A stretch of 64,000 bases of DNA, taken from an uncultured Chloroflexia bacterium (GTDB lineage Bacteria; Chloroflexota; Limnocylindria; Limnocylindrales; CSP1-4). A program made the translations under genes and the position numbers. The notes beneath the pieces were generated by a model. It did no database searches. It was not told where the DNA came from and was given only the letters and a program-made list of their open reading frames with translations. This document shows, piece by piece, positions 1-64,000 of this stretch. Positions within the stretch are counted from its first letter, which is position 1; each line of letters starts with the position of its first letter. The stretch is from positions 138,447-202,446 of the forward strand of contig CAVPWX010000013.1 of the NCBI GenBank assembly GCA_963709605.1. The letters are read 5' to 3'.

Positions 1-258
1 GGCAGGTTGGCGCTCGGGCGCGGCCGACGCCCGGGGCATCGGCGCGGGCGGATGCTACACGACGATGCGCATGGATGCACGCCCCTTCGCGCGTGGCGAA
101 CCGGGCGAGGCGGGTCGGACGGCTCCCTCCGGCCGCGCCCCGGGAACGTTGACACGGCGCCCCGCCGGCATTGACGCCGGGGGCCGGCGACCCTACGCTC
201 GTCGAGGACCGCGACCGCGCCGGGGGCGTCGGCCCAGGTCCCTCGCTGGAGCGCATCC

Positions 259-1512
259 GTGCCCCTGGAAGAGCGCATCGTTCCCGGCGCGGCCGGAGCT
301 CCCGGCACCGCTGCGGCGTCGCCCGAGCTGGATCCCTGCGCCACGGCCCGCAGTGCCGCCCAAGACGCCTGCGCGCTCGCCGACCGGATGAGCGCGCTCG
401 CCCTCGCGACGCAGGAGCGCCTCCGCGACGCCCGCCGGGCCTACGACGAGCACGCCGGGCGCCGCGAGCGCGCCGCCGCGGCCGCCGACCCGCGCGCGGT
501 GCGCGCCGCCAAGGACGATGCCCAGGCGGCGTTCCGGGGTGCCCGCCTGGCTGCCGCCGACCGGGGTGCCATCGAGGTCGCCGCCCGCGAGTGGCTCCGC
601 GAGATCGACCGGATCAACGCGAGGACCCGTGAGGCGATCCGCCTGCTCGCCCGCGAGGACGCGGCCGAGAGCCCGTTGCACCAGGTGGTCGAGCGGCTCG
701 GGGTGGAGGCCGACGGCGCGCGCATCGCGGCCGAGAGCGCGGCCGAGGCGTGCCGCAACGCGCGGATCACCCTCGCCACGTGCGAGGAGCGCGAGCGGGC
801 CGGTGCTGCGGCGATCGCCGCGACGGCGGCTGGCACGCCGGCCCCCGGCGCCCTCGAGCCTGCGTCCGTCGCGGCGCGGGTGACGCCGGCGTCGCCCGCC
901 CCGGAGCCCGCGGCGGCCCAGGCGCAGGCCTCGGCGGGCCCGGGCCTCCCGCCGCCGTCGACCAGCGGGCCCGCCGTCTTCCCCCTCCTCGCGGGCGACC
1001 GCGACGTGCTGCGCCGGATCGCTGCCGCGCTGGCCGAGGGGGACCCGGAGGCCGAGGGCCGCTGGCAGGCGCACCTCAGCGCGCTCGTCGATGCCGTTAC
1101 GGCACGGGCGATCGACGGGGCCGCGCTCGTCTTCCCCGAGAAGCATCCCTTCTGGGGCCCGTATACCCAGCAGCAGTGCCGCGAGATCACCGCGGCGCTC
1201 GCGGCGCTCGGGTACCGCTTCGACGGGCTCGGCGGCTTCACCGACGGGCGGTTCCCCGGCCAGCGGGAGCTCTCGCTGGCGGTCGGCTACGCCGGCCAGG
1301 ACCCGATGCGCATCCGGTTCTGGCCCACCGAGGCCGAGTTGGCCCGCCTGTTCGAGGAGGTGCACGTCGAGAGCGGGCGGTTCGTCGCCGAGGCGGCGGG
1401 AGACCTGACGCTCGGCGAGATGATCGACCTGCTCGGCCGCCGCGCAGAGGACCTCAGCGACCTCTGGAACGCCTGGGGACGCGTCCGGCCGCTCCTCCTC
1501 GCCCCCGCCTGA
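259..1512 (+). CDS. hypothetical protein: Ala/Arg-rich, coiled-coil-like N-terminal half plus a globular C-terminal domain
   Basis: Only frame here with normal composition in its C-terminal ~150 aa (FPEKHPFWGPYTQQQCREITAALAALGYRFDG...). No family recognised. The GTG start at 259 is uncertain; an in-frame ATG lies at 388. Confidence 0.5.
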   Translation: MPLEERIVPGAAGAPGTAAASPELDPCATARSAAQDACALADRMSALALATQERLRDARRAYDEHAGRRERAAAAADPRAVRAAKDDAQAAFRGARLAAADRGAIEVAAREWLREIDRINARTREAIRLLAREDAAESPLHQVVERLGVEADGARIAAESAAEACRNARITLATCEERERAGAAAIAATAAGTPAPGALEPASVAARVTPASPAPEPAAAQAQASAGPGLPPPSTSGPAVFPLLAGDRDVLRRIAAALAEGDPEAEGRWQAHLSALVDAVTARAIDGAALVFPEKHPFWGPYTQQQCREITAALAALGYRFDGLGGFTDGRFPGQRELSLAVGYAGQDPMRIRFWPTEAELARLFEEVHVESGRFVAEAAGDLTLGEMIDLLGRRAEDLSDLWNAWGRVRPLLLAPA

Positions 1513-1527
1513 TCCCCCGCCAGGGCC

Positions 1528-1558
1528 GGGCGACGCCGGGTTCAGGCGGGCGTCGCCC
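1528..1558. terminator. GC-rich hairpin between convergent genes; possible bidirectional terminator
   Basis: GGGCGACGCC (1528-1537) pairs with GGCGTCGCCC (1549-1558), giving a 10-bp stem and an 11-nt loop. It sits at the convergent ends of the 259..1512 and 1542..2393 genes. There is no clear U-tract. Confidence 0.3.
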
Positions 1559-2393
1559 CGTGCGGGCCCTCGTCCGGCTCGTCGTCGATGACGACCAGGC
1601 GGAAGGCCTCGCCGGCCGCCGCGCCGATCGGCTCACCCTCCTCGGCCAGCCAGGCCCGGAGGCGGGATGCCAGCTCCTCGGGATCGGCGACCTGGCTGGC
1701 GTGGCACAGGAGGGCGGCGATCTTGCGCTCGACGGTCGCGCTCACGTCGACCCACGCCGTGGGGGCGTTGGGCCAGAACAGGTAGAGCCGCCGCACGGCG
1801 TGCGCCGCCAGCCCCGCCCGGGCGAGCCCCGCGAACGCCATAGGGTTGCGCGCCGCGGGGAAGACCGCGTCGACGGCCGCCATGCCGGCCGCGCGATGAT
1901 CGGCATGGTTGACGCCGGCGCCCCGGTAGAAGAGCACCTCCGGGTCGTGGGTGAGGACCGCGTCGGGGCGGAAGCGCCGGATCTCCCGCACCAGCAGCTC
2001 TCGAAGCGGCAGCTCGTTCGCCAGCGCCCCGTCCGGCTGGTGGAGGAACACGACGTCGTCGTAGCCGACGATCGCGGCGGCCCGGCGCTGCTCCGCCTCC
2101 CGCGCGGCCGCGAGGGCGAGCGGGTCGGCGCCGGGATCCTCGCTGCCCTGGTCGCCGGACGTGCAGCAGACGAGGCGGCCGACGGACCCCGCATCGATCC
2201 ACGCTGCCGCCGTCGCGGCCGGCCCGAACTCGGCGTCGTCCGGGTGGGCGGCGATGACGAGGAACCGCGCCGGCCGCCAGGCGTGGGCAGCCTGGCGCTC
2301 GCCGGGGGAGGGCGCGGGGGGAGTCACGGCGCCGCGGGCTCGTCCGCGGACGCGCGGCCGCTCCCCGCCGACGGCCGGATCCTGCTCGTCCAT
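1542..2393 (-). CDS. PIG-L/LmbE family deacetylase
   Basis: Motifs VIAAHPDDAEFG and NHADHRAAG are typical of the PIG-L (GlcNAc-PI de-N-acetylase/LmbE) family. ATG at 2393 (MDEQDP...) is in frame with the stop at 1542. The longer 837-aa track ORF upstream is Arg/Pro-rich artefact. Confidence 0.8.
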   Translation of the reverse strand: MDEQDPAVGGERPRVRGRARGAVTPPAPSPGERQAAHAWRPARFLVIAAHPDDAEFGPAATAAAWIDAGSVGRLVCCTSGDQGSEDPGADPLALAAAREAEQRRAAAIVGYDDVVFLHQPDGALANELPLRELLVREIRRFRPDAVLTHDPEVLFYRGAGVNHADHRAAGMAAVDAVFPAARNPMAFAGLARAGLAAHAVRRLYLFWPNAPTAWVDVSATVERKIAALLCHASQVADPEELASRLRAWLAEEGEPIGAAAGEAFRLVVIDDEPDEGPHGATPA

Positions 2394-2410
2394 GCTGGTC
2401 CCGCGGGCGC

Positions 2411-2893
2411 TCACGGCCGGGCCGTGGCCGCCTCGAGCGCAGCCACGACCTCCTCGGCATGGCCTTCGGGCCTGACCGCGTGCCAGGCGTGGGCCACCCG
2501 GCCGTCGGGCCCCACGAGGAACGTGGAGCGCTGGATCCCCATGTACGTCCTGCCGTACTTCGACTTCTCGACCCACGCGCCGTAGGCCTCGGCAGCTGCG
2601 TGGTCGCGGTCCGAGAGGAGGGGGAACCTGAGGTGGAGCTTCTCGCGGAAGCGCCCGTGGCTCTTCGCGTCGTCGGGGCTGATCCCCCAGACGGCAGCGC
2701 CGGCGGCCACCAGGTCGTCGTTGGCGTCGCGGAAGGCGCAGGCCTCGGTCGTGCAGCCGGGCGTGTCGTCCTTGGGATAGAAGTAGACCACCGTCCAGCG
2801 TCCGCGCTGATCGGCGAGGCGGTGGATCGTGCCGTTCTCGTCGGGGAGCGCGAAGTCGGGCGCCGGATCGCCGGCGGCGGGCATCGTCGACAT
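2411..2893 (-). CDS. bcp: thioredoxin-dependent peroxiredoxin Bcp
   Basis: 160 aa. The VVYFYPKDDTPGCTTEAC motif holds the peroxidatic and resolving Cys arrangement of Bcp/PrxQ. Confidence 0.9.
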   Translation of the reverse strand: MSTMPAAGDPAPDFALPDENGTIHRLADQRGRWTVVYFYPKDDTPGCTTEACAFRDANDDLVAAGAAVWGISPDDAKSHGRFREKLHLRFPLLSDRDHAAAEAYGAWVEKSKYGRTYMGIQRSTFLVGPDGRVAHAWHAVRPEGHAEEVVAALEAATARP

Positions 2894-2902
2894 GCGCTGA
2901 GG

Positions 2903-3661
2903 CTACCGCAGCGCGACGATCGCCGCGAGCACCGCGAGGCCGCCGACGACGACCGTCCCGTCGAGGGCCGACCAGCGGACGATCCGGTACCGGGTGCGCC
3001 CGGCCGTCGAGAACCCCCGGGCGTCCATCGCGACGGCCAGCCGGTCCCCGCGGCGGATGGCGAGAACGAGCAGGCCGACGAGGATGCGCGGATGCCACGT
3101 CGCCCGGAGGCCCCGCATCCGGCGCGCCTCGCGCAGAGCGACGAGATCCTCGGCCAGCCACGGGATCGCCTGCAGGGCGGCCAGCGCGCCGTAGGCGAAC
3201 CGCTCCGGCAGGCGGGCCTGCTGGACGAGGGCATCGGCGAGGTGAGTCGCGTCGGTCACCCGGGCCCAGGCGACGCCGACCGCGACGATCGCCACCACCC
3301 GCAGGGCGAGGGCCACGCCGGCCTCGATCGCCGGGGTGGTCAGCCGAACCGGCCCGAAGACGACGACGACCGCGGCCGAGGGATCGGCGTTGGCCGGCGA
3401 GAGAAGGGCGTTGAAGGCTCCGACCGTCAGCGCCGCCAGCCAGAGGGGGGCAAGGCCGCGCGCGAGATCGCGCGGCGCCACGCGGCCGGGCCCGAGGGCG
3501 GCGAGGATGGCGACGACGGCGACGAGAACCGGCGGGCGCGGGTCGGTCGTGGTCGCCAGGGCCACGAGCCACGCGACGGCGACGGCGAGCGTGGCGAGGG
3601 GACTCGCCCGCCCGAGCGGGCTGGCTGCGACGCGATCCGTCCGGGCCTGCACCGCGATCAT
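2903..3661 (-). CDS. ECF transporter transmembrane (T) component, YkoC/EcfT-like
   Basis: Hydrophobic 252-aa protein with the ARxxRG-type coupling region (LREARRMRGLR). It overlaps the upstream ATPase stop (ATGA coupling). Confidence 0.8.
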   Translation of the reverse strand: MIAVQARTDRVAASPLGRASPLATLAVAVAWLVALATTTDPRPPVLVAVVAILAALGPGRVAPRDLARGLAPLWLAALTVGAFNALLSPANADPSAAVVVVFGPVRLTTPAIEAGVALALRVVAIVAVGVAWARVTDATHLADALVQQARLPERFAYGALAALQAIPWLAEDLVALREARRMRGLRATWHPRILVGLLVLAIRRGDRLAVAMDARGFSTAGRTRYRIVRWSALDGTVVVGGLAVLAAIVALR

Positions 3662-5199
3662 GCCGCTTCCTGCGGTGGGATCGTGGCTCCCGGGCCGGCG
3701 ATGCGACCGTCGACGAGGCGCACGACGCGCTCCGCCACGTCGCCGGCGAAGCGCAGGTCGTGGGTCGCGGCGACGATCGCCGTGCCTTCGTCGACCCCCG
3801 CCCGGAGCAGGCCCAGGAGCGCCCCGTAGCCGCGTCGATCCTGGCCGAAGGTCGGCTCGTCGAGGACGAGGAGGGCGGGCCGCCGGACGAGCTGAGAGGC
3901 GAGCGAGAGCCGGCGCTGTTCGCCGCCCGAGAGCGTGAACGGGTTGCGCCGGCCGAAGGCTGCCATCGGGAGCCCGAGGGCGTCGGCGACGTCGCCGGCC
4001 CGCTGCCGCTCCCCGGTGGCGAGGCCCAGCAGCAGGTCGGCCTCCACCGTCGCACCCAGGAACCCGCGCTCCGGGTCCTGCATCACGTAGCCGGCGCGAC
4101 GGGCCAGGTCGTGCGGGGCGAGGCGCGAGGGATCGGCGCCGGCAAGGCGGACGCGGCCGGCCGCCGGCCGAAGGAGGCCCACCAGGAGGCGCCCGAGGGT
4201 CGACTTGCCGCTGCCGTTGGGGCCGAGGAGGGCAACCCGCTCACCGGGGCCCACCGCCAGGTCCACGCCGCGCAGCACGGCGACGCCCCGCTCGAAGGCG
4301 AAGGCGACGTCGTGGGCCTCGACGACGGGCTCACCGGTCCCCGCGCCGCCGGACGACCGGAGCGGGAGGGGGGGCAGCGGCTCGTCGGGGAGCCAGATGC
4401 CCGCCTCCGCCAGCACGTCGCGGGAGCGGGCCAGGATCTCGCCGGGCGGCCCGAAGCCCAGCGGGGCGCCGTCCGCGCCGAGGGCCAGGACGAGGTCGGC
4501 CAGCGGCCAGGCGAGCTCGGCCCGGTGCTCGACCAGCACGACCGTCGCGGCCCGGGCCGATCGGACCGCGGCGAGCCGGGCCGCGAAGGCCGACGCCCCG
4601 GGCGGGTCGAGGTTGGCGGTCGGCTCGTCGAGGACGAGGAGGCCCGGTCGCGGGGCGAAGGCCCCGGCGAGGGCGAGACGCTGCTGCTCACCGCCGGAAA
4701 GACGGGCCGTCCGCCGCCGCTCGAATCCCGCGAGGCCAGCCTCGGCCAGCGCGTCCGGGACGCGGGCGCGCATCCGCTCGCGGGACCAGCCGCGACCCTC
4801 GAGGCCGAACGCGACGTCGTCCTCGGCGCGCTCCATGACGAGCTGGCTCGAGGGATCCTGGAACACGACCCCGACGCGCTCGATCACGGCGGGGGCGGTC
4901 CCGGTGTCCACCACCAGGCCGTCCACGGTGAGCTCGCCCGCCATGCGCCCCGGGACCGACCAGGGCATGAGCCCGGCGATCGCCCTTGCGAGCGTGCTCT
5001 TGCCCGACCCTGACGGGCCGACCACCAGGAGGCAGGCGCCGGGCGGCAGCTCGAACGAGACGCCGGCAACGGCCGGCGCCGCCCGGCCCGGGTAGGTGAC
5101 GGCGAGGTCGCGGGCGACGACCGCGACGGGGCGGCCGAGCGAGGCCGGGGCCTCCTCCGCGACGGCCGGCGCCTTCCCCGCGACGGCGGCGGCGCTCAG
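3658..5199 (-). CDS. ECF transporter fused double ATPase (YkoD-like, two ABC domains)
   Basis: Two Walker A motifs (GPSGSGKST, GPNGSGKST) and two LSGGQ/LSGGE signatures. No in-frame ATG/GTG/TTG lies after the upstream gene. The only candidate start is CTG at 5199, overlapping the upstream TGA, so the start is uncertain. Confidence 0.8.
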   Translation of the reverse strand: MSAAAVAGKAPAVAEEAPASLGRPVAVVARDLAVTYPGRAAPAVAGVSFELPPGACLLVVGPSGSGKSTLARAIAGLMPWSVPGRMAGELTVDGLVVDTGTAPAVIERVGVVFQDPSSQLVMERAEDDVAFGLEGRGWSRERMRARVPDALAEAGLAGFERRRTARLSGGEQQRLALAGAFAPRPGLLVLDEPTANLDPPGASAFAARLAAVRSARAATVVLVEHRAELAWPLADLVLALGADGAPLGFGPPGEILARSRDVLAEAGIWLPDEPLPPLPLRSSGGAGTGEPVVEAHDVAFAFERGVAVLRGVDLAVGPGERVALLGPNGSGKSTLGRLLVGLLRPAAGRVRLAGADPSRLAPHDLARRAGYVMQDPERGFLGATVEADLLLGLATGERQRAGDVADALGLPMAAFGRRNPFTLSGGEQRRLSLASQLVRRPALLVLDEPTFGQDRRGYGALLGLLRAGVDEGTAIVAATHDLRFAGDVAERVVRLVDGRIAGPGATIPPQEAA

Positions 5200-5792
5200 G
5201 TGGACCCGCCCTCCGGACCGTCGAAGCCCTCCAGGACGCCCGCCTCCCGGAGGGCCCGCGCCAGGAAGATCGAGCCGCCGGCCACGACGACAACCCCGGA
5301 GACGGCCATCAGGGCACCCACGAGGAGCTGGGTCCCGACGGCGACGGCGGGGTAGTAGATGGCCCAGTCCAGGATCCAGGCCGCGGCGCTGGCGAGGACG
5401 GCGGCGGCGGCGACCACGGGCCAGCCGAACGAGCGGTAGCGCGTGGCGAGGAACGGCAGCTCGCCGGCGAGCCCCTGGGCCACGCCGTAGACGAGAACGA
5501 TGACGCCCCACTGCGAGCCGAGCACGGCCGACACCGAGGCGGCGACGACCTCCGCGAAGACGCCCGACCCCGGCCGGCGGATGACGAGCGGCGCGAGGAC
5601 GGCCGGCACGAGCCACGGGCCGTAGAACAGGTTCTGGAACGGCCCGAGGAACGCGAGGGCGGGCCAGGCGACGTTTCCCCAGGCCCAGAAGACGACCCCA
5701 AAGGCGACACCGAGGACGGCGGTGACGATCACGTCGCGGGTCCGCCAGCCGTTTGCGGCGCGGGGATGGACGGGCGGGGCGAAGGAGCTCAC
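5196..5792 (-). CDS. ECF substrate-capture (S) component, YkoE-like (thiamine precursor/HMP type)
   Basis: 198-aa polytopic membrane protein between thiN and the ECF ATPase. Its GTG start overlaps the thiN TGA (GTGA). The S-component assignment rests on operon context under a TPP riboswitch. Confidence 0.7.
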   Translation of the reverse strand: MSSFAPPVHPRAANGWRTRDVIVTAVLGVAFGVVFWAWGNVAWPALAFLGPFQNLFYGPWLVPAVLAPLVIRRPGSGVFAEVVAASVSAVLGSQWGVIVLVYGVAQGLAGELPFLATRYRSFGWPVVAAAAVLASAAAWILDWAIYYPAVAVGTQLLVGALMAVSGVVVVAGGSIFLARALREAGVLEGFDGPEGGST

Positions 5793-6496
5793 CGGCCCGA
5801 TGCCTCCGTGCTGTGCGTCTCGACGATCAGCAGCCGGCCGGACCGCAGGGAGACGCGAGCCTCCGGCCCGGACCGGACGTTCGAGAGCCCGCGCGCCGGA
5901 CCCGTGCGGAGCGACTCGTCGCGCAGGGGGTAGACGAGGCCGGCGGTGACGATGCCGGCCGCATCGGTGCCGAACGGGAAGAGCGAGACGACGTCGCCGG
6001 CGCGCCCGGCGAGCACGGCCGAGGCCGGTGATGCCGCCGCGTCGAGGAGCCGGACGCGGGTCCGGCCGTCGAGGAGGACGGTCGGGCGCCCGGCGAGCGC
6101 CGGGTGGGCGAGGAGCCAGGCGTTGGCCAGCGCGTGGTCGAACCGGGCGCCGCCCAGCGCGCCGAGGATGGTCAGGCGGGTGGCGCCGCGCGCCACCCCG
6201 GCAAGCACGGCGAGCTCGAGGTCGGACTCGTCCTTGGCCGCCGTGACGAGCTCCAGCGGGATCCCCGCCGCCCGGACGGCCGCCAGCCCGGCGGGGCCCA
6301 GCGAATCGGCGTCGCCGACGACGAGGTCGGGCCGCAGGCCTGCCGCCAGCGCCTTCGTCGCCCCGCCGTCCGCCCCCACGACGAGTCCGGCACCCGCGTC
6401 CCACCCCGGCCAGGCGACGTCGAGCTCGGCGCGCGGCGGGACGTCCCCGTCGCCGACGAGGATGGCGTGGAGCCGGTGGTGGACGGTCGCGGGAAT
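5789..6496 (-). CDS. thiN: thiamine pyrophosphokinase
   Basis: LVVGDADSLGP, ..KDESDLELA.. and the C-terminal thiamine-binding domain are typical of TPK. No canonical start follows the SD. ATT at 6496 lies 7 nt after GGAGG. The in-frame ATG at 6625 falls inside the riboswitch. Confidence 0.75.
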   Translation of the reverse strand: MPATVHHRLHAILVGDGDVPPRAELDVAWPGWDAGAGLVVGADGGATKALAAGLRPDLVVGDADSLGPAGLAAVRAAGIPLELVTAAKDESDLELAVLAGVARGATRLTILGALGGARFDHALANAWLLAHPALAGRPTVLLDGRTRVRLLDAAASPASAVLAGRAGDVVSLFPFGTDAAGIVTAGLVYPLRDESLRTGPARGLSNVRSGPEARVSLRSGRLLIVETHSTEASGR

Positions 6497-6532
6497 CGAG
6501 ACGCCTCCGCTGGATGGGACGGAGGCGTGGCC

Positions 6533-6623
6533 TGGACTCCCTTCGCCGGCATGACCCGGATCAGGTTCCGAGGGTCTGCGGTGGTCCCGCACTCTCAGCG
6601 CCGCGGCGGCGCTCCCCTGTCCC
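6533..6623 (-). promoter_or_regulatory. TPP (THI-box) riboswitch
   Basis: The minus strand reads GGGAC-AGGGGAGCG..GCGCTGAGAGTGCGGGACCACCGCAGACCCTCGGAACCTGATCCGGGTCATGCCGGCGAAGGGA-GTCC. The CTGAGA, ACCTGATCCGG and ATGCCGGCG..AGGGA cores match the THI element. A CGCCTCCG/CGGAGGCG hairpin (6502-6527) follows and buries the SD. Confidence 0.85.
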
Positions 6624-6663
6624 ATTCTTCTGTTGGGCCGGCCTCCAGCCGGCGCCGACGAGT

Positions 6664-7317
6664 CTACACCCGGGGGGCCAGGAGCCGGTCCACCCAGGCT
6701 GCGACCGAGGGGGCCGTCTCGTCGGCTCCCGCGGCCCGCAGCGAGGCCTCGTCGCCGAGCACCGAACCGATCCCCACCGCGTGGGCCCCCGCGGCGCGCG
6801 CCATCCGCATGTCGTCGAAGGCATCGCCGACGTACGCGGTGCCCGCTGCGGTGGGCCCCAGGCCGAGCTCGCGGATCGCCCGCAGGAGCGGCGCCGGGTC
6901 CGGCTTGGCCTCGGGGAGGTCGTCGCCGTGCACGCGGACCGGGAGGAGGTCCTCGAGGCCGTGCCGGCGGAGCTGGGTGCCCACGTTGTCCCGGTGCCCG
7001 GCGGTGACGAGGGCCAGCGGATAGCCGGCGCAGCGGAGCCGCTCGAGGGCCGCGGCCGCCCCGGGCAGCAGCTCCGCCTCGTCGCGCCCACGGTAGATGG
7101 CCCACCAGCGGCGCCCGGCCTCCTCGATGAGCTCCGGGGGAAGCCCGGCGAGGCGATACAGCTGCCGCCAGTCGGGAGTCCAGAGGCGGCAGTAGTCCTC
7201 CCACGTCAGGCGCAGCCCGAAGCCGGCCACGACCTCGTCGGTGGCCGCGTACATGAGGGGCAGGGTGTCGGCGATGGTGCCGTCCCAGTCGAAGACGACC
7301 GCGCGCATCGGCCGCAT
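6664..7317 (-). CDS. HAD-superfamily hydrolase (phosphoglycolate phosphatase-like)
   Basis: DxDxT motif (VVFDWDGTIADT), a LVTAG motif and GDAFDDMRMARAAG (motif IV). ATG at 7317 is in frame with the stop at 6664. Confidence 0.85.
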   Translation of the reverse strand: MRPMRAVVFDWDGTIADTLPLMYAATDEVVAGFGLRLTWEDYCRLWTPDWRQLYRLAGLPPELIEEAGRRWWAIYRGRDEAELLPGAAAALERLRCAGYPLALVTAGHRDNVGTQLRRHGLEDLLPVRVHGDDLPEAKPDPAPLLRAIRELGLGPTAAGTAYVGDAFDDMRMARAAGAHAVGIGSVLGDEASLRAAGADETAPSVAAWVDRLLAPRV

Positions 7318-7392
7318 CGTAGCCCGGCCCGGCCAGCGGGGCAGGGGCTCGTAGGGCGGGGTGCCGGGGCGGCCGATGCTAGACTCCCGGCC

Positions 7393-7971
7393 GTGCCCGA
7401 GACGGTCGCCCCCGAGTCCTTCGATCCCGCCGTCCGGCGGGTCGTGGAGGCGGCCGCCCGCAAGGGCGTCGAGCTCCGCATCGTCGTCCTCGAGGCGACC
7501 ACCCACACGGCGGAGGACGCGGCTCTCGCGGTCGGTGCGGAGCTCGGGCAGATCGTGAAGTCGCTCGTCTTCGTGGCCCCGCGCGACGATGCCGGCCACG
7601 AGCCGGTCCTCTGCCTCGTCGCCGGCACCAACCGGGTCGACGTCGCCCGCCTGGCCGCCGTCGTCGGCGAGCCGGGGATCCGGCGGGCGACGGCCCGCGA
7701 GGCGCGCGACCTCACCGGGTACGCCATCGGCGGGATTCCCCCGGTGGGTCACGCGCACGGCGTCCGGGCGGTGATGGATCCCGACCTCGGACGGTTCCGC
7801 GAGGTCTGGGCGGCCGCCGGGGCGGACCGTGCCGTCTTCCCGATCGCGCCGGCCGCTCTGCGGGCCCTGGCGAACGCCATCGTGGCGCCGATCGCCGACG
7901 CCGTGGATGGTCCGGGCGGCGCGGCAGAGATCGCCGGCCCGGTGGGACCCGCCACTCACGGCGACGCGTGA
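7393..7971 (+). CDS. YbaK/EbsC-family aminoacyl-tRNA editing (deacylase) domain protein
   Basis: IVKSLVFV...LCLVAG.NRVD...GYAIGGIPPVGH is the YbaK/ProX editing-domain pattern. GTG at 7393 is in frame with the track ORF. Confidence 0.8.
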   Translation: MPETVAPESFDPAVRRVVEAAARKGVELRIVVLEATTHTAEDAALAVGAELGQIVKSLVFVAPRDDAGHEPVLCLVAGTNRVDVARLAAVVGEPGIRRATAREARDLTGYAIGGIPPVGHAHGVRAVMDPDLGRFREVWAAAGADRAVFPIAPAALRALANAIVAPIADAVDGPGGAAEIAGPVGPATHGDA

Positions 7972-8540
7972 CCGCGGAGCCGCGCCAGGCCGTCGTCTCG
8001 TACCCCGGCGGCATCCGGGTCCGCTATCGGTGGGGCGGCACGGGGCAGGGCCCGGCGGTCTTCGCCCTGAGCGAGGCCGGCGGTGCTCTCCACGAGTACG
8101 GCGACCGGATCTCGCCCTCGTTCGAGCGCCAGTGCCGCGCCGAGGTCCGGGCCGAGAGTCCCGGCGGCACCTGGGCGGCCCGGCTCGCGTCGCCGATCTT
8201 CGATGCGCCGGCGGGGACGGCCTGGGACGTCGCCGGGCTGCTGGTCGTGAAGTACGGGTTCGCGACGTACGGGCTCGACGCCCGGACCGGCGAGCTGCGC
8301 TGGCTCCACCGCTCGGGGTCGCCGGTGGTGGCCGTGCTCGGCTCCTCGCGTCTCGAGCACGTCGTCGTGCAGGCCGAGGTCGAGACGTTCGCCGTCGAGG
8401 CGAGCGGCGACGTCCGCTGGCGGGTGGCGCACTCGGACGTCGTTGCCGAGGCCGAGCTGGTCGGGGGTCGCCTGGTGCTGACCAGCTACGGCGGGCTCGT
8501 CCGGGCCCTGGATCCCGCCACGGGGGTCGCCGCCGGCTGA
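7968..8540 (+). CDS. hypothetical protein with PQQ/beta-propeller-like repeats
   Basis: Repeated ..G.LRW../..G.VRW..-type strands (ARTGELRWLH, ASGDVRWRVAH, GGLVRALDPATG). The start overlaps the upstream stop (GTGA). Confidence 0.5.
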   Translation: MTAEPRQAVVSYPGGIRVRYRWGGTGQGPAVFALSEAGGALHEYGDRISPSFERQCRAEVRAESPGGTWAARLASPIFDAPAGTAWDVAGLLVVKYGFATYGLDARTGELRWLHRSGSPVVAVLGSSRLEHVVVQAEVETFAVEASGDVRWRVAHSDVVAEAELVGGRLVLTSYGGLVRALDPATGVAAG

Positions 8541-8616
8541 TCCCGTCCCGCCGCCCCGTCGTGGACGGGGTGTGGACAACCCGCACCGGAACCGCCGATC
8601 ACGTGGACGACGGTCG

Positions 8617-8645
8617 TTGACCGGGGCACGCGTCCCCGGTAGCGT
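8617..8645 (+). promoter_or_regulatory. candidate sigma-70-type promoter
   Basis: TTGACC (8617-8622), a 17-nt spacer, then TAGCGT (8640-8645). It is followed by GGAGGGG and ATG at 8667. The AT-containing hexamers stand out in a GC-rich intergenic region. Confidence 0.3.
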
Positions 8646-8734
8646 GGATATCGACCCGGAGGGGTCATGAGCTCGCTAATGGCGGAGGCTCCGGCCGAGG
8701 CCCACGCGACGCGGAGGTTCCTCCGGGTCGTTCC

Positions 8735-9511
8735 GTGCCCGCCGCTGTACCATCCCCGGCCGTGAGCCCCTTCGTCGTGATCGTCGCGGGCCTGGTTTCC
8801 ATCGGGCTCGGCTCCCTCCTTCTGCGGACGTTTGGCGTCCGCGGACGGGTCGGTCGGCTCCTCGCGGTGACTCCGCCTGTCGGGATCGCGGCGGCGATGG
8901 ACATCGCCGCCGCCGGGGCCCGGCGCTACGTCCGCGTCGAGGGGCGTCTCGACGCCGACGAGGACTTCCCGGACGAGAACGAGCGCCCGCTGGTCTTCCG
9001 TCGCCGCCGGCTCGAGGCACACCGGGCGCGGGGCTGGGCGGTCCTCGAGGAGCGCCGCGACGCGGTCCCGTTCCGCGTCCGGGAAGGGCTCGACGCGATC
9101 GACGTCGACGTCGACGCGCTCGACGCCGGCCTCGTCACGCTCGTGCGGGAGTCGGCCGGCACCGCGGCGGAGGCCGTCGCCGCGCTGCCCGCGGCCACGG
9201 CACCGTTGCCCCCGGGCCTGGCCTCGCTGCCGCCGACGACGCCGGTCCGGCTCCGGATCGAGCAGCTCTCGTCGGTCGAGCACGCGACCGTCCTGGGGGT
9301 CCCGGTCGTGCTCGCCGACGGCCGCGTGGCGATGACCTCCGGCACCGGGCGTCCGCTGGTCATCAGCACGCTCGAACGCGCCGAGGCGATGCGCGTGCTG
9401 GCCGGGGGGAGCCGGGCCCGGCCGGCGGCGGCCGCGGCGGCGCTGGGGGGCGGGATGGCCGCGCTCGCTGTCGGCCTCGCCTGGGCGCTCGTCGCCGGCG
9501 GGTTCGCCTGA
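8735..9511 (+). CDS. hypothetical membrane protein (N- and C-terminal TM helices flanking a soluble domain)
   Basis: N-terminal TM (FVVIVAGLVSIGLGSLLL) and C-terminal TM (MAALAVGLAWALVAGG). The start could be GTG 8735 or GTG 8762. The topology resembles GIDE-type proteins, but that assignment is not secure. Confidence 0.55.
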   Translation: MPAAVPSPAVSPFVVIVAGLVSIGLGSLLLRTFGVRGRVGRLLAVTPPVGIAAAMDIAAAGARRYVRVEGRLDADEDFPDENERPLVFRRRRLEAHRARGWAVLEERRDAVPFRVREGLDAIDVDVDALDAGLVTLVRESAGTAAEAVAALPAATAPLPPGLASLPPTTPVRLRIEQLSSVEHATVLGVPVVLADGRVAMTSGTGRPLVISTLERAEAMRVLAGGSRARPAAAAAALGGGMAALAVGLAWALVAGGFA

Positions 9512-9819
9512 TGGCCGGGCGGGCGCGCCGGGCCGCGGCCAGCGGGGCGGGCCGGGGAGCCGGGGGGCGCCGGATCGCCCGGGACGTCGCCGTGGCTTCC
9601 GCCGTCGCGGTCGCGCTCGTCGCGCTCGTCGCGCTTTCGACGGTCGCCCTGGCCGCCGGCCCGTCGCCCACGCCGGCTGGGGGCGGGGACGTGCGCACGA
9701 ACCCGACCGCTCCCGGGCTGGTGGGCGACCCCCTGGTCGCGATCCTCGGCGTCGTCCTCGTCGGCATCCTCGCCGTGGCCCTGACGCTGGTCGCTACCCG
9801 GATCGCCGAGCGGCGGTGA
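9511..9819 (+). CDS. small hypothetical membrane protein (two TM helices)
   Basis: ATGA overlap with the upstream gene. Two hydrophobic helices separated by a Pro/Gly-rich loop. Confidence 0.45.
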   Translation: MAGRARRAAASGAGRGAGGRRIARDVAVASAVAVALVALVALSTVALAAGPSPTPAGGGDVRTNPTAPGLVGDPLVAILGVVLVGILAVALTLVATRIAERR

Positions 9820-10200
9820 TCGGCGGCGCCTCGCCCGCTCCGGCTCGGCCCCTGACCTTCGTCCTATTGGCAAGAACTGTGAAGTCGCGGAGACTCGGCT
9901 CGTCGACCTCACCGATCCTCCATCCCCGGCCGCGGCCGCGCGGCGCCGGGGAGGGCATGCCAGGGGGACCCGGCCACGCAGCTCGCGCCACGTCCGTCGG
10001 ACGCGACACTCACCGTCACGAAGGCGGCCCGCCTTCTCGGCGTCCACCCGAACACGATCCGCGCCTGGAGCGACCAGGGGCGGCTCCGCTTCTACCGGAT
10101 CAACGCCCGCGGCGACCGGCGGTACCGGCTCGGCGATCTCCAGCGGTTCCTGGCCGCCGCGGAGCAGCCCGCGCCGCCGGCCCGGCGCGGTCATGGCACG

Positions 10201-13035
10201 GTGCCGGTCCAGGTCCGGCCCATCCCCTCGATCGGGGCGGAGCTCGTCGAGCTCCGGACGCGTCCCTCGGAGCGACCACCCGCCGCCGAGCTCTCCACGG
10301 TGGGTGCGGGAGGGCGGGCTCCCGATCAGCCGCGCTCGCCCGGGATCGCGCGGGGGGCGGTCGACCTGTCGCCGTTCGCCCCGCCCCTCTCGTCGCCCCT
10401 CGACGTGGAGCGCCGCCTGGTCGAGATCGACCTCCTCGGCCGGCTGGCCGACCTCGTGGCGTCCGGGCAGACCCTCGAGGTGATCGCCGGCGTTGCCGTC
10501 GACCTCCTCCACGGCCGGGCGGGCCACGACCTGGCGCTCGTCCTCGAGCGCCGCGACGGCCGCCTCGTGCCCCTCGCCGCGCGCGGCGAGGCGGCAGAAC
10601 GCATCGGCTGGATCGGCGAATCGCAGGGCCTGCCGGGACGCGCGCTCGGGGCGCCGGGGCCGGTGAGCGAAGCGTCGGGCAGCGGGCACGACTGGCTGCC
10701 GCTGGCACACCGGCTGCCCGGCAGGATCGCCGTGGCCGTCCCGGGCGGTCCGAGCGGCCCCTGGGGAGTCCTGGCGACCGCCGACGAGGCGCCGCCGGCC
10801 TCCCTGGCCGAGCTGGAGACATTCCTGGTGGCCGTGGCGCGCCAGCTCGGGGTCGCCGTCCACGCCGATCGCCTGCGGGCCGAGACCTCCACCCAGCTGC
10901 ACCGCGCCGATGCACTCCGCCGGATCGCGACCGACATCGGCAGCAAGCTCGACCTCGGGCAGATCCTCTCCGGGGTCGTCGACCACGCCCGGGTCCTCTT
11001 CGGGGGGGAGCGCGCCGCGGTCTTCCTCTGCCGGGCCGACGGGCACCTCACGGCGGAGGTCGCGCGGGGCCTCTCGGACGCCTATCTCGGGGCCGTGCAG
11101 GATCTGGAGGTCCCCTCGCTGCCGGCCGAGGCGGCGGCGGCCCGGCGACCCCTCTTCGCCACGGGCTATCGCGACGACCCGCGGGCCGTCGAGGTGCGGT
11201 CGGCCGTCGTCCAGGAGGGCTTCGACACCATCTGCGCGGCGCCGCTCTTCGATGGCGACGAGCTCCTCGGCCTCCTCGTGGTCTTCCACGATCGCCCGCA
11301 CGCCTGGTCGGAGGAGGAGCTTGCCACCCTCGCGGGCTTCGCGGCGCAGGCCGCCACGGCCATCAAGAACGCCCAGAACTACGAACGCATGGCGACCTGG
11401 GCCGCCCACCTCCAGTCGATCCAGCAGCTGGGGGTTCGCCTCGCCCGCCTGACGACCGAAGCGGAGATCGGGGCGGCGATCGCGAACGAGCTCGACCAGC
11501 TCATCGAGTACCACAACGTCCGGGTCTACCGCCTCCGGGCGGACGACTGGCTGGTCCCGGTGGCGATGCGCGGCCTCGTCGGCGAGTTCCACGACGAGAC
11601 GCCGGACATGCTCCGGATCCGGCTCGGCGAGGGGATCACCGGCTGGGTCGCCCGCCACCGGGTGCCCCAGAACCTGCCTGACGCGGCCCACGACCCGCGG
11701 GCCATGACGATCCCGGGCACCGACGAGGACCTCGACGAGTCGATGCTCCTGGCCCCGATGGTCTTCGAGGACCAGGTCCTGGGGGTCATCGTCCTCTCCA
11801 AGCTGGGGCTGCGCCAGTTCACCGACGACGACCTGCGGCTCCTCGTCATCTACGCCAGCCTCGCCGCCCAGGCCATGGCGAACGCCGAGGCGACCGAGCG
11901 GCTGCGCGCGCAGTCGGTGCGGCTGGAGCGACGCCTTGCCGCGCAGCGGGCCCTTCTCGACATCACGGGCTCGATCCTGGGAACGCTCGACCTGCCCCGG
12001 ATCCTCGACGAGGTCGCCGACCGGCTGGCGGTCATCGCCCACTGGGACAACATCTCGATCGAGTGGGTGGACGCGGCGACGGGCATGCTCACCCCGCTCA
12101 TGGCCCGGGGCATCCACGCCGACGAGTACATCAAGCCCTGGGAGCCGGGCGAGGAGGGGCTGGCAACGTGGGTGCTCACGCGCGGCGAGCCCCAGCTCGT
12201 CCGCGACGAGCTGCACGACCCCCGGATCCACCAGTTCACCTCGACCGGCGACGTGGAGGGCAGCCTGATCTGCGTGCCGCTGCACGGCCGTGACGGGGTG
12301 CGCGGCGTGGTGTCGCTGGAGCGCCTCGGCGCCGACGACCGCTTCGACGAGGACGACTTCGAGCTCGTCCAGCTCTTCGCCGCCCAGGTCTCGATCGCCG
12401 TCCGGAACGCGGAGGCCTACCGCGAGAAGGAGATCGAGGCCCAGACCGACGACCTGACCGGCCTCCTCAACCAGGGGACCTTCGCCGAGTGGCTGGCCCG
12501 GAGCGTGGACAACCGGGAGCGGTTCGGCCTCCTGATGCTCGATCTCGACGAGTTCAAGGCCGTCAACGACCGCCTCGGCCACCAGGCCGGCGACGACTTC
12601 CTCCGCTCGGTCGCCGCCGCGATCCGGGGTGCCTGCCGCGACTCCGACCGCGTCTTCCGCTACGGCGGTGACGAGTTCACGATCATCTGCCCGGCGACCG
12701 ACCCGACCGGGACGCTGGCCCTCGCCGGGCGGGTCCGCGACGCCCTCGCGCGGATCGGCATCGACTGGGGCCGCCGGCGCGACGCCGGCCCCGTCTCGGC
12801 GTCGATCGGCGTCGCGACACACCCGGAGGACGGCGCCACGGCCGACGAGGTGCTCCTCGCCGCCGACCGCGCCTGCTTCGTGGCGAAACGACGTGGCCGA
12901 AACCAGATCGCCACCGCCGAGGAGGGTCTCGCCCTCGCCGGCGAGGTCGCCCTCCAGGCACCGACGCCGCTCGACCCCCCGGAGACGAGCGTCGCGCCCG
13001 GCCCATCCGACGCACCGGGGGCACCAACGGCCTAG
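10201..13035 (+). CDS. multi-GAF diguanylate cyclase (GGDEF with RxxD I-site); the reading frame extends upstream into an HTH domain
   Basis: Several GAF-like repeats, then LTGLLNQGTF...RDSDRVFRYGGDEF. The frame stays open from 9883. Positions 10009-10160 encode LTVTKAARLLGVHPNTIRAWSDQGRLRFYRINARGDRRYRLGDLQRFL, an excisionase/MerR-type HTH. The track start at 10201 is simply the first canonical start codon. Confidence 0.85.
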   Translation: MPVQVRPIPSIGAELVELRTRPSERPPAAELSTVGAGGRAPDQPRSPGIARGAVDLSPFAPPLSSPLDVERRLVEIDLLGRLADLVASGQTLEVIAGVAVDLLHGRAGHDLALVLERRDGRLVPLAARGEAAERIGWIGESQGLPGRALGAPGPVSEASGSGHDWLPLAHRLPGRIAVAVPGGPSGPWGVLATADEAPPASLAELETFLVAVARQLGVAVHADRLRAETSTQLHRADALRRIATDIGSKLDLGQILSGVVDHARVLFGGERAAVFLCRADGHLTAEVARGLSDAYLGAVQDLEVPSLPAEAAAARRPLFATGYRDDPRAVEVRSAVVQEGFDTICAAPLFDGDELLGLLVVFHDRPHAWSEEELATLAGFAAQAATAIKNAQNYERMATWAAHLQSIQQLGVRLARLTTEAEIGAAIANELDQLIEYHNVRVYRLRADDWLVPVAMRGLVGEFHDETPDMLRIRLGEGITGWVARHRVPQNLPDAAHDPRAMTIPGTDEDLDESMLLAPMVFEDQVLGVIVLSKLGLRQFTDDDLRLLVIYASLAAQAMANAEATERLRAQSVRLERRLAAQRALLDITGSILGTLDLPRILDEVADRLAVIAHWDNISIEWVDAATGMLTPLMARGIHADEYIKPWEPGEEGLATWVLTRGEPQLVRDELHDPRIHQFTSTGDVEGSLICVPLHGRDGVRGVVSLERLGADDRFDEDDFELVQLFAAQVSIAVRNAEAYREKEIEAQTDDLTGLLNQGTFAEWLARSVDNRERFGLLMLDLDEFKAVNDRLGHQAGDDFLRSVAAAIRGACRDSDRVFRYGGDEFTIICPATDPTGTLALAGRVRDALARIGIDWGRRRDAGPVSASIGVATHPEDGATADEVLLAADRACFVAKRRGRNQIATAEEGLALAGEVALQAPTPLDPPETSVAPGPSDAPGAPTA

Positions 13036-13044
13036 GATCGCGGC

Positions 13045-14161
13045 GTGCAGCGCCGCCGTCCCGGCCGTCTCCTCGCCGCGATCGTCCCGGCAGCCGTCGC
13101 CGCGGCCGGCCTCCTCGCGGCATGCGCCGTCCCCGGCGCAAGCGGCCCGCCCGCTTCGGCCTCGCCCGGCGAGATCGCGGACGCCTCTCCCTCGGCGAGC
13201 GCGCCGTCCCGGCCCTTCCGGCCCACCCCGACCCCGGCGCCGACGTTCGCCGTGCACACGGTGCGCCGGGGGGACACCCTCATCGCCCTGGCCGACCGGT
13301 TCGCGACGACGCCCGAGAGCCTGGCCTACTGGAACCGGGCCCGCTACCCGTCGCTCGACCCGGAGTCGCCGTCCTACCGGCCGGACCGGATCGAGGTGGG
13401 CTGGCAGCTCGCCTACCTGCCCGGGGCAGTGGTGGACCCCGAGGACCTCCCCCCGGCGAGCGACGAGGCGACCGACGACCCTGAGCCCGCCGCCTCCGTC
13501 GGCCCCTTCCCCACCGTGCCGCCGGACGGGAGCGCCGCCCTCGTGCGCCGCGGCCCGGCCGGCCTTTCCGGCGTGGCTCTCACGTTCGAGTACCCCGGTG
13601 GCGCCGGCGCGGGAGCCGGTCGGCGCCGAGGCGATCGTCCAGTGGCTGGCGGCGAACCGCATCCCCGCGACCGTCTTCGTGGCGTCGCGGGCGGCCGGCC
13701 CCGACGACCCGGCCGCGGCGGCGCTCCTTGCCCGGCTCGCGGCCGCCCCGACCGTGACGGCCGGGCTCCTCGCGAGCGCCGCCGAGACGGACGGGCTGGA
13801 GGCTGCCCTTCGCGCCGCGGACGCGGCGCTCGCGCCGGCCCTCGGCCGGTCGACGGCCCCACTGCTCCGCCCCGGCGACGGCGACGCCGGGCCGGCGGCG
13901 CTCGCGGCCGCGGGCCGGGCCGGCTGGACCTGGGCCGTGGCGTGGGACGTCGATCCGGGCGACGACGTGGCCCCCGGCGACGGCGGTCCCATCGCGGCGG
14001 ACATCGTGACCCGTGTCCTGTCGCGGGCAAGCGGGGGATCGATCATCCGCCTCTCGCTCGCCGGCGCGCGAACGCTTGACGCCCTGCCGGGGATCGTCGA
14101 CGGGCTTGCCGCGCGGGGCCTGGAGATGATCTCCCTGGCCGAGGTGCTCGGCCTCGAGTAG
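13045..14161 (+). pseudogene. lipoprotein with LysM domain and NodB-like polysaccharide deacetylase domain, frame-shifted near 13593-13596
   Basis: Signal/lipobox (LLAACAV) and LysM (HTVRRGDTLIALADRF...YWN). VALTFEYP then continues in another frame as ...EPVGAEAIVQWLAANRIPATVFV.... Total length is 3n+1. Dropping one C from CCCC restores a single frame. Confidence 0.7.
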
Positions 14162-14194
14162 CCGCGGCCCGGCGTGGTCGTCGCCGAGCGGTCC

Positions 14195-14989
14195 CTACAC
14201 CTGGAGCCGCCCTGCCTCCACGATCCGGCGCAGGAACTGCTGGGTCCGCTCCTCGCGCGGCGCGCCGAAGATCCGCTCCGGCGGCCCCTCCTCCAGGATC
14301 CGCCCGGCGTCGAGGAAGCAGACCCGGTCGGCGATGTCGCGGGCGAAGCCCATCTCGTGGGTCGCGATGACCATCGTCATGCCGCCGGCCGCGAGCTCGC
14401 GGATGACGTTGAGGACCTCCGCCACCAGCTCCGGGTCGAGGGCGCTCGTGACCTCGTCGAGAAGGAGCAGGTCGGGCCCCATCGCCAGCGCCCGCACGAT
14501 CGCCACCCGCTGCTGCTGGCCGCCGGAGAGCCGGTCGGGGAACTCGAGGGCCTTCTCCTCGAGGCCGAAGCGCCGCAGGAGCCCCCGCCCCCGCTCCTCG
14601 GCCTCGGCCGGCTTCATCTTGAGCGCCTTCCGCGGCCCCAGGGTCACGTTGTCGAGGACGCTCATGTGCGGGAACAGGTTGAACGCCTGGAAGACGATCC
14701 CGATCCGGCGGCGGATCCGGTTGACGTCCACCTTCGGCGCCGTGATCTCGACCCCCTCGACGACGATCCGCCCGGCGTCGATCTGCTCGAGGAGGTTGAC
14801 GCAGCGCAGGAGCGTGGACTTGCCGCTCCCCGACGCGCCGATGAGGCAGACGACCTCGTGCTCGGCGACGGCGAGGTCGATGCCGCGCAGGACCTCGTTC
14901 TTCCCGAACGACTTGTGGAGATCCTCGATGACCAGGGCGGAGCCCGCGGCGGCAGGCAGCGGCGCGCCCGGCGGGCGCTCGCCGCTCAT
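14195..14989 (-). CDS. polar amino-acid ABC transporter ATP-binding protein (GlnQ-like)
   Basis: [28 protein letters not shown] and [13 protein letters not shown]. Confidence 0.9.
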
Positions 14990-15888
14990 CGGGCGCCCGC
15001 CGCGGCGCGGCGGCGGTCGCGGGCCACCAGCCAGTCGGTCAGGCGGGCCAGGGGGATCGTCATCACGATGAAGACGAGGGCGGTCGCCATGTAGGGCGTG
15101 AAGTTGAAGGTGGCGGCCTGGATGATCTGTGACTGGCGGAAGATCTCGACCACCCCGATGTACGAGACGAGGACCGTGTCCTTCTGGAGGCCGATGAAGT
15201 CGTTGAGGAGCGGCGGGATCACCCGCCGCACGGCCTGCGGCAGGATCACGTGACGGAGGGCCTGGAAGCGTGTCAGCCCGAGAGAGCGGGCGGCCGCCTC
15301 CTGGCTCGGGTGGACCGAGTCGATCCCCGCCCGATACACCTCCGAGACGTAGGCCGAGTAGATGAGGGTGAGGGCGACGACCGCCCAGATGAACGGGTCC
15401 ACCGGGACGCCGGCGATCCCCAGGCCCGGGATCCCGAAGCCCAGGATGTAGATGACGAGGATGCCCGGCAGCGCCCGGAAGATGTCCGCGTAGATCGTGG
15501 CGAACGCCCGCAGCGGGAAGAGGACGGGGCCGGGCAGGCTTCGCAGGACCGCGAGGAGGAGGCCGAGCCCGAGGATCAGGACCTCGGCGATGAGGAAGAG
15601 CCGGACGTTGACGAGGAAGTAGCGGAGGATGGAGCGCTCCCAGACGAACTCCCCGTCGATGAAGCCGAAGGCTCGGGCAAAGATCTCCCCGTTGAGGAAC
15701 GACTCCTGGACGGCCGGCCAGCCGGGCGCGTTGACGACGATCCAGGCGAGGGCGACGACGAAGACGACCGTGCTGGCGAGAGCGATCGCCGTGGAGCGAA
15801 GCGCGCCGCCCTCCCGGGCGCGGGACGGCCCGCCGGACCGCAGGTGCGTCGTGTCACCCGGGTCGAGCGGGCCGCCGCTGAGGGCCAC
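14986..15888 (-). CDS. amino-acid ABC transporter permease (His/Glu/Gln/Arg/opine family)
   Basis: EAA loop ([23 protein letters not shown]). ATGA overlap with the ATPase gene. Confidence 0.85.
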
Positions 15889-15909
15889 GCGGATGGAGCC
15901 GCGCGGCGG

Positions 15910-17121
15910 CTAGGGGGTGAACTCCGGGGCACTCACCTTGTCGGCGAGCCACTCCTTCGTGATCGCCTCCAGCGTGCCGTCGTCCCACATCGAGGCGATG
16001 GCCTTGTTGACGCACGGCGTCATCGGGCTGTCCTTGCCCAGGACCAGGCTGAAGTACTCGCCCTCCTCGGGCGCCGGGAACTGCCCGACGATCACGCCAC
16101 CCTCGACCTGGACCGCGGTGACGAAGAAGGCGGTCGGCAGGTCGACGACGATGCCGTCGATCTGCTTGTTCTTGAGGGCCTCGATCGCCGCGTCGTTCGT
16201 GTCGAAGACGGCCGGCTCCTGGGTCGGCTTGATCGTGTCGATGATCGTCGTGTAGCTCGTCGTCCCGACCTGGGCCCCGAACTTGTACTGGGCCAGCTCG
16301 GTGATCGTCTTCGCCGATGCGAGCGGCGAGCCCCCGAGGGCGACGACGGACTGGTTCACGAAGTAGTAGCCGTCCGAAAGGTCGACGGTCTCCGCGCGCT
16401 CGGGCGTGTACGAGACCTGGGTGATGTAGAAGTCGAACGGCTTGGGGCCGGGAGCGAAGCTGTTGTTGAACGGGACCACGATCCACTGGGTCGTGTCCGG
16501 GGCGAACCCGAGGCGCTTCGCCAGCTCGGCCGCGACGGCGCCCTCGAAGCCCTTGCCGTTCGTCGGATCGCCGAGCTCCCACGGGAGCGGGTTGGGATCC
16601 GACGGCTCGAAGTACGGCGGGTAGGCCGGGTTATCGGCCCCGATGACCAGGGCCCCGACGACCTGCGTCGGGACGTTCCCGGGGGCGCAGGCCTCGGGGG
16701 TCGGGGTCGGGGCGGGCGTCGGGGTCGGGGCTTCGGTCGGCTCCGCGGTCGGCTCGGCGGTGGCCGAGGGGGCGGCCGTCGGCTCCGGGCTGGGGCTCGG
16801 CGAGGCGCCACCGAAGACAAGGAACGCGCCTGCCAGGATGACGCCGACGAGGACGACGGCGCTCACGACGAGCAACGCCCAGTTCCTGCCGCCCCCGTCG
16901 CCGGCGGTCGTCGTGGTGCCGCTGACGGGGGTCGTCGGGGGCGCGGCGGGCGCTTCCGGGGGCGCGGCGGGCGCTTCCGGGGGCGCGGCGGGCGTGTCGC
17001 CCGCGCCGGGCGTCGGGATCTGGGTCGTCGGCGTGTCGGCGCCCGCTGCCGGCGGGGGTGCCGGCGGCGGCTCCGGCGGAGCCCCGGGTGTGCCGGGCGT
17101 GACTTCGGGCTGGTCGGTCAT
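15910..17121 (-). CDS. amino-acid ABC substrate-binding protein with a long Pro/Ala-rich N-terminal extension and a TM anchor
   Basis: The C-terminal ~250 aa look like a family-3 SBP (IDGIVVDLPTAFF..). The N-terminus MTDQPEV...PAAPPEAPAAPPEAPAAPP precedes a TM helix. ATG at 17121 is preferred over the track start at 17178. Confidence 0.8.
   Translation of the reverse strand: MTDQPEVTPGTPGAPPEPPPAPPPAAGADTPTTQIPTPGAGDTPAAPPEAPAAPPEAPAAPPTTPVSGTTTTAGDGGGRNWALLVVSAVVLVGVILAGAFLVFGGASPSPSPEPTAAPSATAEPTAEPTEAPTPTPAPTPTPEACAPGNVPTQVVGALVIGADNPAYPPYFEPSDPNPLPWELGDPTNGKGFEGAVAAELAKRLGFAPDTTQWIVVPFNNSFAPGPKPFDFYITQVSYTPERAETVDLSDGYYFVNQSVVALGGSPLASAKTITELAQYKFGAQVGTTSYTTIIDTIKPTQEPAVFDTNDAAIEALKNKQIDGIVVDLPTAFFVTAVQVEGGVIVGQFPAPEEGEYFSLVLGKDSPMTPCVNKAIASMWDDGTLEAITKEWLADKVSAPEFTP
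16937..16994 (-). repeat. 21-bp tandem repeat (about 2.7 copies) encoding PAAPPEA repeats
   Basis: GGGGGCGCGGCGGGCGCTTCC at 16937-16957 and 16958-16978, plus a partial third copy to 16994. Confidence 0.8.
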
Positions 17122-17273
17122 CTCGTCCTCCGTGGCCGCAGCGGTGGGAGTTGCCTGCAGCCGCGACGAATCTAGCAAAGCTCGTCGCGCGCGGGAGGCA
17201 GGTGGTGCAGGCGAGGATGGCGACCTCGACCGCGGCGGGGGGGCAGACCAGGGGAGACCGCTAGAATCGAGCC

Positions 17274-18458
17274 GTGCGCGTTCGAGAGCTGGAGCTCCGC
17301 CTCCTCGCCGTGGGCCTCGCGGGCCTGTGGGCGATCATTGCCGGCCTGCTCCTCGTCGGGTACCGGCCGGGCGGGCCGGCCGACCTCCTGGTGGGCCTGG
17401 CGGCCCTCGCGCCCCTCGCGGTGGCGATCGCCGCCGTCGCCTGGCCCCCCGCGGCACGCGGCGCCCAGGCGTACCGGGTCATCGCCGCGATCGGCGTGGC
17501 GACGGTCGTGGTCCTCCTGCCGACGCTGGCCGGCCTCGTCCGCCAGCTCGCGGACCGCGGGCTGCAGACCCTCGTGCCGTCGCTCGAGGCGGCCTACCCG
17601 TGGGCTCTCGCCATCCTGGGCACCTCGATCTTCGCCGGGCTCGGCCTGGCCCGTCGCATCCGGGGGCCGGAGAGCGGCCGGCCGGGGCGCCTGGGGACGG
17701 CGGTGTCGATCGGGCTCCTCCTGGCGATCGTGTCCTCGGCGGCCATGGCCGGCGCGGCGATCGGGAACGAGCTCGCGCTGCGGGACCGCCCGGCCGCGGC
17801 CTCGCGCTACGGGCCCACGGACCCCGACCTGGTCCCACCGCCATGCGACGGGCCGCTGGCCGCCGGCGCCACGGCCCGCCTGACGCTGGACCTCGAGGGG
17901 AGCGTCGATGCGCGATCGCTGGGGATCGCCGGCGTCGACGGCGGACGCGACGCGCAGGATTTCCGTTGGCTCGCCCAGGTGACGACGACCCGCGTCGTGG
18001 GGTTCGCCGGGGCGGCCGCCATCGGAGATCGGGGCTGGATCCGCGAGAGCGGCACCCGCTGGCTCGACGTCCCGCCGGAGACCGCGCGGCTGGAGGCGCT
18101 CGACCTGGTCGTCGTCGCCGTGACCGAGGACCCGCTGCTGCGGGCGGCGGCCGAGGACCTTGGCCTGGTGTACGTCGAGGGGGCCCGCGCCCGCCGCTGC
18201 CGGATCGCCGTCGACGGAGCGACCTTCCGCGTCGCCTTCCCCCAGGTTCGCTGGCTCGTCGGCGACGCGGACCTCGAGGAGTGGCGCGGCAGCCTCGACC
18301 TGTGGGTCTTCGCCGACGGCGAGCTCGGCCGGGCCGAGGGCCGCCTGGGTGGGCCCGGGTTCACCATCGAGGAGGGCGCCATCCGTGGCGAGCTCGCCGC
18401 CACGCTCACGGCCACCGACCGGGGGGAGCCGGTGAACGTCCTGCCGCCGACCGACTGA
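17274..18458 (+). CDS. hypothetical membrane protein (about 5 N-terminal TM helices plus an extracytoplasmic domain)
   Basis: Coherent 394-aa ORF with a hydrophobic N-terminal third and a normal-composition C-terminal domain. No family recognised. Confidence 0.55.
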   Translation: MRVRELELRLLAVGLAGLWAIIAGLLLVGYRPGGPADLLVGLAALAPLAVAIAAVAWPPAARGAQAYRVIAAIGVATVVVLLPTLAGLVRQLADRGLQTLVPSLEAAYPWALAILGTSIFAGLGLARRIRGPESGRPGRLGTAVSIGLLLAIVSSAAMAGAAIGNELALRDRPAAASRYGPTDPDLVPPPCDGPLAAGATARLTLDLEGSVDARSLGIAGVDGGRDAQDFRWLAQVTTTRVVGFAGAAAIGDRGWIRESGTRWLDVPPETARLEALDLVVVAVTEDPLLRAAAEDLGLVYVEGARARRCRIAVDGATFRVAFPQVRWLVGDADLEEWRGSLDLWVFADGELGRAEGRLGGPGFTIEEGAIRGELAATLTATDRGEPVNVLPPTD

Positions 18459-18471
18459 TCCGGAGGGCTTC

Positions 18472-19488
18472 ATGGATCGCTGGGACCTTCCCGGGGACGA
18501 CACCCATGCCGGCCGGAAGCGCGACCGGGTCGCCCGCTTCTTCCGGGTCGCGACCTACCTGTCGGCGCACCCGGACGGGGTGACCGCGGACGAGCTGGCG
18601 CGCTTCCTCGGCATGTCACGGCGGACCGCCTATCGCGACCTGCGGGCGCTCGAGGACGAGCTCGGGATGCCCGTCTGGGCCGAGGGGGGACGGTGGGGCC
18701 TCGCGAAGGAGGCGTTCCTGCCGGCCTTCCGCCTGACCCGCGGCGAGGCGATGGCCGTCTTCCTCGCGGCGCGCCTGATGGCCAAGTACGCCGACGCGTA
18801 CGACCCCGAGCTGGCGGCCGCCTTCCAGAAGCTCGGCGAGGCCCTCCCCGACGTCCTCGGCCGCCACGTCCATCGCACCCTCGACGTGATGGCCCGCCGG
18901 CCGCCGGACCCCGAGGGGACGCGGCGCCTCCACGTGCTCACCCAGGCGTGGGCCGAGCGGCGGGTGGTCGAGCTCACCTACGACGCCAGCACGTACGACC
19001 CGGCGCGCGAGCCCCGGCGGGCGCGGGTCCGGCCGTACCTCATCGAGCCGTCCACCGAGACGCACGCCCTCTACCTGATCGGGTTCGACGAGACGAAGGA
19101 CGCCGTCCGGACGTTCAAGCTCGAGCGGATCCGCTCGCTGGCGGTCACCGCCGACCGCTTCGACGCGCCCCCGGACGGCGTGATCGAGGAGGCGCTGGAG
19201 CGAGCCTGGGGGATCATCGCCGACCAGCAGCCGGTCGACGTCGTCCTGCGCTTCGGGCCGGCGGTCGCCCGGCGAGTCGCCGAGACGACGTGGCATCCTA
19301 CCCAGGTCACGGCCGGCGAGTCGGACGGCTCGCTGATGTGGCGGGCCACCGTTTCCGGGACGGTCGAGATCCGCGCCTGGATCCTCTCCTGGGGGCCGGA
19401 CGTCGAGGTCGTGGCGCCGGAGCCGCTGCGAGCCGAGGTCGCCGGGCTGCTGGAGACCGCCGCGGCCGGCTACCGCCGAAACGCCTGA
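18472..19488 (+). CDS. HTH-WYL domain transcriptional regulator (PafB/PafC-like architecture)
   Basis: N-terminal wHTH (ADELARFLGMSRRTAYRDLRALEDELGMPV) and a central WYL-type region (..HALYLIGFDETKDAVRTFKLERI..). Confidence 0.8.
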   Translation: MDRWDLPGDDTHAGRKRDRVARFFRVATYLSAHPDGVTADELARFLGMSRRTAYRDLRALEDELGMPVWAEGGRWGLAKEAFLPAFRLTRGEAMAVFLAARLMAKYADAYDPELAAAFQKLGEALPDVLGRHVHRTLDVMARRPPDPEGTRRLHVLTQAWAERRVVELTYDASTYDPAREPRRARVRPYLIEPSTETHALYLIGFDETKDAVRTFKLERIRSLAVTADRFDAPPDGVIEEALERAWGIIADQQPVDVVLRFGPAVARRVAETTWHPTQVTAGESDGSLMWRATVSGTVEIRAWILSWGPDVEVVAPEPLRAEVAGLLETAAAGYRRNA

Positions 19489-19574
19489 GCCCCGCCCGCC
19501 CTGCGGGCCGCCCGGCGAGGCCCACGCGCGATCCTCACGAGCCCCGATCCTCCGCGGCGGGTATCCTGTCGGCC

Positions 19575-20399
19575 ATGCCCTTCGCCGCGACGGTCGCGGG
19601 CACCGCCCGCCGCCCGGCCCTGGCCCTGATCCTCGGCCTGCTCGCCCTCCTCGGCGGGACGTCGTCGACCCCCGCGCCGGTCGCGGCCGCCACGAGCCCC
19701 GCGTCCATCGAGGCCTCGCTGCTGGCCTGGACCAACCGCGACCGGGCCGCCATCGGCCTGCGTCCGCTGCGGCTCGACGGCCGGCTCGCGGCCATCGCGG
19801 ACGAGCGGGCGGCGAACCTCGTCGCGGCCGCGTCCCTCAGTCACCAGGCGGCCGGTGCCAGCCTCTCCACCACGCTCGATCGGGCAGGGGTCCAGTGGTA
19901 CGCCTGGTCGGAGAACATCGGCTGGTGGGGCGGCGGCCCGACGCTCGCGGCGGCCTCCGCGCTCTACGGCGCATGGCGGGCGAGCGCTCACCACTGGGCC
20001 GCCCTGATGAGCCCCAGCCTGAACTACGTCGGCTTCGGGGTCGCCCACCGCCGCTCCGACGGCCGGCTGTTCGGCTGCACCGTCTTCACCGAATCGAGGG
20101 ACCGCACCGCGCCCCGCGCGAAGATGGAGACGGCCACGCGGGACGGGACGACCATCACCTTCACCTGGCGCGGCTGGGATCCCGTCCTCCAGTCGCACGG
20201 GGCTGGCCTGCGCGACTTCGACGTCTGGTACCGGGTCGACGCCGGCGCGTGGCGCCTGGTCCGCGACAACACGACGGCGACGAGCCTCCGCCTGACCGGG
20301 CGGGCCTCCGGGCACCGCTACTGGCTGGCCGTGCGCCCCCGGGACCGGGCCCTGAACGTCGGCCCACTGTCCAGCCCGATCTCCGCCTGGGTTCCCTGA
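19575..20399 (+). CDS. secreted CAP/SCP-domain protein with a C-terminal Fn3-like domain
   Basis: Signal peptide, then LLAWTNRDRAAIGLRPL...SENIGWW...HHWAALMSPSLNYVGFGVA, the CAP/SCP/PR1 pattern. ATG at 19575 is in frame with the longer track ORF. Confidence 0.75.
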   Translation: MPFAATVAGTARRPALALILGLLALLGGTSSTPAPVAAATSPASIEASLLAWTNRDRAAIGLRPLRLDGRLAAIADERAANLVAAASLSHQAAGASLSTTLDRAGVQWYAWSENIGWWGGGPTLAAASALYGAWRASAHHWAALMSPSLNYVGFGVAHRRSDGRLFGCTVFTESRDRTAPRAKMETATRDGTTITFTWRGWDPVLQSHGAGLRDFDVWYRVDAGAWRLVRDNTTATSLRLTGRASGHRYWLAVRPRDRALNVGPLSSPISAWVP

Positions 20400-20443
20400 C
20401 GCACGGCACTTCCCCTGCCGCGCCGGGCGGCCACAATGGGGCC

Positions 20444-21877
20444 ATGCGACCGGCCCGCTTTGCCGCCGTCAACCTCATCAGCGACCCGATCCACGGCTAC
20501 ATCGAGCTGACAAAGCGGCTCGCCCCGGCCGCGGCGCGCGCCGCCGGCTTCCCGGTCGAGGAGGCGGCCGAGGAGGACCTCCTCGACTCGACGTGGCTCC
20601 AGCGGCTGCGGCGCATCAGCCAGCTCCAGAGCGCCCGCTGGGTCTTCCCGACCGCCGAGCATTCGCGCTTCACGCACGGCCTCGGGGTCATGCACGAGGC
20701 CGGGCTGTGGAGCCGCCAGCTGTACCCGTCCCTCGCCGAGGCCCTCGCCGCGACGGATCCCGGGATGCGTCCGCCATCCGAAGGGCTCGTCGTCGAGACG
20801 CTTCGGGTGGCGGGCCTCCTCCACGACGTCGGCCATGGGCCGTTCGCCCACTTCTTCGACGACCACGTCCTGGCTGCCTTCCCGGCGCCCCCGGACCGGC
20901 GCCGTCCGGACGGGAAGCCGCTGACCCACGAGGACCTCTCCCAGCTCATCATCGAGCACGAGCTCGGGACGCTCATCACCCGGCTGCGGCGGGCCCCGGG
21001 GGACGGGATCCCGGCGCGCGACGCGTTCGCAGCCGGTGAGGCGATCGACCCGGCGTGGGTCGCCTACCTCGTCGCCAAGCCGCCGCTGGACGATCCGGGG
21101 ATGCCGCGCTGGATCCGCTGGCTCCAGCCGCTCTTCTCGGGCGTCTTCACGGTGGACAACCTGGACTACGTGCGGCGCGACGCCTACCTGACCGGCGTCT
21201 CCGCGGGGCCCGTCGACGCCGAGCGGCTGCGCCGCTACGCCTTCGTCTCCGAGCGCGGGTTGACCCTCTACGAGCCGGGGCTCGCGGCCCTCGAGATGTT
21301 CCTCACCGCCCGGCTCTTCATGTACCAGCAGGTCTACTTCCACCGGACGGTGCGCGGGATCGACCTGGACCTCGCCGAAGTCTTCGGCCTCTCCATCGTC
21401 GCGATCTTCGGCGAGGCGTCGCCGGCCGACGACCTGCGACGCTACGCCGACCTCGACGAGTACGCCCTCCTCCACCAGGCTGCCCGCTGGGCCCGGGGCG
21501 AGGACGTGACGCTCGCGCCGGCGCCCGGCAGCGGCCAGGTGACGCCCAACGTCGCCGGGATCTGGCGCCGCATCCTGCTCCGTCGCCCGCGCTGGCGCGC
21601 GGAGGCGGAGATCCGCGCCGAGTACGAATCCGGGCCGCCGCCCGCGGACGCCGTCGCCACGCTCGGGATCGCCGAGCCGGGGCGGGTGACGATCGACCTG
21701 GCGGTCGTCGACGCGCGGCCGGCGGGCGACGCCGCGGACGCGCTCCTCGCCGTCGCCGGTCGCGACGGGCGCCCGACGCGGCCGCTCGCGGAGGCGCTCG
21801 CCCGCCTTCCGGCCTACGCCCTCATCGGCCGGCGCTACGTGCGGACCGACGGCGAGGAAGGGCGCGGATCGCGCTAG
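20444..21877 (+). CDS. HD-domain (d)NTP triphosphohydrolase-like protein
   Basis: RFTHGLGVMH and LLHDVGHGPFAHFFD are the HD motifs of the dGTPase/SAMHD1-like family. In-frame ATG at 20444. Confidence 0.8.
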   Translation: MRPARFAAVNLISDPIHGYIELTKRLAPAAARAAGFPVEEAAEEDLLDSTWLQRLRRISQLQSARWVFPTAEHSRFTHGLGVMHEAGLWSRQLYPSLAEALAATDPGMRPPSEGLVVETLRVAGLLHDVGHGPFAHFFDDHVLAAFPAPPDRRRPDGKPLTHEDLSQLIIEHELGTLITRLRRAPGDGIPARDAFAAGEAIDPAWVAYLVAKPPLDDPGMPRWIRWLQPLFSGVFTVDNLDYVRRDAYLTGVSAGPVDAERLRRYAFVSERGLTLYEPGLAALEMFLTARLFMYQQVYFHRTVRGIDLDLAEVFGLSIVAIFGEASPADDLRRYADLDEYALLHQAARWARGEDVTLAPAPGSGQVTPNVAGIWRRILLRRPRWRAEAEIRAEYESGPPPADAVATLGIAEPGRVTIDLAVVDARPAGDAADALLAVAGRDGRPTRPLAEALARLPAYALIGRRYVRTDGEEGRGSR

Positions 21878-22886
21878 AAGTCGACCGCCCGGCGCGCGGT
21901 CGCCAGGACCTCGTCCGTGACGACGAGGTCGTTCGCCACCGAGTACCACAGCTTCTCGCGCGCGACGAACTCGGGCAGCGCCCAGAGGGCGGCGTCGATC
22001 TCCTCCCACGTGATCCCCAGGTCCTCCGGCCGATGCCGGACGCCGGCCGCCGCCACGATCTCGCGGGCCAGCTCCGGACGGTTGCCCTGGATGGCCGACA
22101 TGATGAGGACGCCGAGGCTGCCGATCTCGCCGTGCATGATCGTGTGCCCGTTGACGAACTCGAAGCAGTACGCGAAGAAGTGCTCCGAGCCCTCCTCGAA
22201 GCGGGCGTGGCCGTAGTCGTCGCACATCTTGCCGATGAGGCGGTGGAGCTCCATGAGGCCCCTGGAGCCCCTCGTCGGTGAGGTCGTGGATCGCCGGCGC
22301 CAGCTCCCGGAGCTGGGCGATGATCCTGGAGCGACTCCGCGGCCGCGAACTCGTCCCAGGCCGGATCGTGGCCCCGGGCCACGGCGTACTCCCAGTCCCA
22401 GCGCGCGGTGTGGCAGGTGAAGACGTCGCCGATCCCGCCCCGGAGGAGGTGGGCCGGCGCCTCGCGCATGAGGTCGAAGTCGACGAAGACCATCTCGGGG
22501 ATCGCGTCCGCGGAGTAGTGGACGCCGGTCTCGTCGCGGACGGCGACCATGTGGGTGAAGCAGGCGTTCACGCTGGGGAGGGAGGGCACCTGCCAGAGCG
22601 GCAGCGTCCGTCGCCAGTGCACCCACTTCGCCGCGTCCATGGCGCTCCCGCCCCCGATCCCGATGATCGGGCCGGCGGGCAGGTCCCGGACGAGCCCCTC
22701 CAGGTAGGGGCGCTCCAGGCTCTCGACCATGACCACGGCCGCCGGCTCGGCCCCGAAATCGCCGGCCAGGCTCGCCCACGGCTCCGGGTGCGCGATCACG
22801 ACCGGCGGCCCGTGCCGCTTCGCCAGCTCCGCGCCGAGCCCGCGGGCGACGCCTCGCCCGTACGTGGCGTTGAACAGCTCACCCAT
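21874..22886 (-). pseudogene. Fe-ADH_2 / glycerol-1-phosphate dehydrogenase-like oxidoreductase (paralog 1), two frame shifts within about 70 nt
   Basis: The N-terminal part (GIGGGSAMDAAKW...) sits in the 21822..22961 frame. A middle part (IAQLRELAPAIHDLTDEGLQG) sits in a third frame. The C-terminal part (LMELHRLIGKMCDDYGHARFEEGSEHFFAY...) sits in the 21874..22779 frame. Breaks are near 22322-22329 and 22259-22262 (CCCC). Its ATG overlaps the upstream ATPase stop. Confidence 0.7.
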
Positions 22887-23961
22887 GCTCGGGGCCTCCA
22901 ACCTCGACCCGGCGGCCGGTCTCGCGATCGAAGAAGACCATCCCGGCGGGATCGAATGCAACGTGAATGCCGTCGTCCGGCGCGTACCGCGCGATCCCGC
23001 CGACGCGGGCCGTCACCGTGCCGCCATCCCATTCCACCGTGACGTGGGTTGCCGGGCCGATCGGCTGGACGACGCGGACGCGGGCCGGGACCCCCTCGGC
23101 ACCGAGACGGACGTGCTCCGGGCGCATGCCGAGATCCACCGGCTCGCCGATCGCCAGGCCGGACGGCACCGGGAACGCGCCGGCGCCAAGCCGGTAGACC
23201 GGCGCGCCATCCTCTGCGCGGACGAGCTCGCCGACCAGGATGTCCATCTGCGGGCTCCCGATGAACCGGCCCACGTACCGCGAGGCGGGTCGCGCGTAGA
23301 CCTCCTCGGGCGTCCCGACCTGCTCGATGCGGCCCGCCCGGTAGACCGCGATGCGGTCGGAGATGGAGAGCGCCTCCTCCTGGTCGTGGGTCACGAAGAC
23401 GGAGGTCACGCCGAGGCGATGGTGGAGCTCCTTGATCTCGCCCCGCATCTTGATCCGGAGCGCGGCATCGAGGTTGCTGAACGGCTCGTCGAAGAGGAAG
23501 ACGGCCGGCTCCCGGATGACCGCCCGGCCCAGCGCGACCCGCTGCTGCTGCCCGCCGGAGAGCTCGCGCGGGAGCCGGTCGAGGAGCTGGCCCAGCTCGA
23601 GCATCTCGGCGACCCGGGCGACCCGCTCGCGGATCTCGTCCTTCGGGCGCTTCCGGAGGCGGAGCGTGAAGCCGATGTTCTCGCCGACGGTCATGTGCGG
23701 GTAGAGGGCGTAGTTCTGGAAGACCATGGCGACGTCCCGCTCGAACGGGCTCAGGTCGTTCACGACCCGGCCGCCCATCCGGATCTCGCCGGCCGACACC
23801 TCCTCGAGGCCGGCGATCATGTTCAGGGTGGTCGTCTTGCCGCAGCCCGACGGGCCGAGCAGGGTGACGAACTCGCCGTCGGCGATGTGAAGGTCGACCC
23901 CGTCGACCGCGGTGACCGCGCCGAAGCGCTTCGTGACCCCGACCAGCTGGACGTCTGCCAT
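22879..23961 (-). CDS. sugar ABC transporter ATP-binding protein (MalK/UgpC/MsmX type)
   Basis: [23 protein letters not shown] and a C-terminal TOBE-like regulatory domain. ATG at 23961. Confidence 0.9.
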   Translation of the reverse strand: MADVQLVGVTKRFGAVTAVDGVDLHIADGEFVTLLGPSGCGKTTTLNMIAGLEEVSAGEIRMGGRVVNDLSPFERDVAMVFQNYALYPHMTVGENIGFTLRLRKRPKDEIRERVARVAEMLELGQLLDRLPRELSGGQQQRVALGRAVIREPAVFLFDEPFSNLDAALRIKMRGEIKELHHRLGVTSVFVTHDQEEALSISDRIAVYRAGRIEQVGTPEEVYARPASRYVGRFIGSPQMDILVGELVRAEDGAPVYRLGAGAFPVPSGLAIGEPVDLGMRPEHVRLGAEGVPARVRVVQPIGPATHVTVEWDGGTVTARVGGIARYAPDDGIHVAFDPAGMVFFDRETGRRVEVGGPEHG

Positions 23962-24800
23962 CAGCCCTTGACCGCCCCCTCGACGAACCCCTGCAGGATG
24001 AAGCGCCGGAAGACGACGGCCAGGACGACCACGGGGATGCTGGCGAGCACCGCCGCCGCGAGCATCTGGCCGTAGAGGGTCTGGTACTGGCCCGCGAACT
24101 CCGCGATCGCGAGCGGCGCCGTCTTGATGTTGATGCGCGTGAGGATGTTGGCGAAGAAGAACTCGTTCCAGGCCTCGATGAAGGCGAACACCCCTGTCGC
24201 GAAGAGCGGCGGCAACGAGATCGGCAGGATGACGAGCCGGAAGATCTGGATGGTGCTCGCCCCGTCGACGGCGGCCGCGCGCTCGAGCTGCGGCGGGATC
24301 GCCTCGAAGAAGCCCTTCAGGATCCAGATGACGATCGGCAGCGTGAACGACAGGTAGGTCAGGACAAGGGCCGGGTACGTGTCGACCCAGCCGAGCTGGC
24401 TGAAGACGAGGAAGAGCGGGATCGCGATGACGATCCCCGGGAACATCTGGGTCGCGAGCACGCCGAGGAGGATCCGGTTGCCCCCGGGGACGCGCAGCCG
24501 GGCGAGCGCGTAGGCCGCCGCGGAGCCGAGGGAGAGGGACACGAACGCCGTCAGCGTGGCGACGATCGCCGAGTTCAGGAGCCCGCGCGTGAGGCTCCGG
24601 TCGGAGGCGAGCACGTCCGCGTAGTTGTCGAGGGTGAGCTGGGACGGGTCGAGGTCGGGCGGGACGTTCGTCAGCGCGCTCGTCGGGTAGAGGCTCGTCA
24701 CGACGCCCCAGACGATCGGGCCGAGGGCCAGCACGACGAACGCGGCCAGCCCCACGCGGATGCCCCACGTCGACAGCCGGCGGCGCGCCCGGGCGCTCAT
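23961..24800 (-). CDS. carbohydrate ABC transporter permease (MalG/UgpE-like)
   Basis: EAA loop (LERAAAVDGASTIQIFRLVILPIS). ATG at 24800. Confidence 0.85.
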   Translation of the reverse strand: MSARARRRLSTWGIRVGLAAFVVLALGPIVWGVVTSLYPTSALTNVPPDLDPSQLTLDNYADVLASDRSLTRGLLNSAIVATLTAFVSLSLGSAAAYALARLRVPGGNRILLGVLATQMFPGIVIAIPLFLVFSQLGWVDTYPALVLTYLSFTLPIVIWILKGFFEAIPPQLERAAAVDGASTIQIFRLVILPISLPPLFATGVFAFIEAWNEFFFANILTRINIKTAPLAIAEFAGQYQTLYGQMLAAAVLASIPVVVLAVVFRRFILQGFVEGAVKG

Positions 24801-25641
24801 GCCGTCACCGGTGCCCGGCGCCCGCGGTTCGGATCGAGCGTCCGGACGTAGGCGATCGCCAGCAGGAACATGAACACGAAGAGGACGTTCGCGATCGCGG
24901 CACCGTAGCCGAAGTCGAGGAAGTTGAACGTGACGCGCCAGGCCAGGAAGTTGAGGAGGACGGTCCCGTCGGACGGCCCGCCCTTCGTCAGGACGAAGAT
25001 GAGGTCGAAGACCTTGAGCGCCCAGATGCTCTGCAGGACGATCGAGATGAGGATCGGCGTCCGGAGGCCCGGCAGCGTCACGAACCGGAAGCGCTGCCAT
25101 GCCCCGGCGCCGTCGAGGCGGGCGGCGCGGTAGAGGTAGGACGGGATGTTCTGGAGCCCCGCGAGGAGGAGCAGGGCGATGAAGGGGATCGCCTTCCAGA
25201 TGTCGGCGACGAGGATCATGTTGAGGGCGAGGAACGGGTCCCCCAGCCAGACGACCTTCTCGTCGATCAGCCCGAGCTGCAGGAGGATCGCGTTGAGGAT
25301 CCCGTAGTTCGCGTTGTAGATCCACTTCCAGAGGACCGCGTTGGCGACGGGCGCCAGGGCCCACGGGACCAGGAGGATGACCCGGAACGCGGCGTTCCGG
25401 CCGGCCGGGTGGTTGAGCATGAGGGCGACGACGAGGCTCAGGCCGACGACGGCGACCACCTCGACGAGGGTGAAGTAGATCGAGTTGCGGAAGGCGATCG
25501 CGAATGCCGGGTCGGATGGCATCCGCGCGTAGTTGTCGAGGCCCACCCAGGCGAGGTCGAAGCCACCGGGCTCGGCGAGACCTCCGTGAAGGCGAGGACG
25601 ATCGAGGCGAGGATCGGGTAGGCGAGAACGGCGATCAGCAC
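24797..25641 (-). pseudogene. carbohydrate ABC transporter permease (MalF/UgpA-like), frame-shifted near 25560-25585 and lacking an obvious start
   Basis: TM1 (LIAVLAYPILASIVLAFTEVSP) is in the 25438..25641 frame and the rest (GFDLAWVGLDNYARM...) in the 24797..25546 frame. A typical N-terminus (RRRRTGIWLVAPALV) lies upstream of the first canonical start (GTG 25641). Confidence 0.75.
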
Positions 25642-25703
25642 GACGAGCGCCGGCGCGACGAGCCAGATGCCCGTCCGCCGGCGACGGCTCGCGTACGACG
25701 AGC

Positions 25704-25733
25704 GGGGGGCCGCGCCCCTGGGCGCGGCCCCCC
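25704..25733 (-). promoter_or_regulatory. perfect 13-bp GC stem-loop between the SBP and permease genes (intercistronic mRNA element)
   Basis: GGGGGGCCGCGCC (25704-25716), a 4-nt loop, then GGCGCGGCCCCCC (25721-25733). It lies 21 nt after the SBP stop on the transcribed strand. Confidence 0.45.
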
Positions 25734-25753
25734 GGCTGGTGCCGCTGATGGCG

Positions 25754-27073
25754 TCAGCCCCGGTTCTTGACGATCTCGGCGACGAGGTCCGACGCGCTCT
25801 TGATCGCGTCGGCGGCCGAGAGCTCCTTGCGGAGGGCCTTCTGGATCTCCGTCCCGATCGCCTGCGTGACCTCGTTGTAGTCCGGGGTCACGAAGCTGTC
25901 GTACGGGGCGTTGGCCTGCTCGAGCGTGACCTTGGCGTTGGCGGCCTTCTCCTGGACCTCGGGATCGTTGAGGATCGAGAGACGGATCGGCAGCCAGCCG
26001 GTGTCGAGCACCTGGCTCTTCTGGACTTCGGGGTCGAGGTAGAACTCGATCAGCTTGCGGGCATCCTCGGGGTTCGGCGAGAGCTTGGTGATCGTGTAGG
26101 CGTCCGTGCCGTCGATCGAGGCCGTGCCGGCGGGGCCGGCGGCGTTGATGGCGGCGCCGACCTTGCCGGCGATCTTGCTGGTCTCGGGGTCGTTGGCCGG
26201 CTTCCACATGAACGGCCAGTTCAGCATCATCGCGGCGTTGCCGGCCGAGAAGACGTTGGTCGCATCGTTGATGCCGACGTAGCTGATCGACCCCGGGTCG
26301 GTCGACTCCATGAGATCGACCATGAGCTGGAGGGAGTCGACGCCGGCCGGGTTGTCGAAATCCGGCGATCCGTCGGCCGCGTACAGCTTCCCGCCGGCCT
26401 GCTGGAGGTAGACCATCCAGTACGAGGCGACGCCGCCGATCCCCTCGGGAGCGCCGTAGTTGAGGACCCAGCCGTACTTGCCGTCCTTGGTGAAGTCCTT
26501 GGCCATCCGCTTGAGCTCGTCCCAGTCCTTGGGCGGCTCCGCGATGCCGGCGGCCTCGAACATCTCCATGTTGTAGAACGTCGTCAGGAGCGAGAGGGTG
26601 AAGACCACGCCCAGCTTCTTCTCGTCCCAGGTGACGGTCGAGAAGCTCGAGGCCGGGAGATCGTCGATGAGCTCCTTCGGGAGCTTGTCGACGAAGTCCA
26701 CGAGGTACTCGGAGAACTCGGGAACCCAGCCCGACATGTAGACGACGTCGTGGACGTACTTGCCCGAGGCGAAGTTGGCCGCCATCTTGTCGTGGAGCTG
26801 CGGCCAGGGCGGCGCCTCGTAGACGACCTTGGCGTTGTCCTCCTGCCACTTCGTGAAGCGATCCGTGACCGACTGCGAGAACGCGCCCACCCCGGGCGGT
26901 GCCGGGTCGGGAGCCGCCGGCACGAGCACGTTGAGGGTCTTGTCACCCCCGCCGCCGCAGGCCGCGAGGAGCGTCGGGAGGCCCCCGACCATGGCGACGC
27001 CGGCCCCGGCCGCCGCGCTCCGCTGCAGGAAGGACCGCCGCGACAGGCCGCGCGGTGCCCGCTGGGTTTCCAT
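25754..27073 (-). CDS. carbohydrate ABC transporter substrate-binding protein (Tat signal, lipobox)
   Basis: METQRAPRGLSRRSFLQ...LLAACGG, followed by a family-1 SBP body. ATG at 27073. Confidence 0.9.
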   Translation of the reverse strand: METQRAPRGLSRRSFLQRSAAAGAGVAMVGGLPTLLAACGGGGDKTLNVLVPAAPDPAPPGVGAFSQSVTDRFTKWQEDNAKVVYEAPPWPQLHDKMAANFASGKYVHDVVYMSGWVPEFSEYLVDFVDKLPKELIDDLPASSFSTVTWDEKKLGVVFTLSLLTTFYNMEMFEAAGIAEPPKDWDELKRMAKDFTKDGKYGWVLNYGAPEGIGGVASYWMVYLQQAGGKLYAADGSPDFDNPAGVDSLQLMVDLMESTDPGSISYVGINDATNVFSAGNAAMMLNWPFMWKPANDPETSKIAGKVGAAINAAGPAGTASIDGTDAYTITKLSPNPEDARKLIEFYLDPEVQKSQVLDTGWLPIRLSILNDPEVQEKAANAKVTLEQANAPYDSFVTPDYNEVTQAIGTEIQKALRKELSAADAIKSASDLVAEIVKNRG

Positions 27074-27087
27074 GCGCTGCTCCTCCT

Positions 27088-27894
27088 CTAGGACTCGGTC
27101 CTCTGCGACCCCACCGGCCCGGTGCCGGTCTCGGCGGGTGACGCGATCATCACGCGCAGTCCCCGCTCCTCGAGGGCGGCGCGCATCGCAGGCCGGAGCC
27201 GCTCGTCGGTCACGAGCGTCCCGACCTGGTCGAACCCGAACATGAACCCCGGCGCCACGCGGTCGAGCTTCGACGCGTCCGCCAGGACGATGCACTCGCG
27301 AGCCATCCCGCGCAGCGCGCGGTCCGTCTGGATCTCGCCGACGTCCTCGGTCATGAACCCGTGCGCGAGGTCGATGGCGCTGACCCCCATGAAGGCGTAG
27401 TCGGCCCGCAGGTCGCGGGCGGCGAGATCGGCCAGGTGGCCGACCAGGCTGCGCCGCCGTGGCAGGAGGATGCCGCCGAGGACGACGACTTCGATGGCAG
27501 GCTCGTCGGCGAGTGCGGTGACCACGTCGATCGCGTTCGTGATCACGGTCAGGCGACGGCCGCGCAACCGGTGGGCCAGCTCCAGGACCGTCGAGCCGCT
27601 GGAAAGCACGACGGTCGCGCCGTCGGGGACGAGGCTCGCCGCGGCGCGCCCGATGTCCCGCTTCGCCTGGGCGCCCGGTTGCATCCCGGCCGCCGACACG
27701 AAAGGGCGCTCGCCGGCGAGGACGGCGCCCCCGTAGGTGCGGATCACGCGGCCGGTGCGCGAGAGCCGGCGTAGGCTGCGGCGAACCGTGGCCTCGCCCA
27801 CATCGAGGGAGCCTGCAAGCTCCGTGACGGAGCGGGCGCCTCGCGCGCGCAGGAGGTCGAGGAGGCGATCGTCGACGGGCAGCTGGCTCGGCAC
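27088..27894 (-). CDS. DeoR-family transcriptional regulator
   Basis: N-terminal HTH (LLDLLRARGARSVTELAGSLDVGEATVRRSLRRL) and a DeoR C-terminal sugar-phosphate sensor domain. GTG at 27894 is in frame. Confidence 0.85.
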   Translation of the reverse strand: MPSQLPVDDRLLDLLRARGARSVTELAGSLDVGEATVRRSLRRLSRTGRVIRTYGGAVLAGERPFVSAAGMQPGAQAKRDIGRAAASLVPDGATVVLSSGSTVLELAHRLRGRRLTVITNAIDVVTALADEPAIEVVVLGGILLPRRRSLVGHLADLAARDLRADYAFMGVSAIDLAHGFMTEDVGEIQTDRALRGMARECIVLADASKLDRVAPGFMFGFDQVGTLVTDERLRPAMRAALEERGLRVMIASPAETGTGPVGSQRTES

Positions 27895-28008
27895 GAGCGG
27901 ATTGTGCGCAGTCGTGATCGGACTGTCAATCGGATTGGCAGGGACTGAGTGTCTGGCGTAGACTCTCAACGCTCGATGTGACCTTCTCGTGACTGGAGGC
28001 GATCGAAC

Positions 28009-29163
28009 TTGGCCACAGCGATGACCGAACTGGTCACCCCGGACCTCCTCGCACGTGCGGCCGACCCGCCCCTGCGAGTCGGCCGGGGAACGCTGCCGAC
28101 AACGCTCCGGGCTCTGCCGCACGGCTGGTCGCTCGTCACCCAGGCCGAGCCGCTCGCCCATCTCGACCCCGGGCTCATCGCGGCCGCCGGCGCGAGCACC
28201 CACCTCGTCGACTCGCTTGCCGTCGAGGCGCTCGATCGCCTCGCCGCCGGCCTGCCCGACAGCGCCGCGCCCGTCGTGGGGCTCGGCGGCGGGATGGCCC
28301 TCGACGCCGCGAAGTGGTGCGCCTGGCGGACGGGCCGGCCCCTCGTTCTCGTCCCGGGCGCCGTCTCGGTCGACGCGGCCGTCACGAACACGATCGCGGT
28401 GCGGGAGGCCGGCGGCGTCGTCTACCGCGGGTTCGTGGTGGCGGACGCGATCGTGCTGGATCCCGACCTGGTCACGCGGGCGCCCGCTCGCCTGAACCGC
28501 GCCGGCGTCGGCGACCTCCTCTCGATCCACACCGGGCTCCACGACTGGCGGTGCGGGGCGGCCGCCGGGACGATCGCCTTCGACGAGGGGATCGCCGCCG
28601 CGGCCGCCTCCGTCCTCGACCGGATCGAGGTCCTCGCGCCGGAGATCGGGGCCGTGGGCGACGCCGGGCTGGAAGGCGTCCTGCGCGCCTACGCCGAGGT
28701 CAACGCGCTCTGCCTCCGGGCGGGCCACAGCGGCCCCGAGGAGGGCTCGGAGCACTACTTCGGCTACGCGCTGGAGCAGGCCACCGGCCGCTCCTTCGTC
28801 CACGGCGAGCTCATCGGCCTGGGGACGGTCCTGATGGCGACCCTCCAGGAGAACGACCCCGACCGCCCGCGGCGGATCCTGGACGCATGCCGGGTCGACT
28901 GGAGCCCCGCCGCCCTCGGCGTGGACCGGGCCGCGATCCACGAAGCCCTGGTCGGTCTCCCCGCCTTCGTGCGGGCCCAGCAGCTGCCCCGATCCGTCAT
29001 CGACCAGTCCGACCTCGGGCCGGGCGCCGCTGACGCCCTCCTGGCGACGGGTGCTCGGCCCGATCCCCGACGCCATCCCTGCCTGAACGGAGGAAGCCGA
29101 TGTCTGCCGAACCCACGGGAGTCACGATCGCGGCGGAGACCGAGGTCCCGGTCGAGAACCTGA
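28009..29163 (+). CDS. Fe-ADH_2 / glycerol-1-phosphate dehydrogenase-like oxidoreductase (paralog 2); 3' end probably frame-shifted
   Basis: GLGGGMALDAAKW, PEEGSEHYFGYALE and HGELIGLG. TTG start 9 nt after GGAGG. As written, the ORF overlaps the next gene by 64 nt. Removing one C from CCCC (29065-29068) ends it at TGA 29084-29086, just before the SD and ATG of the next gene. Confidence 0.75.
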   Translation: MATAMTELVTPDLLARAADPPLRVGRGTLPTTLRALPHGWSLVTQAEPLAHLDPGLIAAAGASTHLVDSLAVEALDRLAAGLPDSAAPVVGLGGGMALDAAKWCAWRTGRPLVLVPGAVSVDAAVTNTIAVREAGGVVYRGFVVADAIVLDPDLVTRAPARLNRAGVGDLLSIHTGLHDWRCGAAAGTIAFDEGIAAAAASVLDRIEVLAPEIGAVGDAGLEGVLRAYAEVNALCLRAGHSGPEEGSEHYFGYALEQATGRSFVHGELIGLGTVLMATLQENDPDRPRRILDACRVDWSPAALGVDRAAIHEALVGLPAFVRAQQLPRSVIDQSDLGPGAADALLATGARPDPRRHPCLNGGSRCLPNPRESRSRRRPRSRSRT

Positions 29164-30245
29164 CCCGCTGGCACGCCGCCATCGCCGACGAGCTGCGGCA
29201 GGCCTTCGAGGCCGTGCTGCCGGTGGGGAAGTACACGCTCGGGAGCCAGCTGGCGGCCTTCGAGCAGGAGTTCGCGGCGTACTGCGACAGCGCGTTCGGG
29301 ATCGGCATCAGCAGCGGCACCGCCGCGCTCCACCTGGGGCTGCGGGCGCTGGGCGTCGGCCCGGGCGACGAGGTGATCACCGTCCCGAACACCTACGTCG
29401 CCACCGTCTTCGCGATCACCTACACGGGAGCCACGCCGGTCTTCGTCGACGTCGATCCCGCGACGGCGAACATGGACCCGGGTCGGGTCGGGTCGGCCCT
29501 CACGGGCCGCACCAAGGCCATCATCCCCGTCCACATGTACGGCCAGTGCGTGGACGTGGACGCCATCCGGGCGGCCGCCCCCGGGGTCCCCATCCTCGAG
29601 GATGCGGCGCACGCGCACGGCGCCACCTACCGCGGGCGGAAGGCGGGGAGCCTCGGTGAGCTCGCCGAGTTCAGCTTCTACCCGTCGAAGATCATGGGCG
29701 CGCTCGGGGACGGCGGTATGCTCACGACGAGCGATCCCGAGCTGGATGCCCGGATCCGCCAGCTTCGCTACATGGGCCAGAAGGGCGTGAAGCACGAGCA
29801 CCTCGTCCTCGGCTACCAGGAGCGCCTCGACGAGATCCAGGCGGCGTTCCTGCGGGTCAAGCTCGGCCACCTCGAGGACCAGGTCGCCGGCCGGCGGCGG
29901 GTCGCCGCCCGCTACGCCGGCTGGCTGGAGGGAACGCCCGTCGAGCCCCCGGCCCACGACGTGACCGGCCGCCACGCCTACTACATGTACACGGTCCTCG
30001 CCCCGCGCCGCGAGGAGCTGCGGGCCTACCTCGATGCTCGCGGCATCCGGACCCAGCTCATCTACCCGAAGCTCGTCCCGGAGCAGGGGGCCTACGCCGC
30101 CAGCCCCTGGCGGGCGGCCGACCCGCTCGACGTCGCCCGGTCTCTCGTTCCCCGTCTGCTGTGCCTGCCGATGTTCGCCGAGCTCACCGACGCGGAGGTC
30201 GACCGCGTGGGCCGCGCGATCCGCGACTTCTACGGCGCATCCTGA
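29100..30245 (+). CDS. DegT/DnrJ/EryC1/StrS-family PLP-dependent sugar aminotransferase
   Basis: GDEVITVPNTYVAT, EDAAHAHGA and the catalytic-Lys region FSFYPSKIMGALGDGG. Confidence 0.9.
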   Translation: MSAEPTGVTIAAETEVPVENLTRWHAAIADELRQAFEAVLPVGKYTLGSQLAAFEQEFAAYCDSAFGIGISSGTAALHLGLRALGVGPGDEVITVPNTYVATVFAITYTGATPVFVDVDPATANMDPGRVGSALTGRTKAIIPVHMYGQCVDVDAIRAAAPGVPILEDAAHAHGATYRGRKAGSLGELAEFSFYPSKIMGALGDGGMLTTSDPELDARIRQLRYMGQKGVKHEHLVLGYQERLDEIQAAFLRVKLGHLEDQVAGRRRVAARYAGWLEGTPVEPPAHDVTGRHAYYMYTVLAPRREELRAYLDARGIRTQLIYPKLVPEQGAYAASPWRAADPLDVARSLVPRLLCLPMFAELTDAEVDRVGRAIRDFYGAS

Positions 30246-30252
30246 GGGCGTG

Positions 30253-31477
30253 ATGGCACGCCTCGTCGTCCTGGGCGGCTCCGGCGCCTCGACGCCGGAG
30301 CTCGCCGACGCCCTCGTCGCCTGGCCGGGCGGGCTCGCCCGCCGGCCGCCCCTCACGATCGTCCTGCAGGGTCGCTCGGCCGACAAGCTGGCCATCGTCG
30401 CCCGGGCGTTCCGGGCACGCCTGGCCGGCGCCGGCGGGCCGGCGGTCGCCGTCGAGGAGAGCACCGACCTGGGGGCGGCCCTCGACGGAGCCGACGTCGT
30501 CCTCAACCAGGTCCGCGTCGGGGGTCTCGCGGCGCGCGCGTTCGACGAGACGTTCCCGCGCCCGTTCGGGATCCCCGGCGAGGAGACGATGGGGCCGGGC
30601 GGGTTCGCCAACGCTCTTCGCACGGTGCCGGCCCTGGCCTCGACGTGGGAGGCGGTCGGTCGACGCGCGCCCCGGGCGCTCGTCGTCAACCTGACGAACC
30701 CCTCCGGGATCGTGGTGGCGGTCGCGGCGCGCGGCTTCGGGCTCGACGTGGTCTCCGTCTGCGACTCGCCCGTCACGCTGACCGAATCGGTCGCTTCGCG
30801 GGTGGGCCGCTCTCGTGCCGACGTGCGCTCCCGGTATCTCGGCTGCAACCACGCAGGGTGGTGGGTGGCGGCGGACGACGCCGAGCTGGCTGCGGTGGCC
30901 GGGCTGGCGACGGGCCTCACCGAGGAGGAGGTGCTGACTGCCGGCGCCCTCCCGGCTCCATACGGCCGCTACTACCTGGTCCCGGACCGGATCGTCGCCG
31001 CGCAGGCGAACGGCCCATCCCGGGCCGAGCAGCTGCAGGAGCTGGAGGCTCGCCTGCTCGATGCGTATGCCGGTGCCGGGCGGCGAGCCTGCGCCGCGCC
31101 GGGGCGCCGCGTGGTATCCCAAGGCCGTGGTTCCCCTCCTCGACGCGTACTGGAACGGCAGCTCCCTCCCGGAGGTCGTTGGGCTCGTCGTCGACGGCTC
31201 CGTGCCGGGGATCCCCTCCGGGGTCGTGGTGGAGCGTGCGGCCGATGTCGCGACCCCGGGAGCGATCGTCCCGCTTCCCGCGCCAACCCTGCCGCCCCTT
31301 CCCGCGGCGGTCCTCTCCTCGCACGCCGCGTACGAGGCGCTCGTGGTGGAGGCGCTCTCGACGGGCGGCTCGCGCCGCGCGCTCGTGCGCGCCCTTTCTG
31401 CGAACCCGATGGTCCGCGACCTGGACCGCGCGGCCGCCCTGGTCGACGCGATCCTGGCCGGCTCGCCGCGAGGCTGA
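30253..31477 (+). pseudogene. glycoside hydrolase family 4-like (NAD-dependent glycosidase), frame-shifted near 31078
   Basis: LVVLGGSGASTP (NAD fold), GEETMGPGGFANALRTVP, VNLTNPSG and LGCNHAGWW. ...LLDAYAGAG continues in another frame as EPAPRRGAAWYPKAVVPLLDAYWNG.... Total length is 3n+1. Confidence 0.7.
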
Positions 31478-31478
31478 C

Positions 31479-32471
31479 GTGGGAACGGGCGGTCGAGGGA
31501 GCGGCGTCGTCGGAGCAGTCGATGTCGGCGCGACGAAGACGCTCGTCGCCGTCGCTCCCGCGACCGCAGCGAGCGAGCTCGCGGGGCCCATTGGCCGGTG
31601 GCGAGTTCGCAGACTCATCACGGATCGCGATCCGGATCGCTGCCTCGCCGCGGTGGCCACCGCCATCGTCGATCTCGCCGCCGGCGATCCCGTTCGCGCC
31701 GTCGGGGTCGCGGCCCCGGGCCCGCTGGACCCTGCCCGCGGCGTCATCCTCCACTCCCCCAACCTGGGGTGGAGGGATCACCCGTTCGGTCCGGCCCTTG
31801 CCGGGGCCGTGGGCGCCCCGGTCTGCCTGGAGGACGACGCGAACGCGGGGGCGCTGGGGGAGGCACTGCACGGCGCCGGGACTGGCCATGACCCGGTCGC
31901 GTACCTGACCCTCTCCACCGGCGTCGGCGCCGGCATCGTGGTCGGCGGAGGGATCGTTCGGGGCGCGCACCAGGCCGCCGGCGAGATCGGCCACCTCGTC
32001 GTCGATGCGGCCGGGCCTCGCTGTGGGTGCGGCGGCGCGGGACACGTGGAGGCTTTCGTCGGCGGGGCGGGCCTGGCGCGCCGCGCGGCGGCGGCGTGGC
32101 CGGCCGCGACCCTGGCGGACGGGAGTCCCGCTCCCCGGAACGCGGGGGAGGTCCTCCGGCTCGCCCGCGCCGGGGACCCGACCGCGGTGCGCCTGGCAGA
32201 TGACGCCACGGAGGCGCTCGCCCGCGCGATCGCCGCGGTGAGCGCGGTGCTCGACCCGGGCGTGATCGTCGTCGGCGGGTCGCTCGGACGCGGCCAGCGG
32301 GCCCTCGTCCGGCGTTCCGCGGCGCGCGCCCGCCGGCTCGTCATCCCGCAGGCCGGGGGGTCGCTCCGGGTCGTGCCGGCGGCCCTCGGCGAGCGAAGCC
32401 CGCTCGTCGGCGCCGCCGTCCTTGCATCCGGACTCGCCGCGGCCGCCTCCCGCAAGGGACGGCACGGATGA
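31479..32471 (+). CDS. ROK-family sugar kinase (glucokinase-like)
   Basis: VGAVDVGATKT, DDANAGALGE and the Zn motif CGCGGAGHVEAF. The GTG start lies 1 nt after the upstream stop. Confidence 0.85.
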   Translation: MGTGGRGSGVVGAVDVGATKTLVAVAPATAASELAGPIGRWRVRRLITDRDPDRCLAAVATAIVDLAAGDPVRAVGVAAPGPLDPARGVILHSPNLGWRDHPFGPALAGAVGAPVCLEDDANAGALGEALHGAGTGHDPVAYLTLSTGVGAGIVVGGGIVRGAHQAAGEIGHLVVDAAGPRCGCGGAGHVEAFVGGAGLARRAAAAWPAATLADGSPAPRNAGEVLRLARAGDPTAVRLADDATEALARAIAAVSAVLDPGVIVVGGSLGRGQRALVRRSAARARRLVIPQAGGSLRVVPAALGERSPLVGAAVLASGLAAAASRKGRHG

Positions 32472-33535
32472 CGGCCTCGCTCCGCGGCCCATCGCTGATG
32501 GCCCGGGAGATCGCCGAGATCCCGGCGGTGGTGGCGCGCGCCCTCGAGGAGGGGGCCGGCGAGCTCGACGCGGCCGCCCGCGAGATCGCCCGGCGGGCGC
32601 CGCGCTTCGTCCTGATCGCCGCCCGGGGGACCTCCGACCATGCCGGGCTCTACGCCCGCTACCTCATCGAGACCACCCTCGGCATCCCGGTGGGCCTCGC
32701 GGCGGCCTCGATCACGACGATCTACCGGGCGCCGCTCCGCTGGGACGACGTCCTCCTGATCGCGGTCTCGCAGTCGGGGGCCGGCCCGGACGTGGCCGCG
32801 GTCGTCGACGCCGCGCGGCGGGCCGGGGCCCCGACCCTGGCAATCACGAACGAGCCGGATTCCCCGCTCGCGGCGGCCGCCGAGCTGGTCATCCCCCTCC
32901 GTGCTGGAGAAGAGCGGGCCGTCGCGGCGACGAAGACCTATGCGGCGTCGCTGGCGGTGATCGCGGGACTCGTGGCCCGGCTCGCCGGCGCGCCGGCGTG
33001 GGGGGCCGGCCTGGCGGCGCTCCCGGAGGCGCTCGCGGCGACTCTCGAGCAGGCCGGGCCGTGGGTCCGCGGGCCCGGCGCGGCGTGCGTCGGGGCCCTC
33101 GCCGCGGCGGACGAGGCCCTGGTGGTCTCGCGCGGCCACAACTTCGCGACCGCGCTCGAGATCGCCCTGAAGCTGCGCGAGACCGGGCGCATCTTCGCCG
33201 ACGGCTACTCGACTGCCGACCTCCTCCACGGGCCGGTCGCGGTGGCGGGCCCGGCGGTGCCCACGATCGCGATCCGCCCCGACGGCCCGGCCGGAGCCGC
33301 CGTCGACGACGCGCTCGCCGTCGCGGCCCGGCGCGGCGTGGTCCCCTGGCTGATCGGGGGGCGCGAGGTGGCCAGCGGCGGTCACGCGCTCGTCGTCGCC
33401 CCCGACCTGCCGGAGCCGCTGACGCCGCTCGCCTACGTGCTGCCGGGCTTCCTCCTCGCGGAGGCCGCGGCGCGCGCCCGCGGGCGGGACCCCGACGCCC
33501 CGGCCGGCCTCAGCAAGGTGACCCGGACGCGCTGA
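32468..33535 (+). CDS. double-SIS-domain sugar-phosphate isomerase/deaminase (GlmS C-terminal / FrlB / AgaS-like)
   Basis: ARGTSDHAG...AVSQSGAGPDV...ITNEPDSPLA in the first SIS domain, followed by a second SIS domain. ATGA overlap with the ROK gene. Confidence 0.85.
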   Translation: MTASLRGPSLMAREIAEIPAVVARALEEGAGELDAAAREIARRAPRFVLIAARGTSDHAGLYARYLIETTLGIPVGLAAASITTIYRAPLRWDDVLLIAVSQSGAGPDVAAVVDAARRAGAPTLAITNEPDSPLAAAAELVIPLRAGEERAVAATKTYAASLAVIAGLVARLAGAPAWGAGLAALPEALAATLEQAGPWVRGPGAACVGALAAADEALVVSRGHNFATALEIALKLRETGRIFADGYSTADLLHGPVAVAGPAVPTIAIRPDGPAGAAVDDALAVAARRGVVPWLIGGREVASGGHALVVAPDLPEPLTPLAYVLPGFLLAEAAARARGRDPDAPAGLSKVTRTR

Positions 33536-33563
33536 GCCGCGCCGCGGATGTCATTCTTCGCCC

Positions 33564-34688
33564 ATGCAGATCGCCGACTTCGCCCTGGAGCGCTACCTGG
33601 CCCGCTGGGAGTTCGTCGCCGAGCATCCGATGTGCGCGTCGGACGTCGAAGGCTGGCGCGTGGCGGACCTCCTCGCGCTCGCCGACGACGAGGCGCGGAC
33701 CCGCTGGGAGAGCCTGCAGCTCGGCTACACGGAGCCGAACGGCGACCCGCTGCTCCGCGCCGAGATCGCGGGCCTGTACGAGGGCCTCCACCCCGACGAC
33801 ACGCTCGTCTGCTCCGGCGCCGAGGAGGCTCTCTTCTGCCTCTTCTCCACGCTCCTGGGCCCCGGCGACCACGTCGTCGTGACGTGGCCCGGCTACCAGA
33901 GCCTGTACGAGGTCGCGCGCGCGGCCGGCGCGGACGTCACCCTGCACGAGCTGCACGAGGCCGACGGCTGGGCGCTCGACGTCGAGCGGCTCGTCGCCTC
34001 CATCCGCCCCGCGACGCGGGCCCTGATCGTCAACGCGCCCCACAACCCCACCGGCATGCTCCCCACGGCCGGGGAGTGGCGGGCCCTCGGCGAGGCCTGC
34101 CGCGAAGCCGGCGTGCGTCTCGTGGCCGACGAGGTGTACCGGTTCCTCGAGCACGACGGGCGGGCACCCCTGGCCGCAGGCGCGGAGCTGGCGCCGTCGT
34201 TCGTCTCCGTCGGCGGGCTGTCGAAGTCGTTCGCCCTGGCCGGCCTCCGGATCGGCTGGCTGGCCTCGCGGGATCGCGACCTCCTGGCCCGCTGCAACAC
34301 GCTCAAGGACTACACCACGATCTGCGCCGCAGCCCCATCCGAGGTCCTCGCCCTGGTCGCGCTCCGGGCCCGCGAGACCGTCCTGGCCCGCTCGCGGGCG
34401 ATCGTCGGTCCGAACCTGGAGCTGTTCGATGCGTTCCTCGCCGAACGGCCCGGATTCGCCTCGTGGGTCCGGCCGGCGGGCGGCTCCGTCGGCTTCCCGC
34501 ACCTTGCCGCCGGCCTCGACGCCGACCTTTTCGCCGCCGAGCTCGTCGAGACGAAGGGGGTGCTCCTCCTGCCGGGCAGCGCGTTCGGCCACCCCGGCAA
34601 CCACGTGCGGGTGGGGCTCGGTCGCGGGGACTTCTCGCTCGCGCTGGAGCGGCTGGCGGCGTTCCTCGACGCGCGGGGGGTGGCCTAG
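33564..34688 (+). CDS. class I/II PLP-dependent aminotransferase
   Basis: NAPHNPTG and the PLP-lysine motif GGLSKSFALAGLRIGW. Confidence 0.85.
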   Translation: MQIADFALERYLARWEFVAEHPMCASDVEGWRVADLLALADDEARTRWESLQLGYTEPNGDPLLRAEIAGLYEGLHPDDTLVCSGAEEALFCLFSTLLGPGDHVVVTWPGYQSLYEVARAAGADVTLHELHEADGWALDVERLVASIRPATRALIVNAPHNPTGMLPTAGEWRALGEACREAGVRLVADEVYRFLEHDGRAPLAAGAELAPSFVSVGGLSKSFALAGLRIGWLASRDRDLLARCNTLKDYTTICAAAPSEVLALVALRARETVLARSRAIVGPNLELFDAFLAERPGFASWVRPAGGSVGFPHLAAGLDADLFAAELVETKGVLLLPGSAFGHPGNHVRVGLGRGDFSLALERLAAFLDARGVA

Positions 34689-36359
34689 CCTTCGCTGCCC
34701 CGTTCGCCGAGAACCGCGGCCCGGCTTCCAGGTCGCGGGATCGAAGAGCTCGGGGCGGTGCGTGAGCACGATCACCGTCCGACCCCGCGTCGCGGCCTCC
34801 AGGTCGGCCACGAAGGCGCGCGCCGTCGGCTCGTCGAGATGCTCGGTCGGCTCGTCGAGGACGAGGACCCGGACGTCGGCCAGGAGGGCCCGGGCCAGGG
34901 CGAGCCGCTGGCGCTGGCCGCCCGAGAGCCGGGCGCCGTGCTCGCCGACGGGGGTGTCCGGGCCGTCGGGGAGCGAGTCGACCCAGGCGAGCAGCTGCGC
35001 ATCCGCCAGCGCCCGGCGCAGATCGCCGGCGTCGGCGCCGGGGCGGGCCAGGCGCAGGTTGTCGGCGATCGTCGCATCGAAGACGTGGGGGTCCTGCTCG
35101 CAGAGGCCGATCGCCCGCCGGACGTCGTCGCCGGCGAGCGCCCGGAGGTCCAGCGGCCCGGCAGCGCCGACCAGCGCCAGCGAGCCCGCGGCCGGGTCGA
35201 GGAAGCGCAGGCAGGCCGCGGCGAACGTGCTCTTGCCGGACCCGCTCGGCCCGGTGACCACCGCGCGGCTGCCGGCCGGGACGTCGAGGTCCAGGCCGGG
35301 CAGCGCGTCCCGCGCCGCCGCCGGGTAGCGGAGGCGGAGCGCGGTCGCCCGCAGGCCGAGCTGCCCGGCGGGAACGGGGACAGGCGCGACCGGGTCCGGC
35401 ACGGGATCCGGCCGGTCGAGGACGTCCACCACGCGCCGCGCCGCGGCGGCCAGGCCGGGCAGGCCGCGGGCGGCCGGCACGAGCGGGGCCACGACCTCGT
35501 GGACGGCGATCGGCGTGAGGGCGACGACGGCGAGGGCGACCCCGGCGAGCCAGCCCTCGCGGAGGGCGACGATCCCGAGCAGCAGGGCGAGCCACGTGGA
35601 GGCGCCCGCCGCCAGGCCGGCGACGAGGCCGCCGATCCCTGCGCCGGCGGCGACCCGCCGCTCCGCCGCCGCGAGGCGGGCGTCCACCGCCGCGATGCCC
35701 TCCACCGCGCGCGGCGCGGCGCCGGTCGCGAGGATCTCCGGGGCGCCGCGGAGGAGGTCCACGGCCGCGTCGGCGAGGTCACCCCGCGCCGGCGCGACGA
35801 CCGCGTCCGCGCGACGGGCGAGGGCCGCGGCCGCGAGCGGCGCCCCGACCGCCGTCGCAAGGACGCCGACCGCGAGCGCAAGCCCCGCGCCGGGCACGAG
35901 GCTCCCGACGAGAAGCACGGCCCCGAGCGCCACGACACCGGCCGCCGCGTACGGCAGGAGCACCCGCAGCCAGAGGTCCGCCAGCCCGTCGACGTCGCCG
36001 ACGAGGCGCGCGAGGAGGTCGCCCGAGCGGAGCTCCGCGAGGCCCGCGGGAGCGAGGCGCGCGAGGCGCGCGTAGACGTCCGCGCGGAGCTCGCCGAGGA
36101 CCCGGAACGCGGCGTCGTGGGCGGCGAGCCGCTCGGCGTAGCGGAGCACGCCGCGGGCGATCCCGAAGGCGCGGACGGCCGTGACCGCGGTGAAGAGGTA
36201 GAGGACCGGGGGCTGCTCGGCGGCCCGCGCGATGAGCCAGGCCGACGTCGCCGCGAGCCCCACGGCCGCCGCCGCCGCCCCGGTCCCGGCGAGGACGGCA
36301 AGGGCGAGCCGGCCCCTCACCGGGCGCCCCAGGCGGGCGATCCGGAGCAGCGGCCTCAT
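34685..36359 (-). CDS. cydC: thiol reductant ABC exporter subunit CydC (3' end uncertain / frame-shifted)
   Basis: Six-TM domain plus an NBD ([35 protein letters not shown]). ATGA overlap with cydD. As written, the frame runs on to 33510, antisense through the aminotransferase. Removing one nt near GGG 34737-34739 ends it at the TAG sharing CTAG (34685-34688) with the convergent gene. Confidence 0.75.
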
Positions 36360-38083
36360 GGCGCGCCTCCCGCCCCGCTGGTGTCGACGGCGCCGGAGCG
36401 CGTCCCGCCGCCCGGCAGCGGCGCGGGAGCCGGCGGGAGCGCCGCCCACCCGATCTCCACGATCCGGTCGGCCGCGGCCGCGGCGGCCGGCCGGTGGGCG
36501 ACGAGCACGACCGCGGCCCCGGCATCGGCTGCTTCGCGCACGGCGGCGAGCACAGCCGCCTCGGCGGCCTCGTCGAGCCCCGCCGTCGGCTCGTCGAGGA
36601 GGAGCAGCGGGGCCGCGCGCAGCAGCGCCCGGGCGACCCCGATCCGGCGACGCTGCCCGGAGGAGAGGCTCGCGCCGCGCTCGCCGAGGACCGCGGCCGG
36701 GTCGAGGTCGCCCAGGCCGACGGCTGCCAGCGCCCCGGCGACGGCATCCTCGTCCCGGTCCGGCGCGGCCAGGCGGACGTTCTCGGCCACGGTCCCCGCG
36801 AACAGGAACGGAACCTGCGGAACCCATCCCACCTGCCGGCGCCACGCCTCGCCGTCGGTCGCCGCGAGGTCCACGGCCCGTCCGTCCGCCCCGACGAGCG
36901 CCACCCGCCCCTCGTCCGGCGCCACGAACCCGAGGAGGACCGCCAGGAGCGTGCTCTTCCCGGCGCCGCTCGGGCCGACGACCGCCACGACCTCGCCGGG
37001 CCGGACCTCGAGCGTTGCCCCCGCCGGGGCCTCGGCGTCGCGGCCGGGCTGGACGACGCTCACGCCCTCGACGACGAGACGGCCGCCAGCGAGCGCCGGC
37101 ACCTCGGCCCGGCCGCCCTCCGGGAGCCCCGGCGCGTCGAGGATCGCGAAGGCCCGCTGGGCCGCGGTGATCCCCTCCTCGCTGGCGTGGAACTCGGCGC
37201 CGAGCCGTCGCAGCGGCAGGTACGCCTCCGGGGCGAGGACGATCACGAAGAGGCCGGTCGCGAGGTCGAGCTCCCCGACGACGAGCCGGAGCCCCACCCC
37301 GACGGCGACGAGGGCAACGGAGATCGTGGCCAGCAGCTCGAGGACGAGGGCCGAGAGGAAGGCCACCCGGAGCGTCCCCATCGTCTCGATGCGGTACGCG
37401 TCGGTGACCCGGCGGAGGGTCGCGACCTGGGCGTCCGCCCGGCCGTACGCCCGGAGCGTCGGCAGGCCGGCGACCACGTCGAGGAAGCGGTGCGCGAGCC
37501 GGGCGAGGGCGGCCCAGCGGCGCCGGCGACGCGCCTCCGACATCCGCCCGACGAGGACCATGAAGACCGGGATGAGCGGGACCGTCAGGGCGACGGTCAG
37601 CGCCGCGACGAGGTCCGCCGTCGCCAGGCAGAGCACCACCGCGACCGGCACGATCGCGGCGAGGGCCACCTGGGGCAGGTAGCGGGCGAAATAGCCGTCG
37701 AGCGCGTCCAGGCCGCGGGTCGCCAGGACGACGAGCTCACCGCTCCGGGCCTCGGACGCCCAGCGGGGACCCAGCTCGACGGCGCGGGCGAGGAGGCGCC
37801 GCCGCAGGTCGGACTTCACCACGCCGCTGATCCGCTGGGCGACGATCTCGGCGCCCCAGCCGAGGCCGGCCCGGGCGACGAGGACGGCCGCGAGCAGGGC
37901 CAGCGGGAGCGCGAGCTCGGCCGGGCCTTCGCCGCCCTCGATGGCGGCGGCGATCGAGCCGGCCAGGAGCCCGGCCTGCGCGACGGCGAGGAGCGCGGTC
38001 AGCAGGCCCAGGGCGACGGCCGCCGCCAGGGCCGCCCTCGCGACCCGTGCCGAGGCGAGGAGGCGGCGGTCAGCCGGGGTCAT
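36356..38083 (-). CDS. cydD: thiol reductant ABC exporter subunit CydD
   Basis: TM domain plus an NBD (GPSGAGKST, LSSGQRRRIGVARAL, LLLDEPTAGLD). Located downstream of cydAB. Confidence 0.85.
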   Translation of the reverse strand: MTPADRRLLASARVARAALAAAVALGLLTALLAVAQAGLLAGSIAAAIEGGEGPAELALPLALLAAVLVARAGLGWGAEIVAQRISGVVKSDLRRRLLARAVELGPRWASEARSGELVVLATRGLDALDGYFARYLPQVALAAIVPVAVVLCLATADLVAALTVALTVPLIPVFMVLVGRMSEARRRRRWAALARLAHRFLDVVAGLPTLRAYGRADAQVATLRRVTDAYRIETMGTLRVAFLSALVLELLATISVALVAVGVGLRLVVGELDLATGLFVIVLAPEAYLPLRRLGAEFHASEEGITAAQRAFAILDAPGLPEGGRAEVPALAGGRLVVEGVSVVQPGRDAEAPAGATLEVRPGEVVAVVGPSGAGKSTLLAVLLGFVAPDEGRVALVGADGRAVDLAATDGEAWRRQVGWVPQVPFLFAGTVAENVRLAAPDRDEDAVAGALAAVGLGDLDPAAVLGERGASLSSGQRRRIGVARALLRAAPLLLLDEPTAGLDEAAEAAVLAAVREAADAGAAVVLVAHRPAAAAAADRIVEIGWAALPPAPAPLPGGGTRSGAVDTSGAGGAP

Positions 38084-38110
38084 GCACGGCCGGGGGACGC
38101 GGCCATGAGG

Positions 38111-39112
38111 TCAGGGCTCGAGGGCAACCGGCGGCGATGCGACCCGCTTCCGGAAGACCCAGTAGGTCCAGCCCTGGTAGACCAGGACGATGGGGGTGAA
38201 GATCACCGCCACCACGGTCATGATCGTGAGGGTGTACGTCGTCGACGACGCGTTCGTGATCGTGAGGCTGAAGGCCGGGTCCGTCGAGGACGGCATCACC
38301 TCGGGGAAGAGGGCGGCGAACAGGCTCACGACGGCCAGCGCGATCGCCGCGGCCGTCCCCATGAAGGCCCAGCCCTCGCGCTTGAGCCGGTTGGCGACGA
38401 TGCCGCCGACGAAGGCGCCCGCGGCCAGGACGGCGGCCGCGATCGAGAGCGCGTCGCCCCGGATCGCCTGCGCCCAGGCCAGGAACGCGACGGCGGCGAG
38501 CGCCGTCGGCAGCCCGACGAGCCAGGCGGCACGGTTGGCGCGGTCCCGGATCACGCCCTCGGTCTTGAGGGCGAGGAAGACCGCCCCGTGGGTGACGAAC
38601 AGCAACAGCGTGGTCACCCCGGCGAGCAGCCCGAACGGGTTGAGGAGCGTGAAGAAGGTGCCCGTGAACTCCTTGTCCGCGTCGATCGGCACGCCCTGGA
38701 CGATGTTCCCGAAGGCGACGCCCCACAGGAGCGCGGGGACGAACGAGCCGATCGCGATCGCCCAGTCCCAGCGGGTCCGCCACGTCACGCTCGCCCGCTT
38801 GTTGCGGTACTCGATCGCGATCCCCCGGAAGATGAGCGCCAGCAGGATCGCGAAGAGCGCGATGTAGAAGCCCGAGAAGAGCGTCGCGTACCACTCCGGG
38901 AAGGCGGCGAACGTCGCGCCGCCGGCGACGAGGAGCCAGACCTCGTTGCCGTCCCAGACCGGGCCGATCGTGCGCAGCATCGCCCGCCGCTCGGGCTCGT
39001 TGCGGCCGATGAACGGGAGCAGGATGCCGACCCCGAAGTCGAAGCCCTCCAGGACGAAGTAGCCGATCCAGAGGACGGCGATGAGGATGAACCAGATCGT
39101 CGGGAGATCCAT
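38111..39112 (-). CDS. cydB: cytochrome bd ubiquinol/menaquinol oxidase subunit II
   Basis: MDLPTIWFILIAVLWIGYFVLEGFDFGVG...GPVWDGNEVWL is the canonical CydB N-terminus. ATG at 39112 is preferred to the longer track ORF. Confidence 0.9.
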   Translation of the reverse strand: MDLPTIWFILIAVLWIGYFVLEGFDFGVGILLPFIGRNEPERRAMLRTIGPVWDGNEVWLLVAGGATFAAFPEWYATLFSGFYIALFAILLALIFRGIAIEYRNKRASVTWRTRWDWAIAIGSFVPALLWGVAFGNIVQGVPIDADKEFTGTFFTLLNPFGLLAGVTTLLLFVTHGAVFLALKTEGVIRDRANRAAWLVGLPTALAAVAFLAWAQAIRGDALSIAAAVLAAGAFVGGIVANRLKREGWAFMGTAAAIALAVVSLFAALFPEVMPSSTDPAFSLTITNASSTTYTLTIMTVVAVIFTPIVLVYQGWTYWVFRKRVASPPVALEP

Positions 39113-39122
39113 CACGGCCCCC

Positions 39123-40523
39123 TCAGTACCCGAGCGCGAGCGACGGCTCGCCCTCGCCGTGGACACCGGCCTCCGCGTCCGCCTCCGGGAGGCCCAGCCT
39201 GATCTGGCGCAGGAGCAGCCCGACCTCGACGATCGCGAGGACGCCGTAGACCACGGTGAAGCCGACGAGCGTGATCGCCACGGCGTACCACGGGTTCGAC
39301 GGCGAGACGCCCAGCGGCGTCGTCATCAGCCCCCACACGATCCAGGGCTGGCGGCCCATCTCGGTGAAGATCCAGCCGATCGAGTTCGCGGCGATCGGCA
39401 GGAACGGCAGCAGGATCGCCACCGCGACCATGCCCCGCGAAGGCATCCGCTCCTTGCGCATCCGCCACAGGAACCAGGCCGCGGCGGCCGCGGCCAGGAA
39501 CCCGGCGCCGATCATGAGGCGGAACGACCAGTAGGCGACCGGGATGTTCGGCGTCCAGTCCCCCGGCCCGAACTGCTCCTCGTACTGGGCCTGGAGATCG
39601 TTGATCCCCTCCACCTTGCCGTTGGGGTCGCCGGTCGCCATGAACGAGAGCAGGTACGGGATCCGGATCGAGAAGACCTCCTCCGTCCCGTCGAGCGAGC
39701 CGATCGTGAGGATCGAGAAGGAGGCCGGCTGGGACGTCTCCCAGAGGGCCTCGGCCGCCGCCATCTTCATCGGCTGGACGTCGGTCATGATCCGGGCCTG
39801 GAGGTCGCCTGTGACGGTCACGAGGAGGCCGGAGACGACGAGCATCCAGGCGCCCACCTTCGTCGCGGTGCGGAAGGCCGGCCGGTCCGTGTCGGGGTGC
39901 CGCAGGAGCCGCCACATCGCGATCCCGGCCACGAACGCGCCGCCGGTCATGAAGGCGGCAGGGATCGTGTGGGCGAAGGTGATGAGCGCGACGGGCGAGG
40001 TCAGGACCGCCACGATGTCGTTCAGCTCGGCCCGCCCGGCCGCCTCGTTGAACGTGTAGCCGACCGGGTACTGCATCCAGGAGTTCGCGGCGAGGATGAA
40101 GTAGGCGGACAGGACCGTCCCGATGGCGGCGATCCAGATCGTGGCCAGGTGGACCCCCTTCGAGAGGCGATCCCAGCCGAAGATCCAGAGGCCCAGGAAC
40201 GTCGACTCCAGGAAGAAGGCGAGGAGGCCCTCGATCGCCAGCGGGGCCCCGAAGATGTCGCCGACGAAGCGGCTGTAGTCGCTCCAGTTCATCCCGAACT
40301 GGAACTCCTGGACGATCCCGGTCACCACGCCGATGGCGAAGTTGATGAGGAAGAGCTTCCCGAAGAACCGCGTCAGGCGCAGGTACTTCTCGTTCCCGCT
40401 GCGGTACCAGGCCGTCTGGAAGCCGGCCACGGTGAAGGCGAGGGAGATCGTGAGCGGGACGAACAGGAAGTGGTAGACGGTCGTGATGCCGAACTGCCAC
40501 CGGGCCAGCAACAGGGGATCCAC
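39123..40523 (-). CDS. cydA: cytochrome bd oxidase subunit I
   Basis: LARWQFGITTVYHFLFVPLTI...GIVQEFQFGMNWS...APLAIEGLLAFFLES are canonical CydA motifs. Confidence 0.9.
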   Translation of the reverse strand: MDPLLLARWQFGITTVYHFLFVPLTISLAFTVAGFQTAWYRSGNEKYLRLTRFFGKLFLINFAIGVVTGIVQEFQFGMNWSDYSRFVGDIFGAPLAIEGLLAFFLESTFLGLWIFGWDRLSKGVHLATIWIAAIGTVLSAYFILAANSWMQYPVGYTFNEAAGRAELNDIVAVLTSPVALITFAHTIPAAFMTGGAFVAGIAMWRLLRHPDTDRPAFRTATKVGAWMLVVSGLLVTVTGDLQARIMTDVQPMKMAAAEALWETSQPASFSILTIGSLDGTEEVFSIRIPYLLSFMATGDPNGKVEGINDLQAQYEEQFGPGDWTPNIPVAYWSFRLMIGAGFLAAAAAAWFLWRMRKERMPSRGMVAVAILLPFLPIAANSIGWIFTEMGRQPWIVWGLMTTPLGVSPSNPWYAVAITLVGFTVVYGVLAIVEVGLLLRQIRLGLPEADAEAGVHGEGEPSLALGY

Positions 40524-40686
40524 GGCGCGGCGTCCTCCAGCGGGGTCTCGGGACCACCCCGCAGCGTGGGCGAACCTCCTGCAGCGCCGGATCGGCCGAA
40601 CGTCCCGTTCCCGGGTGCCCTGTGGCCGGCTTTACGAGACCGAGTCTCAAATCGCGGCGCCGCCCCCACCCACGAGCGGCGGCTCA

Positions 40687-41286
40687 TCAGGCGGACGCCA
40701 CCGCCCCGCCCTCGATGAGGGCCATCGCCCTCTCCACCACCAGGGGCACGGCCGCCGCCACGGGAGCGGTCATCGCACCGCCGACGGTCGTGCAGTCGCC
40801 GGCCTCGACGGCGAGGATGTCGACGTCCGACGGCACCTCGAGGCCGAGGCCGCGGGCCAGCTCGAGCGTCTCGAAGAGGCCGATGTAGTGGGGCGAGCCG
40901 CCGGGAGCGCCGACGAGGTCTCCCTCCTTCAGCTCGAGCACGGTGCCGGGGTCCACGGAGCCGGTCACGATCGTGTCGACCACGATGAGCCGGGAAGCCC
41001 CCAGCACCGCCTCGAGCAGGTACATGCCGGTGAGCGCGGTCTCCAGCACCTCGACGGTCCCGGCCCGCGGATGCTCGAAGGCCGTCACGGTCATCGCCGA
41101 GTCGGGCGATGGCCCGGACGGCGCCGGCGTGCCGGCGACGGCGAGGCGCCGGCACAGCCCGCGGGCCGCGAGAATGCCCATGGCGTCGTCCGCGATGAGC
41201 TCGTTGCCGAGACCGAGCACCCGGACGGGCCCGGCAGCAGCGCCGCCGGGCCGGACCCGCCCGTCAGTCGCGGTGGAGACTGCCAT
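40687..41286 (-). CDS. [NiFe]-hydrogenase maturation endopeptidase (HycI/HoxW/FrhD family)
   Basis: VRVLGLGNELIADDAMG and ...VVDT....PG are typical of hydrogenase maturation proteases. It overlaps the 3' end of the large-subunit gene. Confidence 0.8.
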   Translation of the reverse strand: MAVSTATDGRVRPGGAAAGPVRVLGLGNELIADDAMGILAARGLCRRLAVAGTPAPSGPSPDSAMTVTAFEHPRAGTVEVLETALTGMYLLEAVLGASRLIVVDTIVTGSVDPGTVLELKEGDLVGAPGGSPHYIGLFETLELARGLGLEVPSDVDILAVEAGDCTTVGGAMTAPVAAAVPLVVERAMALIEGGAVASA

Positions 41287-42818
41287 CGGCGTCGCGGCGC
41301 AGCTGCGACATCTCCCGGCCGTCGGACCCGCGCACCGTCAGCACCAGCGGCATGCTCCCCGGGAGGGAGTGGGTGGCGCAGGCGTGGCAGGGGTCGTAGG
41401 CGCGGAAGGCCATCTCCACCTTGTTGAGGATGCCCTCCGACACGATCCCCTTCGAGATCAGCCCCTTGGCCGCCTTCTCCACGCTCATCGCCATGCGCGC
41501 GGAGTTGTTCTGGGTGGCCACGATCAGGTTGGCCTTCTCGATGATCCCGCGCGAGTCGGTGACGTAGTGGTGGAACAGCGTTCCCCGCGGCGCCTCCACC
41601 ACCCCGACGCCCTCGCGCGGCGTCGCGGTGGGGAGGGTGCGCACGTTGGGGTCGATGAGCTCCGGGTCGTCGGCCAGCTCCTTGAGCCGCTCCGTGGCGT
41701 AGAGCAGCTCCACCACCCTGGCCCAGTGGTTGGCCAGGGTGTGGTGCACGGGCTTGCCGCCCAGGGTCGCGTACAGCTCCTCGTAGGCTTCCTGGGCCAG
41801 GGGGGTCGCCATCCCGTCGGCAGCGTTGAGCCGGGCCAGGGGAGCCACCGAGTAGATGCCGCTCTCCGCGCCGTCGGTGAAGCCGTGCCAGCCCAGCGGC
41901 TTCAGGTAGCAGAACTTGACGTAGGACCAGGGCTCGACGTGCTCGGCCACGAAGTCGAGGTAGTCGGCCGCCGGGAAGGTCGCGTACTCCGCTCCCTCGG
42001 GGCTGACGACGCGGATCCGCCCGTCGTAGAAGTTGGGCCGGTTCCGCTCGTCCATGAGCCCCATGTAGTAGGTCCGGTGGGTGAAGGCGTCGGAGACGAT
42101 GAGGTCGACGTACGCCGGGTTCGCCAGCACCACCGAGCGGAAGGTGTCGAGGGTGAAGCGGGCGAACTCCACGGCGTCGTTGGCCGTCTCCCTGTATCTG
42201 CGCCTGCTGCTCCGCGGTGACCCGCTTCGCCACGCCGCCGGGGAGGCCGAGGACGGGATGGATGACCTTCCCGCCCGTGAGGGTGATGATCTCCCGGATG
42301 CGGCGGCGCATGGTGATGACCCGCAGCCCGACCTCCTGGCCCACCGTGGCGATGACGCCCAGGATGTTGCGCTGGGCCGCCGGCGCCTCGGGGCCCACCA
42401 CGAAGTCGGGGCCGCCGAGGAAGTAGAAGTGGAGGGCGTGGTCCTCGGCCATGAACGCCGAGTAGACCAGCTCCCGGATCTTCTTGGCCGCCGGCGGCGG
42501 GTCGACCTTGTAGAGGGCGTCGAGCGCCTTGGTGCCGGCCATGTGGTGCGCCGTGGGGCAGACGCCGCAGATGCGCGAGGTGATCTGCGGCATGTCCTCG
42601 GCCGGGCGGCCCTCGGCGAACTTCTCGAAGCCGCGCAGCTCCGGGACCTGGAAGTAGGCCCGATCCACGTCCCCCGCGTCGTCGAGGAAGATGTCGATCT
42701 TGCCGTGCCCCTCGAGGCGGGTGATGGGATCGATGGTGATGCGGCGGCGGGCGTAGGCGGCCTGGGCCCCCTGCGAGCCCCGGCTCCACGCCTCCTGGGC
42801 GGCCATCTCGTCGGACAT
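41264..42818 (-). pseudogene. [NiFe]-hydrogenase large subunit, group 3 (MvhA-like), frame-shifted at about 42190
   Basis: The N-terminal half (ITRLEGHGKI..., L1 motif RICGVCPTAHH) is in the 41091..42818 frame. The C-terminal half (...EAPRGTLFHHY..., L2 motif DPCHACATH plus a cleavable tail) is in the 41264..43780 frame. The junction reads AEQQAQIQ/ETANDAVEF at CAGGGAG. Total length is 3n+1. Confidence 0.8.
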
Positions 42819-42831
42819 GTGTCGGGGCTCC

Positions 42832-43812
42832 TCAGGCGTCGACGGGAGTCATCTTGCGCCGGCGCAGCAGCGAGCCTGCCAGGCCGTAGCGGTAGAAGGT
42901 GCCGATGGGGTCGGGGATGCTGTCGAGGGCCGTCTCGATGGCCTCGTCGTCGAGCGCCGTGAGCATCGAGCCGAGGGCCGACAGGTACTTGCCGCCCTGG
43001 TCGTGCACCTTGCTGGTGGGCCCGAAGCAGCCGGTGCAGGGCATGTTGCCCCTGATGCACTGCTGGCCGCACCCGGCCCGGGTGGCCGGCCCCATGCACA
43101 GCAGCCCCTGGGCCAGCAGGCAGGTGTCCTCGTCGATGAGGATCTCGTGGGGGCGGTAGAAGCGCTCCAGGCTGAGGTCCTGCGGCTTGGTGTCGAGGCG
43201 GGGGCACTCCTCGCAGAGGGCGATGTCCGGCGTCAGCACCGTCCCCGCAGGGGGCAGGTCGCCGCTCAGCAGGGTCGCGACCGCCCCGGCGATCACGTTC
43301 GGCGTGGGCGCGCAGCCCGGGATGTAGTAGTCGACCGAGGTGACCTGGTCGAGGGCCCGGACCGTGTCGTAGAAGCCGGGCAGGGTGACAAAGGTGCCGT
43401 TGTGGGGCGTGGCCTCGAGGGGGATCACCCCGTCGGGGTTGACGGTGGACGGGGACGTCAAGTACGCGGTCGCAAAGATGGCTTCCCGGTCCCACAGGTT
43501 GGCCAGGGCGGGGATCCCGCCCAGGTGGGCGCAGGAGCCGAAGGCAACCAGCACCTTCGCCTTGCGCCGCAGCAGGTGGGCCATCTCCTCCTGCTCGGTG
43601 GTGCGGATGGCCCCGTTCACGAAGGCGGCCAGGATGGACCCATCCTCCATGGCCTCGACGTCGGCCTTCTTGAAGTCGAGGGCCACCGGCCAGAACACGA
43701 TGTCCACGGCGGCCACCACGTCGAGGATCTTCTCGGCGAGGTCGACCACCGCCTCTTCGCAGCCCCCGCAGGAGGAGCACCAGTAGAAGGCGACCTTGGG
43801 CTTGTCGCTCAT
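42832..43812 (-). CDS. [NiFe]-hydrogenase small subunit, group 3 (MvhG-like)
   Basis: KVAFYWCSSCGGCEE (proximal cluster), GSCAHLGGIP, and C-terminal Cys clusters (CEECP, CMGPATRAGCG..C...CTGC). ATGA overlap with mvhD. Confidence 0.85.
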   Translation of the reverse strand: MSDKPKVAFYWCSSCGGCEEAVVDLAEKILDVVAAVDIVFWPVALDFKKADVEAMEDGSILAAFVNGAIRTTEQEEMAHLLRRKAKVLVAFGSCAHLGGIPALANLWDREAIFATAYLTSPSTVNPDGVIPLEATPHNGTFVTLPGFYDTVRALDQVTSVDYYIPGCAPTPNVIAGAVATLLSGDLPPAGTVLTPDIALCEECPRLDTKPQDLSLERFYRPHEILIDEDTCLLAQGLLCMGPATRAGCGQQCIRGNMPCTGCFGPTSKVHDQGGKYLSALGSMLTALDDEAIETALDSIPDPIGTFYRYGLAGSLLRRRKMTPVDA

Positions 43813-44324
43813 GCCGTCACCTCCGCCAGCTCGGCGTCCGCGGGGATCTCCTCGGGGAGCTCCACGCTGAAGCCCTCCGGCGGCACCTCGAGGTGCAATG
43901 GCCCCAGCGCCGTCAGGCGGGCCACCATGTCGTTCATCACGTCGCGCAGCTTGTCGGCCTCGGCGGCGGAGATCCACTCCAGGCGGATGCGCTCCTCCTC
44001 GATCCCCATGCCCACCAGGACCCGCTGCAGCAGCCGGAAGCGGCGCAGCGCCTTGTGGTTGCCGGACTGGTAGTGGCAGTCGCCGAAGTGGCAGCCGCCG
44101 ACGAGGACCCCGTCGGCGCCGTTGGCGAACGCCTCCATGACGAACTGGGGATCCACCCGTCCGGAGCACATGACCCGGATGACCCGCGCGTTCGGCGCGT
44201 ACTTCATGCGGGAGGTGCCGGCCAGGTCGGCCGCCAGGTAGGTGCACCAGTTGCAGAAGAAGGCGACGATCTTCGGCTCCCAGCCGTCGGCGCTCTCCTG
44301 CGGCTTCGCGGTCGGCTCAGGCAT
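43809..44324 (-). CDS. mvhD: methyl-viologen-reducing hydrogenase delta subunit (MvhD) family protein
   Basis: IVAFFCNWCTY...VMCSGRVDP...GADGVLVGGCHFGDCHY is the MvhD [2Fe-2S] pattern. Confidence 0.85.
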   Translation of the reverse strand: MPEPTAKPQESADGWEPKIVAFFCNWCTYLAADLAGTSRMKYAPNARVIRVMCSGRVDPQFVMEAFANGADGVLVGGCHFGDCHYQSGNHKALRRFRLLQRVLVGMGIEEERIRLEWISAAEADKLRDVMNDMVARLTALGPLHLEVPPEGFSVELPEEIPADAELAEVTA

Positions 44325-46308
44325 GGGCCAGCACCCCCAGGATCTCCTCGTAGATCTCTTCGTCTTCGAACAGGTTCTGCCGGATGGACCCGGACGGGCA
44401 GGCGGCCACGCAGGTGCCGCAGCCCTTGCAGAGCACCGGGTTGATCTGGGCCTTGCCGTCCACCCGCGTGATGGCGGTGTACGGGCAGAGCGGGATGCAG
44501 GTCTTGCAGCCCGAGCACTCCTCGGCCACCACGTAGGCGGTGTTCGGCTCCATCTCGACGTAGCCCTTGTCGATCAGGGCCAGGGCCTCGGCGGCGGCGG
44601 CCCCGGCCTGGGCCACGGTGTCCGGGATGTCCTTGGGGCCCTGGCAGGCGCCGGCGAGGTAGATGCCGTCGGTGAACGTGCTCACCGGGGCCAGCTTCGG
44701 GTGGCGCTCCATGAAGAAGCCACCCCCGGCGCAGGTGATGTTGAAGATGCGGCGCACGTCCTCGGCGTCGGCCTGGGGCTCCAGGCCGGTGGCCAGGACC
44801 ACCATGTCCACCGGGATCTTGCGCACCCGGCCGAGCAGCGTGTCCTCGGCCTGGAGGACCACCCGCCCGGTGTTGCCGGCCTCCGGGTACACGTCGGCCA
44901 CCTTGCCCCGGATGAAGTGGACCCCCTCCTCGGCGACCCGGTTGTAGAACTCCTCCATGCCCTTCCCGGCGGCCCGGATGTCGATGTAGAAGTTGTAGAT
45001 CTCCGCCCCGGTCTTCTCCTTGACCAGGTGGGCCAGCTTGAGGGAGTACATGCAGCAGACGCGGGAACAGTGCTCGTTGGTGTTGACGTCCCGGCTGCCG
45101 ATGCAGTGGAGAATCCCCACTGTCTCCGGCGTGCGCCCGTCGCGAAGGGTGACGTGCCCCTCGGTGGGCCCCGAAGAGTTCACCAGCCGCTCCAGCTCCA
45201 TGCTCGTGTACACGTTCGGGTAGACCCCGTAGCCGTACGACGGGGTCCGCTTGGGGTCGAAGGTCTTGAAGCCCGTGGCGAGGATCACTGCGCCGACGTC
45301 GACCGTGTCGATGGTTTCGGTCTGCGTGAAGTCGATGGCGTTGCGGTCGGCGCAGGCCTCGACGCAGGTCTTCTTGCAGCGTCCGGACTTGAACTCGATG
45401 CAGGCCTCCTGGTCGATGACCACCAGCTGGGGCACCGCCTGGGGGAAGGGGATGTAGACCGGCTTGCGCATGTTCAGGCCGAGGTTGAACACGTCGGGGG
45501 TCTTGCCCACCTTGTAGACGCAGGCCTCGATGCACTCCAGGCAGCCGACGCAGGCGTCCTCGACGATGAAGCGGGGCTTGTGACGGACCGTCGCCGTGTA
45601 GTTGCCGACGTAGCCATCGACCCTGTCGACCTCGGCCATGGTCCACAGGGTGATGTTGGGATTGGATCGCACCTCCGTCATCTTCGGGGTGAGGATGCAG
45701 GCGGCGCAGTCGAGGGTGGGGAAGGTCTTGTCGAACTGGGCCATGTGCCCGCCGATGGACGGCTCCCGCTCCACGAGGTAGACGTGCTTGCCCGCGTTGG
45801 CCATGGTCAGCGCGGCGTGGATGCCGGCGATACCGCCGCCCACCACCATGACCGCCGGGTTGACCGGGACCCGCGACCGCTCCAGCGGCTTGTGGAACCG
45901 GACCCGGTGGACCGCCGCGCGGATGAGGTCGTTGGCCTTGGCGGTCGCCTCGGCGCGATCCGTGTGCACCCAGGAGTCCTGTTCCCGGATGTTCACCATC
46001 TGGAAGTAGTAGGGGTTGATGCCACCCTCGGCGGTGGCGCGACGGAAGGTTGCCTCGTGCAGGCTGGGAGAGCAGGAGGCGACGACGACCCGCTCCAGGC
46101 CGCTGGCCTGGATGTCCTCCTTGATCAGCTCCTGGCCGGGGTCGGAGCACATGTACTTGTAGGCCCGGGCCACCGTCACCCCCGGGAGGCCTGCGGCATA
46201 GTCCCGCACCGCCTCGACGTCGACCGTCGCGGCGATGTTGGTGCCGCAGTGACAGACGTAGACCCCGATCTTCGGCTGGCCGTTGCCGCTCCTGTCGGCC
46301 GGGTTCAT
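44317..46308 (-). CDS. hdrA: heterodisulfide reductase subunit A-like FAD/FeS protein
   Basis: N-terminal Cys domain (VCHCGTNI...), FAD fold (VVGGGIAGIHAA), an inserted and a C-terminal ferredoxin domain (CSGCKTCIPLCP, CKGCGTCVAACP). 663 aa. Confidence 0.85.
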   Translation of the reverse strand: MNPADRSGNGQPKIGVYVCHCGTNIAATVDVEAVRDYAAGLPGVTVARAYKYMCSDPGQELIKEDIQASGLERVVVASCSPSLHEATFRRATAEGGINPYYFQMVNIREQDSWVHTDRAEATAKANDLIRAAVHRVRFHKPLERSRVPVNPAVMVVGGGIAGIHAALTMANAGKHVYLVEREPSIGGHMAQFDKTFPTLDCAACILTPKMTEVRSNPNITLWTMAEVDRVDGYVGNYTATVRHKPRFIVEDACVGCLECIEACVYKVGKTPDVFNLGLNMRKPVYIPFPQAVPQLVVIDQEACIEFKSGRCKKTCVEACADRNAIDFTQTETIDTVDVGAVILATGFKTFDPKRTPSYGYGVYPNVYTSMELERLVNSSGPTEGHVTLRDGRTPETVGILHCIGSRDVNTNEHCSRVCCMYSLKLAHLVKEKTGAEIYNFYIDIRAAGKGMEEFYNRVAEEGVHFIRGKVADVYPEAGNTGRVVLQAEDTLLGRVRKIPVDMVVLATGLEPQADAEDVRRIFNITCAGGGFFMERHPKLAPVSTFTDGIYLAGACQGPKDIPDTVAQAGAAAAEALALIDKGYVEMEPNTAYVVAEECSGCKTCIPLCPYTAITRVDGKAQINPVLCKGCGTCVAACPSGSIRQNLFEDEEIYEEILGVLAHA

Positions 46309-48254
46309 GTGTCGCTCCTCTGCGTCGCACCCACGGCGTCCCGCGTCACGCCGACGGCGTCCCGCGTCGCACCCATGGCGTCTTCCACCAGCTCAGCGAT
46401 GTCTCGCACCTCGAGCGTCCCTTCCAGCCCCGTCGTCTTCAGGGCGTCGCGGAACATGACCAGATCCTTGGGGCAGGCCACCACCATGGTGCCGACCCCC
46501 TGGAGACCCGCGGCCTCGCGCACGCGACTCTCCGCGGGGCGTTCGCCGGCCCCTGCGGCGTCCTCCATCCAGATCCGCCCGCCCCCGGCACCGCAGCAAT
46601 ACGCGGCCGACCGGTTGCGGGGCATCTCGACCAGGTCCAGGCCCAACCCCTCCAGCACGTGGCGCGGGGCGTCGTACACGCCGCCGTAGCGGCCGAGGTA
46701 GCAGGGGTCGTGGTAGGTGACCCTGCCGTTGCCGTTGGGGGAGACGGGCAGGCGGCCCGCGACGCCCAGGCCCTCGAGGACCTCGGTGTAGTGCTTCACC
46801 CTGCCGTCCAGCCCGTACTCGTGCTTGAGGACGTGGTAGGTGTGGGGATCGGTCGTGACGATGGCCTGGAACTGCCCGGTCTCGAGCGCCGCCAGGTTCT
46901 TGTCCCGCAGCATCTCGAAAAGGCCTTCCTCGCCGAGGCGCCGGACGTCGTTGCCGGCGTTCTGCTCCGCCTCGTAGAGGATCCCGAAGTCGAGCCCGGC
47001 CTCGCGGAAGACCCGCGCCGTCGCCCGGGTGACCTCCTGGACGCGCGGGTCGAACGACGCGTAGTCGCCGACGTACCAGAGGTACTCCACGGGCTCCTTG
47101 CGGGCGTCCTTGACCTCGAAGTCGAGCTCCCGCGTCCACTTCGGCCGGTTGCGGGGCGACTGGCCGAACGAGTTCCCGTAGCGGGTCATGCCCATGAGCA
47201 TGTCCTGGACGCCGGTCCCGACCTCCCCCTGGCCGATCAGGTGCCGGCGCATCTGCACGATGAGCGGAACGTGCTCGTTGAAGACCGGGCAGCGCTCCAT
47301 GCAGGCCATGCACGTGGTGCAAGCCCACACGGCCTCGGCGCCGACGGCATCGACGAGGCTCCCGTTGCCGTCGCGGCCGGAGGCCCGGCCCAGGACCAGG
47401 AGCTTCACGTCGTGGATGAGGTCCTGGGGCGAGAGGATCCCGCCGGCGGCGAACGCGGGGCAGGCCCGATCGCAGCGGCCGCACTCGGCGCACGAGAGGC
47501 CGTTGAAGAGCTCCCGCCAGGTGAACTCCTCCAGGCGCGCGGCACCCTCCGACGGCGGCGGCATCGCGCCGGGCTCCAGGGACGCGGTGAGGACGTTGAA
47601 CGGCGACGCCAGCAGGTGGAGGTGCTTGGAGTACGGCAGGTAGGCCAGGAAGCCCAGCACCGCCACCATGTGGATCCACCACATCGCCGTGTAGAGCGAT
47701 TCGGCCGCCGCCGCCGAGAGGCCGCCGAGCCCCTCCTTCGCCGCCTGGCCGACCAGGAAGGTCACCACGAGGAGGGTGATGAGGAGGAGGATGAGCCCGG
47801 CATCCCGCGACTGGGCCAGGCGCGGCGGAACGAGCACGTAGCGGCGGAGCGCCGCTCCCGCCAACGCCGCCAGGGTGGCCACGCTGAGGAGCACCATGGG
47901 GATGGTGAACAGGAGCACGTCGTCGGGGTACGGGATGGGGAGGAACGGGAGCAGGCCCCGCAGGAGGCTCCAGGCGAAGCTGACGGCGTAGAAGATGAAC
48001 GCCCAGAAGATGACGAGGTGGGCCAGCCCGACCCCGGGGTTGTCGAACATCCGGCGCTGGGCGGCCACGTTGACGACGACGCTCCAGAGGCGGCTCGGCA
48101 GCCGGTCCCAGCGCGCTTCCGGCTTCCCGTGGGCCACCGCCCGCAGGATCCGGTAGGCCCGCTGCCCGAACAGGACGAAGACGACCGCCGTCAGCGCCCA
48201 CAGGATGGCGACACCCGGGACGCCGAGGAGCGTCTGCGCGGTCGGGTCCGGCAT
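46305..48254 (-). CDS. membrane-anchored (Fe-S)/CCG-domain oxidoreductase, EtfD/DUF224-like (HdrE-HdrD-type fusion)
   Basis: About 5-6 N-terminal TM helices, then 2x[4Fe-4S] (CAECGRCDRACP, CTTCMACMERCP) and two CCG regions (..DPHTYH.., YCCGAGGG). ATGA overlap with hdrA and 5 nt from etfA. Confidence 0.8.
   Translation of the reverse strand: MPDPTAQTLLGVPGVAILWALTAVVFVLFGQRAYRILRAVAHGKPEARWDRLPSRLWSVVVNVAAQRRMFDNPGVGLAHLVIFWAFIFYAVSFAWSLLRGLLPFLPIPYPDDVLLFTIPMVLLSVATLAALAGAALRRYVLVPPRLAQSRDAGLILLLITLLVVTFLVGQAAKEGLGGLSAAAAESLYTAMWWIHMVAVLGFLAYLPYSKHLHLLASPFNVLTASLEPGAMPPPSEGAARLEEFTWRELFNGLSCAECGRCDRACPAFAAGGILSPQDLIHDVKLLVLGRASGRDGNGSLVDAVGAEAVWACTTCMACMERCPVFNEHVPLIVQMRRHLIGQGEVGTGVQDMLMGMTRYGNSFGQSPRNRPKWTRELDFEVKDARKEPVEYLWYVGDYASFDPRVQEVTRATARVFREAGLDFGILYEAEQNAGNDVRRLGEEGLFEMLRDKNLAALETGQFQAIVTTDPHTYHVLKHEYGLDGRVKHYTEVLEGLGVAGRLPVSPNGNGRVTYHDPCYLGRYGGVYDAPRHVLEGLGLDLVEMPRNRSAAYCCGAGGGRIWMEDAAGAGERPAESRVREAAGLQGVGTMVVACPKDLVMFRDALKTTGLEGTLEVRDIAELVEDAMGATRDAVGVTRDAVGATQRSDT
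46317..46379 (-). repeat. 21-bp imperfect tandem repeat x3 in the 3' end of the EtfD-like gene
   Basis: Units at 46359-46379, 46338-46358 and 46317-46337 encode AMGATRD / AVGVTRD / AVGATQR. Confidence 0.7.
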
Positions 48255-48259
48255 CGGCG

Positions 48260-49237
48260 CTACCCCTTCCGCTTCCTGATGGCCTCGGCCAGCGCCTCGA
48301 GGACGTCGGTGGCGTCATCGACGATCCCGTAGTGGGCGATCGAGAAGATCGGGGCATCGGCGTCCATGTTGACGGCGATGATCAGCTCGGAGTCCTTCAT
48401 GCCCTCGACGTGCTCGGGGGCCCCGCTGACCCCGGCGGCCACGTACAGGCGCGGCTTGACGGTCACCCCGGACTTGCCGACCTGGCGGACGAGGGGGAGC
48501 CAGCCCTGGTCGATGACGGGGCGCGACCCGCACACGGCCCCGCCCAGCGCATCGGCCAGGTCCTCGGCGACCTCCAGGTTGGCCTCGCTGCTGATGCCCC
48601 GGCCGACCGAGACCAGCGCGTCCTGCTGGGTGATGTCCACGTCGCCCGCCTCGGGCTCCTCGTAGGCGACGAGGCGCACGCCGGAATCGTCGGCAAGGTC
48701 CACGGCCACGTCCTCGACGTGAGGCTCCGGGGCGCCGGGGGCCGGCGCGGTGCCCGTCCCGGGGAGGACGGCCAGCACCATGGGCCCGGGCCCGGCGTCG
48801 ACCGTCACGGCCATCTTGCCGCCGTAGAGCAGGCTCCCGACACGCAGCGCCCCGTCGACCACCTCGACCTCCCGGCAGAAGTTGACGAGGGGCACGCCCA
48901 GGCGCGCCGGCAGCAGGCCGAGCAGGTCCCAGCTGAGGTTGGTGGTCGGGAGGAGGATCACCGCGGGAGCACGCTCCGAGGCAAGCGCAGCCACCGCCCG
49001 GCTGGCCTGCAGCCCGGTGGCGTCGGCGAGCGTGGGATCGTCGACGTAGAGGACGGCGTCGGCCGGGCCCAGCGACGCGGCAAGCCCGCGCATCCCGTGG
49101 CCGAGCAGGACCGCCTCGAGGCGCACCCCCAGGGAATCGGCCAGGCCCCGCCCCACGGCCAGCAGCTCGCGGGTGGCGTCGGAGATGGTCCCTTTCCAGT
49201 GCTCCGCCACGATCCAGACGTTGCCAGCCATCGCCAT
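48260..49237 (-). CDS. etfA: electron transfer flavoprotein alpha subunit
   Basis: C-terminal FAD-binding motifs (VSVGRGI..., RPVIDQGW...QVG.SG..V.P.LYVA.G.SGA..H..G). Confidence 0.9.
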   Translation of the reverse strand: MAMAGNVWIVAEHWKGTISDATRELLAVGRGLADSLGVRLEAVLLGHGMRGLAASLGPADAVLYVDDPTLADATGLQASRAVAALASERAPAVILLPTTNLSWDLLGLLPARLGVPLVNFCREVEVVDGALRVGSLLYGGKMAVTVDAGPGPMVLAVLPGTGTAPAPGAPEPHVEDVAVDLADDSGVRLVAYEEPEAGDVDITQQDALVSVGRGISSEANLEVAEDLADALGGAVCGSRPVIDQGWLPLVRQVGKSGVTVKPRLYVAAGVSGAPEHVEGMKDSELIIAVNMDADAPIFSIAHYGIVDDATDVLEALAEAIRKRKG

Positions 49238-49241
49238 CTCC

Positions 49242-50021
49242 TCAGATCAGCCCGCGGGCGGCCAGGATGTCGGCCAGGCGCTCCGCCACGTCGCGCACCG
49301 ATCCCTCCAGCATCTCGGCGTGCCCGGCCGCCTCGGGCTTGGCCATGGCCGTCACGGCGAGCGGAGTCACTGCCGGCCCGCTGGCTGCGGGAACCGCCTC
49401 GATGCCACCCGCGGCCATGGCCGCTCGCACCTTGGCGATCGGCACGTAGCGCGGCGGCTTCTCGCAGCCCTGGACGCCGAGGAAGGCGGGAAGGGTGACC
49501 TCGAAGCGCCCCATGACGCCCCCGGCGTACTCCTTGGCCACCACGGCCTTGCCGGCCGCGGGATCGACCTGGATGCGGCTCACGAGGCCCAGGTACGGGA
49601 GGCCGATGGCCCCGGCGAGGAGCGGTCCCACGAAGCCGTCGAGATCGTCGATCGCCTGGCACCCGCTGAGCACGAGGTCTGCGGGGAGCACGCCGGCGAT
49701 GCCGGGCAGGGTGGCGGCCAGCGCGGCAGCCTTGGCGCGAGTGCCCGCGATCACGTCGATGCCCGACACGCGGATCGCCCGGTCGGCGCCCTTGGCGAGC
49801 GCGGTATGGAGGACGTCGTCGATCTCGGGGGCCTCCAGGGCCGCCACGGTCACCGTCGCCCCCAGGCGGTCCTTGAGGAGCAGCGCCTGCTCCAGGGCAT
49901 AGTCGTCGCGCTCGTTGACGATGAAGCGGAGGTACTCCGGGTCGAGCGACGAGCCGTCGCCGGCGACCTCGAGCTCCTCCACGATGTCGGGCACCATCTT
50001 CATCAGGACCAGGATCTTCAT
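49242..50021 (-). CDS. etfB: electron transfer flavoprotein beta subunit
   Basis: MKILVLMKMVPD...NERDDYALEQAL... is the canonical EtfB N-terminus. Confidence 0.9.
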   Translation of the reverse strand: MKILVLMKMVPDIVEELEVAGDGSSLDPEYLRFIVNERDDYALEQALLLKDRLGATVTVAALEAPEIDDVLHTALAKGADRAIRVSGIDVIAGTRAKAAALAATLPGIAGVLPADLVLSGCQAIDDLDGFVGPLLAGAIGLPYLGLVSRIQVDPAAGKAVVAKEYAGGVMGRFEVTLPAFLGVQGCEKPPRYVPIAKVRAAMAAGGIEAVPAASGPAVTPLAVTAMAKPEAAGHAEMLEGSVRDVAERLADILAARGLI

Positions 50022-50069
50022 CGCGCCAGCCCGTCCTCCTCGCTCGATCCTGCCGCCGGTCGCGCCTGC

Positions 50070-51270
50070 TCAGCCATCGAGCGCCTCGGCGACCAGCTCC
50101 ATGACGTCCCGGACCACCATCCGATCGTCGTACCCGAGCACCTTGAGGGAGTCCTCGAAGCGCGGCACCTCGTAGGGACACGACACCGCGAGCACGTCGG
50201 CGCCGGTGGCCGCCGCCTCTTCGACCCGGCGGTCGGAGAGGCGGCCGTGCCCCTTCTCCTTGTAGAAGGTGTCGAGCCACATCCCGCCCCCGCCCCCGCC
50301 GCAGCAGATCGTGTTGTCCCGGTTGTGGGCCATCTCCACGATGCTCACGCCGGGGATGGCCTCGAGGATTCGCCGCGGCTCGTCGTGCATGTGGTTGTGC
50401 CGGCCGAGGACGCACGAGTCGTGGTACGTGACCTTGTAGCCGAGCTCCCGGGTGAGGCGCGGCCGGAGAGCGTCGAGCCGGGCCGCCACGAACGGCGTCG
50501 TGTGTTGAACCGGCTGCTGAAGGCCCAGCGTCGGGTAGAGGAAGGCGAAGGCGTCGAAGGCGTGGGGATCCGACGTGAGCAGGGAGGCGAACTCGTACTT
50601 CCCGAAGGTCGCCATGTTCTGCTCGCGCAGGGTGTCGAACAGGCCCTTCTCCCCGACCAGCCGGGCGCACTCCCCGGCGCACTTCTCCTCGGTCCCCAGG
50701 ATCGCGAAGTCGACCCCGAGCGCGGCGAGGACCCGGGCCGTCGCCCGCGCGTTGTCCTGGCCTCGCGGGTAGTACGCCGCGTAGCACTCGACGATCCAGA
50801 GGACGTCCACCGGCCGCCCCAGGTCGCGCAGGATCGGGCACCGGCACCGCGGCGCTGTCCGCCCACGCCGCGCGCTTGCGCGGCGATTCCCCCATCGGGT
50901 TGCCGTAGCGCATCGTGTTGGCGAGCGCGCCCTGCAGCTCGGACGGCACCTGGGGGAGCCGCAGAAGCACCTGCTCCTTCACGACCGGCAGGAGGATGTC
51001 GGTCAGGTGGAGCCCGCGGGGGCATTTGTCCCAGCAGTCGTAGCAGGTGACGCAGCTGAGGAGATCGTCGCCGGCGAGCACCTCCTCGATGAAGCCCTCC
51101 CGCAGCATGCCGATGAGGCGGCGCGGCGTGTAGCGCATCACGTCGCCGTGGGGGCAGGTGCCGGCGCAGGTGCCGCACTGGATGCAGCTCAGCAGCGCGC
51201 GGCCCTCCGGCGTGGCGAGCAGCCCATCGAGCGTGATGTCGGGGGTCCCCGGCACGGTCGCCGTCGCCAT
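50070..51270 (-). pseudogene. soluble HdrD/GlpC-like (Fe-S)/CCG-domain oxidoreductase, frame-shifted at about 50836
   Basis: N-terminus with CIQCGTCAGTCP and CVTCYDCWDKCP (48958..51270 frame). The C-terminal part has two CCG regions (EEKCAGEC..., ICCGGGGGG) in the 50070..50810 frame. The junction reads AAVPVP/ILRDLGRPVDVLWIVECY. Total length is 3n+1. Confidence 0.75.
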
Positions 51271-51273
51271 CGG

Positions 51274-51504
51274 TCACTCCCTCTCGTGGTGGTCCCGGCC
51301 CCGATGCCGCCGCCGCGGCGGGCTCGGGGCTCGCCTGCCCTGCCGGGCCGCACCCGGCCGCCGTGAACCCGTGGCCATCTCCGCTGCCGGGGCGGCGAAC
51401 GGCTCGTGAAGTGCCCGGGCTGTCGAGCGCGCGGCCGTCACCCCCTGAACGTGTGCGGGCCGACACCGGGTGTTCTCGAGCTGGACGACGAACTGGTGCG
51501 CCAC
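51274..51504 (-). pseudogene. degenerate paralog of the ACT-domain gene at 57012..57425 (N-terminal remnant)
   Basis: VAHQFVVQLEN... matches MARQFVVQLEN.... 25 nt are identical (51472-51496 versus 57393-57417). Similarity then decays with indels. The upstream leader is also duplicated. Confidence 0.35.
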
Positions 51505-51799
51505 GCCGCGTACCTCTACCGGCGGGGGCGCCGAGATCGGGCCTCGGTACCGCCACCAGGGTCTGCGGACGAGTCTTCCCCGCGCGACACGACGGGGGCC
51601 AGTGCCGTTGGGACCGGGCGGCGCGGGCCGAACGCCGCGCACTGCCGGGGCCGATGGCCCGCGGCGGGGGCGCAGCCGACCGGACAAGCCGGCGAGCGAC
51701 TGGCTGGTCACCAACGCGCTGCTCCTGTGCTACCGAGATGCATCACGACCCGGCGCCCGGAACCGGCCGGCGGCGGATCGCCCCGGGCGTGTCAACCCG

Positions 51800-52711
51800 C
51801 TATGCGCCCCCGGGCGCGGACGCCGCAGCCGGCACGCAGGGCCGCTTGACGACGGCCTCGGCCGAGACGAGCTCCTTGCCGATCCCCAGCCGTTTCACTC
51901 CGACTCCGAGGGCGAGGCCGAGCAGCTGGGTGAAGTAGAGGATGGGCATCGTGTAGTTGGTCCCGTAGGCGCGGTTCACCTCGCCCTGGTAGCACTCCAG
52001 GTTGGTCTGGCACAGCGGACACGCCGTGGCGATCACCTCGGCGCCGGCGTCAACCGCGCTCTGGAGGAGGTCACGCAGCATCTGCACCGCCGCGCGCCGG
52101 TTGGTCACCATGAGGGCCGCGCCGCAGCAGCGCAGCTTGTACGGGTAGGCCACCGGGACCGCCCCGGCTGCCTCGAGCAGCGCCTCGAAGTAGGTCGGGC
52201 TTTCGACCTGGGCAAGCTCCACGCCGGGGCGCCGGGGCCTCACGATCTGGCAGCCGTAGTACGGGGCCACTCGGAGCCCCTTGATGCGCTCGCCGGCCTT
52301 CTGGCGCACCAGCTCCAGCGCCTCCTCGGTCACGAAGGCGTGCATGATGTGGCTCACCTCGACCCTGCCGTCGTAGCGCAGGTCATCGGCCTCGAGGGCG
52401 TAGTTCATGTGCTCCGCGAGGTCGGCGTCCCGCTTCAGGGCGGCGTTCGTGGTCCACAGGTTCTTGTAGCAGGCGTTGCATGGCGCCACGATGTCGAGGC
52501 CCTGCTTCTCGGCGATGGCGAGGTTGCGGGCGCACAGGACCGTGGCCAGCAGCTCGTCGACCTTCGAGTAGGCGGTCGCCCCGCAGCAGTTCCAGTCCTC
52601 GAGCTCCTCCAGCTCGACGCCGAGCTTGTGCGCCACCTCCATCGACGACACGTGGTAGGTGGCGGCCATGGTCTCCAGCGAGCAACCGGGGTAGTAGGCG
52701 TAGCGGGTCAT
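51800..52711 (-). CDS. hdrB: heterodisulfide reductase subunit B-like (two CCG domains)
   Basis: YYPGCSL...WNCCGA... and ...YYGCQ...LRCCGA.... ATGA overlap with hdrC. Confidence 0.85.
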   Translation of the reverse strand: MTRYAYYPGCSLETMAATYHVSSMEVAHKLGVELEELEDWNCCGATAYSKVDELLATVLCARNLAIAEKQGLDIVAPCNACYKNLWTTNAALKRDADLAEHMNYALEADDLRYDGRVEVSHIMHAFVTEEALELVRQKAGERIKGLRVAPYYGCQIVRPRRPGVELAQVESPTYFEALLEAAGAVPVAYPYKLRCCGAALMVTNRRAAVQMLRDLLQSAVDAGAEVIATACPLCQTNLECYQGEVNRAYGTNYTMPILYFTQLLGLALGVGVKRLGIGKELVSAEAVVKRPCVPAAASAPGGA

Positions 52712-53286
52712 TTGATACCGTCCAGGGGGAGGACGCGGGCCACCATGGCCCGCAGGTTGCGGATCCGCTTGATCCGGGAGGGGAGGAGGGGCAGGCGGCC
52801 CTTGCCGAGGAGGCGTACCGCCATGCGCATCTCGCGAACCACCCCGGGGAAGCCGCCCTCGAAGATGAAGGCCGGGGCGTAGCCGGGCTCGTAGGACTTG
52901 CCCGTCCGCATGATGGTCCGGGTGAAGCGCCGCGAGAACTCCGGCGCGACCCAGTCCCGGTTGAAGGTGTCCTTCCACAGCGAGTAGCGCGTGAGGGCGT
53001 ACATCACGTCGGCGGGCCGGATACCCTCCGGGCACTTCTCGGAGCACGCATAGCACGAGGCGCACGTCCAGAAGGTGTTGGACGCCATGACCTCGTCCTT
53101 CATCCCGGCATTGATGAGGGCGATGAGCTCGCGAGGCGTGTGGTCCATGAACTCCACGGCCGGACACGCCGCCGAGCACGTGGCGCACTGGATGCAGCGA
53201 ACGAGGGAGACTCCCTCCTCGGCGTGAAGGAGGTTCTCGACCTCCTCCCGGAAGGAGATCCTCCTCGCCGGTGTCGCGATCGCCAT
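52708..53286 (-). CDS. hdrC: heterodisulfide reductase subunit C-like (2x[4Fe-4S])
   Basis: CIQCATCSAACP and CASCYACSEKCP. Confidence 0.85.
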   Translation of the reverse strand: MAIATPARRISFREEVENLLHAEEGVSLVRCIQCATCSAACPAVEFMDHTPRELIALINAGMKDEVMASNTFWTCASCYACSEKCPEGIRPADVMYALTRYSLWKDTFNRDWVAPEFSRRFTRTIMRTGKSYEPGYAPAFIFEGGFPGVVREMRMAVRLLGKGRLPLLPSRIKRIRNLRAMVARVLPLDGIK

Positions 53287-53294
53287 GGGATCCC

Positions 53295-53708
53295 CTACCT
53301 GCTCTTGCGGGCTTCGCTGGCGGCGATGAGGGCCGCGGCCTTCTGGAGCAGCAGCTCCGGCTCGACCGGCTTCTCCACCAGCTCATCGACGGGCACGAAG
53401 CCCGGGTGCACGGCCTGGCCGGGGAAGAGGAACGCGATCTGCTCCCGCAGGCCGGTGATGATGAGGACGGGCATCTCCCGGAGCACGTTGTCCTTGCGGA
53501 TCTTCCGGGCCATCATCACGCCCTCGGCACCGCGCCCCATCATGATGTCGAGGCACAGCAGGTCGTAGTGGTCCTTCTGCAGGGCATCCCAGCCATCCTC
53601 GGGGTTGTGCACCACCGCGGTGTCGTACTGGGTGTCGAGGATGGCCCTGATCCCCGCAGCGAAGTCGGGGTCGTCATCGACGATGAGCACCCTCTTGCGC
53701 TCGCTCAT
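53295..53708 (-). CDS. stand-alone response-regulator receiver protein (CheY-like)
   Basis: VLIVDDDPDF...LLCLDIMM...LIITG....KP. Its stop lies 8 nt before the hdrC start. Confidence 0.85.
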   Translation of the reverse strand: MSERKRVLIVDDDPDFAAGIRAILDTQYDTAVVHNPEDGWDALQKDHYDLLCLDIMMGRGAEGVMMARKIRKDNVLREMPVLIITGLREQIAFLFPGQAVHPGFVPVDELVEKPVEPELLLQKAAALIAASEARKSR

Positions 53709-54860
53709 CCCTTCTCTCCTTCCAATACCTGCTCCGGAGGCGCTCCCTCCGTTCCCGGAACCGGCGTCCCGTGCGCCGGCAACGCGATGACGAAGACACT
53801 GCCCCGACCCGGGTCGCTGGTCGCGGTGATCGACCCGCCGTGGGCCTCGACGATGCGCCGCGTGAGGGCCAGGCCGATGCCGGCGCCGGCGACGCCGCTC
53901 TCCCCGGCCTGCCCGCGATAGAACGCGTCGAAGATCCGCGGCAGGTCCGCCGCGGGTATCCCGACTCCCGTGTCGGTCACCGAGATCACGACCTTCCCGT
54001 CCCGAGACACCGCCGACACGACCACCGTGCCGCCTTCTCTCGAGTACTTGACCGCGTTGCCGACCACGTTGAGCACCGCCTCGGTCAGCGCACCCTCGTC
54101 CCCCAGCACCGTCGCCGCGGGGTCCACCTCGGCCACGACCTCGACGGCCTTGCGCACCGCCTCAGTCCGGGCGCTCTCGAGGGCATTCGCCACCGGCGCG
54201 GAGATCGCGACCGGGCGGAAGCCATCCCGAAGGGGGGCGACATCGACCGTGAAGCCGCGCAGCCAGCGATTCACCAGGGCGAGCAGGTCCCCGATGCGAC
54301 TGCTCATCCGCTCCAGCCGCCGTTGCTGGTCCTCCGAGACGACCCCCTCGAGCTCCGTGATCGTCACGAAGAGGTTCTGCTGGACGGCGGCCAGGGGCGA
54401 GCGCAGCTCATGGGACACGATGGCGGCGAAGTTCTCCCGGAGCGCCTCCCGCTCCCGACGCAGCGCCACCCTCTCCACCACCAGGGCCCGCTGCTCGAGG
54501 CCCCGCCGGATCATCGTGCGGAACTCGTCGGGGGTGAAGGGCTTGGGCGAGGAAGTCGAAGGCGCCGTGCTGCATCGCCTCGACCGCCGACGCGATCGTG
54601 GCGAACCCGGTGAACACGATGCACACGACCGTCGGGTCCAGCGACCGGATCTCCTCGAGCACCTGCATCCCGGACATGCCCGGCATCTTGAGGTCGACGA
54701 AGACGAGGTCGGGCGCCCAGGCGCGGGCCGTGTCGAGGCCCTCCGCGCCGCTCGACGCGAGCGCGACCTCGTGCTCGCTGCCCTCGAGGATCGCGAGGCA
54801 GGAATCGAGCACGACCTCTTCGTCGTCGATCAGCAGGATGCGCCGTCGCTGCTCGGTCAC
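53705..54860 (-). pseudogene. hybrid receiver-histidine kinase (REC-HisKA-HATPase), frame-shifted at about 54545
   Basis: The REC domain (ILLIDDEEV...VFVDLKMPGMSG...FDFLA) is in the 54408..56891 frame. KPFTPDEFRTMIRRGLEQ...SHELRSPL...G.G.GL continues in the 53705..54514 frame. Total length is 3n+1. The GTG start overlaps the upstream TGA. Confidence 0.75.
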
Positions 54861-56891
54861 TGGCCGTCCCCCCGGGACGCCAGCACGGGCAGCTCGATCG
54901 TGAACGCCGTCCCCGCGCCGTCCTCGCTCTCGACGACGATCGTGCCGCCGTGCTCCTTGACGATCCCGAAGCTGATGGCCAGGCCCAGGCCGGTGCCGTG
55001 CCCGACCTCCTTGGTGGTGAAGAAGGGATCGAAGATCCTCCCCAGGTTCTCCTCGCTGATGCCGTGCCCGGTGTCCCGGAAGACGGCCTGGACGACCCTC
55101 TCGCTCGGCGTCGAGCCGGGTGGTCACCGTGAGCCGCCCCACGCCGTCCATGGCCTCGGCGGCGTTGATGATCAGGTTCATGAAGACCTGCTGCATCTGC
55201 GCCGGGTCCACCACCGTCGGGGGCAGGTCCTCCTCGTAGTCGCGAACCACCTCGATGTTGTGGAAGAGCACCCGGTCCTCCACCAGGGACAGGCACTCGT
55301 CGATCGTGATGCGCAGGTCCGTCAGCTGCTTGTGCGGCTTCTTGGGCCGGGAGAAGTCGAGGAGGCCCCGGATGATGGTCACGCAGCGCGTCGCCTGGTT
55401 GGCGATCTTCTCCACCGAGGGCCTGCGGGAGTCGTCGGGCGTCATCTTCTCGAGCAGGAGGTGCGAGTAGGTCACGATCCCCTGGAGCGGGTTGTTCAGC
55501 TCGTGAGCCACGTCGGCGGCGAGCTGGCCGACCACGGCCAGGCGCTCCGACTCCATGACCTTCCTCCGGGCGAACTCCTTGAGCTGGTCGTCACGCGCCT
55601 GGAGCGAGGCCGCCATGCTGTTGAACGAGCTGGCCAGCTCCCCGATCTCGTCGTTCGAGGTCACGGTCACCTTCGCCTGCAGGTCGCCCGCGGCCACCCT
55701 GCGGGAGGCCTCGACGAGCGCGCGGACCGGCCTGGAGAGGCGGCGGGAGAAGACATAGGAGAACGCGATCGCGGCAACCACGGCGATCAGCGTGACGGCC
55801 AGGAACAACAGGCTCGTGCTGACCCTGAGATCGACGTAGGGCTTCTCGAGCGTGCCCACGTACAGCATCCCCACCACCCTGCCGTCGAGGTCCCGGAGGG
55901 GATCGTAGGCAGCGATGTACCAGTCGTTGACGACGTACGCCCGGCCCACCCAGCGCTCCCCGCCGACGACGACCCTGTCGTAGACCTCCTCCGACACGCG
56001 GGTGCCGATGGCCCTGGTGCCGTCCTCGTTGAGGACGTTGGTGGCGATCCGCACGTCGTCGAGGAAGATCGTGGAGGTGCCGATGTCCCGGCCCTCGTAC
56101 TGGGCACCTTCGAAGACGGTCTCCTTGATCCCGTCCACGATCCCGTAGCGCCGGGTGACGAGCTGGCCGCCGTACAGGGCGCCGATGACGTTGCCGGCTT
56201 CGTCGACCACCGGGGCTGCGGCCAGGAGGACCAGGCCGTCGGTCTCGACCGTGTCGTCCCGCGGTCGCGCCCCCTGCGTCTCCACCAGCTCGAGCCTGGC
56301 GATCTCGGGCAGGCCGGGGGACTCCCGGCCCAGCATGTCCGCCGTGAACACCGCCGTGGCGGCCACCGGGGTCGCCTCGCCCAGGGCGGCGGCCACGACG
56401 CTCATCCCCGCCTGGGAGTCTCCGACGACACCGGGGTTCGCAGCTCGCAGGAGGACGGCGCCGGCTGCGTCGGTCACGGTCAGGAAGTCGAGCTGCTCGG
56501 AGACCATCATGTCGGTCAGCTCGCCCGCGGTCACGCTGACGTCGCCGCCGAGCAAGGCGTCGCGGAGGTAGAAGCGATCGGCCTGGAACCTGACCAGGTC
56601 GTAGAGATCGTCCGCGTAGGTGTCGTAGATCGCCCCGGCCGAGTTGAGATCGGAGGACACCCGGTTCTGTGCCTCCGCCACCACTCGCTCGCCGATGAAG
56701 AAGACCGCCACCCCGGCGAAGGTCGCGCTGAGCAGGATGATGATGGCCAGGAAGGCGACCATCAGCTTGACGAAGCGGCTCGCCCCGCGACGACCCGGTG
56801 CTACCTGGGCGTCGTCCGCGACCCGCTCTTGGACGGAGCCGGGAATCGCCGGCTCCGAGCGGACGGCGAGGCTTGCGCCAGATTCCGACAA
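54857..56891 (-). pseudogene. membrane sensor histidine kinase (Cache-like periplasmic domain, HAMP, HisKA, HATPase), frame-shifted at about 55096
   Basis: TM, extracytoplasmic domain, TM, HAMP (RPVRALVEASRRVAAGDL...EIGELASSFNSM), then H-box VAHELNNPL. After ...LDAERE the ATPase continues in another frame ([42 protein letters not shown]...) to TGA at 54857. Total length is 3n+1. Confidence 0.75.
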
Positions 56892-57011
56892 GGTCCCTTC
56901 ACGCTCCCAGTGTGCCGCGCCGACCCTCCGGTGCCGTCAACGGCTCGTCGATCGGTTCGATCATCGAGTCAGCACCAGGGGGTTCCTTCCAACGGGCGTC
57001 CCGACATGCGC

Positions 57012-57425
57012 TCAGTCGGCCACGCCGACGTTCTCGACCTCTTCCCCGTGCAGGGCGGCGTGGGCCTTCGCCTCGTCGTCCACGCAGAAGATCATCTCTA
57101 CGAGGCCCGGCTTGTGGCCGACCATGAGGGTCCCGCAGACGTTCACCCCGGCCCCTGCCAGCCGCTCCGCCGCGTCGGCGATCCCCCCCGGCTGGTCCAG
57201 GACCTCGACGAGGATCGGGGCACCTTCGACGTACGGGTGGCCGAGGCCGTGGAGGACCTCGCGGGTGGCGTCGTCGTCCGAGGTCGTGATGAACGCGCAG
57301 CCGAGGTCGCCCGCGCCGACACCGCCGATGTGCCGGATGTCGATGCCGCGCGCGGCCAGGGCCCGGGCGAGGTGAGCGAGCTCACCAGGCTTGTTCTCGA
57401 GCTGGACGACGAACTGGCGTGCCAT
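57012..57425 (-). CDS. ACT-domain protein
   Basis: MARQFVVQLENKPGELAHLARALAARGIDI is a typical ACT beta-alpha start. 137 aa. Confidence 0.7.
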   Translation of the reverse strand: MARQFVVQLENKPGELAHLARALAARGIDIRHIGGVGAGDLGCAFITTSDDDATREVLHGLGHPYVEGAPILVEVLDQPGGIADAAERLAGAGVNVCGTLMVGHKPGLVEMIFCVDDEAKAHAALHGEEVENVGVAD

Positions 57426-57678
57426 CGCAGCCTGCCTCCACCGACCGGGGGACGCCGGCCGGGCACCTCGACCATCGCTCGGCTCCGCAGACGAGCGCAG
57501 AACATCGCAGGTGCCTCGGTGGAGAGGCGCCTGTGGGCGAATCGTTCCCTGCCGCAGGTACCGAAGGCCAGTGCCGAGGGGGCCGGGTGGCCCGGGCCGA
57601 ATGCCGGGCGCGGGCAGGGCCGATGGCCCGGGTCGGCGGACGGCTGCACCGTTCGCCCGCGCCGGGCCACAGCCCTCG

Positions 57679-58329
57679 TCAGCCGGCGCCTCCCGCTCCC
57701 CCTCCGTCCTCCTCGCCGCGCCAGGCCTCCAGCGCCTCGCGGCCGATGAAGACGGTCATCCCCAGGGCGGCAACCGCGTCGGCCCACCAGAGGCCGAAGG
57801 CCGCGTTGGCCCCGAGCCCCACGAGCAGGCAGACCGAGAGCCAGAAGCAGGCCTCGGTCTGGAACGCGTCGGCCCCCATGGCCCGGCTCCCCAGCTGGAC
57901 TGCCACCCGTCGCTTCGCGCGCGCGAGCCACCACATGACGACGAGCGAGGCAACCGCCAGCGCAAGGCCGACCGGCGAGGCCTCGGGCCGCTCGCCGGCG
58001 GCGAGCGAGGTGATCGATTCCCAGGCGACGTAGGCCGCCAGCAACGCCAGCGACAGGGCGACGAGGCGCCGGGCCCGCCGCTCCACCTGCTCGATGCGGC
58101 GCTCGTCCGCGGCGCGCCGCTCCGCGTGCAACCGCCAGACCAGGATGATCCCCGACGCCGACTCGACGAAGCTGTCGATCCCGAACCCCAGCAGGGCGAC
58201 CGATCCCGCCGCCGCGGCGGCCGCGACGGCCACGATTCCCTCCACGACGTTCCAGCCGACGGTGAGGTACTCCAGGCGGAGCGCGTGCCGGAGGAGCGCG
58301 TCGCGGGGCTCGGCGACGGTCACGCCCAT
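57679..58329 (-). CDS. cation-efflux (CDF-like) membrane-domain protein
   Basis: Hydrophobic protein with ...LLGFGIDSFVESASGIILVWRL... and ..GADAFQTEAC.., resembling CDF TM2/TM5 metal-site helices. ATG at 58329 is preferred to the Pro/Arg-rich track N-terminus. No cytoplasmic CDF domain is present. Confidence 0.55.
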   Translation of the reverse strand: MGVTVAEPRDALLRHALRLEYLTVGWNVVEGIVAVAAAAAAGSVALLGFGIDSFVESASGIILVWRLHAERRAADERRIEQVERRARRLVALSLALLAAYVAWESITSLAAGERPEASPVGLALAVASLVVMWWLARAKRRVAVQLGSRAMGADAFQTEACFWLSVCLLVGLGANAAFGLWWADAVAALGMTVFIGREALEAWRGEEDGGGAGGAG

Positions 58330-58393
58330 GCCCGGCGCCGCATCAGCCGCCGGCGGCGGGGGCGGCCTCGGCTCGAGCCGGTCGCCGACGGCA

Positions 58394-58873
58394 TCATCCC
58401 CCGCCGACGGGGGCGGTCTCGACCTCGTCGCCCTCGAACGCCGCGATGGCACGGCGGTACTCGTCCGGGATCGGCGTCGGCCGGCGTGTCGTCGCGTCGA
58501 TGAGCACCAGGGTCATCCGCGCCGTGCACATCAGCCGGTCGTCGTCGACGCGGTAGGCGGCGCCCTCGGTCGTCACGCTCGTGCGCCCGATGCGGGTCGT
58601 CCGGACGAAGACCTCCAGGAGATCGTCGAAGACGGCCGGCGCCTCGTACGTGACCTCCAGCGCCCGCATGACGAGCTCCGGGTCGCCCTGCCAGAAGCGG
58701 ACCAGGCCGAGGTGGCGGAGATACTCCAGGCGGGCGTTGTCGAAGTACGGCAGATAGCGGCCGTAGTAGACGACGCCCTGGGCGTCGGTGTCGGAGAACC
58801 AGACGCGCGACAGCGCCGCGTAGCGGAACGGCGGGTGGCGGTCCGACAGGCGCCCCGTCTCGAGGTTCGTCAC
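58394..58873 (-). CDS. acyl-CoA thioesterase, 4HBT/YbgC hotdog family
   Basis: VWFSDTDAQGVVYYGRYLPYFDNARLEYLR is the YbgC/4HBT catalytic-Asp region. GTG at 58873 is in frame. Confidence 0.75.
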   Translation of the reverse strand: MTNLETGRLSDRHPPFRYAALSRVWFSDTDAQGVVYYGRYLPYFDNARLEYLRHLGLVRFWQGDPELVMRALEVTYEAPAVFDDLLEVFVRTTRIGRTSVTTEGAAYRVDDDRLMCTARMTLVLIDATTRRPTPIPDEYRRAIAAFEGDEVETAPVGGG

Positions 58874-59215
58874 GACGCGATCGTACGCCGCCCCCGGGCC
58901 GCCCGGGGTTGTCGCCGCCGGGTCGCGCGGGCGTGCCGGCGTGGCGGGGGCGTGCCGGCGACGCCGCGCGAGGGACGCCCGCGGCCTCCCCTGGCGACGA
59001 TCGCAGCCTGACGTGTGCGGCCATCCGAGATCCCCGGCGGGATCACGAGGCACGCCGTTCCGCACGAAACCCCGCGAGATCAGGGTAGATCCGTCCGGCT
59101 TGGCCGAGGTTTCGCGCCTGAAGCGGCCGCCGGGGATCCCCGGGGGGATCAGCCGCGGGCGGTGCCAGTCGGGGTCCGCGGGCGCCGCCGCCGGCCTGCG
59201 CTACGATGCCGCCAC

Positions 59216-59291
59216 GCGCCCGTAGCTCAGCGGACAGAGCATCTGACTTCGGATCAGATGGTCGGGGGTTCGAATCCCTCCGGGCGCGCCA
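59216..59291 (+). tRNA. tRNA-Arg (anticodon TCG), CCA encoded
   Basis: GCGCCCG-TA-GCTC-AGCGGACA-GAGC-A-TCTGA-CTTCGGA-TCAGA-TGGTC-GGGGG-TTCGAAT-CCCTC-CGGGCGC-G-CCA. This gives a cloverleaf with a 7-bp acceptor, a TPsiC loop of TTCGAAT, and an anticodon loop of CT-TCG-GA. Confidence 0.9.
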
Positions 59292-59297
59292 TTGTCA

Positions 59298-59342
59298 TGA
59301 GTCGCGACATAGGCGACACATGAGTCGCGACATAGGCGACAC
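59298..59342 (+). repeat. 23-bp direct tandem repeat x2 immediately 3' of tRNA-Arg
   Basis: TGAGTCGCGACATAGGCGACAC(A) at 59298-59320 and again at 59321-59342. Each unit contains the palindrome GTCGCGAC. Confidence 0.85.
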
Positions 59343-59358
59343 GTGTGTCACCCGGCTC

Positions 59359-59616
59359 GGACCCCGGCCATCGGCCGGGGTCTCTTCGTTGGTTGCGCCA
59401 GTAGCCCTTGTCGGGCTCGATTGGGTGGGCGGAGAGGACTTCGCCCGTGTCGAGGGCGACGACCGTCACCTCCTGCTCGTCGATGATGGCGAGGATCCGC
59501 CGGCGGGCGTGGGCCGCGCCCACCCTGGCCGCCTGGGTGATCGTCCAGCCCGACGTAACGCGGGCGACCAGCGTGCGCCGACCGAGCGGCGTCAGGCGCG
59601 CGTTAGCATGGGACAC
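59359..59616 (-). mobile_element. IS481-family transposase remnant (N-terminal HTH fused to the C-terminal tail; DDE core deleted)
   Basis: MSHANARLTPLGRRTLVARV..GWTITQAA matches the typical IS481-type N-terminus. ILAIIDEQEVTVVALDTGEVLSAHPIEPDKGYWRNQRRDPGRWP matches the typical C-terminal end. Nothing lies between them. Confidence 0.6.
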
Positions 59617-59705
59617 GAGGGCTCCCTTCGACGACTGCGACTTCTCACACCAGCAGCCGAACGATAGGGGCCCTCACCCGTCAACAACCCGATTGGGAAC
59701 TAGAG

Positions 59706-60433
59706 CTAGCCGAGGACGATCAGGCGCGACCGGTGGAACCGGAGCCGCACGATCCACAGCAGCACGGCGTCCACGACGGCGAGCACCGTGCACGCGCCGA
59801 GGATGACGATGACCACGTCACCCCGGACGAGCCAATCAGGGGGTGGGCCTCCGCCCGTGGCCGCAAGCATGAACGCGACGCCGCCCACCAGGAATGGCGT
59901 CATCAGCGCAGCGACGAGCACCTGCTGCGCCGACTGGACCGTGGCCGCCCGGAGCGACACCAGGACGCCGAGCGCGGCCGTGAACAGGCCCAGGACCAGC
60001 CCGAGCGCGCACATGCCGATGATCATCGCGATCGGGAACAGCTCGACACCGCCTGTCCAGTGCGTGACGTTGGCCACAAGCACGCTCACCGCCAGCATCA
60101 CCACGATCACCACCTCGTTGACCAGCACCGGCACGAGGAGCTTCCCCGACAGGATCGCCCCGTCCGACAACGGGCCGGCGAGGAGCGTGGCAAGGGTGCG
60201 GCGCTCCCGCTCTCCCGCGATTGCATCGGGCACGATCAACCCCACGACGAGAAGCGACGTCGCGATGACGAACACGGTCGGGAAAATCGGGTCGCGCAAC
60301 CACGCCGAACCCATCTCGAATGGCGCCCAGATCGGCAGGAACGCAAGCGCTACCAGCGGGAGGACGAGCTGCGTTCGGTTCCGGGCCGTGGCCAGAGAAC
60401 GCCATTCCTTCCACGCCATGGCGTCGACGCCCC

Positions 60434-60437
<4 letters not shown>
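59706..60437 (-). CDS. ABC-2-type transporter permease
   Basis: Six hydrophobic helices. ATGA overlap with the upstream ABC ATPase. Confidence 0.7.
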
Positions 60438-61408
<971 letters not shown>

Positions 61409-61712
61409 CCGTCCGCCTCCCGTGGCGCGGCTGCGATGGGCTGATTGTGAGCAGACCAGCGGGTGGCCGGGTAGAGCCGAAGGTCAGAGAGGGCGTCGCG
61501 CCCGTTGCGGGCGGCGCCTTGGTCGGCAGCCCCCTGTGCGCCCCAATGCCCGAGCGGGAGAAGCACCGCCCGGCCCCCAACGATGCCGGCGCTCGGGCGG
61601 TCACCGGATGTGGCCTCGTGCGGACGCGACTGTCCCGTGTTGTTCCTGCGCGTCCGACGCCCTCCGGGCGCGCCATGACAACCTGAGGCAGCGCGAGCGC
61701 CAGACCGTTGGC

Positions 61713-61928
61713 CTAGGCGGCCTGCGTCAGGCGCACCGAGACGATCGATCGCCCGACCACGGTGATGCGCTCGTAGATCGCGTGCAGGAGGTCAGCCTTG
61801 GGCTCCGGGACCTCGGCGGAGCCCCAGGTCTCAGCCAGCACCCGCAGCCACTCGACCGCCCGTTTCGCGGGCACGCCATCGCGCGGCGTCGCCTCGTGGG
61901 TCGCCAGGTGCGACGCTGGGGTCGACCC
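61713..61928 (-). pseudogene. possible C-terminal remnant of a recombinase-like gene (no start codon)
   Basis: Open frame ...[52 protein letters not shown], bounded upstream by TGA at 61929-61931. The tail resembles serine-recombinase C-termini, but this is weak. Confidence 0.25.
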
Positions 61929-61929
61929 T

Positions 61930-62415
61930 CAGCACAAACTGGTGGCGGGCGAGATCAAGTCCCGCGGCCGGCGGAACGTCGTCCAGGCGCGCTCCTTCGC
62001 CGACCTCCTCGAGCAGGCGCTCCGCCGCTACCAGAATCGGGCGATCGAGACGGCCCAGGTGATCGAGGAGCTGATTGCCCTCGCCAGGGACATCCGCCAA
62101 GCGTCGGCCCGCGGCGCGGCGCTCGGCCTCACCGACGACGAGCTCGCCTTCTACGACGCACTCGAGACCAACGACAGCGCGGTCGCGGCGCTGGGCGAGC
62201 CGGAACTCCTCGCCATCGCCCGCGAGCTGACCGAGCAGGTCCGGGCCAACGTCACGATCGACTGGACCGTCCGCGAGAACGTGCGCGCCCAGCTCCGGGT
62301 CCTCGTCAAGCGGATCCTGCGCAAGCACGGCTACCCGCCCGACAAGCAGGCCCGCGCGACGGAGCTCGTGCTCGAGCAGGCCGAGGTGCTCTCGGAGCTC
62401 TGGGCGGTCGCATAG
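61930..62415 (+). pseudogene. type I restriction enzyme HsdR C-terminal fragment (DUF3387 region)
   Basis: [41 protein letters not shown]...[21 protein letters not shown]...[33 protein letters not shown] matches the conserved HsdR C-terminal domain. The helicase and nuclease parts are absent. Confidence 0.7.
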
Positions 62416-62606
62416 GGGGTGGGGTGAACGTCGGGCGCGAACCGGCATGCAGACGGTCGCCCGGAGCCTCCTGGCGCCTGATGGCCCGAGCGGACCGGGT
62501 ACGAATGGACGGTCGTGGCCGCTCGCTCAGGCTCCAACTGGCCACCCATCGTGACCGAAGCCTTCGGCTGCTTGTTTCAGCCGGGAGCTGGAAGGCGAGC
62601 GCTCGC

Positions 62607-63503
62607 TCATGCCGGCGAGGGCATCCCGAGCGGTGCACTACGCAACTGATAGGCGCGGGTGGCGGCCCCACCGGCGATCGCCCAGAGGAACCAGCTGCCG
62701 TAGAAGAGACCGAAGACCCAGAGGTCGATCGCACCGGTGGCCATATCGCCACCGCCCGCCAGTGCGCTGACGAAGGCCCAGAAGGCAGCCGGGCCGATCA
62801 TGGCGACGATGGCGGTGGCGGACCAGCCCGCCGCCAGCAGCAGCCGTCGCGGCATCCGGCGCGGCGGTGAGGCGAGGAGCAGGGACAGAACGGCCGCGAG
62901 CGCCCACGGGATCGCGATCAGCAACGGCTCCCAGCCCGTGCCGGCCCCGCCGGGCGACATGAGCCCGAGCGTTCCTCCCAGCGCCCAGTGGACCCTGAGC
63001 ACGGGGTAGGGCAGCGCGAGCACGAACGCCACGTAGCCAAACCAAGCAGGTGCACACGTGAACGCCGGGGCGACCGGGTGCGCCAGGGTGCGACGCGCGA
63101 GCGCGACGACGGCCGCGAGCGCGAACGCCCGAGTGACCAGGGCCGGCCAGTAGACGGTGGACAGGACGATCTCCCCGGCGGCCGTTCGGTGACCCATGAG
63201 GCCTGCCGCGGTCAGCAGGTCGAACGGCAGCCCGCTCGCCGCCCACACCATGAGCAGGAGACCGGTCCACCGCAGCGCCCCCCGCACGCGAAGCCAGAGG
63301 GCAAAGCGATCGAGTGACATGATCCCCGCCGCGGCGAACCCGGCGGCGGCGAGCGGGAGCCAGTGCGGGGCGAAGGCCTGGGGGCCGTCCGGGTTCGGGA
63401 CGTATTGTGCCCAGGCCCAACCCAGCGCAACCGCGACGCACAGGGCCAATCCAATCCAGGGCTCGGCCCTGGCGCCTGGTGAATCACTCCACTGCGATCG
63501 CAT
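62607..63503 (-). CDS. hypothetical polytopic membrane protein
   Basis: About 8 hydrophobic helices. ATG at 63503 is preceded by GGAGGAAGG. No family recognised. Confidence 0.55.
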   Translation of the reverse strand: MRSQWSDSPGARAEPWIGLALCVAVALGWAWAQYVPNPDGPQAFAPHWLPLAAAGFAAAGIMSLDRFALWLRVRGALRWTGLLLMVWAASGLPFDLLTAAGLMGHRTAAGEIVLSTVYWPALVTRAFALAAVVALARRTLAHPVAPAFTCAPAWFGYVAFVLALPYPVLRVHWALGGTLGLMSPGGAGTGWEPLLIAIPWALAAVLSLLLASPPRRMPRRLLLAAGWSATAIVAMIGPAAFWAFVSALAGGGDMATGAIDLWVFGLFYGSWFLWAIAGGAATRAYQLRSAPLGMPSPA

Positions 63504-63589
63504 GATCCTTCCTCCCTGGGCCGTCAGGTGGGCACGGCGCCGTGCAGGCACGAGAAGCGACGCTCGGCACGCCGGAGGCAGCCCCATCG

Positions 63590-64000
63590 CTACCGCCCTT
63601 CGAGCTGCTGCACGACGAACTGCCCCAACCTGGTGTAGTTCGTCCCATCGCCTGACAACATCGGCGGCTCCCACTCGGCGTCCCACCAGCAGGCAACCCA
63701 GCTGATGCTGCGCTCACCGAGGAAGGCCATAAGGCGGTCGCCGTACGTGGCCTGGGTCCCGTTGAGGTAGCCCTGTGACGGGCTCGGGTTCTCGTCCATG
63801 AACCCCCACTCGGTCACCAGGACCGGGTGGCGCGCGGCGACGTCCCCGAACGAGCGCTCCCAGTCCACCCTGGTCCCCGGGTAGATGTGGACGGCGTACG
63901 CGACGTTGTCGTCGGCGATGGGGGTGTCGGCGACCCACGACGCATCGGAGGCGAAGTCGACGCCGCCGACGATGACGAGCTGCTGCGCGCCGCCGGCCCG
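63590..64000 (-). CDS. glycoside hydrolase family 5-like (cellulase family) C-terminal part; 5' end lies outside the window
   Basis: ...VAYAVHIYPG...HPVLVTEWGF... carries the GH5 nucleophile-Glu motif. The frame is open to the window edge. Confidence 0.6.
   Translation of the reverse strand, partial: RAGGAQQLVIVGGVDFASDASWVADTPIADDNVAYAVHIYPGTRVDWERSFGDVAARHPVLVTEWGFMDENPSPSQGYLNGTQATYGDRLMAFLGERSISWVACWWDAEWEPPMLSGDGTNYTRLGQFVVQQLEGR

Follow-up and report, generated by a model that had tools for sequence, protein, structure and literature searches.

The minus strand of the window, the 64,000-nt stretch of DNA that we analyzed, carries a real gene cluster that combines a [NiFe]-hydrogenase, Hdr proteins, an ETF, and a membrane protein of the EMO/EtfD type. 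We propose that this locus may encode one functionally coupled, reversible, H2-dependent electron-bifurcating system formed from two known modules, a reading that we weigh about evenly between right and wrong. Judged by sequence comparison, the array is built from known kinds of system and, as a combination, is new in form. It would probably let soil bacteria split H2 electrons between ferredoxin and respiration.

Using Pfam and NCBIfam, we recovered between positions 40687 and 56891 all of the genes named in the first-pass annotation, at the places and in the order it gave: Cache-HAMP kinase, REC-kinase, REC, HdrC, HdrB, a gap, HdrD-like protein, EtfB, EtfA, membrane CCG protein, HdrA, MvhD, hydrogenase small and large subunits, and protease (Table 1). 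In this order, the junctions measure −4, −4, +8, −4, +529, +48, +4, +5, −4, −8, −4, +13, and −23 nt. They fit the suggested one or two operons, and most are the overlaps or gaps under 15 nt that had been described, the exceptions being two gaps of 529 and 48 nt. Downstream on the same strand, cydA and cydB are followed by an ABC transporter. The supposed tie to cytochrome bd is not conserved: the neighboring cyd genes in locus L003 are only 40–43% identical and lie on the opposite strand, and CydA/CydB had no match in any of the remaining fetched loci, L001 included.

Table 1. Features of the array and its flanks (window coordinates)
Feature	Position	Strand	Evidence or remark
cydB	38111-39166	-	cytochrome bd, downstream of array, same strand
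cydA	39123-40523	-	cytochrome bd, downstream of array, same strand
Hydrogenase maturation endopeptidase	40687-41286	-	Pfam HycI 1e-10; TIGR00072 79 bits
[NiFe]-hydrogenase large subunit, group 3c-like	41264-42818	-	Pfam NiFeSe_Hases; NCBIfam VhuA 395 bits
[NiFe]-hydrogenase small subunit, MvhG/VhuG-like	42832-43812	-	Pfam Oxidored_q6; NCBIfam VhuG 204 bits
MvhD ([2Fe-2S] adaptor)	43809-44324	-	Pfam FlpD 2e-53
HdrA, full length (FAD + FeS, bifurcating type)	44317-46308	-	NCBIfam HdrA2 827 bits
EMO/EtfD-type membrane CCG protein	46305-48254	-	Pfam CCG + Fer4; QmoC-like N-terminus
EtfA (large ETF subunit, FAD-binding)	48260-49237	-	Pfam ETF + ETF_alpha 4e-30; PDB matches
EtfB (small ETF subunit)	49242-50021	-	Pfam ETF
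Soluble HdrD-like, sHdrB3-like protein (B3)	50070-51270	-	Pfam Fer4_8 + CCG
529-nt gap hdrB/B3	51271-51799	-	diverged duplicate of ACT gene start + upstream leader
Conserved 65-nt element, gap copy	51598-51660	-	four-way alignment with L003
HdrB, two complete CCG motifs	51800-52711	-	Pfam CCG x2, 5e-25
HdrC (two [4Fe-4S], ferredoxin-like)	52708-53286	-	Pfam Fer4_8/Fer4_17; overlaps hdrB by 4 nt
REC, stand-alone receiver without output domain	53295-53708	-	Pfam Response_reg 5e-16
HK2, hybrid REC-HisKA-HATPase kinase	53705-54860	-	overlaps HK1 and REC by 4 nt each
HK1, sensor kinase Cache + HAMP + HisKA + HATPase	54857-56891	-	Pfam on repaired protein
ACT-domain gene + leader	57012-57639 (ACT gene 57012-57425)	-	Pfam ACT 3e-11
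Conserved element, second copy	57567-57629	-	in ACT-gene leader

The hydrogenase half has the same six protein families as methanogen MvhAGD-HdrABC (PDB entry 5ODC), the H2:CoB-CoM heterodisulfide,ferredoxin reductase of hydrogenotrophic methanogens. The large subunit scored 395 bits against the NCBIfam VhuA model and at most 167 bits against other hydrogenase models. Its PDB matches include 7T2R_D (372 bits), 9SFI_g (369 bits), and MvhA 5ODC_F (363 bits), and the NiFe-HydABCSL bifurcating hydrogenase (7T2R_D) matches it as well as the MvhA/VhuA structures do (357–369 bits). By the VhuA score, the MvhA/VhuA structure matches, and the conserved adjacency of MvhD and HdrA, it is probably of the expected group 3c class. 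HdrA is very close in sequence to bifurcating methanogen HdrA: full-length alignments score 698–723 bits, the latter over residues 10–658 against 8RVU, and MvhA, MvhG, and MvhD homologs are encoded next to it. HdrB scored 198 bits against TIGR03288 (CoB_CoM_SS_B), under the 345-bit cut-off; its translation contains all ten cysteines of the full catalytic pattern. Compared with the methanogen complex, the window has four extra genes (B3, EtfB, EtfA, and EMO) between hdrB and hdrA, and many of its relatives retain B3 without hdrCB in the locus. CoM and CoB would not be expected in this bacterial host.

The four extra genes match a known module, sHdrB3-etfAB-emo, found in type II sHdr clusters (shdrC1B1AHB3-etfAB-emo; Protein Sci 2024, PMC11094781), where B3, EtfB, EtfA, and EMO follow one another as they do here. 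Like its type II counterpart, B3 fuses HdrC with HdrB and, according to its Cys/His pattern, has only one complete non-cubane site. It is 48% identical over its full length (E = 1.6e-123) to B3 of the Alicyclobacillus tolerans sHdrC1-B1-A-hyp-B3-EtfBA-EMO cluster, and the type II EMO falls in the same Cys-less clade as that of the window. The best solved relative of EtfB is the Methylophilus ETF beta subunit (102 bits, whereas the bifurcating A. fermentans EtfB reaches 73 bits), and EtfB carries GCQAIDDLDGFVGP where three structurally solved bifurcating Etfs have GRQAIDGDTAQVG. EtfB falls outside the canonical bifurcating type. Because the motif common to those three is missing, we ruled the NADH-bifurcating Etf unsupported.

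The function of the EMO family is established in Syntrophus aciditrophicus and Mycobacterium smegmatis, where EMO/EtfD is an ETF:(methyl)menaquinone oxidoreductase (PDB entry 9OJN). The window EMO matches 9OJN at 221 bits, and its AlphaFold model (pLDDT 82) superimposes on M. smegmatis EtfD with a TM-score of 0.81 (E = 1e-28). It has the same three-domain architecture, here a 5-TM NarI-like haem b domain, two cubane clusters, and one non-cubane cluster. Conserved ligands are H79, H195, H213, H471, eight cubane cysteines, and C518/C553/C554/C594; as in the solved proteins, the three haem histidines keep the same 18-residue spacing and the proximal non-cubane cluster has a His cap. Both EMO and B3 retain this cap, which makes the non-cubane cluster non-catalytic. 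In contrast to the solved proteins, none of the five ligands of the distal cluster (FeS4/D1) is kept; D, N, A/S, D, and T/S stand in their place (D397/N432/A433/D469/T472 in the window), leaving that non-cubane cluster without any cysteine, and the last cysteine of the second motif is Asp. The loss holds across the whole B3-associated EMO clade. In the solved EMOs, the distal cluster missing from this clade faces ETF, so ETF might dock differently here or not at all. The window gene is also distinguished by its position between etfA and hdrA.

A synteny search among relatives revealed that the cluster recurs across several phyla. EMO and the large subunit lie within 10 kb of each other in 15 of the 82 loci fetched via the EMO protein, and contig ends cut 3 more. 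These hydrogenase-linked loci come from metagenome-assembled genomes of Chloroflexota, Acidobacteriota, Verrucomicrobiota, the FCB group, Ignavibacteria, and Zixibacteria; their gene order is permuted and the gene set retained. In a neighbor-joining tree of EMO proteins, drawn without support values, all hydrogenase-linked EMOs fall in one clade. Wherever the contig spans the region, hydrogenase-linked loci all contain B3, and in loci without hdrCB it immediately adjoins HdrA or EMO, whereas HdrCB was not found within 10 kb in eight (L001, L005, L006, L008, L010, L021, L048, and L054). With B3 always present and HdrCB often missing, B3 rather than HdrBC is the consistent companion of HdrA.

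The combination had been thought undescribed, which proved too strong. In a 2021 preprint (bioRxiv 10.1101/2021.08.23.457424), HdrABC precedes a group 3c hydrogenase in Anaerolineae and Dehalococcoidia, some also with ETF, and bifurcation is proposed; the B3-EtfAB-EMO set is known from PMC11094781. The Chloroflexi group 3c hydrogenase, HdrA2B2C2D, and EtfAB of that preprint represent the same association and the same bifurcation idea, and our Anaerolineae loci L012, L015, L018, and L021 are of its type. The window differs in gene order, with B3-Etf-EMO placed inside the hdr genes, and the preprint offers no more than a genomic note. Our results extend the association to at least five phyla beyond the earlier Chloroflexi mention and add the kinase relay and the cofactor-ligand analysis.

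An H2-linked bifurcating or confurcating machine leading to menaquinone, as first suggested, remains the best reading, although shorn of the NADH-bifurcating Etf and the cytochrome bd link. Gene identities, cofactor-ligand patterns, conservation, and the monophyly of the linkage are observed; physical coupling, electron path, and direction of flow we infer as follows. One module would be a methanogen-type core of hydrogenase large and small subunits, MvhD, and full-length HdrA, joined in the window lineage by HdrC-HdrB; the other would be a B3-EtfAB-EMO chain as in type II sHdr clusters, where the role proposed for it is to supply menaquinone with electrons that come from an HdrA-type flavoprotein (PMC11094781). 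H2 would be oxidized at the Ni-Fe site, and electrons would reach the HdrA FAD by way of the small subunit and MvhD, to be bifurcated there. The low-potential electron would leave through the HdrA ferredoxin domains to ferredoxin, and the high-potential electron would pass through B3, the mobile FAD of the ETF, and, within EMO, the single non-cubane cluster and then the haems before reaching menaquinone, which would thereby replace the CoM-S-S-CoB of methanogens. HdrCB, where present, might form a second arm with a thiol/disulfide substrate. In reverse, electrons from ETF or menaquinol together with reduced ferredoxin would yield H2.

That the same machine physiologically evolves H2, with HdrA confurcating reduced ferredoxin and electrons supplied by ETF (acyl-CoA oxidation) or menaquinol, is a credible minority possibility; it would mean reductant disposal in hypoxic soil microsites, like syntrophic fatty-acid oxidizers. 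Mvh-Hdr chemistry is reversible in principle, the S. aciditrophicus EMO serves fatty-acid oxidation ending in H2/formate, the conserved distal-haem ligand H195 fits a transmembrane pmf-coupled quinone site, and the cytochrome bd oxidase encoded by the host is typical of a microaerobic lifestyle. However, neither the window nor the inspected loci have an acyl-CoA dehydrogenase or β-oxidation gene in or beside the cluster, and sequence cannot reveal direction.

Rather unlikely, in our view, are two independent enzymes in one regulon, an ETF:menaquinone oxidoreductase (B3, EtfAB, and EMO) and an Mvh-HdrABC acting on a disulfide, without direct electron exchange. By itself, ETF-EMO is already known as a full respiratory entry point for β-oxidation, and Mvh-HdrABC is likewise a known enzyme that is complete on its own, so that co-localization may reflect co-regulation only; kinase genes separate the two halves in the Anaerolineae-type loci L012, L015, L018, and L039, and HdrB retains its ten-Cys pattern. 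Against this stand the many hydrogenase-linked loci without hdrCB within 10 kb, in which B3 is always beside HdrA or EMO, the 4-nt EMO-hdrA overlap, the monophyly of hydrogenase-linked EMOs, and the view of B3 as an HdrA-complex subunit in type II sHdr (PMC11094781). A hydrogenase-equipped type II sHdr pathway oxidizing protein-bound sulfane sulfur shares the B3-EtfAB-EMO module but is very improbable: in place of a short sHdrA of ~350 aa, the flavoprotein here is an HdrA of 663 aa that contains ferredoxin domains and is accompanied by MvhD and hydrogenase, no sHdrH homolog is present, HdrB/HdrC are only 21–23% identical to sHdrB1/C1, and no lipoate-binding protein (LbpA) or sulfur-transferase family occurs among the ~60 window genes scanned (five stretches lay outside the scan).

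The first-pass annotation reported one frameshift each in the large subunit, the soluble HdrD-like gene, and both kinases. All four are real in the sequence as deposited, at about 42197 (large subunit), 50836 (B3), 54548 (HK2), and 55099 (HK1), each consisting of one extra nucleotide by comparison with the orthologous locus L003. They are probably sequence errors and not locus decay, because all four are +1 insertions, the orthologs are intact (517 aa for the large subunit in L001), and other window genes carry the same type (8 of 9 frameshifts across the window are +1). A decayed, non-functional array, in which the ACT remnant and all four frameshifts would be true lesions, seems highly doubtful. 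It could draw on the gene fragment in the gap and on an excess of frameshifts, 4 in 16.2 kb against 3 firmly confirmed ones in the remaining 47.8 kb (Poisson P = 0.02), but inclusion of probable extra sites gives P = 0.09–0.15. Moreover, removal of the insertions restores full-length proteins 77–92% identical to intact orthologs, GC3 is 0.93–0.99 on either side of every shift, the +1 bias is systematic whereas pseudogenes are mixed and deletion-biased, and purifying selection acts on the gap element in two genomes.

The gap does hold a copy of the ACT gene 5′ end (tblastn, 26 aa, E = 5e-5; blastn, 66 nt at 83%, E = 1.5e-14), but rather than an ACT-gene remnant it is better described as a duplicated leader/promoter region with a strongly conserved 65-nt element. 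About 215 nt of the ACT-gene upstream leader is also duplicated, and direct repeats D3 and D4 in the gap match 57348–57639. The element block is almost invariant in a four-way alignment of both copies with L003, and its pattern has exactly two occurrences across the window and none in shuffles. An ACT ortholog (87%) occupies the same place in L003, and the ACT gene probably opens the upstream transcription unit. The window lineage would have two transcription units with the duplicated leader in common.

A conserved relay of Cache-kinase, hybrid kinase, and REC may govern expression of the cluster. Repaired HK1 contains sCache_3_3 (4e-32), HAMP (2e-18), HisKA (5e-15), and HATPase_c (4e-23) domains, and repaired HK2 contains Response_reg (4e-28), HisKA (4e-8), and HATPase_c (4e-29). 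The same kinases often accompany the cluster where it recurs; HK1 orthologs adjoin it in L003, L005, L012, L015, L018, L039, and L054, and REC is 61–93% identical to the REC directly upstream of hdrC in L003, L012, L015, L018, and L039.

Genes were modeled across the whole window from codon-position composition combined with a small Viterbi frame model; raw ORF lists were noisy because of the high G+C content (70–78%, approximately 0.95 at third positions). Pfam and NCBIfam searches bore out exactly the gene set and order that the first-pass annotation had proposed for the minus-strand array at 40687–56891. Most junctions had been described as overlaps or gaps shorter than 15 nt; this holds for overlaps of 4–23 nt and gaps of 4–13 nt but not for one gap of 48 nt and one of 529 nt, the latter separating hdrB from the gene for the soluble HdrD-like protein. 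Scans of the 40–58-kb interval returned no sigma-70 promoters, and terminators occurred at chance level. Genes for cytochrome bd and an ABC transporter start 163 nt downstream of the array. The functional connection to cytochrome bd that had been suggested did not survive a comparison across related loci and was rejected as a conserved feature.

Coordinates of the array, its leader elements, the frameshift sites, and other features of the window (B3, soluble HdrD-like protein; EMO, membrane protein; L003, orthologous locus from a relative)
Feature	Coordinates (strand)	Remarks
Hydrogenase-Hdr-Etf array	40687–56891 (-)	Upstream to downstream: Cache-HAMP histidine kinase, REC-HisKA-HATPase hybrid, stand-alone REC, HdrC, HdrB, 529-nt gap, soluble ferredoxin+CCG protein (B3), EtfB, EtfA, 649-aa membrane ferredoxin+CCG protein (EMO), HdrA, MvhD, hydrogenase small subunit, large subunit, HycI-type protease
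Stand-alone REC	53295–53708	
hdrB/B3 gap	51271–51799	
B3 gene	50070–51270 (-)	
EMO gene	46305–48254 (-)	
Tandem repeats in EMO gene	46322–46384	Three 21-nt units
ACT gene	57012–57425 (-)	
Leader element, window	51598–51660 and 57567–57629 (-)	
Leader element, L003	6649–6715 and 831–895	
Frameshifts in array	~42197, 50836, 54548, 55099	Each a single base inserted relative to L003
Frameshift	~31071	Family 4 glycosyl hydrolase; GH4 C-terminal domain spans the junction
Frameshifts	~22324 and 22260	Fe-ADH-like gene, 64 nt apart; three-frame product colinear with intact paralogue at 27982–29163
Probable frameshift	13593	LysM protein
Probable frameshift	25579	Sugar ABC permease
Probable frameshift	~34719	Possibly 3' end of second cydDC-like ABC gene
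Thiamine pyrophosphokinase and ECF/CbiQ-type transporter operon	5789–2903 (-)	TPP riboswitch upstream, 6521–6628 (-), Rfam RF00059, 71 bits
1050-aa regulator	9883–13035 (+)	MerR-type HTH, three GAF domains, and GGDEF diguanylate cyclase domain
Type I restriction enzyme HindI-like endonuclease subunit	61777–62415 (+)	C-terminal part only (Pfam T1RH-like_C, profile 174–327 of 329); isolated ORF, probably a gene fragment

As the first-pass annotation had noted, one frame change each affects the large-subunit gene, the gene for the soluble HdrD-like protein, and the two kinase genes. The window was aligned with an orthologous locus from a relative (L003), to which it is 84–88% identical in nucleotides across 57098–40687. 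The orthologues of the four genes are intact in L003 and in a second related locus, L001. Uniform insertions, undisturbed codon bias on both sides of each site, and the intact relatives all speak for sequence error and against gene decay. The frame model also found comparable breaks elsewhere in the window, and all but one of the nine clear cases are +1 shifts; this near uniformity suggests a systematic sequence-quality problem. The array is somewhat enriched in frameshifts relative to the three outside sites that are firmly confirmed (Poisson probability 0.02); once the probable outside sites are added, the probability is 0.09–0.15. The possibility that the gene order is a misassembly was rejected, given identical junctions in L003 and L001 at 84–88% nucleotide identity.

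In the repaired translation of the large subunit, we sought the N-terminal RxCGxC and C-terminal DPCxxC...H motifs, together with a C-terminal extension for a protease. Both nickel-iron motifs are present (RICGVCPTAHH and YDPCHACATH), the second followed by a 34-aa tail, and the gene for the HycI-type protease adjoins. Among NCBIfam models, VhuA scored 395 bits (equivalog cut-off 800) compared with at most 167 for other models. Searches against the PDB gave 357–369 bits for Mvh/Vhu-type chains and 372 for NiFe-HydABCSL (7T2R_D), with lower scores for group 3d (313) and groups 3a and 3b (~95–109). The order hdrA-mvhD-small-large subunit, joined by overlapping junctions in the window, recurs in 15 related loci. 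These scores and the conserved MvhD-HdrA adjacency support a tentative assignment of the large subunit to group 3c.

HdrA is full length (663 aa, with Pfam Pyr_redox_2 and Fer4 domains) and aligns over its entire length with bifurcating methanogen HdrA at 698–723 bits, the highest score being that of residues 10–658 with residues 10–651 of 8RVU HdrA. When its translation was searched for two CX31-39CCX35-36CXXC motifs, HdrB proved to have all ten cysteines of the catalytic type (Cys-10, Cys-42, Cys-43, Cys-77, and Cys-80 plus a second complete set), in agreement with its two Pfam CCG domains. HdrC matches Fer4_8/17, corresponding to two [4Fe-4S] motifs. The heterodisulfide reductase model TIGR03288 scored 198 bits, and this model and the NCBIfam HdrA models all remained below their equivalog cut-offs.

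Judged from its sequence, the soluble HdrD-like protein (B3) corresponds to sHdrB3 of the type II sHdr clusters. These clusters have the order shdrC1B1AHB3-etfAB-emo, and their B3 is an HdrC2-HdrB2 fusion able to bind just a single non-cubane cluster; electrons are proposed to reach menaquinone through EtfAB and EMO (PMC11094781). One of the loci that we fetched, from Alicyclobacillus tolerans, holds such a cluster, and its B3 is 48% identical to that of the window over the full length. The window protein retains eight cubane cysteines and a single non-cubane site (Cys-286, Cys-322, Cys-323, Cys-364, and His-236). Three extra cysteines are conserved in the closest hydrogenase-linked sub-clade only and are absent as a conserved feature from the hydrogenase-linked loci of Anaerolineae and Zixibacteria. 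The B3-etfB-etfA-emo order is the same in the two systems. However, sHdrA is short compared with the HdrA of the window, and sHdrB1 and sHdrC1 are only 21–23% identical to the window HdrB and HdrC. A tblastn search for sHdrH gave no match in the window, and no LbpA or sulfur-transferase families were found among the window genes scanned.

The partner Etf is predicted not to be of the canonical bifurcating type. The nearest relative of EtfB is the AMP-binding Methylophilus protein. The three solved bifurcating (group 2) Etfs that served as our reference (4KPU, 6FAH, and 5OL2) have in common the EtfB segment G-R-Q-A-I-D-G-D-T-A-Q-V-G; the window protein lacks this GRQAIDGDTAQVG segment and has GCQAIDDLDGFVGP. 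A distinct ..DDLDG.. motif is common to all B3-associated EtfBs. On the EtfB motif, as compared with those three structures, an NADH-bifurcating Etf was rejected.

The membrane protein belongs to the EMO/EtfD family. The AlphaFold model (pLDDT 82) begins with five long N-terminal helices, and Foldseek matched it to Mycobacterium smegmatis EtfD (9OJN) with an E value of 1.4e-28 and a query-normalized TM-score of 0.81. A QmoC-like match covers residues 19–214. The heme histidines His-79, His-195, and His-213 are kept in nearly all of 74 homologues, His-195 varying in a few non-hydrogenase loci, and the 18-residue spacing between His-195 and His-213 equals that between His-233 and His-251 of SaEMO. 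Invariant residues include the ligands of two cubane clusters (Cys-255/258/261/265 and Cys-312/315/318/322) and those of the proximal non-cubane cluster (Cys-518/553/554/594, with His-471 as the cap). The two solved EMO structures have a distal cluster of the non-cubane type facing ETF, whereas the window protein lacks all five of its ligands: the positions equivalent to Cys-9, Cys-41, Cys-42, Cys-78, and Cys-81 of HdrB are occupied by Asp-397, Asn-432, Ala-433, Asp-469, and Thr-472 (FeS4/D1 site). The absence of cysteine at these five positions characterizes the whole B3-associated clade, in which the second CCG motif also has Asp instead of its last cysteine; cysteines are retained at the five positions in more distant EMOs. 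This clade includes proteins of cultured Alicyclobacillus, Amycolatopsis, and Mesorhizobium, and a soluble B3 gene is adjacent in 27 of its ~39 loci. An EMO clade and a B3 that both do without the distal iron-sulfur cluster pose a clear structural question. At the 3' end of the EMO gene, the tandem repeats listed in the table encode a repeated C-terminal peptide, (D/G)A(M/V)G(A/V)TR, and relatives vary in length there.

The membrane EMO has thousands of homologues. We surveyed 80 genome loci, fetched with the EMO alignment, and two contigs by tblastn with all window proteins. EMO and the large subunit lie within 10 kb of each other in 15 loci, and three further loci have HdrA/MvhD at a contig end. 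The records of the linked loci are labeled Chloroflexia, Anaerolineae, Terriglobia, Bryobacteraceae, Vicinamibacterales, Opitutaceae/Verrucomicrobia, FCB group, Ignavibacteria, and Zixibacteria. The cluster, for which the first-pass annotation had proposed a synteny search, recurs in other genomes and MAGs, its gene set constant and its order permuted. In Anaerolineae, B3-EtfBA-EMO is followed by the kinases and REC and then by hdrCBA-mvhD-hydrogenase, and in some Verrucomicrobia and FCB-group loci B3 comes after EMO. About half of the hydrogenase-linked loci lack hdrCB within 10 kb; B3 is present in all those whose contig spans the region. In a neighbor-joining tree of the membrane proteins, drawn without support values, the hydrogenase-linked members form one clade. 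From this recurrence and the single EMO clade, we conclude that the arrangement is neither a misassembly nor a lineage curiosity. In one relative, L002 (2006–17970 of a 4.37-Mb MAG contig), the cluster has an additional hdrC-hdrB-hdrA set along with a protease gene upstream. Annotation splits the second hdrA into two genes and gives the large subunit only 307 aa, so that this copy may be degraded or have undergone rearrangement.

The Cache kinase, hybrid kinase, and REC accompany the cluster in seven loci from four phyla. The stand-alone REC, always directly upstream of hdrC, is 61–66% identical between Chloroflexota classes and Zixibacteria. The relay has no DNA-binding output domain and ends in this stand-alone receiver, which hints at post-translational control or an unlinked output.

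The hdrB/B3 gap had been described as holding an ACT-gene remnant. A copy of the first 26 ACT codons is indeed recognizable, but the gap also holds a copy of ~215 nt of the ACT leader (direct repeats D3 and D4). In a four-way alignment of the two window copies and the two L003 copies, the former coding part has decayed and a block of ~65 nt is almost invariant. This element (…ATCGGCCC…TTCGGCCCG…CGGCACTGGC) contains three TCGGC(C/A)C direct repeats ~22–24 nt apart and lies ~130–190 nt upstream of both the ACT gene start and the decayed ACT duplicate in the gap. Within the window its pattern occurs at these two sites only, and it never occurred in shuffled sequences; it was not found in L001 or any more distant locus. 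An RNA-structure reading found no support, with compensatory changes at only 2 of 18 predicted pairs among the four sequences, and no Rfam family matched at the element. We read the gap as a duplicated leader or promoter, through which the downstream unit (B3 to protease) would receive the regulatory input of the upstream unit (ACT, kinases, REC, and hdrCB). The 65-nt element may be an operator or promoter common to the two transcription units.

The simplest interpretation, by analogy with type II sHdr clusters, is that B3, ETF, and EMO would serve HdrA as they are thought to serve sHdrA, providing a high-potential exit to menaquinone; the ferredoxin domains of HdrA would be the low-potential exit. 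Given literature potentials of about -414 mV for H2, -140 mV for the heterodisulfide, and -74 mV for menaquinone, the energetics with menaquinone as the acceptor would parallel those of the methanogen reaction. Because the distal cluster is lost in both EMO and B3, the comparison suggests that a mobile ETF flavin would shuttle between their single non-cubane clusters. Conservation of the distal-heme ligand suggests that EMO has its quinone site on the outer face and would therefore be coupled to the membrane potential, like SaEMO. We tentatively propose, as a possibility rather than an expectation, that an MvhAGD-HdrA-B3-EtfAB-EMO supercomplex forms a distinct class of respiratory chain-coupled bifurcating hydrogenase, in which menaquinone stands in for the heterodisulfide and ETF is an internal swinging shuttle. 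If so, Acidobacteriota, Chloroflexota, and Verrucomicrobiota, abundant phyla of soil, would gain a route between H2 and low-potential ferredoxin controlled by a dedicated sensor relay. As far as the sequence tells, this route may either take up or evolve H2.

Gene sets that pair a group 3c hydrogenase with HdrA are common among non-methanogenic bacteria, and the cluster offers a concrete, testable candidate for the replacement of CoM-S-S-CoB, namely the menaquinone pool reached via B3, ETF, and EMO. The phyla that harbor it dominate soils and peat, which makes the cluster relevant to H2 cycling and to the ways in which facultative organisms gain or dispose of low-potential electrons. The cluster is not categorically new, and its interest is for specialists in hydrogen metabolism and electron bifurcation. 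The combination, of which the first-pass annotation knew no description, is not undescribed: a 2021 Chloroflexi preprint already associates a group 3c hydrogenase with Hdr and ETF and suggests bifurcation (bioRxiv 10.1101/2021.08.23.457424). Our literature search for a characterized Mvh-Hdr-Etf-EMO complex (expression, purification, or activity) returned none. The new elements are the wide distribution over phyla, the single clade formed by the hydrogenase-linked EMOs, the EMO clade without distal-cluster cysteines, the recognition of the HdrD-like/Etf/EMO block as the type II sHdr module, the conserved sensor relay, and the duplicated leader.

Among the window genes scanned (all but five stretches), none for hyp maturation, β-oxidation, or sulfur transferases was found. 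The functions encoded outside the locus are unrelated to it. Besides the features in the table, they comprise amino acid and sugar ABC transporters, a DeoR regulator, aminotransferases, a ROK kinase, a cation-efflux protein, a thioesterase, and a tRNA.
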